DNA of 64,000 nucleotides from Lepidodermella squamata. Taxonomy: Eukaryota; Animalia; Gastrotricha. The stretch lies in NCBI GenBank assembly GCA_047495785.1, contig JBLDXI010000007.1, positions 310,001 through 374,000 on the forward strand, in the 5' to 3' direction. Below are positions 1 through 64,000 of this stretch, in pieces (the stretch's first letter is position 1; every line of letters starts with the position of its first letter). Made by a program: the position numbers and the translations under genes. The notes below the pieces were generated by a model that was not told the DNA's origin, did no database searches, and was given only the letters and a program-made list of their open reading frames with translations.

Positions 1-120
1 TTTCTGAATTTTTTGAGAAAAATCTGATTTTTAATTGTAATTTGAAAGTTTACTTCTTTGTTGCGATTTATAGGATAGCAATTTTTTTCAACACTAATTA
101 TTGCTTTTCGGAATTTGCAG

Positions 121-968
121 AGTGCCTCAACCCGCCGATTCAAACAAAGTTCTGCTCCGGACTGAGCTTGCGGTCTTACTTCGACTATTCTCGCTTCGAA
201 TGCCGAGCATTTTTCGGCTGCCAAAGCGATGACCCAGATGCGAATAACTTCGCCAGCATAGAACTATGCTACCGGTCCTGCGTAAACCAGGCCCGGCTGA
301 CTTCAGCCAGCCGCGATGCCGTCTGTGAACGCGCGCCTGTCTACAACAACTTCTGCTACCACCCGTCAGCGCGGTTCTACTACGACCGAAGCTCGCAGCG
401 TTGCTATAGCTACTTAGGCTGCCCTGTGCCTAAAACGAACAACTTCGGATCTGCGATGGAATGCACCTCGAAATGCAACGCCCCTTATTCGCCCGACTCA
501 ATGCCTATAACTACTAGCTACAACTCTAGCGTCCAACTTGGCGCAACTCGAGGTAAAACCAGCCTGACCCCTGTTGTCAGCCAATCGATCGGCAACCATT
601 ACCAACCGAATTACATCTCAACTGGAAATTACCAGCCTGTAATCAAAGCTCAAAATACTGAAAACTTGACGCCGAAAAAAACTCGACTCGCTCTCCCTGA
701 GGAAAAGGTTACTGAATCCGGAAAGACCCGTGCGGAACTGATTGATTCGTTCTTCGGGCCGAGGAATAAAGATTCAGGGCTGATGACATCGCATAGCTCT
801 GAAATTGAAAAGCCGCTACCGGAGCTATTGACAGACAGCATATTCTCACGTATACCCGGCTTTTCGTCTAAAAGTGACAACTCTAATAATAGGAAGTCGT
901 CGCCGATGGACAAATTCGAGACAGAGTGGCTATTCGGCCGGCCGATTATCAGAACTTGGAGATTATGA
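121..968 (+). CDS. G1: terminal exon of an array member (5' part outside window); 2 variant Kunitz-like domains + S/P-rich tail
   Basis: Acceptor ttgcag|121 (phase 1). CLNPPIQTKFC..CRAFFGC..NNFASIELCYRSC and CERAP..CYSYLGC..NNFGSAMECTSKC each have 6 Cys and the Kunitz NNF-x5-C-x3-C motif. AATAAA at 1066-1071. Confidence 0.85.
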
Positions 969-1759
969 TCGCTATATCATAAGCAAACTCAATAATGGCT
1001 CAAAAATCATCACTATTTTATATATGCTGATAATGGAAATTCACGATTTTTCCGAAATATTCTGTAATAAATTGTTTGGTGAAACCTAATGGACTGATTT
1101 ATAGGAAAATCTTGGGAGATGTTTCCTTTCCAGCGGTAATGAACCCAACATCATAAAAAAAACTAGCACGAATTCTGCTAAATAAGGCATGAGAAAAGAA
1201 AGCTCAGCACATCGCCAATGGATAACGCTTTCCCCTTCCTTCGTCAAATTTCAAGACTGAAATTTCGCAAGCCAAGCCAAATTTTTCCCGAAACATTTAG
1301 GCCATGATCTTCTAAATATTGTTGGACTTCATCCAGGTTAAAAAGAAATGATATAGTTGTATGTATAACATTGCAGTATTTTTCCGACTTTTTGGGGAAA
1401 TTTTCTTAACCCTTTAATTGCAGGAATGTGTAACGAGGACACATCTTTCTTTCCGAATGAAGCAGAAACTAACTAATTTCGAAGCAACAGGAAGCTTTCA
1501 GGCTGAGTGCTTTAGAAAAGCTGAATCCTTGGGCTAATTTCGGTAATTTTCTCATCATTTTATAAAAAAACTTTCGTAGCATGGTGATTTGAAACGTTAT
1601 TTAACTCGAGTAGAGTATAGGGCCCATTTCGCAGTGCTTAACACTCGGTGCGACGCAAAAAAATTAGTCCAAGAGACAATGATTCAGATTTGTTAAAACA
1701 TTCAGACTGAATGCTTCCTGAAGCTTCCTATCTGACCAAGATCAGTCCTATCCAATATA

Positions 1760-1924
1760 CAGGGTTGCCAAAAAATTCCGCAGAAGGCGACGAATTCGAT
1801 GCGCATCAAATTAATGAGGAGTTTTAAGAAGTTGAAGAATTTCAAGCATTCTTTTGACGATGGAACTCGTCATTAAAATGATGCGCATCGAATTTGCCTT
1901 CTGCGGAATTTTTTGGCCACCCTG
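1760..1924. mobile_element. Tc1/mariner-type MITE (165 bp)
   Basis: ~65-bp imperfect terminal inverted repeats CAGGGTTGCCAAAAAATTCCGCAGAAGGC... / ...GCCTTCTGCGGAATTTTTTGGCCACCCTG, flanked by TA on both sides; no coding capacity. Confidence 0.8.
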
Positions 1925-2812
1925 TATAGTAAACAGTTTTATGAATTGTTTTTAATTTTTTTTCTCATAATTCTGTTGAATTAAATGTGATCTAATAGTT
2001 TATTATCACGACTAGCATTGCCCACGCGTCATTGGACAGCGCGTGGCAGCAAGATTTGGCGTCGATTATAATGATCATCGGTATATTGAGTGAGGTAAAC
2101 AAGTTATAACAGGCATCCAGGGTAATAAAATAATAATATGATAATCGCTTAATTCAACGCATCGGCGCCTACACTGTTTTGTCGACGATCACGCCTCTAA
2201 GTGTGGGTGGATATAATTATCCTAGTAATTTGCAGGCAGTTATAAATTTCCTGATCCAGATAACTCTTTTCACTCAATACAAAAAAATAACAGTTTATAA
2301 CAACAACAAATTTTAATCATGTTTTTTAAATGACCACCGCGATTATTACACCTGAGTTGTATAGCTCGGGCTCGCTGGCGCCTCGTGTGATGATGCGCTC
2401 TCAGACGCGTATAATTATGTTAAGAATCTCTGCCTCGCTAATACAAGCGTTACCACTCACACGCGCTCACGTTTTTTGTTATTTTATCTATATGTTTTTT
2501 CTCGTGTGTACTGCTGCCGCTTCGAAGCGAGTGATGTCATTCGCGCGCACCTGCGCTCATCACCACGCTTCTTTTGAAGTTTTTTTTTCATAACATACGG
2601 TTACGGCATGACTATCAGAAGTACTACTCTGCATTTCGCCATCCCAACTGACCGCCGTGGTCAAAGTGTTGGGTTTTTCTTCGCTCGTAAGAATCATTAG
2701 CCGCCGCTTAAGAAAAGGTGATGATAGATGCGCGTTAATTAAACGCATTCGCTCCCCCATACTATAACAATATTGTGTTGTCTCTTCACCTGCTATCCTT
2801 AGGTGAAAAAAC

Positions 2813-5800
2813 ATGCTTGGTCCGGCCAGCAGTTCGTTGCGACTGGCCGTTGTGGTCGCCGGATTCGTCTTGGCACACCTTTCGGCACCCGCTCTCGCCC
2901 GTGAGCTGTGAAAATGTCACATAATTGCGTTTATTTTTTTACCGTTCAACAGAAAATTATCTGTGCCTGCCGAACACCTACATCCCGCCTGATTTCGAAT
3001 TTAATTTACCCGACGCCAAGACCTTTCCTTTCGTCAATGCTGGTTTGCAGATTTTTACCGACTTGCAAATGCCGTGCTCAGGTAGGAATTTTTGACAATA
3101 ATCATTGATGTTTAAAAATAAACTATTAAATTGGACTAATTGATTAATAATTTCAAAATTAGGAAAAATAACCGATTTAACTTCAAAAATAATCAGCTAA
3201 ATTCAGCTTTCAGCTTTCATAATTTTTGTATATCAGGTCTCTTGAATAAATGGCAATTCGTGGCTCGAGTTGCGGTAGTCAAAGGCCTTAACTTGGGCGT
3301 GTTTCGTTGGAAGGATGCCAACACGATGACAATAGTCGGCGTGACGTCACTCGATGGCGTCGAAACTGGCATTGTTAACCAAACTGCGGCCTGGATCGAA
3401 GCCGAAATCCAACAGCCAATCGCCGTTAAACAAGGCGATATGCTAGGATTTTTCTACGACCGACTCGACATTTCCAGCTCGGAAATGGCTCTTCCGACGC
3501 GCCAGGTCGGCTTCTTGGCACCAGACTCTTTACCGCCGACCATTGTCCTACTTCAGGACAAAGCTACGATTGTCCGAAATGGTTTGAAATTGAGAGGAAT
3601 AACTAATCAAAGCTAATACGGGTTCATTTTTTGGTAGGCTTGATTTTCCTTGATCAATCTAATCGTGTCACCCGAGTTCCAGCCCTAGGAGCCGTCCTTA
3701 CTACGTCATCCAATGCCCCAGTTCAGAACCCTGACTCATTTGCGTCCTCGCTTCAGTGCCAAAGAGTCACTAGAATTCCGGAAAATCTGCCCACCGAAAG
3801 AGTTAAGGATTATCCATCAGCCGAGTCAGGTTTACAGGTAAAATCTAAAATGCCTCCTAGATTCGAAAATCTAGGTCAAATTTTCAGATTTTTACCAAAC
3901 TTCAAGTACCTTGCGCCGGCTATATTACTTGGTGGCAATTCATCTCCCGCAATGCGCAAATTATCGGCCTTCATTTAGGAGTTTTCCGGCCAGTCGATAA
4001 CAACGGCCTTCGTCTAATTGGGGAAACCGTCATAGAAAACGTCACAGCTGTCCGATACGTCGATCCTAACGATGGCTGGGTCAAGTATCCTGCTAACCCT
4101 CCAATTTCCGTGAAACCTGGTGATTTCTTAGGTAAAGATATAGGAACCTTTTCATCAGCTTCAAAAACTACCTTATAATGTAGGAATCTTTTACTCGAAC
4201 TTCCTGTCGTCCTCCGATGTCAGCATCGCTACTCGTGAAGATGCAGCATCTTTAGCCTATATCTATTTGAATGACGGCACATCGGTCAAAGTTTACAGTA
4301 GGTTCTTTCACCTAATTTCGATTCGATTTTTTTTATGTGTTCCTTTTAGCCACGTTGAACGGAGATGATGCTACCAGGGTTGGTCGATTGCCGTTGCTTT
4401 ACGCCTATGCCGAGTATCTGGACAATCCGCCGTCAGTGCCACCACCGAACCCTTGCCAAAGTACAACGTGCATGCCTCAGGAGTTCTGCGCCAGCTTGCC
4501 GCCAGCCAACTCGTTCAACTACTACGAGGCTGGACTTTCGGTGTTCACGTACTTGCAAGTCCCTTGCTCAGGCGTCCTCACCGAGTGGAAATTCGTCGTC
4601 AACAACTTTGTTGCAGTTTACGGCCTGCATTTGGGCATTTTCCGCCCGCGCGAGTCCGCACCTCGCTTGGAACTCGTCGCCGAGAATATCATCAATTTCT
4701 CGCCGTTCAACGGCAGTGATGCCAGTCTGGTCTGGGTGACTCGCCCGGCCGAGCCGCCGCTCCAAGTTCAAACCGGTGATTACATTGGCATGTTTTACGA
4801 GCGCATCAACTTGGACCAGAAATATCTGGCTATTCCGGCCCGGCGGAACACCCCAGATACGGCTAATATCCCGCCAACTCTTGTCTACATTGTAGATAAC
4901 TCGCAAATGAGTGTTAACAGTGAGTTTTCGAAATTATACCAAATTTCCACCAGAATACCAGATTAAAATTTCGAACCTCCCCCCGAACAAAAATGTCATC
5001 GCCATCATTTCGCCATTTTTTCGGAATTGCCTAATTGGCCTTAAAACATATCATAAATTTGCATAAAAAGAAATTAAAAAAAAATCCCGAAAAAAATTAG
5101 AAAACTAATTTGTGGAAAAAATCGATAATTTCCTGGTTTTTTAAATATATATGTTTCTGAAATTTCTGACATATTTTGGGTCTGGTGAAAATCTGGTGAA
5201 ATTATTGTTCGGATCAACTCGAAACACGAGTTTCCGTCGTCGAAAAGAGTCCCCCAGTTTCGAAGTCCCAAGTTGTGCAATAAGTCGGGAAATTAGGAGG
5301 TCAAGCTTTTAGCTTTCAATTTTTCGATATTTTTCGCCAATCGACTACACTGTTAAAATTAGAAATTACCGAAGAAGTCCCGAAAAAGTCCCGAAAACCG
5401 AATGGAAACTTGTTCGGTAGTTTTCGGTATTTTTGACGGGTTTTTTCCATTCCCATTGAAACACTTCATAGCTGATTTGCATTTTCATGACTTTTAAATC
5501 ACTCCCGCGAGGCACGAAATCGGAAACTGCCTCTCATTCTTGGATTTCGAACCTTTATCCCAGTATTTGCTTTACTTAAGAGAGATAGATACGGCGTATA
5601 GAAATTTTGATCTCCTTGCAATGCTGCTCAACTTTTTTGAATTCTTAATTTTGTAATCCAATTTTTCTGATAATCATTGAGTTTTGATTCCTAATTGATA
5701 GCAAGTTTTTTCAATTTTCTGTTATTTTCCTAGAGATTTTGGACACCACTACCGCGAGTCAAGATCGTCGTAAACCAGCGTTGATGGCTACGATAAGAAG

Positions 5801-8209
5801 CGGCGGCTACACTACAACTGTGCCACCAACTCGACCCCTGCCATCCACCACACCCTTTTATTTCACAACCCCGAGCCGGGCTACGACAACCACGACCCGC
5901 CCAACGACAACGACCACGACAACGACTACAACCACAACAACCACGCCTATCCCTACGACTACAACCACAACGCGACGTGTCATCACTGTAACAACATCGA
6001 GGACCCCATTGCCGAGGACTGCAACGGAACCGTTCACCGTGCCTATTACGGATACTCAACCGCCGTTTTTCACCATCACCACAAGGACAACGCCAACTAC
6101 AACCACGACTTTACCATGGGTTACTGACGACCCTAATAACTGGTTTACTAATACGATCCCGACAGTGACGACGCCGCGGCCGACTACTACTATCCGGTTA
6201 TTGACGACGCCGACCACTACGACTCCTGATCCTTGGGACAACACAGATGATCCTTGGTTTACTATTACAGATACTACGCCGAGACGAATTACTACTACGC
6301 CTCGTAGGATTCCGATTCCGATTACGACTACAATGGAGCCACCAACTGATGAGCCTGAGATACCCTGGTGGCTTACAACTCGTCCGATTACAACTAGGTA
6401 AGTCGAGAGGGAGCTTTTCTTATCAATTCTTACCTTATTTCATCGAATAGACGACTTACAACTGTCACAAGATGGTTTACCCCGAGTACCACGACTACAA
6501 TACCGGCGGATCAACGAACGACGTGGGTCAATATTCAGCAACAAGCTCAAAGCCGTGAGTTTTATAATGAAAATCTCTCGAAATAGGTTGAAAAAATGAT
6601 GTTGCCTTAGGTTGCAATCTTCAACCGGCGATTCCGCGTAATTGTTACCCGCAGCAGATGCGGTTTTTCTATGACTACTTTGGAGGCGTTTGCAAGAGTG
6701 CCATCGGCTGCCCGGATTTGACGACGGGTGAAACGAACAACTTTCAGTCATTGGCCGATTGCAATATTTACTGCTCACAATCGGGTACGCATTACTCTTT
6801 TAAATATATTTTCGCACCTCTGAAAGGTCAAGGGTCAAGATCGCTTCAACTTCAACCTCTTGATGCCCTATACACTAAATTAATACTAAGATAAATTGTG
6901 CGGCCAACTTGCGGCACCCTAAATTTTGACGATTCCAGCTTTAAATTTGGCCAAAAAATGGATTTTCTGAAAGTGATTCTCGATTTTAGAAACAGAATAT
7001 CTTTTAGCGGAACCAAATTTACGGTGAGCTGGAACCTAATTTGCTGGAGCGGAACCAAATTTGCATTTTGCGGAACCAAAGTCGAAATATACCTAGTGTC
7101 ACTGTTTGAATAATTCTACGAATTTTAGGCGAAGGATCATTTCTCAATTGAACACCCTACCTTATGGAGAATTTTGCGCTGAATTTACTGGTGTTTTTTC
7201 GAATTATTGTGGTCAATCTTCACCCGCAAGAATTATCCGAAAAGTGATTTCAGGCCACTAGAAAATTCCAAAAAATTTGGTTCCGCTCACCGTAAATTTG
7301 GTTCCGGTAAAAGGAAGACCCTTTTAGAAATTAGTGATTTTTCCAACATGAAAAAGAAAATTCCTAGATAACTCGGGGTTCCAAGTGGCTAAAATGAAAA
7401 AATCTTATGGCCATATCATTAACGTCGTTAAATAGTCGGATCTAAGCTTGTTCACCTTAGCTTTAAGGTGGCAGCAAAAGCGGCAAGTAAAACAGCTTAG
7501 TTTTTGCCTTTCACTCACGTGAAAACTACATGCAAACGCCCCTTTTACTGCCACCTTAAAGCTAATCTAAAAAGAAGAAAATCTAAAGAAGAAAATCTAA
7601 AGGAAAAAATGGAAAACCCCTAAAATTGAATATAGCGTTTGAATTTCGTGCTTCGGGTTTAGCTATAGCCACCGGTAAATAGGCCTAATAAAGAGATTTT
7701 TCAAGAAACTTGGTAATTCGAGTTTCGACAATAAGGACGCTTTTTGTACACATTTTTTAGCTGTAATTGAGGAGAAAAATTACTGCTAATTTCTGAAATT
7801 GAGCTATAAATCTAAGGAAATCTAAAGAAATTCTAAAGAAATGGCTCCAGTTTAGGGTTCGTTCGTATGGCTTGCCTGTGGCCATCGTAATTCGTTCAGG
7901 AAATTTCATCGTTGGAAAATGCAATCATTATCCTCATACGTTCACTTTTTAGACTTGACTCCTTTTTCAGAAGCTCGAGCCTCCGAGTGCTTCTTGTCTC
8001 CATCGGCGGCGCTGGTCTGCCCTGTGCCGACTACGCGCTACTACTACAGCATATCGTCGGGCGTTTGCGCGCCTTTCCTGGGCTGCGCCGCAACGGCCGG
8101 CTCGGCGAACAACTTCGCAACGTACAGCGACTGCGCGACCCGCTGCCGCGTTGTCAACCGCCAGCCCGGCATTGTCATCGAGCAGACGACGTTCTTTGCC
8201 AGGAAGTAG
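2813..8209 (+). CDS. G2: multi-exon secreted protein; signal peptide, 3x domain X, long Thr/Pro mucin-like stalk, 2 variant Kunitz domains
   Basis: ATG 2813 MLGPASSSLRLAVVVAGFVLAHLSAPALA; exon 1 2813-2900, intron 2901-2952. NAGLQIF..MPCSG, ESGLQ|IF..VPCAG and EAGLSVF..VPCSG motifs; Thr tract ~5810-6560; Kunitz exons ~6611-6784 and ~7953-8209; stop TAG 8207-8209. Confidence 0.85.
7001..7323. mobile_element. MITE/foldback-like dispersed repeat, copy 1 (in G2 intron)
   Basis: Left CTTTTAGCGGAACCAAATTTACGGTGAGC is the near reverse complement of GCTCACCGTAAATTTGGTTCCGGTAAAAG (ending 7313); second copy at 26856-27107. Confidence 0.75.
7467..7555. mobile_element. Very short TIR element flanked by TTAA (Kolobok-like MITE; class tentative)
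   Basis: TTAA|GGTGGCAGCAAAAG ... CTTTTACTGCCACC|TTAA; the palindromy extends into the flanks (7457-7565). Confidence 0.55.
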
Positions 8210-8516
8210 CCGCGCGCAACACGGCTACACGCAACATACCCGTGCAAATCTCGCTAACAGCTTTTTATAGCAAATTTTTAAAAATGTCTCTCTCTCTCAC
8301 GTTCTCGCTCCTGCTGCTTGTTACAAAAAGACTTGTATCAATGTTTTCGTGTTTCCGCTGTTTGCTCGTAAAAAGCTGAACTGCTAACAAACGTCCGGAT
8401 GATGATATCATGTGTTTGCATCATGAAATGCGATGAGTGTTTATTTTTCATAAAATAATAAAAAATATTACAAAAAAGACGCCTTAATTTTTTCGTCCGA
8501 AACTCGAATTCGCAGC

Positions 8517-11162
8517 ATGAAGAATAGGCAGATAATGGCGATTGTTTCTCTCGTCGCCATTTTCCGAAGATGTCTCGCAGGTAGCATACGGTTTCCTCTG
8601 ATGATGTAGTTCGCATAGATTTGAAAACAGATTCGAATTTATGTGCGGCTGGCAGCCAACTTCAAATACCCGAAGAGGAAGAATTTTACGAACAATCGAA
8701 TTCGAGGTTCCCATCTGCCGAAGCCGGACTTCAAGTTGGCAATAATTATCAATTAAAATTTCGATAATTTAACTCATTTTACAGATTTTCACAAACTACA
8801 GAATAAACTGCTCAGGTTAGTAAAATCTTCGAGGAAAAATAGATCGGATTTTTTTGTTGATAGGAATTATCACGAAATGGCGACTGATGGCTCGAACTGC
8901 CAACATAACTGGTCTCCACCTAGCTGTTTTCAGATTCCTAAGCCCTCAATTTTTGAAGCTAGTCGGCGAAGTTTACTATAAGAAACACCCATCTGGAATT
9001 ATCGATAACACCCCTAGTTGGATTACTTTGACTTTAGACCAGCCTCTTCGAGTTGAGGCTGGTGACGTAATCGGTAAGAATTTTACGACTTCCACTGGGC
9101 ATTAATTTCAGCTTTAATTTTGGGAAGGAATGTTTTACGATAAATTTACGACCCCTTCAAGTGTGATAGCTGTTGCCTCGCGAGTTTCCGGCGCCAATAA
9201 CACGATCGCCCTTCTGCTAGACAAAAGCCACTTCAAGAACAACAGTTTGAATTTGGATGATGGCCAAAAATGCTTATATTTTTTACTCTGAATTATTTTA
9301 GAAATGGTTTCCATTGTTGGAATACCGTTAATCGCCCGAACCCCAGCTCTGGGCTTTGTTCTCGAGGGTGACATGGATTCGTTTATAACTTCAGCCCCAG
9401 GGCATTGCGTAGCGTCTCGAAATGTGGCTGTTCCCGAGGGCTTCGTCGAAGATGACCCGGGGAACTATCCATTCGTCGAAGCAGGACTGCAAGCAAGCTA
9501 TTAAATTCGCCAATCTGATGTCTATATTGTGACTTATTTTTTTCAGATTTTCGCAAACTTGCAAATTCCTTGCACTGGGTTTTTGAAGGAGTGGCGTTTT
9601 GTAGTTCGCCCACCGGTGATTTTCGGCCTTCATCTGGCTGTTTTTCGTAAACGCGGGTACAACGCCTTTGATCTTATCGGCGAGACTTTGATCGACTCGC
9701 GACTAAGCAACATTACAGATTTCACTTACGGTAACTGGCTATCATTCGTGGCAGATCCGCCGATAGCTGTGATGAAAGGCGATTTTATCGGCATTTACTA
9801 CGACCAACTTAAAACGCGGGACGTTGTCCTAACTATTCCTAGTCGCTTGCCAAATAGGCAAAACTTCGAACGCGGGAAAGCTTTCGTCTTCCTTGCTGAT
9901 AGGAAATCCTTACTCAATTATACAGGTTATTCCTATGTCTTGATATTTGAATTAATCTTTCATAAGAAATTTTAGCTTTAAATGCTGCGACCAGCTTGTC
10001 CCTCGAAAGGATTCCGGCTTTATCGGCGGTTATAGGCGATCTTAAGACCCCGGTTACAACAACCTTGGGGCCTCAAATCTGCGAATCGAATGCCACTGTC
10101 CCAAATGATTTTAGAGACGGCCTACCATCGTCGAACCTTTTTGACCTCTACGAAGCTGGTTTACAGGTCTAAAAATCACACAAATTTCCAAATTTATCGG
10201 TTAATTTTATGCGCAGGTATTCAACTACATGAGAATTCCTTGTAGTGGTGAGATAGGATTTTTGTTATTTCATCGCCTTAATTTCGGATTTTATCATCCA
10301 GGAAAAATAGTTGAATGGAATTTTGTGAGCAAATCTCGCGTTGTTTATGGTCTTCACCTGGCCGTTTTTCGTAAAAATGAATTCGACACAACATTGGAGT
10401 TGGTTGGTGAAACAGCGCTGAGCTACAACCCAAGTGAAGCTGATCCTAATACAAAGGCCTGGATTACGCTGGCAGCGGATCCGCCGATCAACGTTAGGGC
10501 AGGGGATTACATTGGCATGTATTACGATAAATTGGAGACCAGCGACGAATTTCTTACCATACCAAGCACGAGTTACAACCAAGTGCTTTCTGACGGCAAA
10601 AAAGCTACTACCTACGTATGGCTAACAGATAAAACTAGCTTGGATAGAAGTAAGGAATAGCAATTTAATTTTCAAATATTTTTCAAAAATTTATTTAATT
10701 TATTTTAGATTTTGTAGACACCCTAGATGCTATTCTTGTAACTCGAGCTGTAGCCCTAGCTGCGGTTGTTAGGGCAAAAGACAGCCAATCAGACATTTTA
10801 GTCTCGGCCGAAGAGGATGACATAATTCCTATAAGGACATATCCAAGCCATACAGAACCACATATTACGACCCGAATGACTACGTCAGTCGCGATTGTTA
10901 CTCTAGGTGGCGTAGCTGCTCCTAAAACCGATCGTAATTTTTCATGAATTAAAGTTCCTGGCTATATAGGTTTTATTTTCGTTTAGGATGTAGCACAAGG
11001 AGACCAAAGGCCTTATCGAAGTGTGACTCGTGGCGGTTCAAATTTTCCTACGATCCTCGCATGAATGCTTGCCGTTCGTTTTGGAGCTGTGAAACGTCAG
11101 ATTTCGGCTTCTCAACCCGCTCGGAATGCCTGAAAACTTGCGCCGAGGCTTCACGCTTCTAG
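8517..11162 (+). CDS. G3: secreted protein; 3x domain X, short linker, 1 degenerate Kunitz-like domain
   Basis: MKNRQIMAIVSLVAIFRRCLA (exon 8517-8580). Three EAGLQ/GLHLAVFR/GD.IG sets; 31-nt mini-exons; GC-AG intron 9493-9546; last exon CSTRRPKALSKCDSWRFKFSYDPRMNACRSFWSC..GFSTRSECLKTC*; AATAAA 11267-11272. Confidence 0.85.
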
Positions 11163-11401
11163 TTATATTCGGTGAATTATTTTATATATAGGAACATTCA
11201 CGAATTGCTGTTAGCACGAGTTGCACCAGAACTGTCATGTTTTACTCAGCGGAGATAATTTAGAGCAATAAAAAGAGTATTCTCACGCGTGATGTTTTTG
11301 ATCTATGTAGTATAATATCGAACCTACGCGACAAGAAGGGTCGCGTGGGTGTTCCTTAAACGCAGAAAGCAACAGCTTCCAAAATTCTGGAAGGTAATAT
11401 A

Positions 11402-13822
11402 ATGGCAATCTCAAATTTTTGTATCATAATATTTCTAGCCGCAATTTCGCAGCACAAAACGGATGGTGAGAGTATCCTTATTTTTCCGAATCAATTTTAA
11501 AACTAAGCATCTTAGGAGCTCTTTGCGGTTTGAACAGCACCAGTCTGGTTCCAAACACCCCAGGATTCTTCAATACACCAGCTTCAAGCTATCCTTCAGT
11601 TGAAGCTGGTTTACAAGTATACTATTTTTTGTATGATTTTCCTCTACTTTATTTTCATTTTCCCTTCAGATCTTACAAAATCTTAAAATTAACTGCTCAG
11701 GTAAAATAATGAGATTTTCCGTTTTACGAGGCTAATTTATTTGTATCGGAAGGTCTGCTTACGAAATGGAAATTTATCGCAAAACAGCCGAATATCGTCG
11801 GACTTCACCTTGCCGTTTTCCGAAGTTTGCGATCAACCCATATGAAATTGGTTGCAGAGAGTGTTTTCGATAATGTGCCGTCTGGAATAAGTGATGGATC
11901 CCCAGCCTGGGTGACCTTGAACGCCGTTCCTCCCCTACTAGTCGAACAAGGCGACGTTTTAGGTCTATTTTACGAAAATATAGCCATCCCAAGTCGCCAA
12001 CTGACTGTTCCGTCCTCTTCTCCTAACGGAAACCGCGCCATTGTCCTACTTATGGACAACAGCCAGCTTGAAAATAACAGTTAGTGCGCAATTAAAAATT
12101 TGAAAAATTAAAAAAAAATCAATTAAAATTTTAGAGATTATCCCGATTTCGACGGCGATAATAGTCAGTCGCACGGTTGCCCTGGGTGCCGTAATTGAAA
12201 CTGACAATGACGCATACGTGACAGCTGCCCCTGGCTCGTGCTCATCAGTTCGAAATTATTCGGTTCCTGAGTCATTTCGAGAGCTGCCACCTCAAAGCTA
12301 CCCGTTCTCCGAGGCAGGTCTGCAAGTTTTCGCAAACCTAGAGATTCCTTGCAATGGTACGATTTTAATCTAAATTTATCAAGACAACTGATTTTATGTA
12401 TTAAGGCTTCATAACTCAATGGCGATTTCTTGCAAAACCGCCCGTCATTTTCGGGCTCCATTTAGCTGTTTTCCGAAAACGGGGCATAAGTTCGCTCGAT
12501 CTAGTTGGTCAAACTTATATCGATTCGAAGTTGACTGGAGCTAGCGCTGGGTCGGTATGGATGAATTATAAAGCTGATCGACCAATTCCAGTGAGAAGGG
12601 GCGATTGGCTAGGTAATATTTTTTTAAATAAAGTAGCGAAATTATAGAGAAATTATTATAAAACAGGAATTTTTTACGACAAATTTACGACAAAAGATAT
12701 GGTTGTAGTAGTTCCCAGCCGAGTTTCCGACGAGTCACTCCTAGAAAACGGCCTCACTTACGTCTATGTTGGCGATCGAAGTTCCGTTAATAACACTGGT
12801 AATTTTTCGTCCGTGTAATTTCACCCAGCTTAATTATTTCTTAGCATTACTAATTTCAAACGCATTGAGAGTTGATCGAGTACCAGCGCTTTCTGTGGTG
12901 GTCACTGATATTTCGGATCTGCAAGCAGGACCTACGACTTTCGGACCAGATGAGTGTCTAACGGACAACCCTGTCCCACCTGAATATTACCCGAATCTTC
13001 CGCCCTCAAGCCAATATGACCAATATCAGTCTGGACTTCAGGTTTGGTTTCTTTACGAATAGCCAAATGACCGATTATTTTTGCTTCTCAGATCTTCACC
13101 TACATGAAAATCCCATGCAATGGCACGTTGACTTGTAAAATGTCCTAATTCAGCTTTCATCCAATAATTTAATAGGTCAAATTACGCAGTGGAGCTTTGT
13201 CAGCAAGTCGAGAGTTGTTTACGGGTTGAATTTAGCAGTTTTTCGACTCGATTCTTATGACCCGGTTTTCGAACTGGTCAGCTCGACCTCGCTGACCTTC
13301 TACCCGGCAGACGCCGATCCTGTAACAAGACCGTGGATTTCTCGAGCCGTGAATCCTCCAGTCGACGTGAAAGCCGGGGATGTCATCGGTATAAATTTCA
13401 TCTCAAAAAAATGGTTTATACCAGAATTTCGACATAGGAATGTTCTACGACCGATTCCAAATGACCGATGAGTTTTTGACCATTCCAAGTACCGATCAGA
13501 CTAAAGTCCTCCAGGGTAGGACTGAACCCACCCTGGTGTGGCTGATTGACAGTGAACAGTTGAAAGGGAAAGGTTAGCTTCGGACCAACTTTTGATTCCC
13601 TCATCTAACGATTTTTTCCTAGCTTTTATCGACAGAAGGGAATCGCTGTCTGGAAATCGAGCTGCTGCGCTACGGGCGATGGTCAAATGTCCGGCGAAAT
13701 GCGGGCAAGCTGATGGCCAAGATACAACTACGGCAAGCGATTCGATCTGGGTGGGAGAGCCACTGACCGACATGCCGGTTGTTATTAATAACGACGACAC
13801 GCCAGTTGATGGAAGAAAATGA
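11402..13822 (+). CDS. G4: secreted protein; 3x domain X, short acidic tail, no Kunitz; tandem paralog of G3
   Basis: MAISNFCIIIFLAAISQHKTDG|gtgag. Domains collinear with G3 (PPVIFGLHLAVFRKRG; FVSKSRVVYGL); GC-AG intron 13123-13175; ends ..DDTPVDGRK*. Confidence 0.85.
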
Positions 13823-15007
13823 GCGATTGACCTTGATAATGGACTATTTTTTGTTGCTTGTATTTTCGTAAAATTTTTGGCTCGCCTCTTCATCCTCTAT
13901 ACGTATGGTATGGCAATTTGGTCGGATTAAATTAATTTATATGGTAGGCTCGAGACGTCGCTAAAGCACGCGGCAAGGTCATGTCAAATTAGGGCTCCGT
14001 AATGAATTGTAATAATTTTTTTTAACATGGGAGAGCCCAGTTGTTTTGCGCTTATAGGCAAACATGTGTAATTGGACCGGCCTAATGCTCCCGAATCGCT
14101 AATTACGTATGCGGCTTACGGCCTTTCGTGAGCTTAGGCAATCGCGGAGAGCGGCATTTGGCTGCCGTTTGTTTGTAATAACGTATGTAGTGGCAGTTAT
14201 TTTGATACTTGAAGAGCCACCTTAATATCAAGAAGCTAACACGCATAGGTGAGTGTTGACGCGGCCTCAGCATGCGTGCACTTCTGGAGTTTTTGCCGCG
14301 CTGTGATATAAGGGCGACGCGAGGCGAGGCTGTCATTATCATGAAAACATACGGCTCCATACACGATGGCTCATATAACAAAAAAATTACGCAAGCCCAG
14401 CGCAACTATATAGGAATAAATAAAATATATCATATTACGTGAATCGCGAACAAGACATTATATTAGACGAAACAACAAGCGCGTAATAGTATAGTGGCCA
14501 GCAGCTTTACGGCCACGAGGCGTTTATTATAATCATTAATAAATAAATAAAAAGATTTAAAAGCCTCACCGACTGACCATTTGTAATACAGGCGTGATAA
14601 GTTGCATCTTCATTTTTATATTATTAATATTGCGCTAATTACAAAAAAACTAGCTAGACAACATGGTCAAATGTTAAGTTGACGTTTGACACGACGCGAT
14701 GGCCGCTGTTAATGACTACAGAGGCGTTCAAGAAAAAAAGATATTATAGCCTGACACCGCTATAACAGAAATGAATATTCTGAAGTGTTAATTGTTTTCT
14801 TCTATATCATACTTGTCCATGTTGTTAATAATCATCGCATCTCTCCCACGTTTGCACCCATAACGTTTATATTTTCCTATTATTATAGGGAGTGGCTAAT
14901 TATATTACTGGTTAATTGATGTCAATGATATTATTCAAAATCTCAGTACTATTTGCGACGTTAGCCGTCGGCTCGTCTCAAGGTTGTTGAATCAATTAGT
15001 AGCGAAA

Positions 15008-17038
15008 ATGAGTCTCTTAATGACGCTTGTTTTATTTACTCTGTTTACGCATCAATCTCACGCAGACGACTTTTGCGAAGTAACTCGCCCATTCACAATC
15101 CCGCCCGATTTCCAACCAGCGCCTACTGAGGAATTCCCGTTCCTCGAAGCTGGCCTTCAAGTGAGTCGCAGCCATTCAAAACAACGCTGAAATAAAATGT
15201 TCGCTTATTTAGATTTTCACCGATTTGAGGATCCCATGTGACGGCTACCTTAAGGAATGGAGGTTCCTTAGCAAGAATAGCCTTATTATGGGCATGCATC
15301 TGGGCATCTTCCGCGAGGTGAGACGCGGCGAGCGGGTCAATATGAGACTCGTCGCCGAGACCATCATTGAGTCACTCTACGTCAACCGGACAACGCGTTG
15401 GCAGCGTTACCTCGTCGACCCACCTCTGCCTGTTAAGGCGGGCGATATTCTCGGTATGCCCATCAACCGAATCTGGGACATTTGTTAATTTTGGTTGATA
15501 TTATATAGGAATGTTTTACGACAGTTTTTACACCCTGCAAGACATGCTTGCAATTCCGAGTAAAGGAAATCGCAATTATTACGAGCCGAAAGTTGGAAAT
15601 GCCATACCGCCCAGTATTGTCCTAACATTCGACAACACGCAGCTATCACGCTTCAGTCAGTTGAAGATATCGCACCTGAAAATTTTACTAAGCTGAAATT
15701 TCCATTTCTAGAGGAATTTAACGTCGCTGGGGTGCATAGAGACTACCGTGTACCCGCGCTTACAGCCATGGTTGTTTCGAACGGCCTTAGGGTGGAACAG
15801 GTCACGCAGACAACGATTCGCTCCGTTGAGTTGGACTCAAACACCCTGCCGCCATGGCAAGCGACAATTAGCGGAAATGTCGCGGTTAACAATGACGTGC
15901 AACCGGCTCCAGTTGCGACTCGTCGCCAGCGATCCACGACTACTACCATTACGCCGATTGCTCCTTTAGTGCCGGTTCATCTTAATGATATTGCCACTAA
16001 TCAGGCGGCTGCTAATCAGGCAGCAGCTCAAGCTGCAGCTCAGGCCCAGGCCCAGGCTCAAGCTCAGGCTCAGGCCCAAGCACAAGCTCAAGCTCAAGCT
16101 GCGCAACAGGCAGCTGCTCAAGCTCCGCCCCCGCAACCCGTTAGACCAGTCCCTGCCCCCGCCCCAGCCCGGCCAGTTCCCATGCAACAGCAACAGCCAG
16201 CGAGGCAGCAGGAGCAATATTTCTCCCCACGTGAATTTACTAAAAATTACTAAAATTTAACACCAATTTTTTCGGAAATAGGTTGCTTCAACCCACCCAC
16301 AGCGTTGCAGTCCTGCTACTCTCCATCAGTTCGAGCCTTTTTCGATTACAACACTGGGTCTTGTAAAACATTTTACGGCTGCGACTCGCCTGTTAACGAT
16401 CCTAATAACTTCGCATCTTCCGATGAATGCAACAGGGCTTGTTTGCTCATGGTCCCTTACATTCCTAATATCTCTGGCCTCCGCGCTACAACCCAGTCTC
16501 CATTCAGCTTCGACATGCCTGAAATTAGTAATTTTTTCTTGGTTTTTTTTATAATTTTTCAAATTTTAAATTCGAATTTAGGTGTATCAAACTTCTTGCA
16601 ACCAAGCAATACAAATAATTTCCTACCTCAAGCAACGAATTCTCAATCTCAAGCCGCCTTATTTCCTCAACTAAGTCGAAGCACAAGCATCCCATCTTAC
16701 TGTTTCGACGCCCCGAGTTCGCTAGTTTCCTGCTCGAACATCGGCCCGCGTTACTACTACGAATCTTCAGCCGGAGCTTGCTACTCATTCTACGGCTGCT
16801 CGCTCGGCGAAAGACAGGGCAATAACTTCGATACCGTTGAGCAGTGCCAACAGGTGTGCCGCGTCTCCAACCCGCCCGTCCCAAGACAGGCGCCGGCCAA
16901 CACCCCACCGCCGACTACAACCACGACCACAACAACGACAACAACAACAACAACACCTCAGCCGATTGCGCAGTTCATGAACCCATTCTCGTTATTTATG
17001 CCGAACGGCTTCGGCCAAAACCAGGGGTACCTCCAACC

Positions 17039-17070
<32 letters not shown>

Positions 17071-17264
17071 AGCCGTTACAGCAGGTGGAAGCAAGGCCGC
17101 GGACGAGTCTTCGAATGCAACAGCAACCTCTTAGCAACAATGGATACCTCAGTTTAGACAACCAGCCTAATATGTTCAATAACTTTGCGAGTTTTCTCGC
17201 TCCTGGCATGCCTCGTTCTGTTGGCGTGTTGCCAAATAACCTCAATCAAGGATCAAAAAAGTAA
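15008..17264 (+). CDS. G5: secreted protein; 1x domain X, Ala/Gln repeat, 2 variant Kunitz domains, poly-Thr, poly-Gln and N/F-rich tail
   Basis: MSLLMTLVLFTLFTHQSHA..FPFLEAGLQ|IF..IPCDGYLKEWRF..MHLGIFR; Kunitz CKTFYGC and CYSFYGC; an in-frame-looking intron (~16529-16581) is hidden inside ORF 16305-17264. Confidence 0.85.
16002..16123 (+). repeat. Coding low-complexity repeat (QAAA)n/(AQ)n in G5
   Basis: [39 protein letters not shown], with synonymous variation among codons. Confidence 0.9.
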
Positions 17265-17974
17265 TGAAAGTCGTCTAGCCCATTATCACAACTCATGCCT
17301 CATTTGATAAATATTTACCGCATTATTGCTATCTAGAATTCGAGCATCTTCTAGACAACAAAACGTTGTTTGTAAATGATTTCTTTTGTCAGTTTAGAAG
17401 AGCTTTGTTAAATAGATCACTGTATTATAGCGTGCTTGAAAAAAACCGGTTCATTGAAATGCAAGCCATATATCTTATATATACATTCGTACCTTGTAAA
17501 GTCGTGCGCACTCGATTTTATCACAGAAATATTAATTTATTTTTTCGTTGTTTATTTTTTTGTTAGTGTGTAACAATTTTTCCCATTCTCTCTGCACTAC
17601 TACGTGAGGAGGTATATGATGAGTGGTTGCGCAATTAAAAAGCGATGATGTATAAAAATGTGCATGCTAATTGAAACAAACGTGCGACATCATCGCGTGT
17701 AAAATTTATTTTTAATAAAGCGATGCTCGATTATAATATATAAGTATATTGACAAGTTTGTTTATATACGCGTACAAAAAAATAGTCTCACACCAGGTGT
17801 AACCGCATATCATCTCAGTGCGAACTCGTTATGGAGATTATAGCGCAACACAAGTATGGAACGTGGCCAACAAGCCTCTTAGATGACAACTAATTAATTT
17901 CCCCATCCGCCGCCTCAAAAGGATAGCTCATCATTTCCTTTTTAAAACGACCGCGTAAACATTTAGCATTGTCC

Positions 17975-19039
17975 ATGGGGTCCTATCACTGCCTGTTACT
18001 CTCGATAATTTCAGCACTCAGTATCCATGTTGAAGGTATGATTCATCCATAATTTCGACCAGCCTCTGATTTTCCCGTATTATAGCCAACACCTGTGTTG
18101 GAAATTCTGAGGAGGTCCCGTCTGACATGAACAAATACGATAACGAGTATCCTTTCGCTGAGGGTGGCCTGCAGATTTTTACGAATTTAGTAGTACCTTG
18201 CGATGGGCAGATAACGAGTTGGCAGTTCTATGCCGGCAAAGACTTTGTGATTCAGCTGCATCTCGCAGTTTTCCGCCTCGCTAACGGATATTCAACTAGA
18301 ACTTACAAGCAGATAGGCGAGACTTATATCGACGTTTTCAAAGCTGGAGCTGCGAGAGATGTGACTGGATGGGCGACTTACCCGGCTAGTACCCCGATTC
18401 AAGTCAAACTGGGAGACGTGATTGGTATGGCGAAACGTCTCAGATTTTTTCAATTTAAAACAAATTTTTCCCAGGCATGTATTATGAAGCTGAAAGTAGG
18501 CTTCACAACCAGTTTATCATGAGTAGGAAAGCCGAGACTGTGATAGCTCCGACTTACGTCTTACTTATGGATGGGCCGACCCTCCGCAAAAAAAATAGTA
18601 AGGTCATCAATTTGTTCGTGGAATTTATGGAATTTAACGTTTTCCTATAGTGATCGTCGAAACGTCTAGAAGCGCAAGTATTGAAGGCCGAATTCCAGGT
18701 CTGACCTTTACCGTCAACTCAACTGAGCCGCAGATCGAACCTGTCAACTTCAAGGCTCCTGATTCGGACGAAAAACTTCAGCGCAAAAACACGGAGGCAA
18801 CTACTAAGAATGTAACTACGACTCCGACGACGACTAAAAAATCGACAACTCCTACGACAAAATTCCAGTGGAGATATGTTGAGTCGGATCTTGTTACCAC
18901 CACAGCACGGCCTGAAGCCGTTGTAGAGCAACGCGAGTTGTTTCCGTTGCTATTCTGGCCGCAGATAGGAGGATCTCCGAATAATTTTATGGGATCCAAT
19001 CCTATTGGCGAATTTCCGCTATTTCGCTCTAACAAATAA
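17975..19039 (+). CDS. G6: secreted protein; 1x domain X + Thr/Lys-rich tail, no Cys-rich C-terminal module
   Basis: MGSYHCLLLSIISALSIHVE|; YPFAEGGLQIFTNLVVPCDGQITSWQF..LHLAVFR..VKLGDVIG; final RIPGL strand; all junctions keep frame. Confidence 0.85.
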
Positions 19040-20971
19040 ACAAAAATTACATAATCGTTTACTAAACGCTAATTAAAATAACTGCTGCCTCATTTATATT
19101 ATAGATTTGTGATCAAATAAAAATTTGACGACATTAATGATGTTGATGGAATTGTATCGAAACCGCACACTTTCGGAAAATGTTTTGGAAAATTTAGAAA
19201 TTGGAAAATGTAACCCTTTGCCTTAGAAATTCAGCTTATCAATTTTTATAGCATTTTTCAGCCAAAATGTCGAAAACCTAGGGGGAAGGCCTAATTATTT
19301 TCAGAAAACTTCTGAATTCTAGTGGGTACGCGCCCCCCCCCCCCCACAGTCTACCTGATCATCGATTGGCAAAATAATAAGTTTCGAACTTTAGATTTCT
19401 TAGGCTTGTGTGCAGATTTCCTTCCCTTTCGCAGATTCTTTAAAAATTGGCTTTCCAGCTCGCCCGCGAGCATGAGGACATTTTATTCTCGGCAAATAAT
19501 GAACCCATGCATTTAGGGCAGCCGGCCGATCACCTAGACCTTGGCCAGACACATGGATCAGCGAGCAATCTGAACTACCTTGCAATCGGGCGCAGTCTTA
19601 AAATCGCAGAAATCCGCCACGCTGCATGCTTCTAAAACCCCAACCCCGCATCCGATCCGGGATTAAAACCAGGCGCATGTCCACGGTTTTATTTTGTTCA
19701 GGGAAGGAAATTAGGCAGACTATTAGAATTCACCCAAACCTCGCGGAAACTGGGTTTCTTTCGATCTTGCTACTAAAGGTAGTCAGTAAATAGACAGATA
19801 ATGATGTCATGGATAATGATGGTAAGTAAGCACATATCATTATCCCAACATTGTCCCAACACAGTCGCAACACAGTCCAAGAGCGAAGCCCGGGTTATCC
19901 GACCAGCCTCGAACCGTGGAAAGCTCTGGGCCTGGTTTGGATTGCCTGTATGACAGATTTAAATAGGCTTTTCCAATTGACAGTTTGTAAGAAAATATTC
20001 AAAAAAAACTAGGGGAGAGCGTACAATGTCTTTTTGACCTTATCGTTGTTGTTTAAAAATGCACTTATCAGCACGAGTTATTTGTCTTTAGGAATTAATT
20101 AATGACGTATATCTCGACATCACCTACTAAATTAGGAACTTTTCTCTCAATTTATAACACGATGTCGATATAAATGAAAGAAAATTTACTAATTTAGTAA
20201 TTGACGTCGGAATAAATACGTGCAAATAAATTATTTCTAATGACAAATTACTCGTGAATTTGCATAATTTTTTAAATGCGTAAAACAAAAAATCTCAAGT
20301 CGAGCAAATGATGGTTATTTACTGTGTTATTTGTGCTTAGCAAACATACCTTGTTGACAAAAATTAATTTCTTCGGCAGCCTCTTATACCGCGAGGATAT
20401 CAAAGACTATAGTCGGCATTGGAAATAAGGTTAACTATTTTAATTTACTGCTCAACGCGCCGGTCTGCATCTGGTACATAGAGATATAGACAGAGTTGAA
20501 GAAGTACTTCTACTCTATTCTTAATTTTCGCGTTCCATTGTGCGAAAAGCAAACAAAAGTTATCCTGGATATGTTCCCTAGCAAAAGCGCTATATTATGC
20601 GCAATGTCATTCGATTGAAAAACTGGTTTCATTACGTTTAATACCTTTAGTTTAGCTTAACACGTTTTAGACGAATTTTTATATAAAAACGGAACAATGC
20701 TCTTTTTATTCCTTCCATTTTGCAAACGCTGCGCAATGGCAAATGGGGGCTCTTCATGCTCGAATATCTCCTCATTGTGCCCTATCTCTACTCATTAAAT
20801 TCTGGGATTAAATACATAAGCCTAGGGATCATTTCTATCTTAAATGAGCATTTAATATTTTTGTTCGCCTCATATTTTTTATTTTTTGCTTTGCCATGCA
20901 ACATGTGACAGTTATTAGCGAAACCATTCGATAATATGAAATTTCGAATGGGGTGGGATGGGCGCGGAGCG

Positions 20972-22203
20972 ATGAGTCATTTAGGATTGGCGATTCTCAT
21001 TTTTGGTCTCATTTTCACTACGGCATTGCCAACGAAAACCCGGAGAAATCGCAGGATTATGCTCAAGCAGGCTGTTGTCAGCGACGACAAATGCCAGTCT
21101 GTGCCAGTAAAAATTCCTGACTCAATTAACCCATCAGATCCTTTTCCCTACGTCGAATCTGGCCTGCAAATTTTTTTACACCTCCAAGTACCCTGCGACG
21201 GTAAAAATTGGCAAAACGAACTACACTTAAACTAATTGTTTTGATTGAAGGAACGATAACTCGATGGATTGTTTATCCGAAAGCTGGATTCATCATCCAG
21301 CTGCATCTGGCCGTTTTCCGCCAAACCGGCGCGACGACATATCAGCAAGTCGGGGAGACTTTTATCGACGTTTTAAAAACCAATTCGCCAGATGATGCTC
21401 TCGGTGAAACAGTCGTAAATACTAGCCCGATAGCGGTGAAACGCGGCGATTATCTGGGTTAGAAAATTTCAAGTTTTTTATTGATAAATTGATTTTTTCC
21501 GATTAACAGCCATGTATTACGGAAATTTGAAACGAAAAATTGGCCCGTGCGCGGCGATACCGAGTAAGAAATACTTTTCACCGAGACCGGATGTCCCTCT
21601 TCCAACGCTAATTTGGTTCAAAGACGCATTCGACCTAATGAATGAAGCCTGTTGGTGGACAAAAATTATTAAAAATTATTGGCTAATTTTCCGGTTTTTC
21701 CTAGATACTGTTGACACAGTTTACGCGTCGAGGGAATACAGGATTCCAGCATTTATTGCGATAATCGATAATATTGTCACCAGTACAACGACGGTGACAG
21801 GTATAGATTGACATCAAATTTAGCCAAGTCTGGATCCTTTTCAATGAATATTCCTAAGCCTGAATTCTCTTGAATTTCAATAGTTCCGACCACGCCATCA
21901 ACAACTCCAACCACGACTACAACAACCACGACACGGGCACCTCCTGTCCCCAGCTCCACCACAACGCAATCCAAGATAACAAGCTCGGCCAAACCAATAA
22001 GCACAAAGCCACCGGTCGTTCCAAATTACGTATCTACACAGAAAGATTACGGTCCTATTGCGTTTGTCAATGGCCAAGGCTATTTCATTACCCCTCAAAT
22101 ACCGAAACTCCAGTTGCGGTATGTTCCCTATCGGCGCGACCCCTTCGAATTTGCCCCAAAATCAGGCTACCCGCCACCAAAAGAGGCACGTATATTTTGG
22201 TGA
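20972..22203 (+). CDS. G7: secreted protein; basic propeptide-like segment, 1x domain X, Thr-rich tail
   Basis: MSHLGLAILIFGLIFTTALP-TKTRRNRR (upstream in-frame ATG 20936 also possible); FPYVESGLQIFLHLQVPCDG; last exon ends ..PKEARIFW* (TGA 22201-22203). Confidence 0.8.
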
Positions 22204-23328
22204 CTTGACGATGATATTATGAAGAAGCAAGCATATTATTTTTGTATAATAAAACTATCGCAAATCAGTCAATATGTAGGTAATTAAACCCCGGTAAAAC
22301 TAAGTGCGTCACTGAATTTTTTTTAAAATTCCTATTACCGAGCAAACTACCGAGTCGTTTTATAATTCGGCCAACAGTGCAAACCCGGCACTTCAGGGAC
22401 TTTCGGAATTTTCAGCATTGCCAATTATGAATCGATCAACATATCGACTTCTCCAGCTCGATTGATTTTATCGTTTTTTCAAAGCTGTCAGGTGGCCCCA
22501 AACGGCCTATGATTTTAAAGGCTATTTAAGCTTTTTCTTGTATTCTCGCAGATGACTGGAGCAAGGTAAGTAACTACTGTAACGCAGTCCTATTTCGGAC
22601 AGGGTAATTTCGGACACTTTTGGCTTTGAGCGTGAGTTTCTCCATAACCCTGGTAGATAGAAATATACCGTTCAAAATGCAGGAGATAGCCCAGAGTCTT
22701 GTCTTTCAACCTCACTTCAAATGAAACATGAGAAACGGATTTGTTTAAGAAGAATGGTTGCACTTCTTCGCAGGTGAGCGCCGAGGTAAAAAATTGCTAA
22801 CTTTTTCAAATGGCAGTATTTTTTGCCGGATAAAAGCGCAAAAGAAAGAGCGCATCGAATTCAGTTAGGCTGGCGTGTTTGGAACACATTTATACCAGAC
22901 ATTTTGCCTGAAATTCCGCCAGAAAAACCGATATACCCCGGCTTATTTCGGACAGCCTCCAACTACATAGAATTCAATCGACCTTGACAGCTTTTAAACT
23001 TTAATAATATTTTAGTGAGAATAGCAATACTAGATAAAGAGAAATAAATACTAGATTTCGCAGTCTATCGAATGAGCTCAGGTATACCTTGTAGGCTCGC
23101 ATGATTAATTTTCTAGCATTTGTAGAAAAGAGCCATTTTTGGAGATTTTCGGCAAATTTGCCATTCTTCTGCCGCGATTGGCTCATTCGATTGACCAATC
23201 AACGTGGGCAATAGAAATAGACTTTCAAGTGGTTCCATAATGATCCCGTTTGTCACAGAGCGGAAAGAAACAGCGGTTGAAAACCGACAAATAAAAGCCA
23301 GAGTAAAACCTACTAACACAGCTGGCTG

Positions 23329-23591
23329 ATACACGAATCCCAAGTGGCCAATTGCCCGCCCACTGCCTTCATGCTGACAGTAAATAAGTTGCTGCATCAT
23401 GTCATCATGCTGCAACATGAACTAAATTGATGTAACTTGGAGCATTGATGCCTGCTAATTACCCTATTTTGTTATAGGCACACACTATCACGATGATTAA
23501 CCTAACGACTGTCGCAGTTTTAGCGCTGGTTCCATGCCTTGTGGCTGGTGAGTTGCTTTACAAAATAAATCGCAATGAATTGCAACATTGA
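23329..23591 (+). repeat. Near-identical duplicate of G9 upstream region + exon 1 + start of intron 1 (27966-28257)
   Basis: ATACACGAATCCCAAGTGGCCAATTG...GCAATGAATTGCAACATTGA at both loci; the G9 copy has a short extra internal segment. Confidence 0.95.
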
Positions 23592-24670
23592 TAATCAAGA
23601 TCCGCTATCTGATTATTACGAGGCTGATACGGCTGATACGACAATGTCTCCATCGAGCGGGTTTCATGAAAGCCGCTCGACGCAGATATTGTCCGTTTTT
23701 CCAGTTGAAATGGATATTGCACGCCAGGCGAAGGGCACTGTACTTCAAACTCCTCAGGCAACATTTGACCTGACAGCAGAAACAAATGAGTGTGCTTTCA
23801 ATGGCACATACGTTCCACCTGGTTATGAAATAGACATGCTTCAAAGTGTTTATGCTTCAAAGTATAAAATCGCGGAGGCGGGGCTTCAAATCTTTCGCGG
23901 CTTAGTCGTTAGTTGCGATGGTCAGTTTTTTAAATCTTCGATCGTCTAGTACCGTTTATACCATTTTAGGAATCCTCACGCAATGGCAGGTTATTTCTAA
24001 CAGTTATTTTTCTGTTTACCTAAGCTTTATTCCGTTTATTATCGGGTCAAACTTTTAAGATCAATTGATCATCGGGCTGCATTTGGCAGTTTTCCGAGAG
24101 CGGCACAATCAGTCGCTGGCCTTCGATATTGTCGGCGAATCTTACATTAATAACGTCACTTTGCCCGCGCACAGATTTCTGAATAGATTTCGGCTTTCCT
24201 ACAGCATTGCACCGCCACTCGCAGTTCAAAAAGGCGATCTTGTAGGTAGAAGACGCGAAAAAAAACCGAATTTTAACCACTACAACCAAGTTTTTTCTAG
24301 GCTATTATTACGACAACATTCAAACGCCATACAATTTGTTGACAATAGCTAGTGATATTTTGCCTGAGGAGACGATTCACCATCCTGACACTCCAGTGAC
24401 GTATGTTTTGCTCAAAGACTTCTCGTCAATTGACCGGAACGGTTCGGTTTTAAAACCCCGAAGATTCAATTTTTAAATTACTAAATTTTAGACCCCATCG
24501 ATGCATCCTTCGCATCCGTTCAATATCGAAAGCCTAGTCTTGCAGCTATTATCAGGCCGATAAGCCGAACAACAGGTGACCTATTCAGGGTATTATTGCC
24601 TCCTATTAACCAGATTGGCCTGACTTCAGCATTCGCTTTATTCGCACTATTTCATGAAGTAACTTACTGA
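23493..24670 (+). CDS. G8: chimeric array member (G9-derived promoter/signal exon + G11-derived domain X exons); 3' end uncertain, may be a young gene or pseudogene
   Basis: Exon 1 MINLTTVAVLALVPCLVA differs from G9 exon 1 by one nucleotide; the body aligns with G11 including introns; frame is open to TGA 24668-24670; alternatively spliced at ~24575 to an exon at ~25068-25290. Confidence 0.65.
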
Positions 24671-25323
24671 CACTAAGCCACAAAATTTATACATAGCACT
24701 ATCTAATATTCCCAAACATTATCTAAACCAAAGAAGCCGGGCCTAACTTAGCTAGGCTTTTAACTAAAGTGAGCTGCATAGTTTTGCTGCAAATCTTAAA
24801 AATCAATTTTCTGGGGTGGAATATGGGCTGAGATGGCGATGAAACACGACGGTTGGCCACTAGATACCGAAGGCGGAAAAGTCGGAGTGCACGATCAGGG
24901 CTATTCACAATATTTTAGGACTCCGCTTCCGATTTCTGAAAAGAAGGGGCAGTCCGAGTAAGAGTAGGATCTAAACTCGTCGAGTTGGGAAGGCGACCTT
25001 GGCCGACGACGCCATCCTATGGAAATAGGACTGACGTCAACAGCGTTTGTGTTCACATTTTTATAGGACCTAAATATCGTAATTATTTACGCGGCGCCTG
25101 CTCTCCACTGCCAGCTCTACAGCCTCCCTCGACAAATCAGTACCCTGTTGATCAGCAGACCCATGCTCTTCAAGCCCTCATTGACCTCGTCGGCGTCCTT
25201 GCCTTTGCCCGCGTCGAAGCTATTGACGACGTGTTTGAGAAGGAACTTCACTTTTACAAACTCCATGACATGCAGCCTCAATGTGGCTGAGTACCCTAAG
25301 TTCGTTACGACATTCTGCGGTAA

Positions 25324-25880
25324 CTTCCCTATCGCCGCGGCCCCTTCGAATTTGCAAAAGAGGCACGTCTATTTTGGTGACTTGACGATGCTATTATGAA
25401 GAAGCAGGCATATTATTTTTGTATAATAAAACTATCGCAGATCAGTCAATATTAGGTTGTTAAATCCTCGTAAAACTAAGTGCGTCACTGAATTTTGGTA
25501 AACAAGTTAAACAAGTTAAACAAGTACATATATTTTTGTGTAATAAAACAATCGCAAATCACTGTTGCTACATAATTTCCCGCAAAACTGAGCACGCGAC
25601 CGACTTTTTTAAAGTACCAAGCAAATCAAGTCATCAAGTCGGTTGATGACTCGACCAACTGTGCAAAAACGGCAAAACCGAGTTTTTACTCGTTTGAGCA
25701 CTACTTTGAAGCCATTCAAGAGTTTACTTTATTTGAGGATATTGTCATATGATTGATCAAACAATCAATTTCTCAAGGTCGATTGATTTCATAATTTTTT
25801 CACAACTTCCCAGAAGAGTCTTGACCTACGATTTTAAGCTATTTCACTTTTTCTCTCGCATATGACCTGGGCAAAATAAC
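25324..25880 (+). repeat. Duplicate of the G7 3' coding end, 3' UTR and downstream flank (~22124-22575)
   Basis: TTCCCTATCG..CCCCTTCGAATTTGC[deletion]AAAAGAGGCACGT.TATTTTGGTGACTTGACGATG..TAAAACTAAGTGCGTCACTGAATTTT is shared; weaker similarity continues to ~25880. Confidence 0.85.
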
Positions 25881-25953
25881 TAGACATAATAACTAAATTT
25901 AGATATACCAAAATCCACAACTAGCTTATATGCTATCCCGAATGGAGGTAGAT

Positions 25954-26824
25954 GACGAGAAACCGCAGATTGTAACTACAAAGTCTTATCGATTCAGGGT
26001 TATGTGGGGACACTATACTATAGCTTGACTCCACCAAAGCTTTTGAATATCCAGCAAGATTCCGCATTCCTCACCTCAGATTACCCTACAAAATGCGGAC
26101 AGCGCATAATAAAATAACGTTAGAATTTATTGCATGTGAGGGATTATTAATTGATGCAATAAAAACTCAATTTTTTCAGGCGAACCTTTTTCGGAATTAG
26201 CATTTTTCACTGGTTAGCTTCAAAGCCCAATTTCTCAGCAACCCTAATGACTATTAACCAGGGCTTCTCAACACCTAACCCTTGGCAGGGTTAGGTGTTG
26301 AGAAGCCCTGGTTAATAGTCATTCAGGGTTGCTCGAGAAATTGGGCTTTGAAGCTAGTGGTGGAAAAGATGCTCGAAATTCCGAAATGATGCGTCTAAAC
26401 TATAAAATGTCATCCAATCAACTTCCGCTCTTTCTCAAATTTCTTCAACCTTCCCATGAACAGGGCTCTTATCCGCATTTTCAGCCGGTTTTAAGTCAAA
26501 TAAAGTAGGACGCGAGCGAAGCGAGCTTTAGCTAACGCTATTTTTGAAGCTTTTTTTCTGGAAATGTGCCCAAAAATAAACCAAATATTCGCAATTTTCA
26601 AGTTTAATGAAAATAATCAGGCGACCCCCGCGACACCCCAGCTGACTCGGCGACCCACGGAAAAAGGGGCCGCGACCCCTTAACGAGGACCCTTCCGGGG
26701 TCGCGACCCCCAGTTTGGGAAACGCATAGTTCGACTCCTCCTTAATTGATCTTGAAAGCAACGTCAAAATCTCAAGATGTTAAAATTTTTGCTAAATTCA
26801 ACTTTTCCGTTGCTATAACGGTCA
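25954..26824 (+). repeat. Dispersed repeat (second copy 41821-42236), here interrupted by an insertion at ~26259-26728
   Basis: Shared blocks GCAAGATTCC, GGATTATTAATTGATGCAATAA, TTTCTCAGCAACCCT.ATG.CTAT, and after the insertion GTTC.ACTCCTC.TT.ATTGATCTTGAAAGC. Confidence 0.75.
26259..26728. mobile_element. hAT(Charlie)-like non-autonomous element, rearranged at its left end
   Basis: Left end CAGGGCTTCTCAAC; right end has repeated GCGACCC motifs and GGGGTCGCGACCCCCAGTTTGGGAAACGC, resembling hAT-Charlie termini; absent from the homologous repeat at ~42110. No target-site duplication confirmed. Confidence 0.5.
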
Positions 26825-26855
26825 TATCATAAAACCAGGATATTATAATATCTTA

Positions 26856-27107
26856 TTTTAGCGGAACCAAATATACGGTGAGCGGAACCAAAGTCGAAAT
26901 ATGCAAGAGTCTATGAATTTTAGGCGAAACTAGCGTTCTAAATTGAACACTATGGCTTATAGAGAATGTTACGCTGAAATTACTGATGATTTTTTTTTAA
27001 TTATTGTGGTCAATCTTGACCCGCAAGAAATATCCGAAAAATGATTTTAGGTAACTATATATTCGATCCGTTACTGTAAATTCGGTTCCGTTAAAAGGAA
27101 GACCCTT
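26856..27107. mobile_element. MITE/foldback-like dispersed repeat, copy 2
   Basis: TTTTAGCGGAACCAAATATACGGTGAGCGGAACCAAAGTCGAAATAT...AATTATTGTGGTCAATCTT...GGTTCCGTTAAAAGGAAGACCCTT, collinear with 7001-7323. Confidence 0.75.
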
Positions 27108-28158
27108 ATAAAACGAAAGGAGGGAGATTCAGATCTTCGTCTTTCTATTTCACCTTGATATTCCACCATCTCTAAACTCAGTAGCTACACCTCGCCTTAA
27201 CCTGCTCTCACCTTATTACATTTTATTCACGCGAGTTTTTGGCTTTAATGAAGAAAGAAGTGGAGAATTTGATATAACGTATAACGGAATTTCCTGTTTA
27301 AAAAATCGTCACCGCTACAGTTGTTGTAGCCATCGAAATTACACGCAAGCAATTTGTATGAAAACATGACGACATCAAGGAACCTCGTATCGTGCCAACA
27401 GCGGCAGGGATTTGTAAGCCGGCGACACAAAATTAGCGGGCGGAGTCAAACCCCTGGCTAATACGCATGTCGATCATTAGTTAGGGCGATGCGTGCATAT
27501 AATCTGCGCCTAAATGGTTGTTATTATTTAACCTCCGAATAAATGACAGCGAAATGAAGAAAGCGCGCGCGGGGTTTACAAAACCTCCGCTTTTAAATTG
27601 CCGGCGACGACACGAGCTGCACGCGTCCCCTGGACGCACCTCTCTAGCAGAACGATAAGCGGAGAAAATAAAAGTAAAAAGCTCGAGTTTTTTCACACCG
27701 GCAGAAAAACCTTCCTCTCGTTAGCATAATTTATTGCGTGATTATGCCTTAATAATAATATCTATATAATAATATCCAGCATCGGAGCGGGGAGCAAGCA
27801 GGGAAGCGTTAACACGAGTCTTCATTTATAATCTTAACAGCAATTTTAAGGTGGTTATACGTGTTAATAAAACAGTGCTCCACACTACTAGTACTTCCAT
27901 GCGAATTCATGCATCACACTGTCATCACGTCGTGATAATACAACAACTCCCCATTAAACAGGCTTATACACGAATCCCAAGTGGCCAATTGCCTGCCCAC
28001 TGCCTTCATGCACAGCTGACTGCTGACCTTCATGCTGACAGCTAGTAAAGCTAGTTGCTGCATCATGTCATCATGCTGCAACATGAACTAAATTGATGTA
28101 ACTTGGAGCATTGATGCCTGCTAATTACCCTATTTTGTTATAGGCACACACTATCACG

Positions 28159-29971
28159 ATGATTAACCTAACGGCTGTCGCAGTTTTAGCGCTGGTTCCA
28201 TGCCTTGTGGCTGGTGAGTTGCTTTACAAAATAAATCGCAATGAATTGCAACATTGAACCTTTCAACCAGCTCAACAACCGTCAAATCAGTGCTCGAATT
28301 CGAGAGTTTTCGTGCCGCCAGACGCGAATGACACAGCGCCGTATCCGTTCCAAGAATCCGGTCTCCAGATTTTCACGAATCTCATTATACCCTGTGATGG
28401 TAACAAAATTTCACCAGCAATTTCCCAAGTTTTATCTCATTCCCAATAACAGGAAGCCTTATTGGCTGGAGCTTCCTGCCTGGTCAGCAGTACATACTTC
28501 AGCTTCACTTGGCCGTTTTTAGGCAACGCGCTGATAAAATGTACCAACAAGTTGGCGAGACTTACATTGATCTTAAACGGGGAAATACAAGTGAAGTCTC
28601 AACTTTCCCTGCGATACCTACAATCCCAGTTATGGCCGGGGACGTCATTGGTTGGCTTTATTAAAAAAATTCCGTTCTCATTTTTTTAGAAACTTTCTAG
28701 GGATGTACTACGACAACTTTGCGAGCTTGAATGGTCTTTTAACAATCAAAAGCAACAAATTGCCTAATAATGGCGCGAATCTGCCGACCTATGTTCACCT
28801 GTGGGATCGACCCCTCCTAGCGGCCCGGAACTGTTTGTTACCTAATTTCACAAAATTTCGATTTATTATTTTTGAATTTTTCTAGATTCGGTTGATGTGG
28901 CTACTGCTTCAAAAGAGTCAGTTTTAGGTCGATTTTACATCCAGTTTTACGAGACGATTTTTTAGTTACCGAATTCCCGCTCTTGTTGCGGTTGTTGAGC
29001 CGTCTTTTGCTCCCCCGATCGATATTATACCCACCCTGCCCGCTGTTACTACCTCAACGCGTCGTCCAACGCCCGTCCGCACAAGACCTATGACGACGAC
29101 TCCAGAGCCGACTACGACAACTGAGACTGCGACTACGACGAGGCGAATTATGTCGCGCCGAACAACGACTCGACGGGTGACAACAACAACACGCAGGCAA
29201 ACCAGCACCAAGAGCGTCACACCTGTTCAGGGTATAATTGCCTCAGATTACCCGGATTGGCCTGATATTACTGACTTCACCATTCGCTTTATCGGAACCA
29301 CAAAAGCCAGCACTTCCACGGTTACGAACATGCCGCCTGTTATCTCTTCTGCATCAAGTTCGATCTTTAATACTAAGTTGAGATTTTTTGTAATTTTTCA
29401 AAATTTATTATAGGGTGCATGCAAGATCCAACGTCAGCGCTATTTTGCACCGCACGACAAGTTCGCGCGTTTTACGATTCTGGAACGGGAGTTTGCCGCG
29501 AGTACTTCGGCTGTCCGACATCTGTAGATCAAGGCAACAATTTCAAATCGGCAGCTGAATGCCGAAGCGTATGTACCGGCGAGCAGCAGACTAATGACGA
29601 CGGTTTGTCCCGTTTTTCTATAATTAAGGAGGATTTGTTCAATATTTTTGTTGTCAATAGTTTGCAAGCGTACTCCAACTGCGTTGGAAGTTTGCTTTGA
29701 GAAATCTATTAGGTACTTCTACAATCCGACGAAGCAAGCTTGCATGTCGTTTTACGGCTGCTCGCTCGGAGGCCTGCCAGGCAATAATTTCGACTCATTG
29801 CAGCAGTGCAATCGGTGCAAAGGTCAAGTTGTATTGACCCCGGTCCAAGGCAGTAACGCGCCGCTACCCGTGCCGGCCTCGTCGTCGCAAATTTTTTACC
29901 AGCCAGCCCCGGCTAACTCGATAGTCTACCAAGCACCAGTCGGCCAGAACAATTTTATATTGAGCCAATAA
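28159..29971 (+). CDS. G9: secreted protein; 1x domain X, Thr/Arg-rich stalk, 2 variant Kunitz domains
   Basis: MINLTAVAVLALVPCLVA|; YPFQESGLQIFTNLIIPCDG; LHLAVFR; DYRIPAL; Kunitz CREYFGC and CMSFYGC. Confidence 0.85.
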
Positions 29972-30200
29972 TAAACAGTTACCCTACTATAAATCATTGC
30001 TCCACTTCAGAAGCGACTTTACAAAGCCGGCTGCGTGTTGGAAATCATCTGTTTTAGTTATTGTCGTTTTTTAGCTATTTTTCTATCATTTTTTCGAAAC
30101 GCTTATGATGGGTTGTCGAACGGTTATGCGCATGGTATTAGGCTATAACCACCTATGAAAGACGCACCTAAAAAGTGTGCGTTCATTTTTTGTATTTGAG

Positions 30201-30465
30201 TTGCTGCTGCTGCTGCTGCTGGTTGGAATATTCATCATCATCATCATTCGTCACACGTGTATATGTGTTTGTATACATCCCTCTGTTGTTATATTGTTAG
30301 CAGTTGAAAAAGCTAAATGCCAAAATTTATCACGATGTTGCAGCTTCTTATATATATATATATATATATATTTCATTGACGATTTTTTGTGCTGTCATGC
30401 AACGGCGAAATGAATAAAAATGAAGATGCGTGTTTTTTCGCCCTTCATCATCATCATCATCATCG
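30201..30465. repeat. Intergenic microsatellite cluster (GCT)n, (CAT)n, (TA)n, (CAT)n
   Basis: Directly visible at ~30202-30221, ~30233-30248, ~30349-30371 and ~30446-30463. Confidence 0.9.
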
Positions 30466-30785
30466 CAATTATCATCGTTTTGGTTGGTTTTAAGGCATGC
30501 ACAACTAAGCGCACATGAACCGCTGCTGATGCCGTTAGCTGATGGATAGGATAGGTAGTAGCAATTACGATGCGTTGCCGGCGGCAAAGCCTGCCCCCTA
30601 TATACGTTAACAATGTGATATAGTGATGACCATCATATAACCCCGGCTAGTGTACAGCACGCCTATGACCTATGATATATGTTTGACACGAGCCTGATGT
30701 TACATTCGGCTTAACAGCGCGTTGTGTGTTTAGATATATACAAGTAGGATTCTGGTGTTTAATACAGAAATTTACAATTAAAAGT

Positions 30786-32983
30786 ATGAACTGGTGCCGC
30801 GCCACGCTTGCTTTGGCTTTTTTTGCGGCAACGGCGTTAGGTAAGAGCCGAGGTAGTTAATTACCAGCACGAGAAACATCTTCTGCATTTTTTTCATCAA
30901 GGCCAATTATGCGAAGATGGCGCTGTTAACAGGGTTCCTTACAACTTCGCTGGCGACGAGCCAGAAGCCTACTCCAAGGCAACGTTCAGCTCTGAACTAC
31001 GCGTTTTTTCTACCCTCCGAGTTACCTGTGATGGTAAATTAACAGCATGGCGGCTGATACCTAGATCTAACAGCAACATCACCCGGCTTCACCTTGCTGT
31101 CTTTCGATTACAAGTATAAAAAAACCGATCAATCAAAACCTTGATTTTCATTATCTTTTCTTCAGCCTGATAACTCTACATTCAAATTAATTGGCGAGAC
31201 AGATTTTCAAAACGTCGCCTTTAGGGATGACGAATATGATAGGTGGCAATTTGTGTCAGTTGCTAATCCTATCCAGGTCAAACGTGGCGATTACCTAGGT
31301 AATATTTTTTTTATTTTAATTGTGAGTGGCCCACATTTTTTTAATTAGGTGTTTTCCACGACGCGCTAAACGTTAGGGGCACGCCCTTATACTACCGCGA
31401 ATGCTTGACTGCAAATAGGAGCCCATGTCAATGGGTCCTTAGTATATCAGCCGGGGCCCTTACTCGGTTTGGAAGTGAGTTATACCTTCGTTTTTAACTG
31501 ATTCGATTTTTAAATTAATTTGATATAGATACTATTACGATCACCCCCTTAACGAGAACGGCTAATTTAATGCCGGCCTTGACGGCTATGGTCGTTACGA
31601 ATAACGCGGCTGGTATGTATTCGGGCTTCAAACCGGTTAGCACCCTCAAATTAACCTATGTACATTCTTGCAGCTATTGACTGGAATTTCGTTTTAGACG
31701 CGAAGCCGCCAAGCGACAATAGCAACAACACCAGAAGATGATGACGTGGAGGAGGTTACGGACGAAGAGGAAACCACGGATGAACCGACCACGCCCCCAA
31801 CCCGCCCCACCTTCAGGAGAAGGACCACCTCAACCACAACTACAACTACTACTACAACTACTACAACCACAACGACACCTGTAACCCGGAGAAGGAAAAC
31901 GAGGCGCCCGAGGACTACAACGACCCTTGAGCCGTTGGATTACACCGATGAGACAGAAGAGCCTATAACTACGACTGTCCCGACTACAACCACCCGTCGA
32001 CGGATGACTAGAACAACTCGAAGGACGACCACCACTACTTTACCGAAGACAACAAGGCGTCGTATTCCTTTCACGAAATCAACTCCGAGAAGACTCACAA
32101 CCCCCGTCCCAACCTACCGACTTATTACATCAACCGTTACCAGACCAGCGACTGTTACTGTCGAAATAGTCGATTGGCCGTGGATCAACGGTGCTATGAA
32201 TGCGTTCACCCAACAGCCGGATGATACCTTCACAGATAGAATATCGATAGCTCGAGCCCAGCCGTCGATTCAGCGCGGCCAGGCCTACGACGATGGAACG
32301 GCGTCTGACATGGCGTGGAATCCTGATTGGCAGCCGCCACCTGGGTTCGGCAATGACCTATTCACCGACGCGCCTGTAATGCCGCGGGAATTGCCGACTG
32401 ACCAGCCGCCGGTTATTCCGACACCTCGGCCCCGAATTCCACCATCAGGCGGTAACAACAGGCCTCCGATGCCGTACATTTACGACGTAAATAACGAAGT
32501 TCAACCGCCTGTTATGGCGATAACGAACTCATCGTACTGCCGCAATGACCCGATTGACATGTTGAAGTGCGACGCGTTAATCCAGAGATTCTACTACGAC
32601 GTCGACAAAAAAGCCTGCCGAACTTACTGGGGATGTGGGCCGCTTCGAAATCAACGATTTCCCAACAATTTCGACAGCATTATGCACTGTGTCGAGACCT
32701 GCTACACCCCTCAATCTATCGGTGAGAAATGACATAATTTTCGGGCGAAATTTAATGAATTTTTTCAGATCCCGTTTGTGAAAAATCGCCGTCAATGCTT
32801 GCGTTTTGTACGCAAGACGAAACGCGGTATTACTACGACTCTAACCTGCGGAAGTGTCAATCTTTCACAGGCTGCTCACTTGGCTATCAACTGGGTAACA
32901 ACTTTGCGTCTATGAATGAATGCTCAAGGCGGTGTAGCGGGGCTTTGAAGCCGCGAATTACAGCTGTAGACGCTGATCGATAA
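30786..32983 (+). CDS. G10: secreted protein; 1 divergent domain X, very long Thr/Arg/Pro stalk, 2 variant Kunitz domains
   Basis: MNWCRATLALAFFAATALG|; SELRVFSTLRVTCDGKLTAWRL..LHLAVFR..VKRGDYLG; a phase-0 intron (~31637-31697) keeps frame into ORF 31746-32732; Kunitz CRTYWGC and CQSFTGC. Confidence 0.85.
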
Positions 32984-34058
32984 ATGCTGCATTATATCCT
33001 CTAGCAACAAAACCCAACCTCTTCGATGCTCGGTAGATTTAGTATTTTTTCGACCTTTTCGTAAAGTCAGAAACTTTCTTTTTGGATGATAAAATATTAT
33101 AATGTTTGTCAGTTTTATATTGCTTCAAAAGAAATAAAATAAACAATTGACAGAACTCGTTCAAGGCTTTCTTATTTTAACATATCTAAGGGACGATTAC
33201 CATAGCTTTCCGGTTAATCTCTCGCTTTTTAGTTTATAGTTGATGATCTAAATGAAAGTGGTTGACTCTCGTCGTTAACTCAATAATTTGCATATAAAGC
33301 GAGGTGATCATAAATGCTAATAAGCAAGCGCGTTAAATAAATACCGCGCGCTTCAAGTTTTTTGCGCCACGCAAGGTTTATAGGGAAGGTCAACAACGTT
33401 GTTTAGCCGCCGTGCTTTCGCGCGCAGTTTTTAATGAATTGGTTTTTAATGATATTAGAACGACTTTGAGACAACCTGTTTGCGCTAACGACGGCAAAAT
33501 GTTTTTGCGTGGCTATTTATAATAAGGAAAACCGATATTGAAGTTAATAAGCGTAGCATGAAATGACGACTTCGGTCCCTCACTTATTCTTTACCGTGCC
33601 GTAGAATGAGAAAACAATAAACACTATGTTTTTTTGTGAAATTCTCTGATTGTTTGTTGCTGCGGCGGTCCGTTTTCTTGAATCTGGCTTAACGATGACG
33701 AGCAGGAGAAATCCGGCCACGAGACAACAGTTCGCACTACCGTGGAGTTGTCAACCCACTGTCAATTTCAACAAGACCGCCGCGTGTCGTCTTTTTCTTC
33801 GCTGCTTTTGTTCGCGCACGCGGAAACTGACTGCGCGCGCGCGCCGAGCGAGACACGGAGCGCGCATAATCCAACGCGCTTTTCTTAGACCGCAGCAGCA
33901 CGCGCGCGCGCTGATTTCGACTGTGTCATTATCTTAATGCGCCATGCGCTGCAACAATGCAACGCGCTCGAATTGTTGTTTTTTTTTGCGATATATTGCT
34001 TTTCATTGACGTGTGTTTCGTCGAAATGCTCGCATAGTAGGTCTTTATTGCCTTTAGA

Positions 34059-35795
34059 ATGTTACATTCATTAGTGGCTGCATCCGCCCTAATTCTGTTA
34101 TCGACATACCAGGCGAAAGGTATACTTCGAACTCCTTATATTCCTGGCAATAATCTGACCGATTTTTTCCGAATTATTCAACAGCAGCGACAGATGAGTG
34201 TCCGCTCAATGGCACATACGTTCCAGCTGGTTATGAAATAGACATGTTGTCAGAGTTTAGCTACGTCGAGGCGGGGCTTCAAATCTTTCGCGGTTTAGTC
34301 GTTAGTTGCGACGGTCAGTTTTTTCGAAATACTCGATCTTCCAGTAACTTTTTTTTATCATTTTAGGAATCCTCGCGCAATGGCGGTTTATTCCTAGAAG
34401 TTCTTTTTCCTATTAAAGCTTTATTTCGTTTTTTATCGAGTTGAATTTTTAAGATCGAATGATCATCGGGCTGCATTTGGCAGTTTTCCGAGAGCGGCAC
34501 AATCAGTCGCTGACCTTCGATATTGTCGGCGAAACTTACATTAACAGCGTCACTTTGCCGGAAGACGCGCCGGGAAATTGGATTTTCTACCCCATTTCAT
34601 CGCCACTCGCAGTTCAAAAAGGCGATCTTTTAGGTAAAAAAACCCCCGAAAAATACTAATTAATTGCTATATTATATCAATTTTTTTATAGGCTATTATT
34701 ACGACGCAATTCAAACTCCAGTCGACTTATTGACAATAGCAAATGACCTAATTCCTTACCCGACGATTAACACTCCAGTGACTTATGTTTTGCTCAAAGA
34801 CTTCTCGTCAAATGTCCGGAAATGTTCGGTTTTCAAGCCCCGAATTTCCCATTTCTAATTTTCTAAATTTTGTAGATCCTATCGATGTATCCTCCGCATC
34901 CGTTCAGTATCGAAATCCTGCCCTTACGGCTATTATCAGCCCAAGAATGTCCGTACAGAATATTGAACCGGTCAAGACTACAAAGCGACGTTTATCTCGC
35001 AAATTTTCTTCACCTACAACCCCGACTACAGAGCCACCGACAACTACCACGGCTGCGATTCCAGAGTTACCACAAGCTGAAGTATACGTGAATACAGCTC
35101 TAGAGCAGCCAGTGCAAAGCATGCCGTTTTTATTCCCCAACGAAGCCGTTCAAATGCCAGTAACTGCCCCGCCGGTGGAGGAATTGGCGAATAACCACGT
35201 TGAACTGGCTGATGTAGCCTATGGCGCGTATAAAATAAGCGGAGATATGCCGTTTGTTCGGCCTGATGCTATCCCGACTAGAAAGTTCACTACAACATCT
35301 TGGCGAACTCCTATCCTACTCTCAATCCATTATAGTAATAATTTTGATTATGGAACTTTTTTCTCTTAATTTTCTTCGAATTTTACAGGGTGTCTAGGAG
35401 CTGTAAGTAGCGAAGAGGCGTGTTACTTCAAGAATACGCGGTTTTATTTCGATTACGACACCGCCTCATGCCAGCAACGCTTAGGGTGTCCACTACCTGA
35501 AGCTGAGCAAAGTTACTACAACAACTTTGTCAGTTACGAGCAATGCGTCAGAATTTGCCTACCAGCCCAGCCTATCACGCTGCCGCCATCAATCGACAGC
35601 TACCAAGACCAGGCAGCGTTCAGTTATTACAAAAATAATCAACAAGCGGATCAATCTCAGGCGCCTGTTAAGACTGTTACGAATAATAATAACGCGAAGA
35701 AGACCCATGTGATCCAATCAAGGCAGCAACAGGTGTTCGACGACAAGATGCCTCTTCAAAAGCTGTTGCCTAGCTTTTTGAGGGGGATTTTTTGA
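34059..35795 (+). CDS. G11: secreted protein; 1x domain X, Thr/Pro stalk, 1 variant Kunitz domain, Q/N-rich tail
   Basis: MLHSLVAASALILLSTYQAK|; VEAGLQIFRGLVVSCDG; last exon CLGAVSSEEACYFKNTRFYFDYDTASCQQRLGC..NNFVSYEQCVRIC..SFLRGIF* (TGA 35793-35795). Confidence 0.85.
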
Positions 35796-36122
35796 AATTT
35801 CCAGCTTCGTCGTGTTGTGAAAACAAAAATCAAATAATATCGGCTCTCTGCATGTATATCGTCATACTATCCGCTGGCGCAATTACTTATCCTGGAAGCT
35901 AAAAGCTTGAACGTTATTTCCGCATCTTATTATATAGATCCCATTGAATTTTTGTTAGAACGCTAAAAAAAGGAAATAAATGAGAATGAAAGGATTTCAA
36001 TAATGACACGGATGTCGAAGCGCAACAACAACCTGTTGTAAACAAAAGCGTGTAATTGACCTGTTTTGTATGTATTAAGACGGTCCTATAAGCAAAATTG
36101 TTTGTTAGTTAATTTTTACGAG

Positions 36123-37605
36123 ATGATGATGAATTTGCTGCTAATAGCACCGGCTTTGATAGCTATCGCTTACGGGCAAGGTATATATTATATAAGATTG
36201 GCAATTATTCCAGCTTAATTTATTTGATCTCAAATAAACAGAAACATGCCCCGTCAACACGCTGGTGCCCTCGACTTACAACATAACAGCAGCAGCGGCT
36301 AAACGATACCCATTTGTCGAGGCTGGTCTTCAAATTTTCCTCGGCCGTCAAATTGAATGCGATGGTGACATTTTTGGAGCATTTTAGCGATTCAATTCAA
36401 AATTTAATTTTTAGGGTGGCTCACTGAGTGGCATTTCATTGCGCAGAATCGTTTCATCTACGAGACTCATTTCGCAGTTTTTCGCGAGGAGGAGCCAGCT
36501 GGCAGTTTGTTTTTCGATGTAATCGGTGAAACCTATGTTGGCAATGCAGTTGCCCTACCAGAACGGGCCAACGGCACTTTTGACTTCTACCCCGCCAGCG
36601 ATCCTATCGCGGTGAAAAAGGGCGATTACCTCGGCATCTACTACGACGATTACGATCAGGGAATCAACTCGGCAACTGTTATCACTGACCGCGTTGATGT
36701 GAACATCCCTGATGGCGCTCCATTGACTTATGTCTTGCTGTTGGACGCTCTTCGAGGAGTAGCAGTTGGGTCTAAGGTCGATGCGACGCTTTACTCTTCG
36801 AACACATTCCGAGACCCGGCGTTGACTGCTCTGATATCGCCTGAAAAACCGACAACCCCTGCGCCAACTACGACAACGACTACAACCGAGCTCCCTCCGC
36901 CTATTCCATCGACTTTATCAACGACTACCTCAACTACAACTGAATTACCACCGCCGATCCCAACGCTGGAACCAGTGACTACGACGACGTCTACAACAAC
37001 CACGACTACAACAAGAAGGACTACTACTACGACTAAGGCATCAACACCAGCAGCGACGACGACTGAGCTTCCAACCGCTGCTACTAGGAGTGGCTTAGTC
37101 CCTGCGAGTAAGTCCTTAAATCTCGAATTCGAAATTTTTTTATTGAACACTTTCAGGATGTCTACTGGACCTGCCGGGTGATAACGCTTGTGTTGTTAAG
37201 CGAGTTCGGTTTTTCTTTCACTTCATAGTCGGCCGTTGCCGGAGTGACTTCGGCTGCCCGCCTACAGCAGCCAACGAGAACAGTTTCGCTTCTCTGGAAG
37301 AATGTGAAAACATTTGCGTCGCTTCGTTCACTGATTTTAGAGAATGGCAGCAGCCACCTGTCATTCCTAACACATTCCCATTCGCTCCCTCTAATGGCTT
37401 CTACGATCCGAACAATCTCAACGCTAGGCTGAGGGCTGAACTGCTATTCGGCACTAGGGAGCAAGCGATTGCCGTACCAGCTAGTAGTATTGTCAACTCG
37501 CCTGGCGGCAAACCGTTGAACTCATTCCCGCGCGAACTGCCTATCAAAGATTCGCAACGCCCTTATCAATCTCGAAAGCACTTGTGCCACGGCCAAAAAT
37601 GTTGA
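36123..37605 (+). CDS. G12: secreted protein; 1x domain X, Thr/Pro stalk, 1 variant Kunitz domain
   Basis: MMMNLLLIAPALIAIAYGQ|; YPFVEAGLQIFLGRQIECDG; Kunitz CLLDLPGDNACVVKRVRFFFHFIVGRCRSDFGC..NSFASLEECENIC; ends LCHGQKC*. Confidence 0.85.
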
Positions 37606-37871
37606 AAAAACTGTTATTGAATTCGATATTTTATTATGCTATTTATTGTATCTCATTTGTTATTTTAGGTTACATAATAAAAGGGATCATTTTGTTAATT
37701 TAGTGCGTGATCTCGTGTTTTTGAGATGAGCCAAGGTGATAATAACATCATTTTTGACGGAGTAAATAGATGCTACTGGAGTAAACAATCCTTCCCAGAT
37801 GTGTTTTTTTCAATTATATCAAGCATGCTATAACAATTTTTTTGCTATATTGAACGGCTTTTAATAGGATA

Positions 37872-39146
37872 ATGACCAGTAATACCATAGCTCTTGTATT
37901 GAGTGTTTGTTTCGCGTTACTACAAGTCAACGCAGAAGCGGCTTGTCAAACGGGCGAAACTTATGTCCCAACTAAATTCGATCTAGATCGCACGCCAGTT
38001 GCGCCGCTTTTCGAGGCAAATTTTCAAATTTTCACCAATCGCAAGGTCGAATGCGACGGTATGTAACCACATGAAATTACCATTTTTTCTGAAATTTTAA
38101 TTTTTTACAGGAGTTGTTACTAAATTCGCATTCATTCCAAGAACTCGAAATGCGAATGGTCTTCACATTCTCGTTGTTCGGCCTAGGCCAAACAGCCGCT
38201 TTGTAGTTGTTGGCGAGGTTTACGTCAACGGGGTCGTTCTGTCACCCAGCGCTGTTAACAACTGGGTGTTCTACCCAGTTACTGAACCTATTCCAGTAAA
38301 ATCTGGCGATTATTTAGCCATTTTCTACGACAGCGTTGACACGCCAGTTGCGAGTCGTGTTATTACGTCAGAAGAGTCATCTTCAAGTGAATTCCCGACT
38401 TATTCGCTGCTATTAGACGCTTCTTCCGGTGTAAGAGTCGGGGGTGAGTGATTTTTCAATAATTTTCAAAAAATTTCCAAATTGTCAATTTTTAGTTGCC
38501 TTGAATGCGAATGAAACTTACGCGGAAAAGGTGTTCCGATACCCTTTCTTGACGGCAGTTTTGACCTATGTAAGGTTTCGTTTTTTTCAAGGAATTGAGT
38601 GATGATTTGTTTGTTTAGGACCCTCTATCAGCAACTCGAGGTAGGCCTACGGCTAGACCTGTCCCGAACGCTCCAGTAGGTGAAGCGACTACAACAACAA
38701 AGCAGCCGACGATTACTACAACTACAACCACGACTACTCCAACCCCAACGACAACAACCACGACAAAGAAGCCTGTACCGTTCCCTTATTTCGTCCCAAG
38801 TTACGGCCAAGTAGCAACGCTGGCGCCATTCCCAACCAACCCAACCGCGGCGCCAACTCCTATGAATCCTTACCTGATTAGACGGGCGCAAATTCCTGCC
38901 CGTGAGTCTTAGATTCAAGTTTTGAGAGAGTGTGTGTTAAATTTTTTTTATTTTCTAGGATGTGCAGATCAGGTGCCGTCGAATGTTGCCGGGTGCCGAC
39001 TTGGTACCCGCATTTACTTTGTACCACTTCGAGGCGTGTGCCGCGAGGAGTACGGCTGCCTCACGGAGACGACAAACAACTTCCGCACCCTGGACGAATG
39101 CGTCACCGTATGCGGTTCAATCTTAAGTGGCAACAACAAAAAATGA
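37872..39146 (+). CDS. G13: secreted protein; 1x domain X, Thr/Pro stalk, 1 variant Kunitz domain
   Basis: MTSNTIALVLSVCFALLQVNA; FEANFQIFTNRKVECDG; GLHILVVR; VKSGDYLA; Kunitz CADQVPSNVAGCRLGTRIYF..CREEYGC..NNFRTLDECVTVC. Confidence 0.85.
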
Positions 39147-39672
39147 CCACCTTGCAAATGTCATAATATTATATAACAACCGCAGCTTTTCATAACATAG
39201 TTCAAAACACCTCAATGTACTACAAGTACTGTAATAAAAACTGTCGAAGTTATATTAAACGCCGCTGCTGTGCAATTTTTTTTCGGGGTATATTATTATT
39301 AGGCTACCAATCGGCGACGCGCGGTGAAATTTTTTGCGGTGGCCATTTTTGCCTTGAGATGCGGCCGCGGCTATTTTTCAAACTCATCCGGGCTTGTTTT
39401 TCACTTGATAATGAGCTAGTAGCAAGCTGTAAATGACCACTTTTGCCGCGGCTTTCGCTTTACACAAAACAACTCACGAGCCTTGTTGAGAATGCCTTAA
39501 AACATAAGGTATACTAGGTGCTGGCAGAGTTCACACTTATTTTCCTAGTTCTTGACAGCGGTGAGCTAAACAGTCGCCCAGAATAGTGTTTATCTCAAAA
39601 CAACTGAAAAATATTTGAAATATAGAATATTTTCACAGGCATTTAATTAGCTGAATAGAAAAAGGAGGATCA

Positions 39673-41239
39673 ATGTCAATTCCTTTTTTGCTACTCGCCG
39701 GATTTTCGGCAGTCGTAACTGGTTAGTCTTGTTGTGGGTAAATAATTTCGAATACCAATCCACCCTAATTTTTCAGGCCAAATCTGCGAGGTTGAATCAC
39801 CTCGGGCAGTTCCAGTCGATGCTGTTCAAGAACGGCCGGAAGCTTACAATTATTTCGAGGCCGGGCTGCAAATTTTCGAACACTACAGAATTCCATGTGG
39901 TATGTTACCCTTATTAGCCTGATTAATAGGTAATTTTTTTTTTAATTTTTAAGATGGTGCCCTGACTCAATGGCGGTACATGACGTCTCAACCGACTTTT
40001 AGCAAAGTTTATTTCGGCGTTTTCCGGCGTCAGACCGGCCACAGCCCGACTGACTTGGTATTCAACCTGGTTGCCCGGACATACATTAGGACCCAGCCCA
40101 CAAACTGGGAGCCTGGAGTTTGGTTCACAGCTGTCGTAGCCCCAATTCCCGTACAAGCTGGAGATTACCTTGGTAAACAATTTGTGACATCGATTTTCAA
40201 AATCAATAATATTCGAATTTCAGGTTTATTTTACGACAGCTTCCAGACTCCTTATGAGAAGGTTCTTATACCCTCTAAGACTGACGGCTACCCGACCACT
40301 AATACAACCTATGTCTTCCTTTACGATGCCGCTGCCATTGCGGAGAATAATGGTAGATTTTTTAATAATTTTTCAGCTAATTTATTTGATTAATTTTTTT
40401 AGGAGTTGTAAGGGGAGATTATGCTATCCGCCAGCGCCTGCCAGCAATGTACGGAGTAGTAGATAGGATACCCCCGCCGACCGAACCTGAACTCCCCCAG
40501 GTAAGGTTTTTGGGTGTTTAAATCGATATTTAGCCTCAGAATTTTTCATTAATAGGCCTCTCCTGCTCCTCAAGCTGCACCTGTTGAACAAACCACGTCT
40601 ACAACTCGGTCTAGTCCTACTACGTCACCGATAACCAGCACTAAGCCGGCACTGGTAACCCTGCCGAAAACTAATTCATCTGCGGCTGGGACGGCAATCA
40701 ACATCGACCCAGGCACAAGAGTTTCTCGTAAAATTAAATTGCATTTTTTTCGAAAAATTTAGCTATTTTTTTTTAATTAAGGCTGCTTGTTACCTACGCC
40801 TCAACAGCAGAATATTCAGGGATGTACCTGGCCCACGCGACGAGCGTATTTCGACCAAATTCACGGCATCTGCACGGCGTTTTACGGCTGCAGTGCCTCC
40901 AGCGCCGAAAGTCCGGCTAATAATTACGACAGCATGGAGGCGTGCAAAGCCGAATGTCCCGACGCCCCGCGGGCGCTCCCTCTACCCGACCCAGCACCGC
41001 CTGGGACCCCGCCTACCTTTTCGTTCGGCATTCAACCTATCCCTGTTGTTAGCGGAACTAACAAGGAAGCGGATAATGCCAATAATAACTACGGATATGC
41101 CCCTAGTTACCAGAATCCGAACGTGGATAACGCTAATAACCCTAACAACGCCTGGAACAACAATTTGTTCAACCCATTTGTCAACATGTTCGGAAGCTTT
41201 CCGCAAATGTTCGGCAACAATAATAACAAGAAGGACTAG
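39673..41239 (+). CDS. G14: secreted protein; 1x domain X, Pro/Thr stalk, 1 variant Kunitz domain, Asn-rich tail
   Basis: MSIPFLLLAGFSAVVTG|; YFEAGLQIFEHYRIPC|DG; VYFGVFRR; Kunitz CTAFYGC..NNYDSMEACKAEC. Confidence 0.85.
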
Positions 41240-41820
41240 CAAAAATGAACTATGAAACATAATTTTTTTGGACTATAACGTATTTTACTATCACTTCGTA
41301 ATTTTTGTCTCAGAATATTTTTGTAATACATTCGGGATTCATCTCCGCTGGTGTGTATGAAATCGTGTGCACTATTGAACGCGGAATAAAATCAAGACTA
41401 GTTCTGATTGAATTATACTCGGTTAAAAATGTACTCGAAGGCTGAAATTTAGTACATTTTCCGGAGGTGTTTTTACGCCGAGGTCCAAGAGTTGGCACGT
41501 GATATTTCTCGCCTTTTTATAAATTGTACTCAAACAACTTAAAAGAGATAGGAAAAGCAGTAAAATTATCTGCACCCAGCATATAATAAAAAAAACTAAA
41601 AATTAAAAAAAAGTAAAAAATCATCAAAAAATAAAATTGACCGGTAACAAGTGAAAAGTGCGGTTTGGCGTATTTTCTGTATTTTCTAGCAATTGGCAAA
41701 ACGTTTGTTGACTTGAAGTGGGACGATTCTCGGATTCCTATATGTCCTTACTCAGTTTTTCTTACGGATTTCGACTTTTCAAAATTCAGACCTCTAGGAG
41801 GCTCCCATCCACCTTAATAG

Positions 41821-42236
41821 ACGGGAGACCCCAAACTGTTGACTGTCGTTGAAAAGGCTTAACGATTTAGGTTGACGTGGAAGCACTAGCTTGATTCCAT
41901 CACATTTTTTTAAACATCTCGCAAGATTCCTTACCTAAGATTACCCAAAAAAATCGCAACTGCGCATATCAGAATTCATTGCGCGACGGATTATTAATTG
42001 ATGCAATAATAAATTTAATTTTTTAAGCGCGCATTTTTTTATAAATTAGCGATTTTCACCCGTACAATTTGAAACCCATTTTCTCAGCAACCCTGATGGC
42101 TATCGACCTCTTTTTGATATCGTTCAACTCCTCGTTTATTGATCTTGAAAGCGGCATCAAAACCTCGCGATGTCAACAGTTTTGCCAAACGCCAAACGCC
42201 AAACGCCAAACCTCACTTTCCACTTGTTAATGGTCA
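41821..42236 (+). repeat. Dispersed repeat (uninterrupted copy of 25954-26824), with a (GCCAAAC)x4 minisatellite at ~42184-42211
   Basis: Collinear shared blocks with 25954-26258 and 26729-26824. Confidence 0.7.
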
Positions 42237-42863
42237 ATTAAAATAAAATAAAATGAAATAAAATATTAAATTAATATTAAATCAAAATAAATGCAAAATA
42301 AAATCATCAAGTTGGCAGAATATTTTCATGTAAAAAAAAGAGAAAAAAAATGCAAATTTATGAGTCATCAAAACCACGAGAATTTTCCGTAGATGTCAAG
42401 TCGAGAGATGATGATAATGAACATCCAGGAAATGTCTCTATAGCATCGCGTTGCTAACATCCCTTATACTCGTTATAGTACCAGTTGTTAGCATCATATG
42501 ATCACGAAGCGTCGCAAAACGCGCCGTGAGCGCGAAAAAGTGCGTCGCCGCACACGCGCAACTAAAACTGCGCGTATCAACTATAAACAACGATAGCATG
42601 TTTGATGACAATGAGCAGACTGCACGGAAGATAACGCGCTTCGTTTGTTATAGGATTGTCCGCCGGCTTATACCAGCCCAGCAGCTCCCTCAAACTTCGA
42701 TAGTTAAAACAACATTACTGAAGCGTGGTTTAGATGAGCCATGTGATGCTTTCTTTAACCAGTTATTTCACAGAAATTCATCTGTCGCACGTGAAAAACG
42801 CAGGCAGGTAAAAACATAGAGCGACGAGTTATTAACAAGACCTAATATCGAAGAGAAGTCACC

Positions 42864-45390
42864 ATGTATTCGATTTTTTGGTGCCTTGCAATTATCGCAC
42901 CAATCGCTACCTCAGCACTTGATATATGCATGACACCCGGGGTCAGCGGTTACCTCGTTCCATCGGGCCGGGAGCTCGAGCACGAATCAGCTTACCCTTA
43001 TACTGGATCAGCCCTTCAAATTTTTCCGGAATTGACTATTCCATGTGACGGTAATTTTTAACCCCCTTAATCGAGAAAACATTATTTCTCCGATTTTATA
43101 TTCAGGTTTCATTACGCAGTGGCGCTTCATTAGCCGCAACCAATTAGTCTTCGGCTTCCATCTTCTGGTATTCAGGCCGAAGAAGCAGGAATTCGAGCTG
43201 ATTGGCGAAGAGTACTTTAACGCGTTTTCAACAATGCGAGCGAAAAGTTCTCGAATTTCTTACAAACCACCCAATCCATTGCCGGTTAAAAAGGGTGATA
43301 TGATCGGTGAGATTTTGTTAAATCAATTGCCAGCTGTATCATTCGATTTGTATTTTAGGAATCGCTTACGATGACCTATATAGCCCATTGGAGCTGTTGA
43401 CTGTTCCTTCTAAAATTTATCTACCCGAATCATCTGTCGGAAAAATAGATTTCCCACCAGCTTACCTGTATTTCCTAAACTACACTCAGCTTAGAATCTG
43501 TGAGTTTTTTTTATAAAATTTCAATTTTTTTATTAATTTTTTTTTATTTTAGCAAATGGTGGGAAATTAGACGCTAACATAGCTGTTCGGGAACTACGCC
43601 AGCCTGCTTTGTCGGTATTTGTGAGTAAAACCATAAAGCCAGCAATCGGGCCAAAACCGATCGTGACACCAGCGACAAAGCCCGCATTCGATTTCCGAGC
43701 TGAAAATCCCGATTTTTACCCGACTATTCCGCCGCCTCAAATGAAGACTAACCAAGCATCTCTAGCGCCAACTTACTCTATGGATTTCTCGAAACCTGAA
43801 ATGGAGAAAATTCGAATGGAAATCGCTCATGATTTACCACCAGCGGTTATTCCTGTGGTGAAAGAGATCCTAACTACCCCTGCTGGTATTAGGAATACTT
43901 TGAAAGGCAGAAGAACCCGCCTACCCACCTCGACAGCAGCAATGACTACTACTGAGCAAACCCCTGAGCCATTAATCGAAAATATTAATGATTTGCCTGA
44001 AGGTTGGGACTTGGCTATCACTGAGCCATTCCTTGCCACTTCGGAATTTTTAACCACCCTACTAACAACTAATCGTCGGAAAACGACAACGGCCGTCGAT
44101 GACGAAATGTCAACGACTGAAGAAATGCCCGAAGCAACGCCGGTGACGCGAGAGGTTACGCCTCGCATTACAACAGTCGAAGAACTGATACCTGAAGATT
44201 CACCTGTGCCACCGCATGTCGCGCCTGATGTTGTAACACCCGTACCTGGGCTTACCTCAGCGTCCTATCGACCTGGTCAAACGTATTATCCGCCAAGTAA
44301 GGCCATCAGTTGAACTGATTGTTTGTAGTAATTGATTTTTTGCAGGGTGTCTAAATCCGCCGGTCGCTACGCACAACTGCCCGCGGCTGATGTTGCGAGC
44401 GTTTTTTGACTACTCGCGAGGTTCTTGTAGTCCGTTTTTCGGCTGTGAAGCCCGGGCGACAGACGCTAACAACTTCGAATCGATGGCCCACTGCAAAGCC
44501 TACTGCCATTTCTCAATACCCACCGAACGACCTGCTCGGGCTTTGCCAGTTATCTGTAAGAAAATTAATTAAAAAAATCGAATTCATTTTTTATAAGGAA
44601 TTTTAAACGTCCTGGCGTTACATTTTTCCAAATTCGATTTTTTTTTCTTCATCGATAAGAATGGCCCTGGAATTTTGTATTTTAGCTACCAAGTACTAGG
44701 CTAGGTATAAATAGTCTAATATTGGCTTCCAAGACTCATAATATCGGAGCAAATCACTGATTTGTAAAATCGATACATACTTGGAATCGATATCGGCTCT
44801 GAACGTTGAAGTAAAACTCGTAAATTGACCTCAAAAAACGACGGAAAACGACGGTGCGTAATAGTGAAATCTATTGGTTAGGGATGATAACAAAAAAGAT
44901 AGTAGAACTCGAAAAATCATATTTTGGGACAAGCTGGTACTGGAGCTTCGAAATTAGGCTGCGCATTGCTTATTATTTTCTCGCAACTCTGTGACTTATT
45001 GTGATGAATTTCTTAGATCCGGAGTGTAAATTGGCGCCATCATTCTCAAACTGTTTCTTCCCTACAATCCGATTCTACTACGACTCGCAAGAGAAACGAT
45101 GCTCGTCTTACCTCGGCTGCCAGCCTAACAACTACATGACAACAGCAGTGAACAATTTCGCTACTATCGAAGATTGCAACTCAAGATGCGGCTCGGCTGG
45201 ATCTGCTAATGCCTTACCTTCTGTTCAAAGATCAGCTAGCCATAACAGCAACAATAATAAAGGGATGAACAGGAACGAGAATGAGAATAGCTTCTTCTAC
45301 GGCTCTAACAACCTGGCGGATGTCTTCCCGACATTTTTCGGCGGCAACAACGGCAACGGCTTCTTCAACCCTATTTCTAAGTCAACTTGA
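42864..45390 (+). CDS. G15: secreted protein; 1x domain X, long P/T/E stalk, 2 variant Kunitz domains, N/F/G-rich tail
   Basis: MYSIFWCLAIIAPIATSA; YPYTGSALQIFPELTIPCDG; FHLLVFRP; Kunitz CSPFFGC and CSSYLGC, which closely resemble the G1 pair. Confidence 0.85.
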
Positions 45391-46559
45391 TCGAAGTTTC
45401 CGATAATTCTGAAAATATCTGCTCATTTCATTTATTACGTGTAAAAAAATAATGATTGTAGTCGTTGAGGATATGCGAAAAAATCGGAAAATAAATGCAA
45501 CTTTTTATAAAGTACGTTTTCTCACCGTTTTCTGGGGAAAATGAAGCTTAAGTCGAACTTGAAAAAATTTGACATTAATTTGCCGTAGATTTTATTGCGA
45601 AAAAAATGACGCAAAATATCAATTTTCAAAAAATGGAAATTCCTCAAAAAATCGCTACCTTTTTTGCTACATTTTTTAGCTTGGGAAAGCTTTCAACGAG
45701 AATTTCAGAAGAGCTTGGCATATCGACTGCTAAAATGCTAAAATTTCGAAAACTAAACGCATAATATTTTTGAATTCGAAACGAAATGAAAAATTTGCGA
45801 AGTTGAATAGAAATCAAAGCATTTTGAGGCATTTCAATATATAATTTGCTGCTCAATCTTTAGAAAATTAGCCTAAGATTATTGTAATGAATTAATTGCG
45901 GCTTCATCGGCAAACCAAAAGATGTCTAGCCGCAATTAAAAGGCTGCAAAACTAATTGCATCGACATGTCCCTTCGCAACACCACCAGCAGCAGCGATGA
46001 CAATCGCGCAGAATTCTCGTAAGTGCACGTAAAAGGATTAGAGGAATGTGCTCGAAATGATAATATTATTGTTTTTACCGGTCAATTTTGCTGTGTGCGA
46101 GTGCGCGATAAATATCGGCCTTGAATGAGCGAAGAATGCGCGCGCGCACACACAGGTATATAACTTCGTTAAATGCGACCCGCGCGGTATAAAAATTTTT
46201 GCGCGCATTTCCGAAACACATATACAACACAACGCGTGCGCACTGGTGGACGCCGCCGCCGACGATCTTTTCAGGCTATCTGTCTGCCGCTTATTGCCTT
46301 TGTTCGCACGCGGCCTATTATAAATATATATATATCGCACAGGCGGTAGATGGCACCGGCGTCGACGACGACGTCGTTCTCAAGCAGTATAGGCATAGCT
46401 TTAATAAACACGCAACAATTAATTGTTTTGGTGTCAACGCGACAGGAAAAGAATTTGGCTGCCGCCACTTAGTTTTGCAGGTTCGTATCGTGCATTATAG
46501 GTATAGTAAACACAGCCGAAATTTGCCATTTTGCTACTGGCAGTTTCAAACCAGGTAAA

Positions 46560-48180
46560 ATGAAGATAGCTGCTATTCGGTTTTCATTACTGGCCGCTTT
46601 GATTTGTACAATTCATCATATCAAAGGTTCGGCAACTTTATATCAATCAAATTTAGTGATAATTCCTACAATATTTTAGGCGAACAATGCCCGTCCGAAG
46701 AAACTCAAGTTCCGAGAAAGGTCAATTTCGATACCGGGCCGGGCGAGTTCGAACTCATGGAATCTGGCCTACAAATCTACACCCATATCCGCGTATTTTC
46801 ACCTAAAACTCTCTTATTAATGATTTTTCGGCCTTCGTTCTATTTCCCAATAGATCCCATGCGATGGCTGGCTTGAACGTTGGAAGTTCATGGTTGGGCC
46901 CGATCACATTGTAACCGGGTTGCATCTCGGCGTGTTCCGGCCGCGTCAGCCCGATGTTTTCGAGCTTGTAGGCCGGTCGCATTTTGTCATCATGCCAACC
47001 CCGCCTAATACAACGTGGATAAGCCATGCTGTTAAGCAGCGCATAGCCGTCAAAAAAGGCGACTGCCTCGGCATTTTCTACGACAAGTTCGAAACACCCG
47101 CCAAACAATTGACCATCCGGTCGAAACTCCTGCCTGACAGCTATGTTACCCGAAATTTTCCGACTTACGTTCTGGCGATGGATGAAAGCCACCTAGCGCT
47201 GAATAGGACTGTTGACGTTAGCTCTGCTACCCGCGATTTTCGAAGCCCAGCGCTTGCCGCGGTAATTTCCGACTTCGCGCCACTTCCTATGCTATCAGCT
47301 CGAAGTGGCTCGAAAAATAAACAATTTTCGATAACTGCACCTGGCGAGTACTTCAAATCAGTCGAAAAGGCGTTGTTTCAGAAATCCCTCGCCGCAAAAA
47401 CAGCTGCCCAGGCTCAAGACCCGCCCCCGATCGCGCCATTGCTTTCGAAACCCGGCTATATCAACAAATGCGACGGCCCGACAAAGGTCCCATCCGACTT
47501 TGCGAAGCTACCAGTTGAGCGGTATCGATTCGCCGAGACAAGCCTTCAGATTTTCACATCAATGGCCGTTGAATGTGACGGCTATTTATCAGGCTGGCAT
47601 TTCCTAGCTACAAATGACGTAGTTGAAGGTATCCATCTAGCCGTTTTCCGCCGACGAACCTACCAAGCCCCGCATTTGTTGACCCTCGTCGATGAGACTC
47701 ATGTTGTTAATATGAAACCGCCATCACGGGGCGCGAGGGGCTTCTGGGTGACCTATTTACCTGGCAAGCCGTTGTCAGTTAAGGCGGGTGACATTATTGG
47801 ACTTTACTACGACGACTATCAAACGCCGCGAGAGATGGCGTGTATTTTGTCCCAGGCCGATGAGGAACTGGGCATTTTTGGTCGGCCGAAATCTCCTCCA
47901 ACCTACGTTCTCCTTATGGACAGCAATACTCTCAGCGTGAACGGTAAGATGTTTGCTAATTTTTTATATTTAAATTTTAAAATTTTATTAAATTTTTAAA
48001 TATTTAAAAAAAATTCAAATTTTATTCAAATATTTAATTTTTTAATTTAATTTTTTTTTAAATTTCCCATTTATAGATACCGTTGACATTCGAGATGCGG
48101 CGAAAACTCACCGCCTTCCAGCTCTCTCGGCTACAATTGAGCCAATTGGCTATTTTCGCGGCAGGAGAATCATGAAATAA
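46560..48180 (+). CDS. G16: secreted protein; 2x domain X only
   Basis: MKIAAIRFSLLAALICTIHHIKG|; ESGLQIYTHIR|IPCDGWLERWKF; ETSLQIFTSMAVECDG; final exon ..HRLPALSATI..RRIMK* (TAA 48178-48180). Confidence 0.85.
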
Positions 48181-49905
48181 CGTTTAAACTTCAGCTTTAA
48201 TAGTCCTTTTTAACAATAATATTGTGGCTATTTATTTACATATTATAACGAAGCAAAAATCTGTCTTGCTCACGGTGAGAGAAACAAATCGATCAATGAC
48301 TTTCTACTCGAAACTTGTAGATAGCTACTTTATCAGTCCAAATTTAATAACAATCAACCAAAAAAGCTTGGGAAAAGAATAAAAATTTGTTTCGCATGAA
48401 AAAAAGTTTCTTTTTATTATCGCATTTCAAGTACCTTTCCCGCGGAATTTCTGAGCGACGCCGGCGAAAAACAATTTTTATTAATAGAATAAACATTCAG
48501 GCGACTTGAAATAAAAACGGCGCAGAATGTGCGTTAAGTCGAAATATAAAAATAATGAATAAAAACAGGCTCAAGTGTCTGCGAGGTGTGTAACCCTTTG
48601 TTATGGAAGCAACGGGGCCAGAAAACAATAAAACCGCGTTTTGTGTGTTCGCCGTTTTCGCGCGACGGAAGAGCCGGCGCGCGCCTTTTCTTCTATTGCC
48701 TTGCTAATTTCATCTATCGACAGGTACCACAGGTATTCGGAACGGCGCATGAGCAGGAAAAATAACAAAATTATAACTAATAACACGGCCTTTTTTCAAG
48801 CTCTCACGACTCGAAAACCAGGTAAATATCACTGAATGTATAATATAACAATGATGCACTATTAATTTGTATATTTGTTCTGCGCTTATGTGTATATATC
48901 AATAATTATATTAGCAGCTAAAATAAGTATTGTCGTTGCGCATCATTTTTGTTGTCCGGCCCTATACCTGAGAAGCATCGACCATTCACTGTTAATATTG
49001 CATTGAAAATACACAAGTTGTGGATAGATTATTTGCGCAAAAAGAAATAAGTTGTATTGAGCGAGCGCGCAGGCCTCTCGCGCCCATCGAAGCGCGAGTA
49101 AAAACGAACGTGAAAAACGGCGCGGTAATAACTTGTTTCGCATAATAAATATCGCCTTCTTCAGCCTCTCCTGCTCCTTCATCTCGCGCCATCATTATCA
49201 GCATCTTCACAGCGACTGTCGTAGTCTTTCTCGCGCACGTTTTAATTATTGATAATCTACCCAGATTTTTCGCAGCAATTTAACCGGCAAACAAACGCCC
49301 TAATGTAAACACAACACGCGGTGGGACAAAAATTTCGCCCGCACCCTATTGAAAACATCTCACGTCGCGTCTTCTTGTTTTGCTTCATTGCCTCCGCGAG
49401 AGAAAATTCGGCAAGCTCGGCTGCGTAAAAAAAATTCAATTTTCATTAAAGTTTCGCCCTAATATACCTGTTGGCGGGTTTCAATGAGATGACTCCTGCT
49501 TGCAGGTTAATTTTGAAAATTACACGCGCATTGTTTGTTTGTCGCGCTCATATCGATATGATAAAACTTAATATTTCGCCAGCTCGGAAGTTGCGCGCTT
49601 TTGTTGTTTGATCCCGTTTTTGTTGACAGACTCCGATTTTATGCACCGCGGTTAACTTCCGACTCGGATGAATCAGCTTTCATCTATCAGCTGGTAAATA
49701 AAAGGGATTGCCCCATCTCATCCCCAAATAAATGCATAATCACGCAATGGCCAACTTTTTTCTTTGATTTTTTCGTATGCATTACTAATTATAAAAATGC
49801 ATATTTTATAACATTTTATTTGTCAACAGCAATTCACCGCTCTCACGAAATTTGACGCAATTTAATTCTTATTCAGGCTCTTTTTTACATGAAAGATATA
49901 AAATC

Positions 49906-52900
49906 ATGCGATCAAGTTTTTACCTGTTTGTCATATTCATGACTTTCGGCAGAAGGGCCCAAGCTACACAGTCTATAGGTAAGCTAGACCATCGTAGGTT
50001 TCTCAAAAAATTTAAATATTTTTTAAATAAAGAAACGGTTAAAGCTTGCTCGCTAAATGAGTCATCCGTCCCTTCTAACTACACCCGATATGAGGGAGCA
50101 AGGTATCCTTTTACGGAAGCCGCTCTTCAATTATACACACATCTTCAGGTATATGAAAACTATCTCTAATTTCCTAATTAATTTAATTTCAATTAATCAG
50201 GTTAGCTGTGATGGTCAACTCGTAGAATGGCAGTTTGCGACCCGAAATAAGTTGGTCTACGGCCTTCATCTTGGCGTTTTCCGCCTTAATACGGGCGAAG
50301 TTTACTCTCTAGTCAACTCGACCTACATCCGCCTTAATGCTGTCCGCAGTTCAAAGCCTGGCCCGCAGTGGGTCAGTTTTGTCCCAGCAGAGCCGTTCCC
50401 TGTCCGTAAGGGCGACATCCTCGGCATATTTTACGACAAATTTCGAACACCGAAAAAGTTACTAACCATCATAAACGCAGGTCCTCAAACCCGCGAGGAA
50501 AGGCCTAATACGTTTGTTTTCCCCGTTGGGTTGACTGAAATGCCGGCGACTTATCGCGATTTCGAAAGTTTGAAACTCCGCATTTCGAAAGCAACAGCCT
50601 TCGAGTACCGGGACCCGGCGTTAACTGCGATTATCAAGCATAACGTGGCTGTTCCTAGGTCGGCGAACAGGCCTGTCGCTGCCCCTGTAGCACCTCGAAA
50701 GCCAGTGCTGAGATCGACAAAATCTACAACCACTACCACTACTACTTCAGTAGCTACAAGATCTAGAAGGCTACGGAAGACGACTACAACTTCATCGACC
50801 ACTACTCAAGTACCTTACGAGTGTTCTGCTAAGGACGAAATCGTTAGCCCATTCGGCAAGTCGTTTGCCAGTATGAGCACGACAGCGTTTCCTTTCCTCG
50901 AATCTGGATTGCATGTCTTTCAAGAGTTGCGAGTACCATGCCGTGCTTATTTAGTCGAATGGACTTTTTTGATCCCGCAGCGGCATCGGATGGTCGATGA
51001 CCTCCACCTAGCCGTATTCCGACCGACTGATGCGATGAATACAGGGTTTAGAATCGTAGGTGCGACGCATATCCCGCCGCTTCCGCTAGATCGGTCTAAA
51101 TCTGGAGATTGGCTGTCATTTGTCCTCTCCCCGCAGCAACGGATTCTTGTGACGAAAGGCGATTATCTCGGCTTCTACTACACTCAGTTCAGCACAGTTT
51201 CAAAGGCGTTAACAATCCTTACCACGAATGAAGTTGGAAATTCGAATGCTACAACTTGGGTGTTTGAGTACGACAATAGGACCCTTTCAGCGGCTAGCGC
51301 TCGGGAAATAACGTTGAATGCTCAAAAAGCGGATAAAACCAAACGAAGGCCAGCTCTTATTGCCAAGTTGAGCTTTGATCTTCAATCAGCGACGGTACCT
51401 TCGAGTGATACGACTACGATGGAGCTGTCGATAAATTCGAGAGTTCCAGGCAGAAGGCGGCGGCCTACGTCGACATTGGAGCCTGTAACCTCACCCACCA
51501 CTACCCCAACGACTAAAACAACTACAATCAAAAAGATGACAACCCCAGAGCCGCAACATATGGTTAGGATTTAGCTTCTAATATAGATTATTTTAATTTC
51601 AATTTTGTTTAGAAATTTTTGAATGTCGTTGATAAAGGTAGAACGATCTGCAGCTTTTATCGAACGACTACGACGATTGTAGGCTTTTTTAAGGTGGCTC
51701 AAGACTAGGCATAAAGTTCGTTTTTTTCAGCTCGAGTTTAGTACGGAAGACGAATGCATTGACTTCGCTGGGGATAATCAAAAAGAGTGCAATGGTCTTG
51801 ATAACAGTTTTGGGGCCTGCGTTGCAACCTCAGCAGACTGCGGTCGAATCAAATCAACCCTGGTAACGCAATTATCTATCCCTATTAATATATATCTTTA
51901 TAATTTCCTATTTTTTAAAGTATGCACGGCACGATTCGAGCGGAGATTGTCAAAGCAGTGTCGACAGTTATTTCAATTCTTGCATCCATCGAAATGCGAA
52001 AACAGGCACTACGTACTGCGCCCCGCTTGTTCACGGGTCTTTGGGTTGCTTTGTCAACGAAGACATGTGCCAAAGGGCTGGCAACGCGTCCATACCTCCC
52101 CTCGAAAAGCCGCTGAAAGCTAAACCCCGAAGAAGTCGAATTATAACCGCGAATACCAATGTAAATTTAAGGATTTTCTAATAGGTAATTCCTAATTAAT
52201 AGAAAATTCTTATTCCAGGTCTATATGAATGTAATGGAGAAGGGAAAAACGATTTGCAGCTATCATCCTTCAGCAACCACCATAGTAGGCTATATTTCAA
52301 TTTTATGAAATTAAAAATGGCGGAATTTTTCCATTCAGTACACCTTCGCAACATTGGATAACTGTCTATTCTTTGTTGGGGTGAGTTTTCGATTTGGATT
52401 GGCCTTAATTTTTCCAAATTTTTTTGTTCATTGAAATAGAACAACACAAAGATGTGCGAAGAGGAGATATCTGGCCTAACAATTTGCGTTGATAAGAAAG
52501 CGGAATGCAGTTTGCTTCAATTGAAAACGGTAACGTGACTTGAAAATCCGGCAAAATTATCGATGATTTTAAATGAAATTTAGACTGAAATTTTTGATAC
52601 TTCGGAGGAATGTTATGCTGAAATCGATAGTTACCACAACTCGTGTTTGCACTCCGACGATGAAACTGGCGACATCTTCTGCTCCCCGGTGATGTATCAC
52701 GCAGAGGTAGCACCTATAGCCCTAAATTAATCACCCTTTTCCTAATTTTTCATTCAAGGTTTGCTACATCGACAATGCGGCTTGTTTGCTGGATAGACAA
52801 AGCCGGCTGATATCCGGAAATCGAGCAGCTGAATTGAATAAAACATCCCACAAGTCGTCTAAAAGATTGAAAACAGGCGAGACTGACCTTAGCAGTCAAG

Positions 52901-53641
52901 ATTTCCAAGCAACACAGATAACCTATTTAAACCTAATCTCTCGAGGAATAACTGTTTGCGAAGCTAAAAGTAGCAACGCGACCTTGGTAAGCTGAAGAAA
53001 AAAATTATTGAAATTTTGACCTCTCCTTTCGCAGACAACTTTTGCAGATCTCCAAAGCTGTTTAGACTTCTCTGGGGTATGTTCTTTTAGCATTCGTTTT
53101 TTTCTTGATTTTCTTGCCAATTTTATAGGACAACAGAAAAGTTTGCGGGGAAATAAATGGCGATTTCGGAGCTTGTGTTGACAGTAAAGCTGACTGTACG
53201 ATTATTGGTGCAATGCCGGTAAGATTTGACCCAGGTTAAATTTGAAAATTTTCAATTCTTTTTAATTTTTGTAGTTCCGAACTCATCCTACTAACACTGA
53301 TTGTGCTGCAGAGGTTGACAAGTATTACGTGAGTGAATGGTTTTGTTCGCCGTAAAATTTGACCCATTTTTTAATGAATAGGCCACGTGCATCCAGGTCA
53401 AGCCAGATGGCAAATGGTTCTGCTCAACAATGGCGAAAGACTCTATTGTATGTGTATCATCACAATTATTTACACAGATATTTTTTTCATCATAATGTAC
53501 CTATCTATCTTGCAGAGTTGTTATCAAAGCGATGTAACTTGCCAGGCTGCGTTCGAACAAGCGCATAACCGCAGCATGATGCATGGGAAAAGTCCGGCGA
53601 ATAGTCTATCATTTTTAACGGCATTTTTTCGGCACCGCTGA
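49906..53641 (+). CDS. G17: secreted protein; 2x domain X, Thr/Arg linkers, 3 tandem copies of a 10-Cys module
   Basis: MRSSFYLFVIFMTFGRRAQA; large exon 50201-51562; then a chain of small phase-0 exons (51613-53641) that splice into one open frame ending ..TAFFRHR*. Confidence 0.8.
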
Positions 53642-54175
53642 TGAGGGACGAAAAGTGGAATATTCAAACACCTGTTGTGATAAAGAAATGCTCGAAAACA
53701 TGCCGTATGTAAATACGTTTCGTGGCCGGAATAATTATTCTCTCAAAACTTTTGTACGAAAAACGCGTATATCTTTTCATAATCTTAATCGATTCATAAT
53801 CGTTGGAGAAAGCGGAAATTTTTCATTAAAACCAGCGTTGTTTTTGCTACTTGTGTTGCTGTTTTGTTTGTATAATCTTGTGGCAACGACGTGTTAAGAG
53901 CGGAGACACCAAGCTCGAGTCAGCCATTTTGATAGTACTAAGAAAGATTACACGGAAAATGATGAGGGTTTCAAGTGACAGCCGCAGAAAATATGCGTCG
54001 ACTGCGTATTTGTTTTTGAATTTCAGACGCGGCACCACTTAACAGCTTTAACAGACAATGCAGCGAGCCGGCAAAAAGCCCCGAAGCGCGCCACGCGACG
54101 CCACTCGCTCGCTCATCGCCGCCTTATCCATGTACAGGCCATTTTACACGCTACATTATTTCCGCCGCCGAAATC

Positions 54176-56261
54176 ATGCCGTATCAAGTTGAACTAATTT
54201 ACTGCATCCTGTTGCCGTTGCTAGGGCTGGTCTCTTTGATTAAAGGAGAAGTCTGCTCATCACCCGACGGCACCCTCGTGCCAAGGGAGTACAACCGCAC
54301 CATCGTCCTAGGCCGGCATCAATACATCGAGCCGTACCTGCAGATCTACACGAACCGCAAGGTTGAATGCGACGGATTTTTGTCCGAGTGGCAATTTGTG
54401 GCTCGCAATAAAATCGTCTACGCGCTTCATATGGCCGTTTTCCGCCAGGAGAACTCAACAGCGCTATTCCGCCTCATCAACTCGACCTTCATCCCGCTGA
54501 GCGCTGTTCGAAATTACAAGGGCCGCCCGACGTGGGTGAGCCACAAGCTCAGCGATCCGATCCCAGTTAAAACCGGCGACTATCTCGGCGTTTTCTACGA
54601 AAAATTAGACGTGCCTCAGAAGCTGTTGACAATCATTACCCGGTCGACTGGTAACGGCATTGAACCGAACAAAATTCAGAACACGTATTTGATCCCTACT
54701 AGTAATCAAAAGTTGAGCGCAGAATCAGCTGGGCCTAATTACGTTATTGATGTTAGAGCTGATAATACTTTGTTCGAAGATCGCGAACCTGCGTTATCTG
54801 CTATCATCTCACGGGTGAGAAGTGTTCGTAATGACGTAGTCGCTGGTCCGAAATCTCCGCTGGCGGAGGTTTTCCCATTCAGGCTGCTAGGCCCGGCTTT
54901 TGACAACGACCCAAGCCTTGGAACTCTTAGCGCTGGTACGGAAACTTGCTCACCCTCCTCCGGATCTTCGTTCGTCTCGGCTTTCAGAGGAATGAAGCTG
55001 GTTTTTGGTGACCATAGGTATTACCCATCTCTCGAAGCTGGAATGCACATCTTCGAAGAACTTCGAGTAGGTTCCCCCTTAAATTTAATATTCAAAATTA
55101 ATTGTTAAATTTGTTAGGTTCCATGCAAAGGATTTTTATTAGAATGGAACTTTCTAGCCCCAAGCACCGACCATCACTTTATGTACGGGTTGAACCTGGC
55201 AGTTTTCCGCCCGGTCGATAAATCAATGACAGCTTTCAGAGTCATTAATGAAACGAGGATCGGAGTTGCCCGCATCACGCCGACAATTGCCGGTAAATGG
55301 GTTGCCTACACCCTGCCGGCTGATAAACGCCTACCAGTTGAAGCTGGCGATTACCTAGGATTCTTTTACAATCAATTCAAAACTATGTCCCACTTCCTTA
55401 CCGTCGCGACAAGCAATGACGATCTCGGGAATAATTTCAGAACTTGGGTGTTCGAATACGATAAGAGGACAATCGAAAGTCCTATGTCAAATCGTAATTT
55501 AGTTTTTTTTACTCAAAATTCAAGTTGTTATATCGATTTTTAGGGACGGTTTACTCTAAAGAGGCAATCAAAACCCGCCGCCGGCCGGCTTTAGCTGCCA
55601 AGGTTGGATTGCCGAGTGGGGGCCGAACCGACCTGGTCTCCATCGAGACCACGAAGGTGCCTGAAATAACCAGCATGCGGACGGTTAGAACATCGACGAC
55701 AACGGCTGGTACGACCACGGTCACTAAAATGACAACGACCCGAACCCGCATCCGGTTGAACGTGATTGGCTCTGGAAAAACGACATGCACCGCCTCGAGA
55801 ACCAACACTTCAATCGTGAGTGCATTGAAATTATTCGAAAAATTCAATAATTTATTTAAAAATTTCAAATAGTTCGAGTTCGAAAATCCTGAACAGTGCA
55901 AAATTTTCACTGGTGACAATAGACGTGAGTGCAAAATTGAAGCGGCTGCGGATGGCAGTGGCTACGGCATTTGTGTATCCACCCTGGCTGATTGCGAGAG
56001 AATAGGCGGCGAGAATGTGAAATTGCACCGCGTCGCCACGCTTTGTTACGCTGTTGTTAACCGCAATTACGTAAGAATCCAGCTTAAAAAAATTACAATT
56101 TTGCTGACTCATTTTATATTTTGCAGAGATCATGCCTTCATGAAGATGCTGAACAACAAATGTACTGCTCACCTGTCTCGGCTAAATCTCTACGCTGCTT
56201 CCCGAAAAACTCTGAATGTCAAGAATTTATCAATAATAACTTTTATGCTTATGATACTTGA
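54176..56261 (+). CDS. G18: secreted protein; 2x domain X, Thr linker, 1x 10-Cys module
   Basis: MPYQVELIYCILLPLLGLVSLIKG; EPYLQIYTNRKVECDG; EAGMHIFEELR|VPCKG; module LNVIGSGKTTC..FENPEQCKIFTGDNRREC..CFPKNSEC; TGA 56259-56261. Confidence 0.85.
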
Positions 56262-56583
56262 TATTATATATATTAAAAATTTAATAATTATAATAAATGT
56301 GCAAAAACGTCTTTAAATGGTTACAAAGTGTTTTTATCGTCAAGTCTCATTGAGGTAAAAAAAAAGACGAACACTTGGCTGGCTGGCTTCTTTGAGATGA
56401 AATGTTCTAATTTTGTGCCGGCGGCCGAATTTTCACGCGTCCCATTGTTTTAGGTAAGCATGCCTTTTGTGTACCCGTCGTTAGCAAGAGCTTCCTGCTC
56501 GATTGTTATCAAAACTGCAAACAACATCATTTATGACCGAGTCGGGTATGCGCAACATAAGCGCATAGCACGGCCTCAAAAAT

Positions 56584-59500
56584 ATGACGAGAGACTTTCG
56601 GATTATCTGGCTATTTTTAGCCTCATGTCTAGCCATCAATGCTCAAGATTTAGGTAATTTTCCTATCACGGAAATTTACCAATAATTTTCAATTTCGTTT
56701 CAGACGAAACGTGCCCCCGAAGTGGCACCCTAGTTCCCCCTGCGGGCCTTTTCGAGCCGAAATTTTATAAAATATCCGACGCTGGTCTTCAAATATTCAC
56801 CAATCGAAGAGTTATTGCTATTTACATCTGCGTAGGAATTTTTTGTAATTTTATGCCTTTCAGATTCCTTGCGATGGCGATTTGAATGAATGGAAATTTG
56901 TGGTAGAAAAAAACTTCACGTATCGCTTGTATCTGGCCGTATTTCGGGCGATGGATATCCTGCCGAGCGGCGAGATCGCTAAGTTTCGACTTGTTGGCCA
57001 GACGAATCTTTCGGCTATCACCGCCATAAAAATTCCACAGCCTTCAAATGAAACAAAATTTTGGACAAATTTCTACCCGAAAATTCTTATACCTGTCAGA
57101 CAAGGAGATTACCTCGGCATTTACTACCAAAAATTCAGCTCAAGCCATAAATTGTTGACCATTTTGAATGCGCGGATGAAACGAGAGGCCACTCGCGATT
57201 GCGCTCGAAAAGGCGTTACTTACGTATGGCAAGCCGATGCAAATGATACGAGCATCAATGAGCCCGCTTTAGTTTCTGCATCGTGTGAATTTCGCGAGCC
57301 TGCTCTTGCTGCTATCATTAGGTTTTTTTACTTATAAGCTTTCCGAAATGTTTTACATGGGGTATTTGTTGAATAGTGGGGTTCCAGTGGTAAAAACACG
57401 TGCCCCTCCGACAATTCCCACAACATCTACTACGACAACTACGACGACTTCCACGCCAACAACTACTACTACAACAAGAACAACAACTACAACGACCCCT
57501 CCAACAACTCCTCCGGAATACACCACGTTCGTTTCATAGTGAAGTTATTCGAATATCGAATAGCAGGATCCTGAATGAAAGCCAATGATTGATCAGAAAC
57601 AAAAACGGATGAAAATTCGGGTTCTTAGCTTGTGAAATCCCCTCAATTAGGGCCCTGAGAAGGACTGGGGAATGTTAATTAATTAATTTTAACATTTTTC
57701 CAGTAGATGTGTTTCGTTGTTACAGGAATTTTTTAATATGAAATTCGCTTTTTCAAAATGTTATTAGTCCAACGAATTAATTTATTGACCTTTTTACTAT
57801 GATATAGAGATGTAAATGGGAATGCTGTGTCAACCCGTACACCAAGACTGCCGAGGACGACTACTACTACGACCACTTCTACGACAACGACGACTACGAC
57901 TACAGAAACAATGTCAACAACAACCAGGCGTAAGAGTCATTTTTCAAATGTCTTCTATTATTTTGTGACACGAGATTGTTCTGTCAGCTAAATGTTCAGA
58001 AAAAGATAGCTTGATTGATCCGTTGGATAAAGAATCGCAAGATCAGTGGCAAAATCCGTCTTACTTCAAGTTTCGCGAGGGCGGCCTTCAAATTTTCAAC
58101 AAGTTGAAGGTTCCTTGTAACGGCTATTTGGTCGAGTGGATATTTTTGATACCTAAAAACCTCGAGGTTATCTCCAATTTAACGCTTGCCGCTTTTCGCC
58201 TCAATCAAACTTCAATGGAATTCGAAGTCGTCGGCTCAAATCCCTTGCCTTACATTGCCTTGAAAGTCGCTAAAACTGACAAATTTGCAGGGCTCGTTAC
58301 TTATAGCCTTCCAAGGCAGAAGCAATTCTACGTTGAAAAAGATGACCTCCTCGGTAAGAAATATTATAATAGAGACATTCGAGCATATGCCTCCTATTTT
58401 TTTTGATCAGGCTATTATTACGATCGATTCGCTTCCAATCTTTTCAATCTTTCTATCATATCGAACCCAGCGCGTGATCGAAGCGAGGCGTCAAAGACTT
58501 GGGTCTTCCAATTAGGCGCTAAGGAGTTGAATGAACAAAACAGTTACGAACCACTTTAAACTGGGACACTGAATTTGAACTATATTTACTCCAGGAACCC
58601 TGCCGTTAAGTGACGCTATTGAATCGTTCCGGTTGCCAGCATTGCGTGCGAAAGTTAACATTGAGCCTAGGTATAAGACGTGTCCCTATACAGCTATAAT
58701 CATCAAAAATGATTGAAATTTCAAAAAGGGTGACTCGGCCGGTCAGGTCGACTACCACGGCAACCCCAACGACAACAACCCCAGACATTTTTGCGCCAGT
58801 AACCAAGTTCCGCCGCACGACGTTTTGGCCAACAATACCAGGTGTAACCCCACCAAGAACGACCCTGCCTCCAGATGCGGTTTATTTCAACGTGTTGGCT
58901 CGCGGCCAAGCAGAATGTGGCTTCACCCAGGACAGCTCGACCTTGGTTGAATATTACTTTTGACAGCAAAATTCTTATACATATTTTTTCAGGTTGCTTT
59001 TGACACTGCTGAGCAATGCCAGAAATTCATCGGGGTGAGTTTTTCATAAAATCATAGTTAGCTCTCACTTTACATTTACTTGACGGAATAGAATCAAAAG
59101 TATCAGTGCAGAGGTCCACGAAGTGTATTCAGCGTTTGCGTTGACTTTACGGCTGATTGCTCATTCCTGATGGAGGGAGCCGAAGTGGTTAGTTTGAAAT
59201 TAACAATTTTGCCGTTCCCAAGTCAAATTTTCATCTTACAGAATAAAAATTACAAAAACTCGTCGGAATGCTTCACAGACATAGCTGCGAGTCAGGTAAA
59301 TTTACCTTATTTCTACGCATTAATTATTAACATGAGAATTTATCTATATCATAACAGCCGACTTGTCTTCATATCAGCAATACTGTGAGCATTTTACAAC
59401 CGCAATTTTACTGATGTTATAAGTTGAAATTTTCTCAGGGTCAAAAATTCTGCTCAACACTGAAAACGACTGCTCTGGTAATAACAATTTAGATATCTTT

Positions 59501-59628
59501 TTAACTTAATGACTCGATTCGAATGCATTTATCAGGCTTGCTACGCTAGCTATAGAATGTGTCAGCGTGCCGTCACCGGAATCCGAATGTCAGCGAAAGC
59601 AGCAAGCTCTTTCATAAAAATAGCTTGA
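56584..59628 (+). CDS. G19: secreted protein; 2x domain X separated by Thr tracts, 1x 10-Cys module
   Basis: MTRDFRIIWLFLASCLAINA; DAGLQIFTNRR|IPCDG; EGGLQIFNKLKVPCNG; module over 7 exons including a 27-nt exon PTCLHISNT; TGA 59626-59628. Confidence 0.8.
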
Positions 59629-59782
59629 AACAGCGCACTTGAAGCCACTTTTGTGCGGGAAAATTATCATTATTTACATAAGCATATAATCGCTTTGTTA
59701 TAATTATTGAGAAATAAAGAAGCTTTTTCATATACTCGGAAGTGGAATATCTTGAAAGAAGAGCAGTTTTAATTTTGTGAAC

Positions 59783-62234
59783 ATGCAGGTGCTAATAGGC
59801 TTATTAGCCTTGATGCTGACTTTTGGCAGGCGAGCCTCAAGTTTTGACTGCCCTGTTGAGTCATCTCCCGTGCCTACGACAGGCCGCCAGTTACCGTCCC
59901 TCTACCCACTGACCGAGACCACGCTCAACATTTACACCCATCTATCAATTGGATGTAATGGCTTCATCAATGAATGGCAATTGGCGGCTCAAAACCAGGC
60001 TGTTTTCGCGTTGAATCTCGCGATTTTTAGAATATCACAACGAGCGGCTGACGGGCGACCTTCAGCGTTCAAATTGATCAATATGACTCACCTCGACCTA
60101 ACAGTCATCTATGAATACAAAACTCAGCCGTTATGGGTTAGATATTACCCGAAATCGCCTATTCCCGTTATGGAAGGGGACATTATCGGTAGGTTAAGGG
60201 TTCAACAACGTAACGAATTGTCAGCAAATTTATTAATATAGGCACGTTTTACGATCGAACCAGAATACCTGTAAAGCTGCTGACCATCAAAACGCGAAAA
60301 GCTCCAACCCCACCCACTGCTTTTTTTGTTCCGAATACTTTCATTTTGAAAATGACTGCCAAAGATTTCGGTGAGTCTATCGCGTGAAAATATGTTTGAT
60401 TTTTATTGTTTTTTTCTGAAAGCTGATAATGAAACAATCGATCTAAATGAACGCAGCTATTTGTTTGAATATCGAGATGTCGCGCTAGTTGCTTTCGTCA
60501 GCGGTAACAAGAAAAGGCTCATTCGTTCGACAACTACAACTACAACGACATCAACTACTACAACCGAACCAACTCCAAGAAGGCCGGGTTTCCCCCAAAC
60601 CACGTTGAATAATACCACTACATTTCCAACTAACAGCAGAGGTATGAATCGCCCCCGAAAATTCAGAGAAAATTCCTGTATCATTTCTGTAATAGTGGTT
60701 GACTGTTCCAATGATGATAGCTACGTCTGGGCTGGCGAGGGGACCTTCCCGTTTGATGCCGATAATTTCGTGAAGACCCAGTACAACCTGTACGAAGCTG
60801 GCCTGCAGATTTTTGAAGAGCTACGAGTTTCATGCCGCGGTTATTTAGTTGAATGGGACTTTCTATCGCCACCAATCAAACAAAAAACGATTCATAACCT
60901 GACATTAGGCGTGTTTCGCCTTTCACCTACCGATAGCTCGGTTTTCCGATTGGTTGGATCGACTAAAATTACGTCACTCACTGTCCCTCCGCATTTGATT
61001 GACCGATGGGTGGCGTTACCTTTGGCACCGCGGCAACAAATTGCTGTGGAACCTGGAGATTACTTGGGTAACATACAGGATGATTGCTGATTACTGAATA
61101 TTTACGATGTTTTTTCCAGGATTTTATTACAATCGCTTCGATACAACTGCGGAGAATCTGACTATCAGGACTAGCGTCAGTGTTGATAAAACTTACCCAA
61201 CGTGGGTTTTCGAGAGTGACGCAACGCAACTGAACAAATCCAATTGTAAGAACATTTCCTTTATCATTTTTTAGTGATTTTATCCTGTTTTGTTTCAGTG
61301 ACTATATCAAAAAAAGACGCTGGAAAGGTTTATCGTCGACCGGCATTGCTGGCTAAAATTAACAGGGAAAATCGGTTGTCGACTCCCAAGCCTACAACGC
61401 CTAGTGATGGTATTTTCACCTTCCCGCCTGACTTCGATCCGAACAAAATCAAAGACACGACTGAAGTAAAGTTCCACGGCAATTTCCTCAGAATTTTGAG
61501 CCGTGGGAATTCGGAATGTTCTTTCACTCGAGACAGCGCGGCTCTGGTGAGAAAATTACTGTTATCCTAATACGGCTTTTTAATTATCGCCTTCATAGCT
61601 TGAGTTTGACAACAACAAGGACTGTACCAATTTTGTTGGGGTATGGCTTTCATATTTTCGCTGAATTTATTTTGTCTATAAGCATTGAAATTGAAGAATA
61701 AGTTGAAGCTCTGCATTCATCCGACCAAGGTCTTCGCAGTTTGTGTTAACAGTGCTTCTAACTGTTCTGTCATCGGGGCGAGAACGGTACAGTATATTTT
61801 TTAGCTGCAACAGAAAGTTTACAGGTTGCAACTTCAAATAGATCGAAGTCTTCGATGAATTTCGTGAATGCCTTGATCAAGTTGAAAAGTATCAGGTAAT
61901 TTTGCAAAATGTTTATTTTTATATTGCATCAATTTTTGACATTTCAGTCCACATGTATTCACGTGGATCAATGGGTATGATCTGCTTTATTATTTGGGGA
62001 TTTATTCATTTAATTTTTATTATAAGGGTGAACGATTTTGCTCTACTTTTCGATCTCCTGCTACATTGGTAAGCTAAACTGTGAATCCAAGCGATAGGTC
62101 TATATTTTTTTATGGTATTTCAGGGCTGCTTCTCCAATGACTACCAGTGTCAGAAAGCTACTTTGAGAACGCTTCAGTTCGATTCAACAAGAGATCGTCC
62201 TGTTCTGAAGCTGGCCCGTTTCGCTAAAACTTGA
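59783..62234 (+). CDS. G20: secreted protein; 2x domain X, Thr linker, 1x 10-Cys module; same module exon structure as G19
   Basis: MQVLIGLLALMLTFGRRASS; ETTLNIYTHLSIGCNG; EAGLQIFEELRVSCRG; module LRILSRGNSEC..CFSNDYQC with 27-nt exon STCIHVDQW; TGA 62232-62234. Confidence 0.8.
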
Positions 62235-63332
62235 AAAAGCGAGCTTATAAACTGAAAAGTGACCATCTGTTTTATTTACCTGTGGAATTTATTCTAAAGA
62301 AATAAATAATGATAAAAATAAAATAATTAGATTAGATATGTAATAGTTGATCACTACTTCTTACGGCTGAGTTGCTCGTGGGCAGGATCAAAAGAATCAC
62401 ACTAGAGAAATCTCGATATTGTTTTTGTTGTTGATGTTTGAATAACTTTACATTGGCTGCTTGTCATTACGATATATAAGGTCAAGAGAACATATGGTCA
62501 TGGCGGAGCAACACTTGAAAAATACCTGTCACAAACGCGTGTGAACATGCGAGGTCTCGTCTAATTGTTGTTTTCTGCGCTACGCCGCGCGCCAACGGAT
62601 CAAGCGTGTTATTAAGCAAAAAACACCTCAGCGCACCTGGGCTGGTTTTTTTCGCGTTAACACTCTAGGTAAACATTATTTCTGACAAATTATGCTTTTA
62701 ATGCGGGGGGATACCTATTTTATTTTCAAACAATATTCCCGACACTAATCATTTAGATTTTAAATACCAGTCTTGAAAAGACATGTTATTACGAACTTCG
62801 CTGCTTCGGTGCAGAGAAATTCGCTCAATTTATAAAAAAAAGCCTCTCTTTTTAATCAATTAAGAAGAATTGAGTTTGTCGTAATTAAATTTTCAAACAA
62901 ACTTTAATGTTTTTTCAGAGAAATTTAATTAATTTATTAGCTGAAAATAATCTATGATTATGAACACTTTTTATGTTGTATTTTCCGGCTGGTTTTTAAA
63001 ATGCCAGCAAATTAACTGGTGTCTGAGAACTATTGCGAGCGCGCGTCTTGCTACGCGCGACACTTGTCACCTTGAGTGAAGCGTACCCACAACTGCGATA
63101 TAAAGACACCGCCGAAACCACATCCTTCATCGGCTTTTCTAATTACCATGCCGATGGCTTTTGCGACGACGGCAAAGATGACGCGCTCTAGCATTAGAAA
63201 AATGTCTTTTACTGCGCTTCATTGTTGTCGCTACTATACTGCATTTGCTGCGCAGTTTTCACAGCAGAAATAAAACAATGCTAGCCAACTGTTTTATAAG
63301 GATATTTTTTACGAATTTTTCCTGACTTTTTG

Positions 63333-63961
63333 ATGGGTCCTAATTTACTCATACCCATCGGCTTGCTTCAAGCCCTCGTTTTTGCCGGCACAGCGCTTGG
63401 TTTGTTTTTCTTCGCACTGAAAAAATCTGATGAGGAAAAAATTATATCCACAGCTCAGCAACAATGCCCAAGGCTGCTGGATACCATGGTTCCACCGAAT
63501 TTTGTTATGGAACAGAGCACGAGATATACGAATCGCGAAAGTGGCCTACAAATCTTCACTGAACTCAGAATCCCATGCGATGGTGATTTTTTAATATTCC
63601 TAATCTCAGCGATTTTAAAACAAATTTTCAGGCTACATTACTGAGTGGCGTTTTATCGCGGCGAATCCACTTGTTTACGGACTCCATTTAGCCATTTTCC
63701 GCCCAACCACAGCTGGGTCGGTGAAATTCATCGACGAAAGCTATTTGGAAGCGCTTTCGACGCCGAACAAAGAGGGCGGCGTTTGGATTTACTACCCGTT
63801 GGACACGCCGATTCAGGTGAAAACGGGCGACTACGTCGGCATGTTCTACGACCGATTTAAAACATCCTACGATTTACTAACGATTAGCAGTCAAACTGTT
63901 GACTCGAGCACGCCGCCAACTTACGTTTTCATCATGGACGATCCTTCGATCAAAAAATCAC
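63333..63961 (+). CDS. G21: array member, 5' part only (signal peptide + domain X; continues beyond window)
   Basis: MGPNLLIPIGLLQALVFAGTAL|; ESGLQIFTELRIPCDG|YITEWRF..GLHLAIFRP..VKTGDYVGMFYD; donor gtgagt at 63962. Confidence 0.85.
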
Positions 63962-64000
63962 GTGAGTTTTCGGAGCCGAATAATTAGCCTATTAGGATAA

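What the first reader, a model, noticed from the sequence alone, without database searches (positions are those of the whole stretch)
121..63961. Uninterrupted array of at least 21 modular secreted-protein genes built on an unrecognised domain: candidate undescribed extracellular system
Seen: every gene I can model in 64 kb is on the + strand and belongs to one family. The layout is signal peptide + 1-3x domain X, usually a Thr/Pro stalk, then a swappable end: variant Kunitz x1-2, 10-Cys module x1-3, or none. No unrelated gene intervenes, none shows an obvious transmembrane anchor, and the array runs off both ends. Most paralogs are very divergent yet keep open frames, implying an old, selected expansion. 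Inference: a combinatorial secreted toolkit, either a structural/adhesive matrix (cuticle coat, eggshell, mucus, glue) or a diversified binding/effector repertoire. The sequence alone cannot separate these.
Basis: partly seen in the sequence, partly recalled or inferred. Interest (0 to 1): 0.92.

Follow-up and report, generated by a model that had tools for sequence, protein, structure and literature searches.

The report
Secreted lectin-like, mucin, Kunitz gene array
This stretch of an unidentified small-intron animal genome is a real, old tandem array of about 21 genes for secreted proteins, built from an unnamed sugar-binding-like domain, a mucin-like stalk and a swappable cysteine-rich end; the family is new to the databases but of a familiar kind.

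Summary
In 64 kb I find 31 copies of domain X and 17 Kunitz-like domains, all on the + strand. They fall into 19 complete and 2 cut genes, each starting with a signal peptide. No unrelated gene lies between them.

Domain X matches no Pfam model and no solved structure by sequence. With a 54-sequence alignment it folds confidently (pLDDT 92.9) as a galactose-binding-domain-like jelly roll. Its nearest structures are phage tail-tip domains, the Cwp84 lectin-like domain, esterase carbohydrate-binding modules (CBMs) and F-type lectins.

Domain X is not private to this animal. A profile search finds 153 proteins. The closest are metagenome proteins with the same X, stalk, Kunitz layout. The distant ones are "uncharacterized" mosaic proteins of molluscs, a sea star, a hemichordate and nemerteans.

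Two predicted introns are confirmed by spliced contigs of a 2015 run. At least seven paralogs pair with proteins from other organisms, so the expansion is old.

The + strand array spans about 107 kb. It ends 0.8 kb past the window, next to housekeeping genes.

Best reading: glycan-binding, O-glycosylated coat or mucus proteins with protease-inhibitor-like or cross-linking ends, assembled by phase-1 exon shuffling. Function is inferred. Calling it a "system" is not shown.

Other first-stage notes of this scan on this same window had already listed domain X, the 10-Cys module and the chimeric gene.

The parts
1..968 (+). G0, 3' part of a gene cut by the window start: two Kunitz-like domains (123-281, 324-476) and a Ser/Thr/Asn-rich tail; stop at 968
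2813..6894 (+). G1: SP, X, X, X, a stalk of about 230 aa (5781-6532), Kunitz (6613-6774). A further Kunitz exon at 7988-8146 may belong to it
8517..11162 (+). G2: SP, X, X, X, Kunitz (10998-11141)
11402..13822 (+). G3: SP, X, X, X, no cysteine-rich end found
15008..17264 (+). G4: SP, X, Ala/Gln-rich linker, Kunitz x2 (16284-16442, 16701-16859), poly-Thr, Gln/Asn-rich tail
17975..19039 (+). G5: SP, X, short Thr-rich stalk, no cysteine-rich end
20972..22283 (+). G6: SP, X, Thr/Pro stalk, no cysteine-rich end
23493..25290 (+). G7: SP, X only; 3' end uncertain. Chimeric duplicate: its start exon is 100% identical to G8's, and its X exons and introns are 79% identical to G10's
28159..29971 (+). G8: SP, X, stalk, Kunitz x2 (29416-29574, 29663-29818)
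30786..32983 (+). G9: SP, X, long stalk (31752-32468), Kunitz x2 (32538-32702, 32777-32935)
34059..35795 (+). G10: SP, X, stalk, Kunitz (35391-35558)
36123..37605 (+). G11: SP, X, stalk (36801-37097), Kunitz (37180-37317)
37872..39146 (+). G12: SP, X, stalk, Kunitz (38970-39113)
39673..41239 (+). G13: SP (MSIPFLLLAGFSAVVTG), X, stalk, Kunitz (40808-40957), Asn/Gly/Phe-rich tail
42864..45390 (+). G14: SP, X, long linker, Kunitz x2 (44348-44506, 45025-45189), Asn/Gly/Phe-rich tail
46560..48180 (+). G15: SP, X, X. Counterpart of metagenome protein P0002 (48% identity; both domains pair at 100 support)
49906..53641 (+). G16: SP, X, stalk, X, stalk, 10-Cys module x3 in mini-exons (51625-53640). Intron 50149-50200 is confirmed by an RNA joint; the 3' end is uncertain
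54176..56261 (+). G17: SP, X, X, stalk, 10-Cys module x1 (55915-56225). Intron 55494-55543 is confirmed by an RNA joint
56584..59628 (+). G18: SP, X, stalk, X, stalk, 10-Cys module x1
59783..62234 (+). G19: SP, X, stalk, X, 10-Cys-like end
63333..64000 (+). G20, cut by the window end: long hydrophobic N-terminus (signal peptide or signal anchor), then X. Two Kunitz domains follow at L006:363-779, after which the array ends

Best explanation
The window is the 3' two-thirds of a tandem array of paralogous genes about 107 kb long. The genes encode secreted, non-anchored mosaic proteins.

Each protein has four kinds of part:
- A cleavable signal peptide.
- One to three copies of domain X, about 170-190 aa. 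It is a disulfide-braced beta jelly roll of the galactose-binding-domain-like (lectin/CBM) fold.
- Usually a Thr/Pro-rich stretch that would be heavily O-glycosylated and act as an extended mucin-type stalk.
- A cysteine-rich end: one or two variant Kunitz domains, one to three copies of a locus-specific 10-Cys module, or nothing.

How it most likely works (inferred): domain X binds a glycan or polysaccharide of the animal's own surface coat, mucus or egg envelope, or of microbes caught in it. The stalk spaces and hydrates. The Kunitz or 10-Cys ends inhibit proteases or cross-link the layer. The array would then supply a set of coat or mucus proteins with graded binding and end functions.

Shown here: the family grew by whole-gene tandem duplication, ends were swapped by phase-1 exon shuffling, the expansion predates the split from the nearest sampled relatives, and at least several genes are transcribed and spliced as modelled.
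For: Array and architecture.

Secretion: signal peptides on all 20 start exons and no internal hydrophobic span.

Fold:
- The AF2 model has pLDDT 92.9 and pTM 0.89.
- VIA-align Z scores: 11.4 (167 aligned residues) to a Bxb1 tail-tip domain, 8.7 to the Cwp84 lectin-like domain, 7.8-8.1 to polymer- or carbohydrate-binding modules of esterases, 6.5-6.8 to F-type lectins, and 5-6 to many CBM32 and discoidin domains.
- Foldseek agrees.

Disulfide: C3 and C41 are conserved in 45 and 52 of 54 sequences, which fits an extracellular disulfide.

Company kept elsewhere: Sushi, CUB, astacin, C-type lectin, ApeC, F5/8C, SUEL lectin and VWD/C8/TIL in mollusc, sea-star and nemertean proteins. These are extracellular recognition and mucin-type contexts.

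Exon shuffling: 87 of 142 modelled introns are phase 1, and Kunitz exons are 1-1.

Age: cross-organism pairs have 99-100 support, and the same array layout appears on a relative's contig, L001.

Transcription: GT..AG joints in X1 at 50148>50201 and 55493>55544 match my models exactly. X1 also holds 35% of the sampled words of 28.1-38.1 kb.
Against: - No ligand, tissue or localisation is known.
- A shared fold does not show sugar binding, and the best structural match is a phage tail-tip domain of unstated function.
- The residues conserved in domain X (C, G, W, R, V, GD, G, Y) lie mostly in strands and turns. They look structural, so no binding site is identified.
- The P1 position of the Kunitz loop is S/Y/P/D/T/F/V and only once R. 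Many copies may not inhibit trypsin-like proteases at all.
- Three to five genes have no cysteine-rich end.
- X1 is RNA only by inference, and its contigs are low-depth. It did not cover 52.05-53.45 kb, which holds most of the 10-Cys exons.
- The gene models are my own heuristic and are uncertain at several 3' ends.
Confidence: 0.5

Rival explanations
1. This is a diversified immune or recognition repertoire. Domain X copies are pattern-recognition lectins with variable loops aimed at microbial glycans. The Kunitz ends neutralise microbial proteases. The array is kept diverse by host-microbe conflict.
For: - The array is large and its paralogs share only 25-45% identity.
- Loops are more variable and richer in indels than strands: 3.08 against 2.46 bits, and gap fraction 0.18 against 0.07.
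- The Kunitz P1 residue is hypervariable.
- In other phyla domain X sits beside ApeC, C-type lectin and Sushi domains, which are typical of invertebrate immunity.
Against: - Several paralogs have one-to-one counterparts at about 50% identity in distant relatives. This points to long-term conservation rather than rapid turnover.
- Only one young duplicate, G7, is seen.
- No induction data or dN/dS could be obtained, because synonymous sites are saturated at this distance.
- More variable loops are expected in any beta-sandwich family.
Confidence: 0.25
2. This is a structural matrix or glue in which domain X is a protein-protein assembly module, for example an oligomerising jelly roll as in TNF/C1q or viral capsid and cement proteins, and not a lectin. 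The stalks and low-complexity tails would drive self-assembly of a cuticle, eggshell or adhesive.
For: - Jelly rolls of capsid, cement and tail proteins are among the best structural matches: Z 9.9 for a cyanophage capsid-associated chain, 8.3 for a PBCV-1 capsid protein, 5.3 for a phage cement protein.
- Foldseek lists many TNF-family chains.
- Several genes end in Asn/Gln/Gly/Phe-rich low-complexity tails.
- The conserved residues look structural.
Against: - TNF-family matches are poor, with TM 0.2-0.3 and rmsd 7-12 A.
- The model is a single compact domain, and no oligomer was tested.
- Most of the ranked list is carbohydrate-binding modules and lectins.
- Elsewhere domain X is interleaved with true lectin domains in a VWD/C8/TIL mucin-type protein.
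Confidence: 0.15
3. These are products of a specialised secretory gland (adhesive, salivary, prey-capture or digestive secretion), comparable to Kunitz-rich gland secretomes. Domain X would target the secretion to a substrate.
For: - Kunitz-rich secreted families in tandem arrays are typical of gland secretomes (established knowledge; tick sialome papers appeared).
- Kunitz is hugely expanded in this genome.
- Other secreted Kunitz fusions have been noted in this genome.
Against: There are no expression data by tissue, and the animal is unidentified, so no gland can be named. Nothing here separates this reading from a general surface coat.
Confidence: 0.08

Closest known systems
Galactose-binding-domain-like lectin/CBM modules (F-type lectins, discoidin/F5-8C, CBM32, Cwp84 lectin-like domain, esterase CBMs)
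   Same: Same fold class: a beta jelly roll of about 150-190 aa, with Z 5-8.7 over 105-150 aligned residues. Extracellular, used in one to several copies in mosaic proteins, and found next to real F5/8C and SUEL lectin domains in a sea-star protein.
   Different: No sequence-model membership, with nothing in Pfam even at E 5. It has its own conserved motif set (C..G....W.F, LHLAVFR, V..GD.LG.FY, R.PA..A) and an N-terminal disulfide. No ligand-binding residues can be mapped.
Mycobacteriophage Bxb1 tail-tip protein domain (PDB 9d93, chain Pa, residues 216-407) and the Douge central fibre
   Same: Best structural match: Z 11.4, 167 aligned residues, rmsd 3.5 A; Foldseek E 2e-4.
   Different: Only 11-15% identity, and it lies in a phage tail protein. 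The profile search did pick up a few bacterial-looking proteins at weak E-values, so a very old common origin is possible but not shown.
Kunitz/BPTI domains at the C-terminal end of matrix proteins (collagen VI alpha3 and VII, papilin, AMBP-type fusions)
   Same: Six-cysteine Kunitz modules, Pfam PF00014 above cut-off. They are placed at the C-terminal end of secreted mosaic proteins and encoded by phase 1-1 exons.
   Different: Cys4 is shifted: 5 residues between C30 and C38 instead of 7, and 15 between C38 and C51 instead of 12. P1 is rarely basic. The partner domain is new.
Mucin-type lectin mosaics of marine invertebrates (for example Patiria miniata LOC119721398, with VWD/C8/TIL, F5/8C, SUEL and domain X)
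   Same: They contain recognisable domain X copies, with E 6e-14 for the whole protein and 4-5 stretches. They are secreted and glycan-related.
   Different: They are giant single-copy mosaics, not a tandem array of small X, stalk, Kunitz proteins. Only the N-terminal two-thirds of domain X aligns. All are annotated 'uncharacterized'.

Membership tests
Kunitz/BPTI (PF00014) | Match to the family model above the curated cut-off | tested here: met
   34.1, 35.0 and 28.7 bits against a cut-off of 21 for three ORFs. 17 copies were found with a window-trained HMM.
Kunitz/BPTI (PF00014) | Six cysteines with canonical spacing C-8-C-15-C-7-C-12-C-3-C | tested here: inconclusive
   Six Cys are present in 13 of 17 copies; in the other four the first Cys lies outside the matched exon. 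Spacing is 8-9/15/5/13-18/3, so Cys4 is shifted while overall length is kept. This counts as a variant, not a failure.
Kunitz/BPTI as trypsin-type inhibitor | Basic P1 residue (Lys/Arg) after Cys2 | tested here: not met
   P1 is S, Y, Y, P, D, Y, S, T, F, D, T, Y, V, R, T, P, F. Only one copy has Arg. Tyr or Phe in 7 of 17 would suit chymotrypsin-like targets.
Galactose-binding-domain-like fold (lectin/CBM jelly roll) | Jelly-roll beta sandwich superposable on members over most of the domain | tested here: met
   Model pLDDT 92.9. Z 8.7 to Cwp84 lectin-like, 7.8-8.1 to esterase CBMs, 6.5-6.8 to F-lectins, and 5-6 to CBM32 and discoidin domains.
F-type lectin / discoidin / CBM families (sequence families) | Match to the Pfam model or to the family's ligand-binding motif | tested here: not met
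   None of 13 copies has a significant Pfam match; the only hit is CBM_17_28 at E 0.098 (whole-ORF E 0.019, 15.4 bits against cut-off 25) in one copy. The domain X regions of distant homologues are also blank.
Lectin (function) | Demonstrated carbohydrate binding | not testable with these tools
   This needs a glycan array or pull-down with recombinant domain X.
Mucin-type stalk | Long Thr/Pro/Ser-rich, low-complexity stretch in a secreted protein | tested here: met
   Stretches with at least 12 Thr+Pro per 25 aa occur in 15 of 19 modelled genes. They reach about 230 aa in G1 and include runs of 12-14 Thr. O-glycosylation itself was not tested.
TNF/C1q-like trimeric jelly roll | Close superposition on TNF-family protomers | tested here: not met
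   Foldseek TM 0.18-0.31 and rmsd 7-12 A.
Apextrin C-terminal domain (ApeC, PF16977) | Match to the family model | tested here: not met
   There is no hit in the window copies. In mollusc proteins ApeC and domain X occupy different regions.

The most novel reading that the evidence does not exclude
Domain X defines a previously unnamed, ancient family of metazoan extracellular lectin-like modules. It is missing from the usual model organisms and therefore never annotated. In this animal it has been built into a combinatorial set of about 30 genes for binder, mucin-stalk and inhibitor proteins that together make a specialised extracellular layer or defence coat.
Probability: 0.3. Interest if true: 0.6.

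Novelty: new variant of a known kind. Interest (0 to 1): 0.42.

Why it matters
The finding gives a name-worthy, well-modelled domain family. There are 153 profile hits in 1.84 billion representatives, none matches a Pfam model, and every one whose source name I could look up is called "uncharacterized". The family sits in extracellular mosaic proteins of several marine invertebrate phyla.

It is also an unusually clean natural example of exon shuffling. One binding-type domain is combined with different ends inside a single array.

If domain X is a lectin, it adds a family to the invertebrate glycan-recognition toolkit, and it marks the surface or mucus proteome of a poorly sampled animal lineage.

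The finding does not by itself open a long-standing question. Large lineage-specific arrays of secreted proteins are common in invertebrate genomes.

Tried and rejected
- Pfam on ORFs, on all 13 aligned copies and on homologues' domain X regions gave no family.
- A PDB sequence-profile search gave only chance hits at E 0.1.
- A word-indexed homologue search with the 310-aa ORF gave nothing. The exhaustive profile search was needed.
- 10-Cys module: the only Pfam hit is PTN_MK_N at E 0.019, below cut-off. The Atlas gave no usable hit. There is no copy in the retrieved homologues and none elsewhere in the genome at this sensitivity.
- Identifying the animal failed. An intronless HSP70 is only 73-83% identical to any protein and about equally close to molluscs, arthropods and tardigrades. 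No mitochondrial COX1 is in the assembly. No nematode cuticle-collagen N-domain was found, but that control also rang nowhere. Run and organism names are coded.
- dN/dS was not computed, because the nearest orthologues are about 50% identical in protein and synonymous sites are saturated.
- One literature search by descriptive terms found no paper on this architecture. This is weak evidence of absence.
- Rfam found no RNA family in the window.
- My first-pass gene finder merged or skipped exons and was replaced by a PWM and intron-length version. Some 3' ends and tiny exons remain doubtful.
Full report
WHAT IS THERE

The window is G000:C7:310001-374000 of a 121-Mb assembly. The genome is eukaryotic. 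Genes have GT..AG introns with a sharp length mode of 50-56 nt and the consensus GTAAGT...TTTTTAG.

Starting from one domain copy, I iterated an HMM on all six-frame stop-to-stop fragments. It gave 52 exon-level matches, every one on the + strand. A second HMM, seeded on one Kunitz-like stretch, found 17 copies, also all on the + strand. Pfam confirms these as Kunitz_BPTI above its cut-off.

A scan for signal-peptide-like start exons, plus one found by eye, gives 20 starts. Each lies 150-350 nt upstream of a domain X copy.

GENE MODELS

I wrote a small exon-chaining program that uses codon log-odds, splice-site weight matrices and an intron-length prior. In most spliced products the domain X HMM is matched end to end (positions 1-131). 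That is an internal check on the splicing.

Two modelled introns (50148>50201 and 55493>55544) coincide exactly with the only two GT..AG "skip" joints seen in contigs of a 2015 public run, X1. This also shows that X1 is RNA-derived, although it is labelled only as a guess.

The result is 19 complete genes and two cut by the window ends, with 31 domain X copies in all. Two layouts occur:
- SP-X(1-3)-[Thr/Pro stalk]-Kunitz(0-2), for the genes at 2813 to 46560.
- SP-X-[stalk]-X-[stalk]-10-Cys(1-3), for the four genes at 49906 to 59783.

The ten longest remaining ORFs on either strand have no significant Pfam match; one has a chance-level hit at E 0.038, below cut-off. Rfam finds nothing in the window. 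No hydrophobic span lies inside a gene body.

EXTENT OF THE ARRAY

The last gene's two Kunitz domains lie 0.4-0.8 kb past the window. Uroporphyrinogen-III synthase and gamma-glutamyltranspeptidase follow on the - strand. A weak, sub-threshold PSF1-like match and a protein kinase follow on the + strand. The array therefore ends there.

Upstream, + strand members begin at C7:267.8 kb, with ten more X and ten more Kunitz copies. A looser group of six X copies lies on the - strand at 188-247 kb.

Genome-wide there are at least 114 exon matches to domain X, with further clusters on C13, C15, C19 and C32.

DOMAIN X

No copy matches a Pfam model. The only hit is CBM_17_28 in one copy (E 0.098; E 0.019 on the whole ORF), well below cut-off. 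No solved structure matches by sequence.

An exhaustive profile search of 1.84 billion representatives finds 153 proteins, 57 of them below 1e-10:
- The best hits are unnamed proteins from ENA metagenome assemblies. They have the same layouts (X-X, or X-stalk-Kunitz). One 10-kb contig, L001, repeats the array arrangement on one strand.
- The named hits are all "uncharacterized". They come from Babylonia, Haliotis and Mactra (molluscs), Patiria (sea star), Glandiceps (hemichordate), and Lineus and Tubulanus (nemerteans).
- In those proteins domain X sits among Sushi, CUB, astacin, C-type lectin, ApeC, kringle, F5/8C, SUEL lectin and VWD/C8/TIL domains. The domain X regions themselves are blank in Pfam.
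- ESM-Atlas neighbours are unnamed eukaryotic clusters labelled Porifera and Annelida.

With 13 sequences the AF2 model was mediocre, at pLDDT 74. With a 54-sequence alignment, A2, it reaches pLDDT 92.9 and pTM 0.89.

The fold is a beta jelly roll of the galactose-binding-domain-like class. Z scores are:
- 11.4 over 167 aligned residues to a Bxb1 phage tail-tip domain.
- 9.9 to a cyanophage capsid-associated chain.
- 8.7 to the lectin-like domain of Cwp84.
- 7.8-8.1 to polymer- or carbohydrate-binding modules of esterases.
- 6.5-6.8 to F-type lectins.
- A long tail of CBM32, discoidin and PHR domains.

TNF-family matches are poor, with TM 0.2-0.3.

Across A2 the near-invariant positions are C3, P12, C41, G43, W48, R66, V107, G110, D111, G114 and Y117. 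Strands are more conserved than loops (2.46 against 3.08 bits), and loops carry more indels. The C3-C41 pair fits an extracellular disulfide. No binding site can be read from this.

THE ENDS

The Kunitz copies keep six cysteines and the NNF motif. They have 5 instead of 7 residues between the third and fourth Cys, and a compensating longer following loop. The P1 residue after Cys2 is S/Y/P/D/T/F/V and only once R. They are true Kunitz modules, but few can be trypsin inhibitors. Some may target chymotrypsin-like enzymes, and others may be structural.

Kunitz is a promiscuous module in this genome, with at least 149 exon matches and 352 candidates. Earlier notes of this scan describe lipocalin-Kunitz and ankyrin-CCP-Kunitz fusions elsewhere in the genome.

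The 10-Cys module of about 105 aa is real. Its pieces recur three times in G16 and once each in G17 to G19. It has no Pfam or Atlas relative and no other copy in the genome at the sensitivity used. X1 contigs cover only its first exons.

HOW THE FAMILY GREW

Of 142 modelled introns, 87 are phase 1. The signal exon ends in phase 1, and Kunitz exons are 1-1. This is the classic signature of exon shuffling of extracellular modules.

In a maximum-likelihood tree of 74 domain copies:
- Domains cluster by position. The first, second and third domains of G2 and G3 pair with each other, as do the first and second domains of G16 to G19. Whole multi-domain genes were therefore duplicated.
- At least seven window paralogs pair with a metagenome protein at 99-100 bootstrap rather than with a neighbour. 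Examples are G15 with P0002 for both domains, G2 with P0001, G9 with P0028, G11 with P0026, G12 with P0024, and G13 with P0031/52/57.
- These counterparts are only about 45-58% identical. The duplications are therefore old, and the copies have been kept open.

One young event is visible. G7 has a 205-nt start region 100% identical to G8's, and 795 nt of exons and introns 79% identical to G10's.

WHAT IT MOST LIKELY DOES

Shown:
- The products are secreted and modular.
- They carry a lectin/CBM-type fold.
- Several genes are transcribed.
- The family is old and maintained.

Inferred:
- Domain X binds glycans or polysaccharides.
- The Thr/Pro stretches are O-glycosylated stalks.
- The Kunitz and 10-Cys ends inhibit proteases or cross-link.
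- The products populate a surface coat, mucus or egg envelope.

I give this reading about 0.5. The main rival, at 0.25, is an immune recognition repertoire. It is consistent with the variable loops and variable P1, but it fits less well with one-to-one conservation across distant relatives. An assembly or matrix role for domain X (0.15) and a gland secretion (0.08) cannot be excluded.

Nothing shows that the genes form a cooperating "system".

LIMITS

- The animal is unidentified.
- The RNA evidence comes from low-depth contigs of one run.
- The gene models are heuristic.
- No function was tested.

Noticed in passing
window 23387-23591 and 28053-28257; 23773-24555 and 34181-34939: A 205-nt stretch covering the promoter-proximal region and signal exon is 100% identical between G7 and G8. 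G7's domain X exons and introns are 79% identical to G10's. G7 lacks a stalk and an end, and is followed by 3.7 kb without features. It is a young chimeric duplicate, possibly decaying. An assembly artefact is not excluded for the 100% block.
   Followed up: partly
window 63333-63420: The last gene starts with a hydrophobic run of about 25 residues followed by KK (…LLIPIGLLQALVFAGTALGLFFFALKK…). This is longer than the other signal peptides, so it could be a type II signal anchor. That would make it the one membrane-tethered member.
   Followed up: no
whole genome G000: Kunitz domains are massively expanded, with at least 149 exon matches above the Pfam cut-off and 352 candidates. Dense clusters lie on C15 (1.33 Mb), C17 (2.41 Mb), C25, C26 and C29.
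   Followed up: partly
window 16900-17264, 40960-41239, 45190-45390: Several genes end, after the Kunitz domain, in Asn/Gln/Gly/Phe-rich low-complexity tails, for example a run of 11 Gln, or NNNLFNPFVNMFGSFPQMFGNNNN. These resemble self-associating or coacervating sequences.
   Followed up: no
window 15900-16230: An (Ala-Gln)n and Pro-rich linker of about 170 aa in G4 takes the place of the usual Thr/Pro stalk.
   Followed up: no
window 52500-55850: The DNA run X2 shows blocks of paired contigs at about half depth that differ by clustered SNPs and small indels. This suggests two haplotypes, so the individual or culture is heterozygous at this locus.
   Followed up: no
window 51613-53641, 55915-56225, 59122-59630, 61600-62234: The 10-Cys module of about 105 aa is split into 3-5 phase-0 mini-exons. 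It has no Pfam or Atlas relative and was found only at this locus in the genome.
   Followed up: partly
L006 (C7:374001-384000): The array is bounded downstream by housekeeping genes: uroporphyrinogen-III synthase and gamma-glutamyltranspeptidase on the - strand, and a protein kinase on the + strand. One + strand ORF has only a weak, below-cut-off match to the GINS PSF1 C-terminal domain (E 0.0044).
   Followed up: yes
proteins P0059, P0067, P0070, P0094, P0101 (one search hits): A few weak profile hits (E 1e-10 to 1e-5) look bacterial, with lipoprotein-like or Bacteroidota-type signal peptides and no Cys. This echoes the structural match to phage and bacterial lectin-like domains. It may indicate very deep homology or may be chance.
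   Followed up: no
contigs C25/C26, C30/C50 and C28/C33 of G000: Pairs of contigs give identical scores for the same domain matches, so the assembly probably contains uncollapsed haplotigs. Family counts are inflated accordingly.
   Followed up: no

Follow-up and report, generated by a model that had tools for sequence, protein, structure and literature searches.

The 64-kb stretch of DNA analysed here (the window) raises the question of what is encoded by a domain, called domain X, that recurs along one of its strands, and what proteins built from that domain would do. The window is animal DNA. Its long reading frames all lie on the plus strand and are broken into short pieces, G+C content is even (40–44%), and the translations contain Kunitz-like six-Cys units, long Thr/Pro runs and a repeated set of domain X motifs. 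An earlier note on this DNA had counted 31 copies of domain X. A hidden Markov model (HMM) based on five single-exon copies was run over every stop-to-stop piece of the six reading frames and bore out this count, recovering 31 cores, all on the plus strand (core E-values of ~1e-9 to 1e-48). The same 31 cores were recovered by a second HMM built from a 108-sequence family alignment (A2), and no minus-strand piece of the window was found at i-E 0.05 in the six-frame search.

Conserved strands and variable loops in domain X

The three copies of domain X in the gene designated G2 measure 175, 167 and 176 residues from the first Cys to the last strand, in keeping with the ~160–190 residues claimed previously, and the motifs listed for them are all present, in order and with few substitutions. 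The GLHL motif reads GLNLGVFR, GLHLGVFR and GLHLGIFR in copies 1, 2 and 3, respectively; further motif variants in the same order are PIAVKQGDMLGFFYD, PISVKPGDFLGIFYS and PLQVQTGDYIGMFYE, and the RxPALxA motif appears as RVPALGA, RLPLLYA and RKPALMA. Two near-invariant cysteines had also been proposed, and only two Cys columns are indeed conserved across the 31 copies, with Cys in 25 of 25 and in 29 of 30 of those aligned, both columns being retained by most distant homologues. The domain is probably held together by a disulfide that joins the N-terminal Cys to the one in PCxG. Also invariant among the 31 copies are the R of the FR motif, the V of PIxV and the D of GD.

The length of the domain varies at the three places that the earlier note had pointed to: after FR, before the conserved W (median insert 4, maximum 8) and between LTI and TYV. 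When variability was mapped onto the structural model described below, the strand columns were much less variable than the rest (column entropy of 1.83 bits in predicted strands versus 2.60 bits elsewhere; Mann-Whitney p = 2e-6), as expected from the claim that variation is concentrated between strands. Breaks between coding pieces recur at the same profile positions in many copies, namely downstream of PCxG, downstream of GDxxG and ahead of the last strand, and the introns of G2 at these recurring positions are mostly of phase 1. This is the pattern that duplicated, intron-bearing units would leave.

Structure and splicing of gene G2

The coding part of G2 (2813–8209, plus strand) comprises 11 exons and 956 aa, with a signal peptide, three copies of domain X, a mucin stalk and two Kunitz domains, all on the plus strand. 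The putative signal-peptide exon (2813–2899; MLGPASSSLRLAVVVAGFVLAHLSAPALA) has, by reading of the sequence, a hydrophobic core followed by A-x-A. HMM matches place domain X copy 1 at 2964–3699 (residues 34–208), copy 2 at 3757–4411 (residues 228–394) and copy 3 at 4454–5795 (residues 409–584). The range 2965–5795 opens at the first Cys of copy 1 and closes with the last strand of copy 3, and that strand (RKPALMATI) sits beyond an intron of 814 nt (4920–5733). Translation and a composition scan delimit the Thr/Pro-rich, mucin-like stalk of ~235 residues (about 587–819) at 5802–6553. A divergent Kunitz domain (6613–6774; PF00014, E = 1.2e-3, 19.5 bits versus a cut-off of 21) and a second Kunitz domain (7988–8146; PF00014, E = 4e-8, 33.8 bits) complete the protein.

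All ten introns of G2 are of the GT..AG type, and the joined exons form one open frame of 956 codons. Contigs from three public runs were compared with the gene: X2, which is RNA by guess only; X3; and X1, the probable source DNA run. Seven GT..AG intervals in 2400–8399 are skipped by X2 or X3 contigs and not by X1 contigs. Seven of the ten introns are seen directly in X2/X3 contigs: 3582–3637 within copy 1, 4132–4183 and 4298–4349 within copy 2, 4920–5733, 6398–6450 within the stalk, 6555–6610 and 6785–7970. An eighth, of 50 nt (3838–3887, within copy 2), is backed by a loose contig end that resumes at 3888. The remaining two, 2901–2952 and 3082–3236 (the latter within copy 1), were placed by frame and splice sites and are probable positions; an X2 contig ends at 2900. 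Because G2 is spliced, we take it to be expressed; the X2/X3 contigs are evidence of splicing and are silent on tissue and expression level, and X2 is only guessed to be RNA.

Two other features were observed at this gene. The intron at 6785–7970 contains a MITE-like element of ~313 bp (7001–7313) with imperfect terminal inverted repeats of ~42 nt that are 83% complementary. The summed depth of X1 contigs over it is 11,000–15,000, compared with about 55 on either side, and rearranged joints are numerous; the element is a non-autonomous repeat present in very high copy number. A short way past the stop codon of G2 (8209), an X2 contig starts at 8350 after 21 T, which could be the polyadenylated end of a minus-strand transcript or an assembly artefact.

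An array of co-oriented genes

The feature map of the window suggests about 20 co-oriented domain X genes, G2 included, with count and boundaries approximate. The other 28 copies of domain X, located by chained HMM matches and the feature map, lie on the plus strand between 8624 and 63960 in roughly 18 further genes, for which the gene models are approximate. Genes up to about 45 kb have the layout X(1–4)-mucin-Kunitz(1–2). From 46.5 kb onward the layout is X-mucin-X, with signal peptides near 46560, 54176, 56584, 59783 and 63330, and no Kunitz pattern was found by the feature map in these genes (46560–64000). Two sub-families adjoin in the window, the Kunitz-ending genes at 1–45400 and the X-mucin-X genes at 46560–64000.

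Nine Kunitz sites, two in G2 and seven further ones, were tested against PF00014. All nine have six-Cys spacing of the Kunitz type; five score above the cut-off (23.2–34.4 bits) and four fall at 18.2–20.4 bits versus a cut-off of 21. These putative Kunitz domains are divergent, several of them under the Pfam cut-off, and inhibitor activity is not assured. An identification of the domain X genes as appendicularian house proteins (oikosins) was considered and dropped: in the Oikopleura house proteome, Kunitz is absent from the list of oikosin domains (PMC3390340).

A predicted jelly-roll fold

An AlphaFold2 model of the copy at 50822–51412, computed with the 108-sequence alignment, has a mean pLDDT of 92.5 and a pTM of 0.88. 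It is all-beta, as the earlier reading of a beta-rich domain had anticipated, with 13 strands and three short helices, and each of the listed motifs corresponds to a strand. A previous model made with 17 paralogues had a pLDDT of 62.7 and was poor outside the core; its core was confident and likewise all-beta. When compared with CBM32, F-type lectin and F5/8 type C domains, the model shows the same two-sheet antiparallel jelly-roll sandwich, and it also shares the fold of residues 335–497 of Cwp84 (PDB 4ci7). The jelly roll suggested from sequence is thus supported by a confident model, and domain X is predicted to be a jelly roll of the galactose-binding-domain-like, or lectin-like, shape class. 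In the modelled copy, the invariant residues W47, R67 and D114 could form a buried structural triad instead of a site.

Membership in this shape class leaves function broad. PHR, IFT25 and SUN domains are likewise among the fold matches of domain X, and these are protein binders; glycan binding is only one function among those found within the jelly-roll fold class. CBM32, CBM6, F-type lectin and F5/8 type C domains differ from domain X in being smaller (about 130–150 residues) and have no sequence similarity to it. The PHR domain (PF08005; MYCBP2, BTBD2) has no sequence match to domain X either and is intracellular and protein-binding. [quoted passage not shown] The Cwp84 domain has a calcium site formed by Leu339, Glu448, Lys460 and Asn487, and according to its authors the usual sugar site is absent and sugar binding by the domain itself is unproven (PMC4089489).

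Similarity to a phage tail-fibre jelly roll

Foldseek found no PDB entry at E ≤ 1e-3 for the domain X model. Matches in a library of viral models were mostly minor tail proteins of actinobacteriophages. A shape search of the ESM Atlas returned a sponge member of the family first (TM 0.70/0.79), followed by unnamed actinobacterial and phage proteins. Among the closest known structures is the jelly roll of mycobacteriophage minor tail, or central-fibre, proteins: residues 477–689 of Douge gp20 (PDB 8zdp) and residues 216–415 of a 610-residue chain of the Bxb1 tail tip (PDB 9d93). We take this chain (9d93_Pa) to be Bxb1 gp29 on length alone (617-aa gene, 610-residue chain); gp29, of 617 aa, is annotated 'tail spike'.

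A phage profile was assembled from Bxb1 gp29 and eight diverse homologous mycobacteriophage segments (nine gp29-like sequences) and compared with the A2 profile. Using hhalign, 66 core columns were aligned with a score of 33.1, P = 1.4e-4 and a probability of 52%, values to be read with the knowledge that the target had been picked for its fold match. The aligned core contains G-x-I-x-W, a hydrophobic-V-aromatic-R/K stretch, LVG in domain X opposite LVH in the phage profile, and PI..GD opposite PI..AxD, followed by an aromatic residue; these pairings agree with those implied by the structures. The score exceeded those of 100 of 100 column shuffles (maximum 21.9), which lose strand periodicity, and that of the reversed profile (10.4), and the A2 profile compared with the single gp29 sequence gave P = 0.059. 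These comparisons suggest, short of proof, a remote homology between domain X and the phage tail jelly roll. The two differ in several respects: sequence identity is 10–13%, the phage jelly roll has neither Cys of domain X, and it lies inside a trimeric fibre whereas domain X stands behind a signal peptide.

The earlier note had also pointed to a resemblance to the bacterial DUF4082 family (PF13313), and this link was not upheld. The PF13313 profile matched none of 17 window copies and none of 108 family segments at E ≤ 10. That domain X is a eukaryotic member of this family is very unlikely in our view, although a similar strand pattern had been proposed and DUF4082 is among the nearest named clusters in a language-model feature search, both for a window copy (score 0.79) and for a distant hemichordate copy (0.87). 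Both scores lie under the 0.9 line of the tool, with just 118–141 features shared, and by the rating of the tool itself they are no more than a lead. In addition, Pfam assigns no DUF4082 to the phage tail proteins behind, or similar to, the best fold matches: PF13313 was found in none of Bxb1 gp23, gp25 and gp29 and seven Che8 tail proteins. A distant superfamily relation between domain X and DUF4082 may exist.

An unnamed family in several invertebrate phyla

A match to a well-described domain, which would have taken away the novelty of domain X, was found neither among Pfam models nor among PDB sequences. Pfam-A gave no match for single copies and none at E ≤ 10 for 17 copies or 108 family segments, and profiles of 17 and 108 sequences yielded only chance matches to PDB sequences. 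Neither Pfam 2025 nor the PDB contains the family, and NCBI records give it no name. A protein search seeded with words, run for alignment A1 and for a single copy, returned no match; its sensitivity is too low for a family of this kind. When 1.84 billion representative proteins were searched with a profile, 272 relatives were detected at E ≤ 1e-3, of which 79 were at E ≤ 1e-10; all belong to an unnamed family, and its taxonomic range covers several invertebrate phyla. P0075 (Micromonospora), the sole bacterial match looked up, looks like a compositional false positive, with eight short matching stretches and scattered implausible Pfam matches, and was not taken as a relative.

The closest relatives are unnamed products of metagenome contigs with the same layout, in which a signal peptide directly precedes X; one of the homologues (P0012) combines X with two Kunitz domains. 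Where the more distant relatives carry a species label, it is that of a mollusc (Babylonia areolata, Haliotis asinina), a nemertean (Lineus longissimus), a sea star (Patiria miniata) or a hemichordate (Glandiceps talaboti, Ptychodera flava). These labelled proteins are annotated 'uncharacterized', with the exception of one 'polycystin-1-like' protein of Ptychodera flava (P0120), in which X (residues 213–320) lies directly ahead of a WSC domain. Unnamed sponge and annelid clusters were also near domain X in the language-model feature search. In Patiria miniata P0036 (3,207 residues), five X and five F5/8 type C domains alternate (297–1706) and are followed by VWD/C8/TIL and SUEL lectin units. 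Across the family the partners are Sushi, ApeC, astacin, CUB, Kringle, C-type lectin, F5/8C, SUEL lectin, WSC, VWD/C8/TIL, LamG_3, AbfB, collagen/cEGF, PAN and HRM. These are extracellular modules, many of them sugar-binding. Domain X is thus a mobile extracellular module, shuffled in several invertebrate phyla among mosaic proteins that are secreted or belong to receptors.

The window gene at 46890–47999 is 53% identical to homologue P0002. Because pN (0.33) is well below pS (0.85) in this comparison, the gene is considered to be under constraint; the pair is saturated at silent sites, so that the crude relation pN < pS is usable and a dN/dS ratio is not. P0002 (L001, 3488–4786) is encoded by a single uninterrupted frame of 432 codons on a metagenome contig, and in its window counterpart (46560–47999) one intron or more separates the PCxG exon from the remainder, a difference that points to gain or loss of an intron between related species.

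These observations bear on whether the array could be non-functional, made up of duplicates in decay or arising artefactually from low-complexity or repeated DNA. In favor of this, the copies at 21244, 30895 and 43093 are without a detectable C-terminal piece, and the exon models of most genes are provisional. However, pairwise identity among the copies is only about 25–42%, yet open frames, both Cys and the motifs of the strands are kept; spliced, transcript-like contigs already contradict the idea for G2; and both the excess of pS over pN relative to P0002 and the conservation of the family across phyla speak against it. We regard a non-functional array as scarcely credible.

A proposed binding head on a mucin stalk

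The account that we favor, with a probability of roughly 0.6 for the account in full, is that a mucin stalk displays domain X as a binding head, with Kunitz domains or a second head at the other end. Tandem duplication of the family would have given rise to an array of expressed genes that share one orientation. The encoded proteins would be secreted, with one to four X domains at the tip and a Thr/Pro stalk that could be heavily O-glycosylated, and about half of the genes would add one or two C-terminal Kunitz-type domains. The conserved strands would form a rigid sandwich from which the three length-variable loops, differing between paralogues, would touch a ligand, for which a glycan or another polymer surface is the most plausible candidate. 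Between the binding head and the Kunitz end, the stalk would act as a spacer, and the Kunitz domain, or the second head in Kunitz-less genes, would thereby be tethered to whatever X binds. Secretion is predicted because close homologues open with a signal peptide directly before X, and a binding module is proposed because its fold and its partner domains are those seen in extracellular modules that bind ligands.

The mucin-like, multivalent architecture of these proteins, with one to four X domains per chain, would also suit a structural or self-associating matrix module that has no foreign or glycan ligand, and a homologue (P0077) unites X with collagen repeats and cEGF. Domain X would then join proteins into a secreted gel, cement, egg coat or cuticle layer, in which the mucin stalk would supply bulk and the Kunitz domains would shield the matrix against proteases. 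We consider this possible but doubtful: the diversity of the loops across paralogues better suits varied ligands than one self-interaction, and lectin-type domains are frequent partners of X. A further proposal goes beyond the binding-head account and is, in our judgment, unlikely. It holds that X is the recognition head of a diversified and hitherto unrecognised family of lectin-type invertebrate receptors, sharing ancestry with the actinobacteriophage tail-fibre jelly roll, whose loops would be a specificity repertoire for microbial or prey polymers and whose Kunitz domains would be delivered effectors ('lectin-guided protease inhibitors').

As a binding head, domain X is familiar in fold and in mode of use; it is one more beta-sandwich binding module and introduces no new principle. 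Its profile would provide a first annotation for several hundred 'uncharacterized' proteins of molluscs, nemerteans, echinoderms, hemichordates and many environmental eukaryote contigs, and this annotation would reach the tip of a hemichordate polycystin-1-like receptor and the repeat units of giant lectin mosaics. The presence of 31 copies in 64 kb marks domain X as a major component of the secreted proteome of the source animal. If it binds sugars, it would constitute a new animal lectin family, and the tie to phage tail fibres, if true, would link an animal extracellular module to a binding module of prokaryotic viruses.

Two local features of the array were also recorded. One gene contains, between its X copies and its Kunitz domains, long Ala-Gln and poly-Gln coding runs together with a poly-Thr run (15732–16253 and 16305–17264); the chemistry of this linker is unlike that of the Thr/Pro stalks of the other genes. 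In addition, near-identical signal-peptide exons (MINLT[TA]VAVLALVPCLVAGELLYKINRNELQH) occur 4.7 kb apart at 23493–23531 and 28159–28197, an arrangement that fits a recent duplication or a chimera.

Follow-up and report, generated by a model that had tools for sequence, protein, structure and literature searches.

G8 belongs to a tandem array of related genes for secreted proteins in Lepidodermella squamata and was analysed within a window of 64,000 nucleotides (GCA_047495785.1 JBLDXI010000007.1:310001-374000). The gene consists of three copied parts, a start of G9 type, a body of G11 type and a 3′ flank of G7 type, and the similarity of these parts to G9, G11 and G7 is far above chance by BLAST. 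All three parent genes are still present and each block is single elsewhere in the genome; a search of the 121-Mb assembly revealed no further copy of the G9, G11 or G7 blocks. The locus also holds the relic of a dead G11-type first exon, a G9-like post-stalk relic, a decayed LINE fragment and, upstream, MITE-like repeats, none of them mentioned in the original prediction. The exons, blocks, relics and LINE fragment described below are all on the plus strand. G8 is a DNA-level chimeric (mosaic) duplicate gene with retained introns and compatible phases. As the original prediction had described, it sits between two stretches that each run from a G7 tail to a G9-type 5′ end, with the insert between them.

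The copied parts of G8 and their sources

The G9-type 5′ block (23324-23591) comprises 170 nt of upstream sequence and exon 1 and reaches 43 nt into intron 1. Its partner at 27961-28257 contains the upstream region of G9 itself and exon 1 (28160-28214), and likewise reaches 43 nt into a phase-1 intron of 56 nt. The two match with an E value of 2e-110, differing by 6 substitutions over 268 aligned nucleotides and by indels of 24 and 5 nt; these limits refine the near identity of 23329-23591 and 27966-28257 noticed earlier. Exon 1 of G8 (23494-23548) carries the ATG and an 18-codon signal peptide, ends in phase 1 and is followed by the donor GTGAGT. Within the last 205 nt of the block the genes differ at a single base, 23508, which gives a Thr/Ala exchange in the signal peptide and the one amino-acid difference between the two first exons. 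Homology between G8 and G9 ends at the edges of the block on both sides. Upstream of the ATG only 170 nt are shared, and 847 nt of unique G9 upstream sequence have no counterpart upstream of G8. The interval upstream of the block is occupied by a MITE/SINE-like dispersed repeat of ~452 bp (22575-23026), with more than 40 genome copies up to 93% identical, and by dispersed-repeat fragments (23044-23316), of which one is an element of 146 bp (23044-23190, up to 88%) and the rest are pieces at 23200-23316. The edge of the first of these repeats is the precise point where the G7-tail homology ends, and the fragments end 7 nt short of the G9-type block.

Between the 5′ block and exon 2 we observed a filler (23592-23723), open in frame with exon 2 and with no homolog anywhere in the genome, followed by what is left of a G11-type exon 1 end with its donor and intron 1 (23724-23776). 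The relic was recognised by alignment to G11, the homology starting at 23724 (34109 in G11) and taking in the last 11 nt of G11 exon 1, the donor and intron 1; its local score of 32 compares with a mean of 16.7 and a maximum of 24 in 500 shuffles. The acceptor AG at 23775-23776 is kept, and the donor GT has been destroyed by a 3-nt insertion and a substitution. As the native donor is dead through at least two changes, G8 has probably long been served by a first exon other than its native G11-type one. The original prediction of a chimera between the promoter and signal exon of G9 and the domain exons of G11 was correct as to a DNA-level chimera; the captured segment, however, was not one of bare domain exons, as it also carried the end of a now-dead G11-type exon 1 and intron 1. 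The G11-type body would thus have arrived together with the end of its own first exon.

Two candidate acceptors, 23600 and 23777, are in phase with the present exon 1. The first (23599/23600) is weak and would give an intron of 51 nt, a typical size, and the second, the conserved acceptor of exon 2, would give one of 228 nt, against 49-65 nt in neighbouring introns. Since the first introns of G9 and G11 are both in phase 1, a G9-type exon 1 is able to splice in frame to a G11-type body, as had been proposed, and a G9-type signal exon placed upstream would supply G8 with secretion.

The G11 segment homologous to the body of G8 extends from the exon 1 end through the head-domain end (34105-34942), and BLAST aligns 23773-24558 with 34181-34942 at 78% identity (E 0.0). 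This agrees with the DNA-level alignment, introns included, first reported for ~23772-24556 and ~34180-34940, with the start now moved to 23724. Exon 2 (23777-23920) encodes the start of the head domain with its first Cys and the AGLQIF and CDG motifs; it matches G11 34185-34313 at 85% identity and has a single in-frame indel, of 15 nt. A 33-nt mini-exon of phase 1-1 follows (exon 3a, 23970-24002), and then exon 3b (24060-24245; 85% to G11, one 6-nt in-frame indel), which contains the GLHLAVFR core, a diverged patch and the P..V..GD motif. Exon 4 (24301-24441) carries the YYD and TYVLL motifs and one 9-nt in-frame indel relative to G11. Exon 5 (24492-24671) completes the head domain at 24558, where the G11 homology breaks off abruptly, and continues into a new tail of 37 residues with a hydrophobic end and a TGA at 24669-24671. 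Beyond 34942, G11 itself continues into a stalk and then a Kunitz domain (35421-35558). The head-domain exons of G8 and G11 are all of phase 1-1 and all introns are in phase 1, and G9, G11 and G12 each have a signal exon ending in phase 1. The four internal introns and the intron 1 relic align with G11 at 62-82%; with every internal intron aligned, the template of the copy was DNA and not mRNA, and a processed (retroposed) copy as the origin of the body is ruled out.

Downstream of the head domain lies a G9-like post-stalk relic (24579-24641), 78% identical to 29221-29292, which G8 reads in another frame and which, in the frame of G9, has a stop and a 9-nt deletion. The adjoining sequence (24645-25305) is a decayed, internally deleted fragment of a non-LTR retrotransposon. 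Six pieces of it align collinearly, at 70-92% identity, with 2890-7325 of L017, a full copy; the 3′ end of the fragment is missing. ORF2 of L017 matches Exo_endo_phos and RVT_1, and the fragment is that of a LINE of the APE endonuclease and reverse transcriptase type. Kunitz domains were found in G9, G10 and G11. The stalk and the Kunitz domain (PF00014) are missing from G8, as first noted, and no relic of either was found between 22000 and 28300. The stalk would have been deleted and the G9-like post-stalk piece thrown out of frame, with the LINE fragment at the place where the Kunitz exons are expected.

The 3′ end of G7 (22115-22572) includes its last ~23 codons, the stop (22198-22200), a 3′ UTR with AATAAA at 22248 and the downstream flank, and is the source or homolog of two layers behind G8. 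It matches 25316-25882 with E values of 1.5e-55 and 8e-20, limits close to those of the repeat first described (22124-22575 and 25324-25880). The young layer (25316-25500, K 0.075) contains the last G7 codons, with a stop and a 24-nt deletion, and then 3′ UTR with AATAAA at 25425; an A-rich short tandem repeat comes after it. The old layer (25506-25882, K about 0.44) holds 3′ UTR and flank with AATAAA at 25542, begins 25 nt past the stop of G7 and, in G7 coordinates, shares part of its extent with the young layer. One G7 UTR segment therefore stands twice in tandem, at about 93% and about 70% identity, which requires two or more copying events. Past the G8 stop there is no canonical poly(A) signal for about 750 nt, and the first is AATAAA 25425 in the young layer, so that G8 would take its first poly(A) signal from a copied G7 3′ end, held as an old and a young layer. 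Several dispersed repeats of 260-370 bp (25959-27113), 74-82% identical to many loci and with a self-complementary stretch at 26189-26386, lie further downstream.

The LINE fragment and the G7 tail share one orientation, with the LINE fragment on the 5′ side; the junction falls within both transcripts, and an A-rich repeat follows the young layer. These features would be expected if both were one retrotransposon-made chimera, in which reverse transcription switched from G7 mRNA to LINE RNA. However, the young layer adjoins, in register, an older copy of the same G7 flank, which fits a homology-driven exchange and not random insertion, and the LINE, with its large internal deletions, has diverged much further (70-92%, against 93% for the G7 tail). 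Retro-copying of the young G7 tail is unlikely, and a single chimera of this kind highly so. As the LINE fragment is old by its divergence from extant copies and is itself truncated by the young G7 layer, we place the 3′ truncation of G8 early.

Divergence of the blocks

Divergence varies more than 40-fold among the blocks: K lies between 0.005 and 0.08 in the G9 block, is 0.22 in the G11 block, and takes two values in the G7 tail, 0.075 in the young and about 0.44 in the old layer. For the G9 block as a whole K is 0.023, with the left 63 nt (0.084) more diverged than the right 205 nt (0.005; Fisher p 0.003). The dS between G8 and G11 is also 0.22; of five intron stretches measured, four have a K of ~0.2-0.3 and one has 0.53. 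By Fisher test the G9 block differs from the introns of the G11 block (p 8e-15) and the young from the old G7 layer (p 4e-11). A young, single, recent event would need blocks of one age, near-identical to their sources, and was rejected on this highly significant heterogeneity. The idea that gene birth had been caught in the act does not hold for the body, which split from G11 long ago; the head exons and introns would be a long-separated sister of G11 (dS about 0.2). Nor do a spread of K over 0.005, 0.08, 0.075, 0.22 and ~0.44 and a G7 tail in two stacked layers of different age agree with one duplication around a captured segment.

An older version of a single rearrangement could be considered, in which the interval from the G7 last exon to G9 intron 1 was duplicated, the junction took up templated pieces (G11 body, G9 post-stalk, LINE), and the ends were rejuvenated by later conversion with G7 and G9. 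The order of the blocks is that expected from a tandem duplication ignoring gene boundaries; with the repeats removed the first unit contains the two homologous blocks only. On either side the G11 block breaks off abruptly; like the post-stalk patch (78%) and the old G7 layer (K about 0.44), it is old (K 0.22). We nevertheless regard this explanation as unlikely, since it requires at least three later conversion or copying events for K of 0.005, 0.08 and 0.075. Moreover, the young G7 layer lies beside the old one and not in its place, the 847 nt upstream of G9 are unmatched at G8, and an old layer starting 25 nt past the G7 stop fits an ordinary shared 3′ flank and not an exon-internal breakpoint.

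The tracts of near identity, 205 nt at 99.5% (G9 type) and 181 nt at 93% (young G7 layer), lie beside older or unrelated sequence. It is possible that the 5′ block was very recently copied or was re-homogenised by gene conversion with G9, and conversion may lie behind both young blocks. As the G9-type tract is not enclosed by older homology on both sides, it may instead be a recent separate copy.

The published L. squamata assembly was made from multiple-displacement-amplified DNA, a chimera-forming method (PMC11660948), which raised the question of whether the arrangement is an artefact of assembly or whole-genome amplification. Chimeras made in vitro would equal their sources, but every block of G8 differs from its own, the G11, post-stalk and LINE parts at about 78-82% identity and the G9 block by its substitutions and two indels. 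Six junctions would be needed within 2 kb, and the assembly has 83x HiFi coverage with no chimeric contig detected (PMC11660948). We consider an artefact extremely improbable.

Coding integrity and selection

Exons 2 to 5 of G8 contain 190 codons without a stop and keep all 9 splice dinucleotide pairs (GT/AG), in keeping with the open frame originally predicted. The three exon indels relative to G11 (15, 6 and 9 nt) are all multiples of three, whereas most of the 9 indel events in the introns (about 250 nt) have lengths not divisible by three. A classical decayed pseudogene was rejected, as these exons have no stop, frameshift or lost splice site and decay is limited to the exon 1 and post-stalk relics. 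Open exons and intact splice sites after roughly 10% divergence per lineage argue for long maintenance, and selection may have kept the exons.

Some other measures weigh against this. The dN/dS of G8 against G11 is 0.84, not different from 1, and lineage-specific amino-acid changes number 16 in G8 and 6 in G11 with G12 as outgroup (p 0.05), or 8 and 8 with P0003, so that the G8 protein has changed at close to the neutral rate. Among family-conserved columns (at least 70% conserved in other copies) G8 keeps 21 of 23, a marginal retention (p 0.05-0.3). The head domain of the array, a ~175-aa two-Cys 'PCDG-WRF' module to which no Pfam model matches, retains its hallmark motifs and both cysteines in G8. 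The sharp divergence from G11 of the exon 3b patch was seen as described, and the conserved Trp, present in 20 of 23 aligned copies, is indeed absent from G8. Its loss is not specific to G8, however: G7 and G12 also lack it, which makes the loss a weak sign of decay.

We therefore weighed whether G8 is a dying or dead relic, once full-length and G11-like, that lost its stalk, Kunitz domain and own first exon to deletion, LINE insertion and ectopic exchange, with the frame a leftover and the G9-type exon 1 accidental and inconsequential. The truncation, the dead native exon 1 and donor, the stop in the ancestral frame of the post-stalk relic, the dN/dS, the possible surplus of G8-specific replacements, the scrambled exon 3b patch without its Trp and the long poly(A)-free stretch past the stop would all be explained. 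Against this, five exons have come through about 10% change per lineage undamaged. A neutral simulation with 10-13% change per lineage gave a joint probability for no stop and intact splice sites of 0.006-0.02 with indels uncounted, and well below 0.001 with indels. The in-frame exon indels, retained motifs and cysteines, and head exons intact despite an apparently old 3′ truncation (LINE 70-92%) also speak against a relic, which we hold to be a plausible explanation though not the probable one. Should the last rearrangement date from the time of the 5′ block (K 0.02), little could be concluded about present function from an intact frame.

The predicted product and comparison with known chimeric genes

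Our preferred interpretation, to which we give a probability of roughly 0.55, is that G8 is a real mosaic member of the array, made from DNA through several non-allelic exchanges over a long time. Most likely it is an old mosaic paralog truncated to the head alone, with a predicted product of a signal peptide, a single head domain and a short new tail. Expression of G8 is something we infer. A stronger proposal, which we regard as tentative and rather doubtful, is that selection maintains G8 as a secreted soluble version of the lectin-like head of the array, built from the G9 start, the G11 head and the G7 end, with its promoter-proximal region and signal exon held identical to G9 by ongoing gene conversion. 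If this were true, two different heads, those of G8 and G9, would be expressed under the same control, and nature would have run at this locus an experiment in the shuffling of modules and regulatory regions, in a phylum that has been little studied.

The mosaic of G8 is a tidy case of an already well-known route to new genes. Extracellular modules are shuffled via phase-1 introns, following a rule of phase compatibility for signal peptide and module exons. In G8 and its relatives the signal exons (G9, G11, G12) likewise end in phase 1 and the head exons (G8, G11) are 1-1, so that first-exon swaps keep the frame. Unlike classic exon shuffling, G8 mixes paralogs of one family and has a shorter architecture with no new domain combination. 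Short near-identical tracts at the gene ends beside older or unrelated sequence resemble concerted evolution in tandem arrays; unlike there, the G9-type tract is not flanked on both sides by older homology.

Chimeric genes formed by tandem duplications crossing gene boundaries are known from Drosophila yakuba (Rogers, Shao and Thornton 2017, PMC5460883), where the cases are young and polymorphic and have RNA-seq support. In both cases the 5′ or regulatory end of one gene is set on the body or 3′ end of a neighbour, introns are kept and regulatory elements are shuffled with exons. The body of G8 differs from the D. yakuba chimeras (PMC5460883) in being old, with three parents in one paralog array and layered later exchange. 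In the Drosophila melanogaster subgroup new chimeric genes have arisen by ectopic recombination and are flanked by repeats (Yang et al. 2008, PMC2211543). Unlike in those cases (PMC2211543), no matching pair of repeats flanks the G8 junctions, and the repeats at G8 may be later insertions. The likeness to the melanogaster-subgroup genes (PMC2211543) is that breakpoints of G8 also adjoin repeats, with MITE-like ends at two homology boundaries and the LINE at the 3′ truncation.

Copied blocks of the G8 locus

The array in the window consists of co-oriented genes for secreted proteins, whose products carry an unnamed head domain (a two-cysteine module of ~175 residues) and a Thr-rich stalk; most of the genes also encode Kunitz modules. 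When single exons of G8, the gene under study, and of its neighbour G11 were run against Pfam no family was returned, the sole hits being Kunitz modules in G9 and G10, and the head domain is unrecognised by Pfam. By comparing the window with itself in gapped mode and searching all 121 Mb of the assembly, we found exactly one genomic partner for each copied block in G8. The 5′ block, 23324-23591, corresponds to G9 from its upstream region through exon 1 to 43 nt into intron 1 (27961-28257; E 2e-110). The body, 23773-24558, pairs with G11 at 34181-34942 (E 0.0), and the block at 25316-25882 pairs with the end of G7 at 22115-22572 (E 1.5e-55). These E-values rule out chance for the three repeat relations, which are borne out as originally described, as is the chimeric architecture of G9-, G11- and G7-type blocks. 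G7 itself (20936-22200) encodes a head and stalk without a Kunitz module, and it ends in a unique tail, found elsewhere only in the copy behind G8.

The breakpoints in the locus are abrupt. Homology to G11 begins at 23724, upstream of the exon 2 acceptor, with the last 11 nt of G11 exon 1, the donor and intron 1 (local score 32 versus a shuffle maximum of 24), and the GT of this donor is destroyed in the G8 counterpart. G8 therefore contains two first-exon homologs, a live one of G9 type and a dead one of G11 type. The preceding stretch, 23592-23723, gave no match anywhere in the genome in the assembly search. At the other end G11 homology stops at 24558, and 20 bases further on lies a 63-nt patch (24579-24641) that is 78% identical to the post-stalk segment of G9. 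In the G9 frame the patch contains a stop and a 9-nt deletion; G8 translates it in a different frame, giving a new 37-residue tail. A non-LTR retrotransposon (LINE) has left six collinear pieces at 24645-25305, 70-92% identical to full copies that encode endonuclease and reverse transcriptase, and the fragment has large internal deletions and no 3′ end. One full copy, at 2433-7455 of a 10-kb genomic stretch (L017, G000:C55:871500-881499), is apparently intact; its three ORFs measure 162, 507 and 968 aa, and the domains for endonuclease and reverse transcriptase lie in the longest. This family may still be active, since further contigs have several copies nearly identical to this one. The ORF that follows in that stretch (7628-9697), with an ANF_receptor domain, probably belongs to the host.

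The copied G7 tail is present as two stacked layers. The young layer (25316-25500) holds the last codons of G7 with a stop and a 24-nt deletion, plus UTR, and the old layer (25506-25882), of UTR and flank, lies directly behind it; about 95 nt of G7 UTR therefore occur twice in tandem. The first AATAAA past the G8 stop, at 25425, falls within the young layer. The G7-G8 spacer is packed with MITE-like repeats (22575-23026 and 23044-23316), whose edges coincide exactly with the homology boundaries, and the G8-G9 spacer has different repeats (25959-27113) followed by a unique stretch of 847 nt (27114-27960) that lacks a counterpart upstream of G8. The element of ~452 bp at 22575-23026 belongs to a fairly young MITE/SINE-like family, dispersed in over 40 copies that reach 93% identity to this one. 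A separate element of 146 bp (23044-23190) has dozens of copies, and 26189-26386 in the G8-G9 spacer matches its own reverse complement at 86%, a palindromic, MITE-like structure. The 27114-27960 segment is single-copy in the genome and directly 5′ of the copied block of G9, making it a candidate for the real upstream control region of that gene.

Block divergence and assembly of the locus

We dated the blocks by the Jukes-Cantor divergence, K, between each copy and its partner. The G9-type block has K 0.023 as a whole, with 0.084 in its left 63 nt and 0.005 in its right 205 nt. For the G11 block both K and dS are 0.22, and its introns give about 0.2-0.3 in four of five stretches and 0.53 in the fifth, the intron that separates exon 3b from exon 4. 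The young and old G7 layers have K 0.075 and about 0.44, respectively. These values differ highly significantly (p 0.003, 4e-11 and 8e-15), and a single recent event cannot produce such heterogeneity. G8 had been read as a recent chimera "caught in the act" of formation by one duplication around a captured G11 segment; with block K spread from 0.005 to about 0.44, that description is unsupported. Judged by divergence, the body of G8 is the youngest duplicate of the array, yet old, and its ends were copied or converted later than the body, more than once.

The body was copied as DNA, introns included, and retroposition is rejected on the presence of these introns. At least two layers of exchange with G7 and G9 can be distinguished, and transposable-element material lies at or beside most block boundaries. 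We propose that non-allelic homologous exchange or gene conversion acted between neighbouring array spacers sharing old homology, that at least one non-homologous join at 23591/23592 left the 132 nt of filler, and that the stalk was deleted and the LINE inserted. Alternatively, one ancient tandem duplication with templated insertions could have been blurred afterwards by conversion, a reading to which we give a low but real probability. No residual homology was detected when the two spacers were compared across the repeat insertions. A LINE-made chimera was also considered as the origin of the G7 tail and judged unlikely. The published L. squamata genome was obtained from amplified DNA (122.8 Mb, 157 contigs, 43.3% GC; PMC11660948). 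An artefact of amplification or assembly is nevertheless unlikely, since each block has diverged from its source.

Coding capacity and state of G8

Exon 1 of G8 (23494-23548) comprises the ATG and an 18-codon signal peptide, ends in phase 1 and differs from that of G9 by one amino acid. It is followed by exons 2 (23777-23920), 3a (23970-24002), 3b (24060-24245), 4 (24301-24441) and 5 (24492-24671), the last ending in TGA. The acceptor homologous to that of G11, at 23776/23777, is retained in phase; with an alternative AG in phase at 23599/23600, intron 1 would be 51 nt long, and the frame is open from that AG on. All introns are phase 1, with GT donors and AG acceptors throughout. It is a classic rule that exons of extracellular modules are phase-1 compatible, and the predicted match of first introns was correct, that of G9 (56 nt), G11 (65 nt) and the further neighbour G12 likewise being phase 1. 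In G12 the head from exon 3a to exon 5 lies in a single exon (36383-36860, versus G11 34367-34942); in G8 and G11 that region is interrupted by three phase-1 introns common to both, a case of intron gain or loss within the array. The start codons of G8/G9, G11 and G12 are preceded at 1-17 nt by strong acceptor-like motifs, a T-rich run plus AG (23470-23493, 34046-34058 and 36100-36121). Such motifs could serve in spliced-leader trans-splicing or belong to 5′ UTR introns; if the array genes are trans-spliced, the "promoter" need not sit inside the copied 170 nt 5′ of the G8 ATG.

Exons were searched one by one and joined solely for stop counting and neutral simulation. The 190 G11-homologous codons contain no stop. 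At 10-13% change per lineage, neutral simulation left a stop-free frame in 8-15% of trials and all 18 splice-site bases intact in 8-15%, with a joint probability of 0.006-0.02. Relative to G11, nine indels, most of them of lengths not divisible by three, fall within about 250 nt of intron, and three, all of lengths divisible by three, within 570 nt of exon. Given the age of the LINE fragment, G8 probably lost its 3′ part early, and the head exons are nonetheless intact. At least two changes have disabled the native G11-type donor, which suggests that a different first exon has long been in service. As the frame and splice sites are intact and the exon indels in frame despite this age, we favour G8 as a maintained, truncated "head-only" gene, with a probability of about 55-60%.

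That G8 is a relic is a serious possibility, short of even odds; should the last rearrangement be no older than the 5′ block (K 0.02), integrity tells little about the present state. The dN/dS between G8 and G11 is 0.84, indistinguishable from 1 and hence uninformative in this fast-evolving family. Relative-rate tests gave 17 G8-specific versus 4 G11-specific replacements in a first alignment, and in a four-way alignment 16 versus 6 with G12 as outgroup (p 0.05) and 8 versus 8 with P0003, a foreign head-domain protein; we treat the excess as a weak signal. G8 keeps 21 of 23 family-conserved columns, which is only marginally informative. The Trp noted as lost is indeed absent from G8, but this is weak evidence of decay, since the G7 and G12 heads also lack it.

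G8 in the wider array family

Chimeric duplicates, gene conversion and breakpoints adjacent to transposable elements are well known from Drosophila, nematodes and plants. The value of G8 is therefore as a clear, well-resolved example in a new and understudied phylum; the process itself is not new. Its structure is of the chimera type known from tandem duplications and ectopic recombination (PMC5460883, PMC2211543). The locus records, base by base, the reshuffling of a tandem array of secreted modular proteins, in which gene ends were overwritten repeatedly from neighbours and the phase-1 intron design permits both module exchange and rescue of a truncated copy by a neighbour's signal exon. If G8 is expressed, the head can be freed from stalk and inhibitor modules, and the gene would offer a handle for testing the binding partner of the head.

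A search of the representative library with G8 exon 3b gave three hits, the best at 45% identity and none from the G8 locus. Low complexity accounts for the hit to P0001, a false positive, and the L. squamata genome does not encode P0003. P0003 matches at least 81 places in that genome, mostly on the contig of the window (C7 of G000, about 188-374 kb) and the rest on others, and the head-domain family is much larger than is seen in the window.

Follow-up and report, generated by a model that had tools for sequence, protein, structure and literature searches.

Lineage-specific cysteine-rich modules are common in invertebrates, and lineage-restricted examples from their secreted proteins include nematode ShK/SXC, ET, DB and Lustrin_cystein. 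The ten-cysteine module considered here, found in genes of the gastrotrich Lepidodermella squamata, shares with these an extracellular setting, invariant cysteines, a variable surface, tandem repeats and expanded gene clusters. However, its cysteine number and spacing differ from theirs, and no Pfam model of such kind was matched at E ≤ 10.

A second comparison comes from within the gene cluster itself, where the Kunitz/BPTI domain (PF00014) is likewise small, secreted and disulfide-rich, and is C-terminal in neighboring genes as the module is in its own. Kunitz domains have six cysteines with the spacing 8-15-7-12-3 in a single phase-1 exon, whereas the module has ten, spaced 17-10-9-6-16-10-10-9-6, in phase-0 exons. 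The C-x9/10-C spacing and weak matches to Ndufs5, COX6B and CX9C also recall the twin Cx9C (CHCH) proteins, but those proteins are built as a helix-turn-helix and reside inside the cell, in the mitochondrial intermembrane space, whereas the module follows a signal peptide and has C3 and C4 in a predicted beta-hairpin. The module represents a new domain family, though its general kind, the cysteine-rich extracellular module, is familiar.

Six copies of a ten-cysteine module in phase-0 mini-exons

The window (i.e., the whole 64,000-nucleotide stretch analyzed) contains a cluster that the preliminary description put at ~20 genes, and only the last four of these, G17 to G20, carry the module. After manual splicing, six copies were present at the places first proposed for them, three in G17 and one in each of G18, G19 and G20, with the following layout:

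49906-53641, forward strand: gene G17, with a signal-peptide exon, a beta-rich "domain X" in two units, a Thr/Pro-rich linker, three ten-cysteine modules and a stop
51613-52073 (module end near 52073), forward strand: G17 module 1, exons 51613-51678, 51731-51862 and 51921-52160, ten cysteines
52219-52791, forward strand: G17 module 2, five exons (52219-52284, 52339-52380, 52440-52529, 52584-52706 and one from 52759)
52918-53548, forward strand: G17 module 3, tail of exon 52759-52986, then exons 53035-53076, 53129-53218, 53275-53328, 53382-53447 and 53516-53638
55750-56222, forward strand: G18 module, exons ending at 55815, then 55873-56070 and 56127-56258, with the stop at 56259-56261
58880-59568, forward strand: G19 module, divergent, exons 58880-58945, 58993-59034, 59092-59184, 59242-59295, one from 59378, 59439-59477 and 59536-59625
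~61481-62156, forward strand: G20 module, seven exons (one ending at 61546, then 61599-61640, 61697-61786, 61842-61895, 61948-61974, 62027-62068 and 62124-62231)

All six spliced copies (6/6) contain exactly ten cysteines and match the consensus pattern proposed in the preliminary description, with a nearly fixed spacing common to the six of 17-10-9(13)-6-16(17)-10-10/11-9/10-6 over a module of ~112-118 residues; the shared spacing and pattern are far beyond chance. The peptides initially given for the first G17 repeat proved to be exact translations of 51616-51678, 51731-51862 and 51921-52160, the first exon beginning at 51613. The module had also been described as invisible in the open reading frame track, and its exons of 27-132 nt are indeed missing from the ORF list.

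The G17 module region comprises 13 exons between 51613 and 53641, each flanked by AG and GT and each a whole number of codons, so that all 12 introns (51679 to 53515; 48-68 nt, 12/12 GT..AG) are in phase 0, and the gene ends with a stop codon at 53639-53641. The intron before module 1, with its donor after 51562 and its acceptor before 51613, is likewise in phase 0, and every junction of G18 (three exons) and G20 (seven exons) is GT..AG, in phase 0 and as clean as those of G17. Window introns of 48-68 nt with T-rich acceptors are eukaryotic in character.

A separate origin of the module had been proposed from these phases. The phases themselves stand, being 0 for the module introns and 1 for the signal exon as well as for two terminal Kunitz exons, but the argument drawn from them is weak, since directly ahead of the module the junction is either in phase 0 too or missing. 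Phase 0 thus says little about the origin of the module.

Relatives on metagenome contigs

The N-terminal ORF of G17 led to a single protein, P0001 (35% identity), on the 10-kb metagenome contig L001, in a search in which Thr-rich words swamped the candidates; homologues of domain X beyond P0001 were not found in that search, and nothing was returned for the N-terminal ORF of G18. The layout of L001:2348-10276 resembles that of the window at ~44-54 kb, an ORF with a Kunitz domain being followed by a gene-sized ORF (432 residues) and a G17-like gene; the window counterpart of this order is Kunitz exons upstream of G16 and G17. The G17-like gene of L001 carries domain X twice and then four modules (vs. 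three in G17). A second relative, P0003, was recovered by profile search and lies on contigs L002-L005, where one terminal module is spread over three exons.

Eight complete copies from two organisms could be aligned almost without gaps at 23-42% identity, all ten cysteines being invariant. In a ten-copy alignment every cysteine present was kept, the contig end cutting L001 module 4 before C9 and C10. The positions of introns are common to the copies and their presence or absence varies from copy to copy: module 3 of L001, a near-complete copy, has C2 to C10 within one exon (L001:9425-9721), which indicates that introns were lost or gained copy by copy. The closest pairs match G17 modules 1, 2 and 3 with L001 modules 2, 3 and 4, respectively (40-42%), and the tandem array thus seems to predate the divergence of the two organisms.

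An HMM built from the L001 and L002 copies alone recovered the exons of G17, G18 and G20 colinearly in the window (E 1e-13 to 1e-4, with 2e-4, 1e-12 and 1e-12 for the three exons of G17 module 1), and those of G19 weakly. No other match below E ~4 was obtained with this HMM among 3229 six-frame window fragments.

Haplotype variation and transcript evidence

In a DNA sequencing run from 2024 (X2), 0.96 of the sampled words of the stretch were present, and two haplotypes could be distinguished. A heterozygosity of 2.99% has been reported for Lepidodermella squamata in a study without gene-family analysis (PMC11660948); this value and the years of the two runs used here (X2 and the transcript run X1 described below) fit that animal as the source. 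The differences considered here are a sample of those in X2 (there are at least 42 further ones) and lie within 52530-56270. Among these listed differences, 18 of the 19 SNPs in predicted exons were synonymous and the other changed Ser to Ala; within module exons all were synonymous (11/11), and two were TGC/TGT changes at cysteine codons. This included the three listed SNPs of G17 module 2 (52773, 52776 and 52779) and the eight of the G18 module (8/8, two at cysteine codons). The listed indels fell outside exons without exception (10/10), eight of them in predicted introns and two directly past a stop codon. With listed SNPs that are nearly all synonymous and indels that spare the exons, this sample supports the exon map and shows the module to be under purifying selection. 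Comparing the haplotypes in this way is also a useful means of checking gene models throughout this genome.

Transcript data came from a 2015 run (X1) that behaves as an amplified cDNA library would; its loose ends carry a SMART-type primer and its contigs are short. One true GT..AG joint was present (55493/55544); it lies in G18 ahead of the module and indicates that this gene is spliced. Contigs also cover the G18 module exons at 55868-56269, and G17 is weakly covered at 51636-52003. No joint spanning a module intron was seen among the X1 contigs and joints listed, and the mini-exons of the module are presumably joined in transcripts. The same run held many "opposite strands" joints, ~75-165 nt apart (51148-56084), which look like palindromic chimeras of an amplified library. 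A primer-like loose end at 56263 was considered as a poly(A) site and ruled out by its wrong orientation.

The divergent G19 copy deserves separate treatment. It keeps the ten cysteines and the pattern, and its HMM matches are weak. Its exon from 59378, which carries C7, has no in-phase GT donor ahead of a stop (TAA), and the copy was spliced with an X read through at this junction. Within 59378-59438, a GC donor after 59401 and the AG at 59438 may delimit a 37-nt intron, which would restore the usual C7-C8 spacing; alternatively, the gene may be beginning to decay. It is for G19 alone that one might still read the exons as chance open frames or decaying pseudo-exons, given the one junction without a canonical donor and the weak HMM scores. 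For G17, G18 and G20 such a reading is contradicted by cysteines that are invariant across organisms, by synonymous-only listed variation in the module and by other junctions that are canonical and in phase, and as a general explanation we find it barely credible.

Searches against known families and folds

Cysteines recur about every ten residues across the modules (51613-62156), the preceding residue often being acidic or small. Owing to this ~10-residue periodicity, alignments of fragments slide and weak matches to Cx9C families arise. Two MAFFT alignments were usable (A2 and A7), the others (A1, A3-A6, A8-A10) having slid module halves onto each other, and the search profile was taken from A2 (94 positions, checked with hmmbuild).

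We took as members of a Pfam family only sequences with an hmmscan score at or above the family gathering cut-off, scans being run on contiguous pieces. The longest such piece, a near-complete copy of 99 aa (C2-C10 of the relative on L001), matched no family at E ≤ 10. Across 13 exon pieces, seven different families appeared, each in one piece and all sub-threshold (Ndufs5, PTN_MK_N, fn2, COX6B, CX9C and two others), with weak single matches such as PTN_MK_N (0.017) and fn2 (0.029). None of the contiguous pieces reached the gathering cut-off of the cysteine-rich Pfam-A families (EGF, TIL, WAP, ShK, Kazal, CBM_14, Lustrin_cystein, PTN_MK and others).

The A2 profile, run against 1.84 billion representative proteins, returned only two metagenome ORF fragment clusters and one spurious repeat protein, and against all PDB sequences it gave a single match (beta-defensin 106, E 0.37). 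As far as the public data searched show, the module appears confined to Lepidodermella squamata and about two relatives seen in metagenomes. An ESM Atlas feature search gave no usable match, and such a domain was not found described in a literature search.

Kunitz domains were compared directly. A profile-profile comparison of the module with five Kunitz domains of the window returned a probability of 0.4%; with its different spacing and the lack of a Pfam match, this places the module outside Kunitz/BPTI. It also speaks, together with the AlphaFold assignment of C3 and C4 to strands, against the earlier suggestion that a helix-like x6-C motif in the module echoes the Kunitz domain, which is not supported. 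Twin Cx9C (CHCH) membership is similarly opposed by the sub-threshold nature of the matches, the signal peptide and the prediction of C3 and C4 in strands.

For folds, a match was defined as Foldseek E ≤ 0.001, or a VIA Z clearly above background, over most of the domain. No known fold was found by three structure searches (Foldseek, VIA-align) with models that are reliable in their first half. MbtH-like proteins gave the best structural rows for these models, and the Foldseek rows to BPTI had E ~7 and a TM of at most 0.26. The claimed mismatch to known cysteine-rich families was thus borne out by Pfam, the PDB, the 1.84-billion-protein profile search and, for the first half of the module, the structure searches, and the module is a real, conserved and selected ten-cysteine domain that matched no known family in the searches run.

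These searches could still have overlooked a distant kinship, the module being a highly diverged member of a known disulfide-rich family. The queries were short, the profile held few sequences and half of the model is unreliable, and there are weak one-off matches to point to (PTN_MK_N, fn2, beta-defensin 106 and BPTI, with the values given above). We regard this as decidedly unlikely.

Predicted structure and internal symmetry

The same secondary structure emerged from two AlphaFold2 runs, one on alignment A2 and one on A7. A predicted hairpin of two strands (17-21 and 26-30) holds C3 and C4; next come a short helix (36-39, at C5), a strand (42-46), a long helix with C6 (50-60) and two further strands (63-67 and 75-79). 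The pLDDT is 78-91 for residues 12-60 only and below 50 for the part with C7-C10; as the models also exclude exon 1 (C1), the fold comparison is a fair test for the first half alone.

Several observations raise the question of whether the module is a composite, i.e., an internal duplication of a smaller unit of four or five cysteines, and so not one new domain. The spacing C2-10-C3-9-C4-6-C5 recurs as C7-10-C8-9-C9-6-C10, MAFFT repeatedly aligned pieces of the first half to pieces of the second, some copies have C2 in a one-cysteine exon and C3-C5 in a three-cysteine exon, and the AlphaFold models suggest helix-strand-strand twice. However, MAFFT did so in three different registers, so that the signal may be the ~10-residue cysteine periodicity alone; comparing the first with the second half, hhalign gave a probability of 16% (P 0.0017) in yet another register, and the halves match little beyond the cysteines. 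From the sequences, an internal duplication of the module halves is possible, and we hold the composite reading to be somewhat unlikely.

Host genes and the setting of the module

The signal exon of G17 starts with the ATG at 49906 and is 73 nt long, hydrophobic and ends in phase 1. Domain X occurs twice per gene, at 50057-51574 (an ORF of G17 that holds both units) and at 54176-55108. It has no Pfam match; the only leads, both weak, are a CBM_17_28 match (E 0.019) and an Atlas cluster made up in part of F5_F8_type_C (score 0.85), which point to beta-sandwiches that bind carbohydrate. Because a signal exon, two domain X units and a Thr/Pro-rich linker precede them in G17, the modules are predicted from sequence to form the C-terminal region of secreted proteins of a mucin-like type. 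A GPI anchor or membrane tail was ruled out by the C-terminal sequences.

Kunitz terminal exons elsewhere in the window (10980-11150 and 38952-39122) start in phase 1 (ag, then GA TGT...) and end a few codons past the last cysteine. Within the gene cluster, the Kunitz domain and the ten-cysteine module are alternative C-terminal domains.

Multibasic motifs that resemble proprotein-convertase sites occur in some of the linkers between modules. G17 has RRSR in the linker after module 1 (52074-52160) and KR in the one after module 2 (52792-52917), and in L001 the linker from module 3 to module 4 contains RRRR (L001:9713-9775). Other L001 linkers are long Thr-rich stalks without such motifs.

One may therefore ask whether the proteins are polyproteins from which proprotein convertases free the modules as peptides of ~12 kDa, to act as soluble effectors, e.g., inhibitors or antimicrobials. 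Apart from the multibasic linkers, a C-terminal position that is the same as for the Kunitz inhibitor domains of other window genes would suit such a reading. However, the motif-free stalks of L001 sit poorly with cleavage, G18-G20 carry a single module with no site before it, and no similarity to an inhibitor or antimicrobial family was found; altogether, we judge release of the modules very unlikely.

Our preferred explanation, which we consider probable though far from certain, is that the module is an undescribed extracellular ten-cysteine domain of ~112-118 residues, C-terminal in secreted stalked proteins, where it would serve as a disulfide-locked head for binding or anchoring. From the N-terminus, the proteins would consist of a signal peptide, a pair of beta-rich domain X units, a mucin-like stalk rich in Thr and Pro, and one to three modules, the latter taking the place of the terminal Kunitz exon of other window genes. 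We infer that the ten cysteines form five disulfides within each module, since ten is an even number and none is lost from proteins with a single module. These disulfides would lock a small alpha/beta fold, whose first half is modeled as a beta-hairpin, short helix, strand and long helix, and the 23-42% identity between copies would correspond to a fixed scaffold with a variable surface. No invariant non-cysteine residue suggestive of catalysis was seen among the aligned copies. With lower confidence, we speculate that the module may lack a catalytic role and, carried on the tip of a glycosylated stalk, may provide a stable head for binding or anchoring.

A bolder version of this proposal, which we put forward tentatively and rate at somewhat less than an even chance, is that the domain is restricted to its phylum, has a new disulfide-stabilized fold, arose in this lineage, perhaps by doubling of a five-cysteine half, and was recruited through duplication of phase-0 exons to give secreted, mucin-like proteins an interchangeable C-terminal binding head.

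Conclusions

The module by itself settles no open question. It does illustrate that ORF-based or prokaryote-style gene calling misses modular secreted-protein content that is cut into exons of 27-132 nt. If the fold proves new, it would provide a compact five-disulfide scaffold of possible use in protein engineering, and would help to ask how extracellular domains arise and get shuffled. The module is a well-defined domain family under selection, added from an animal lineage that has hardly been studied.
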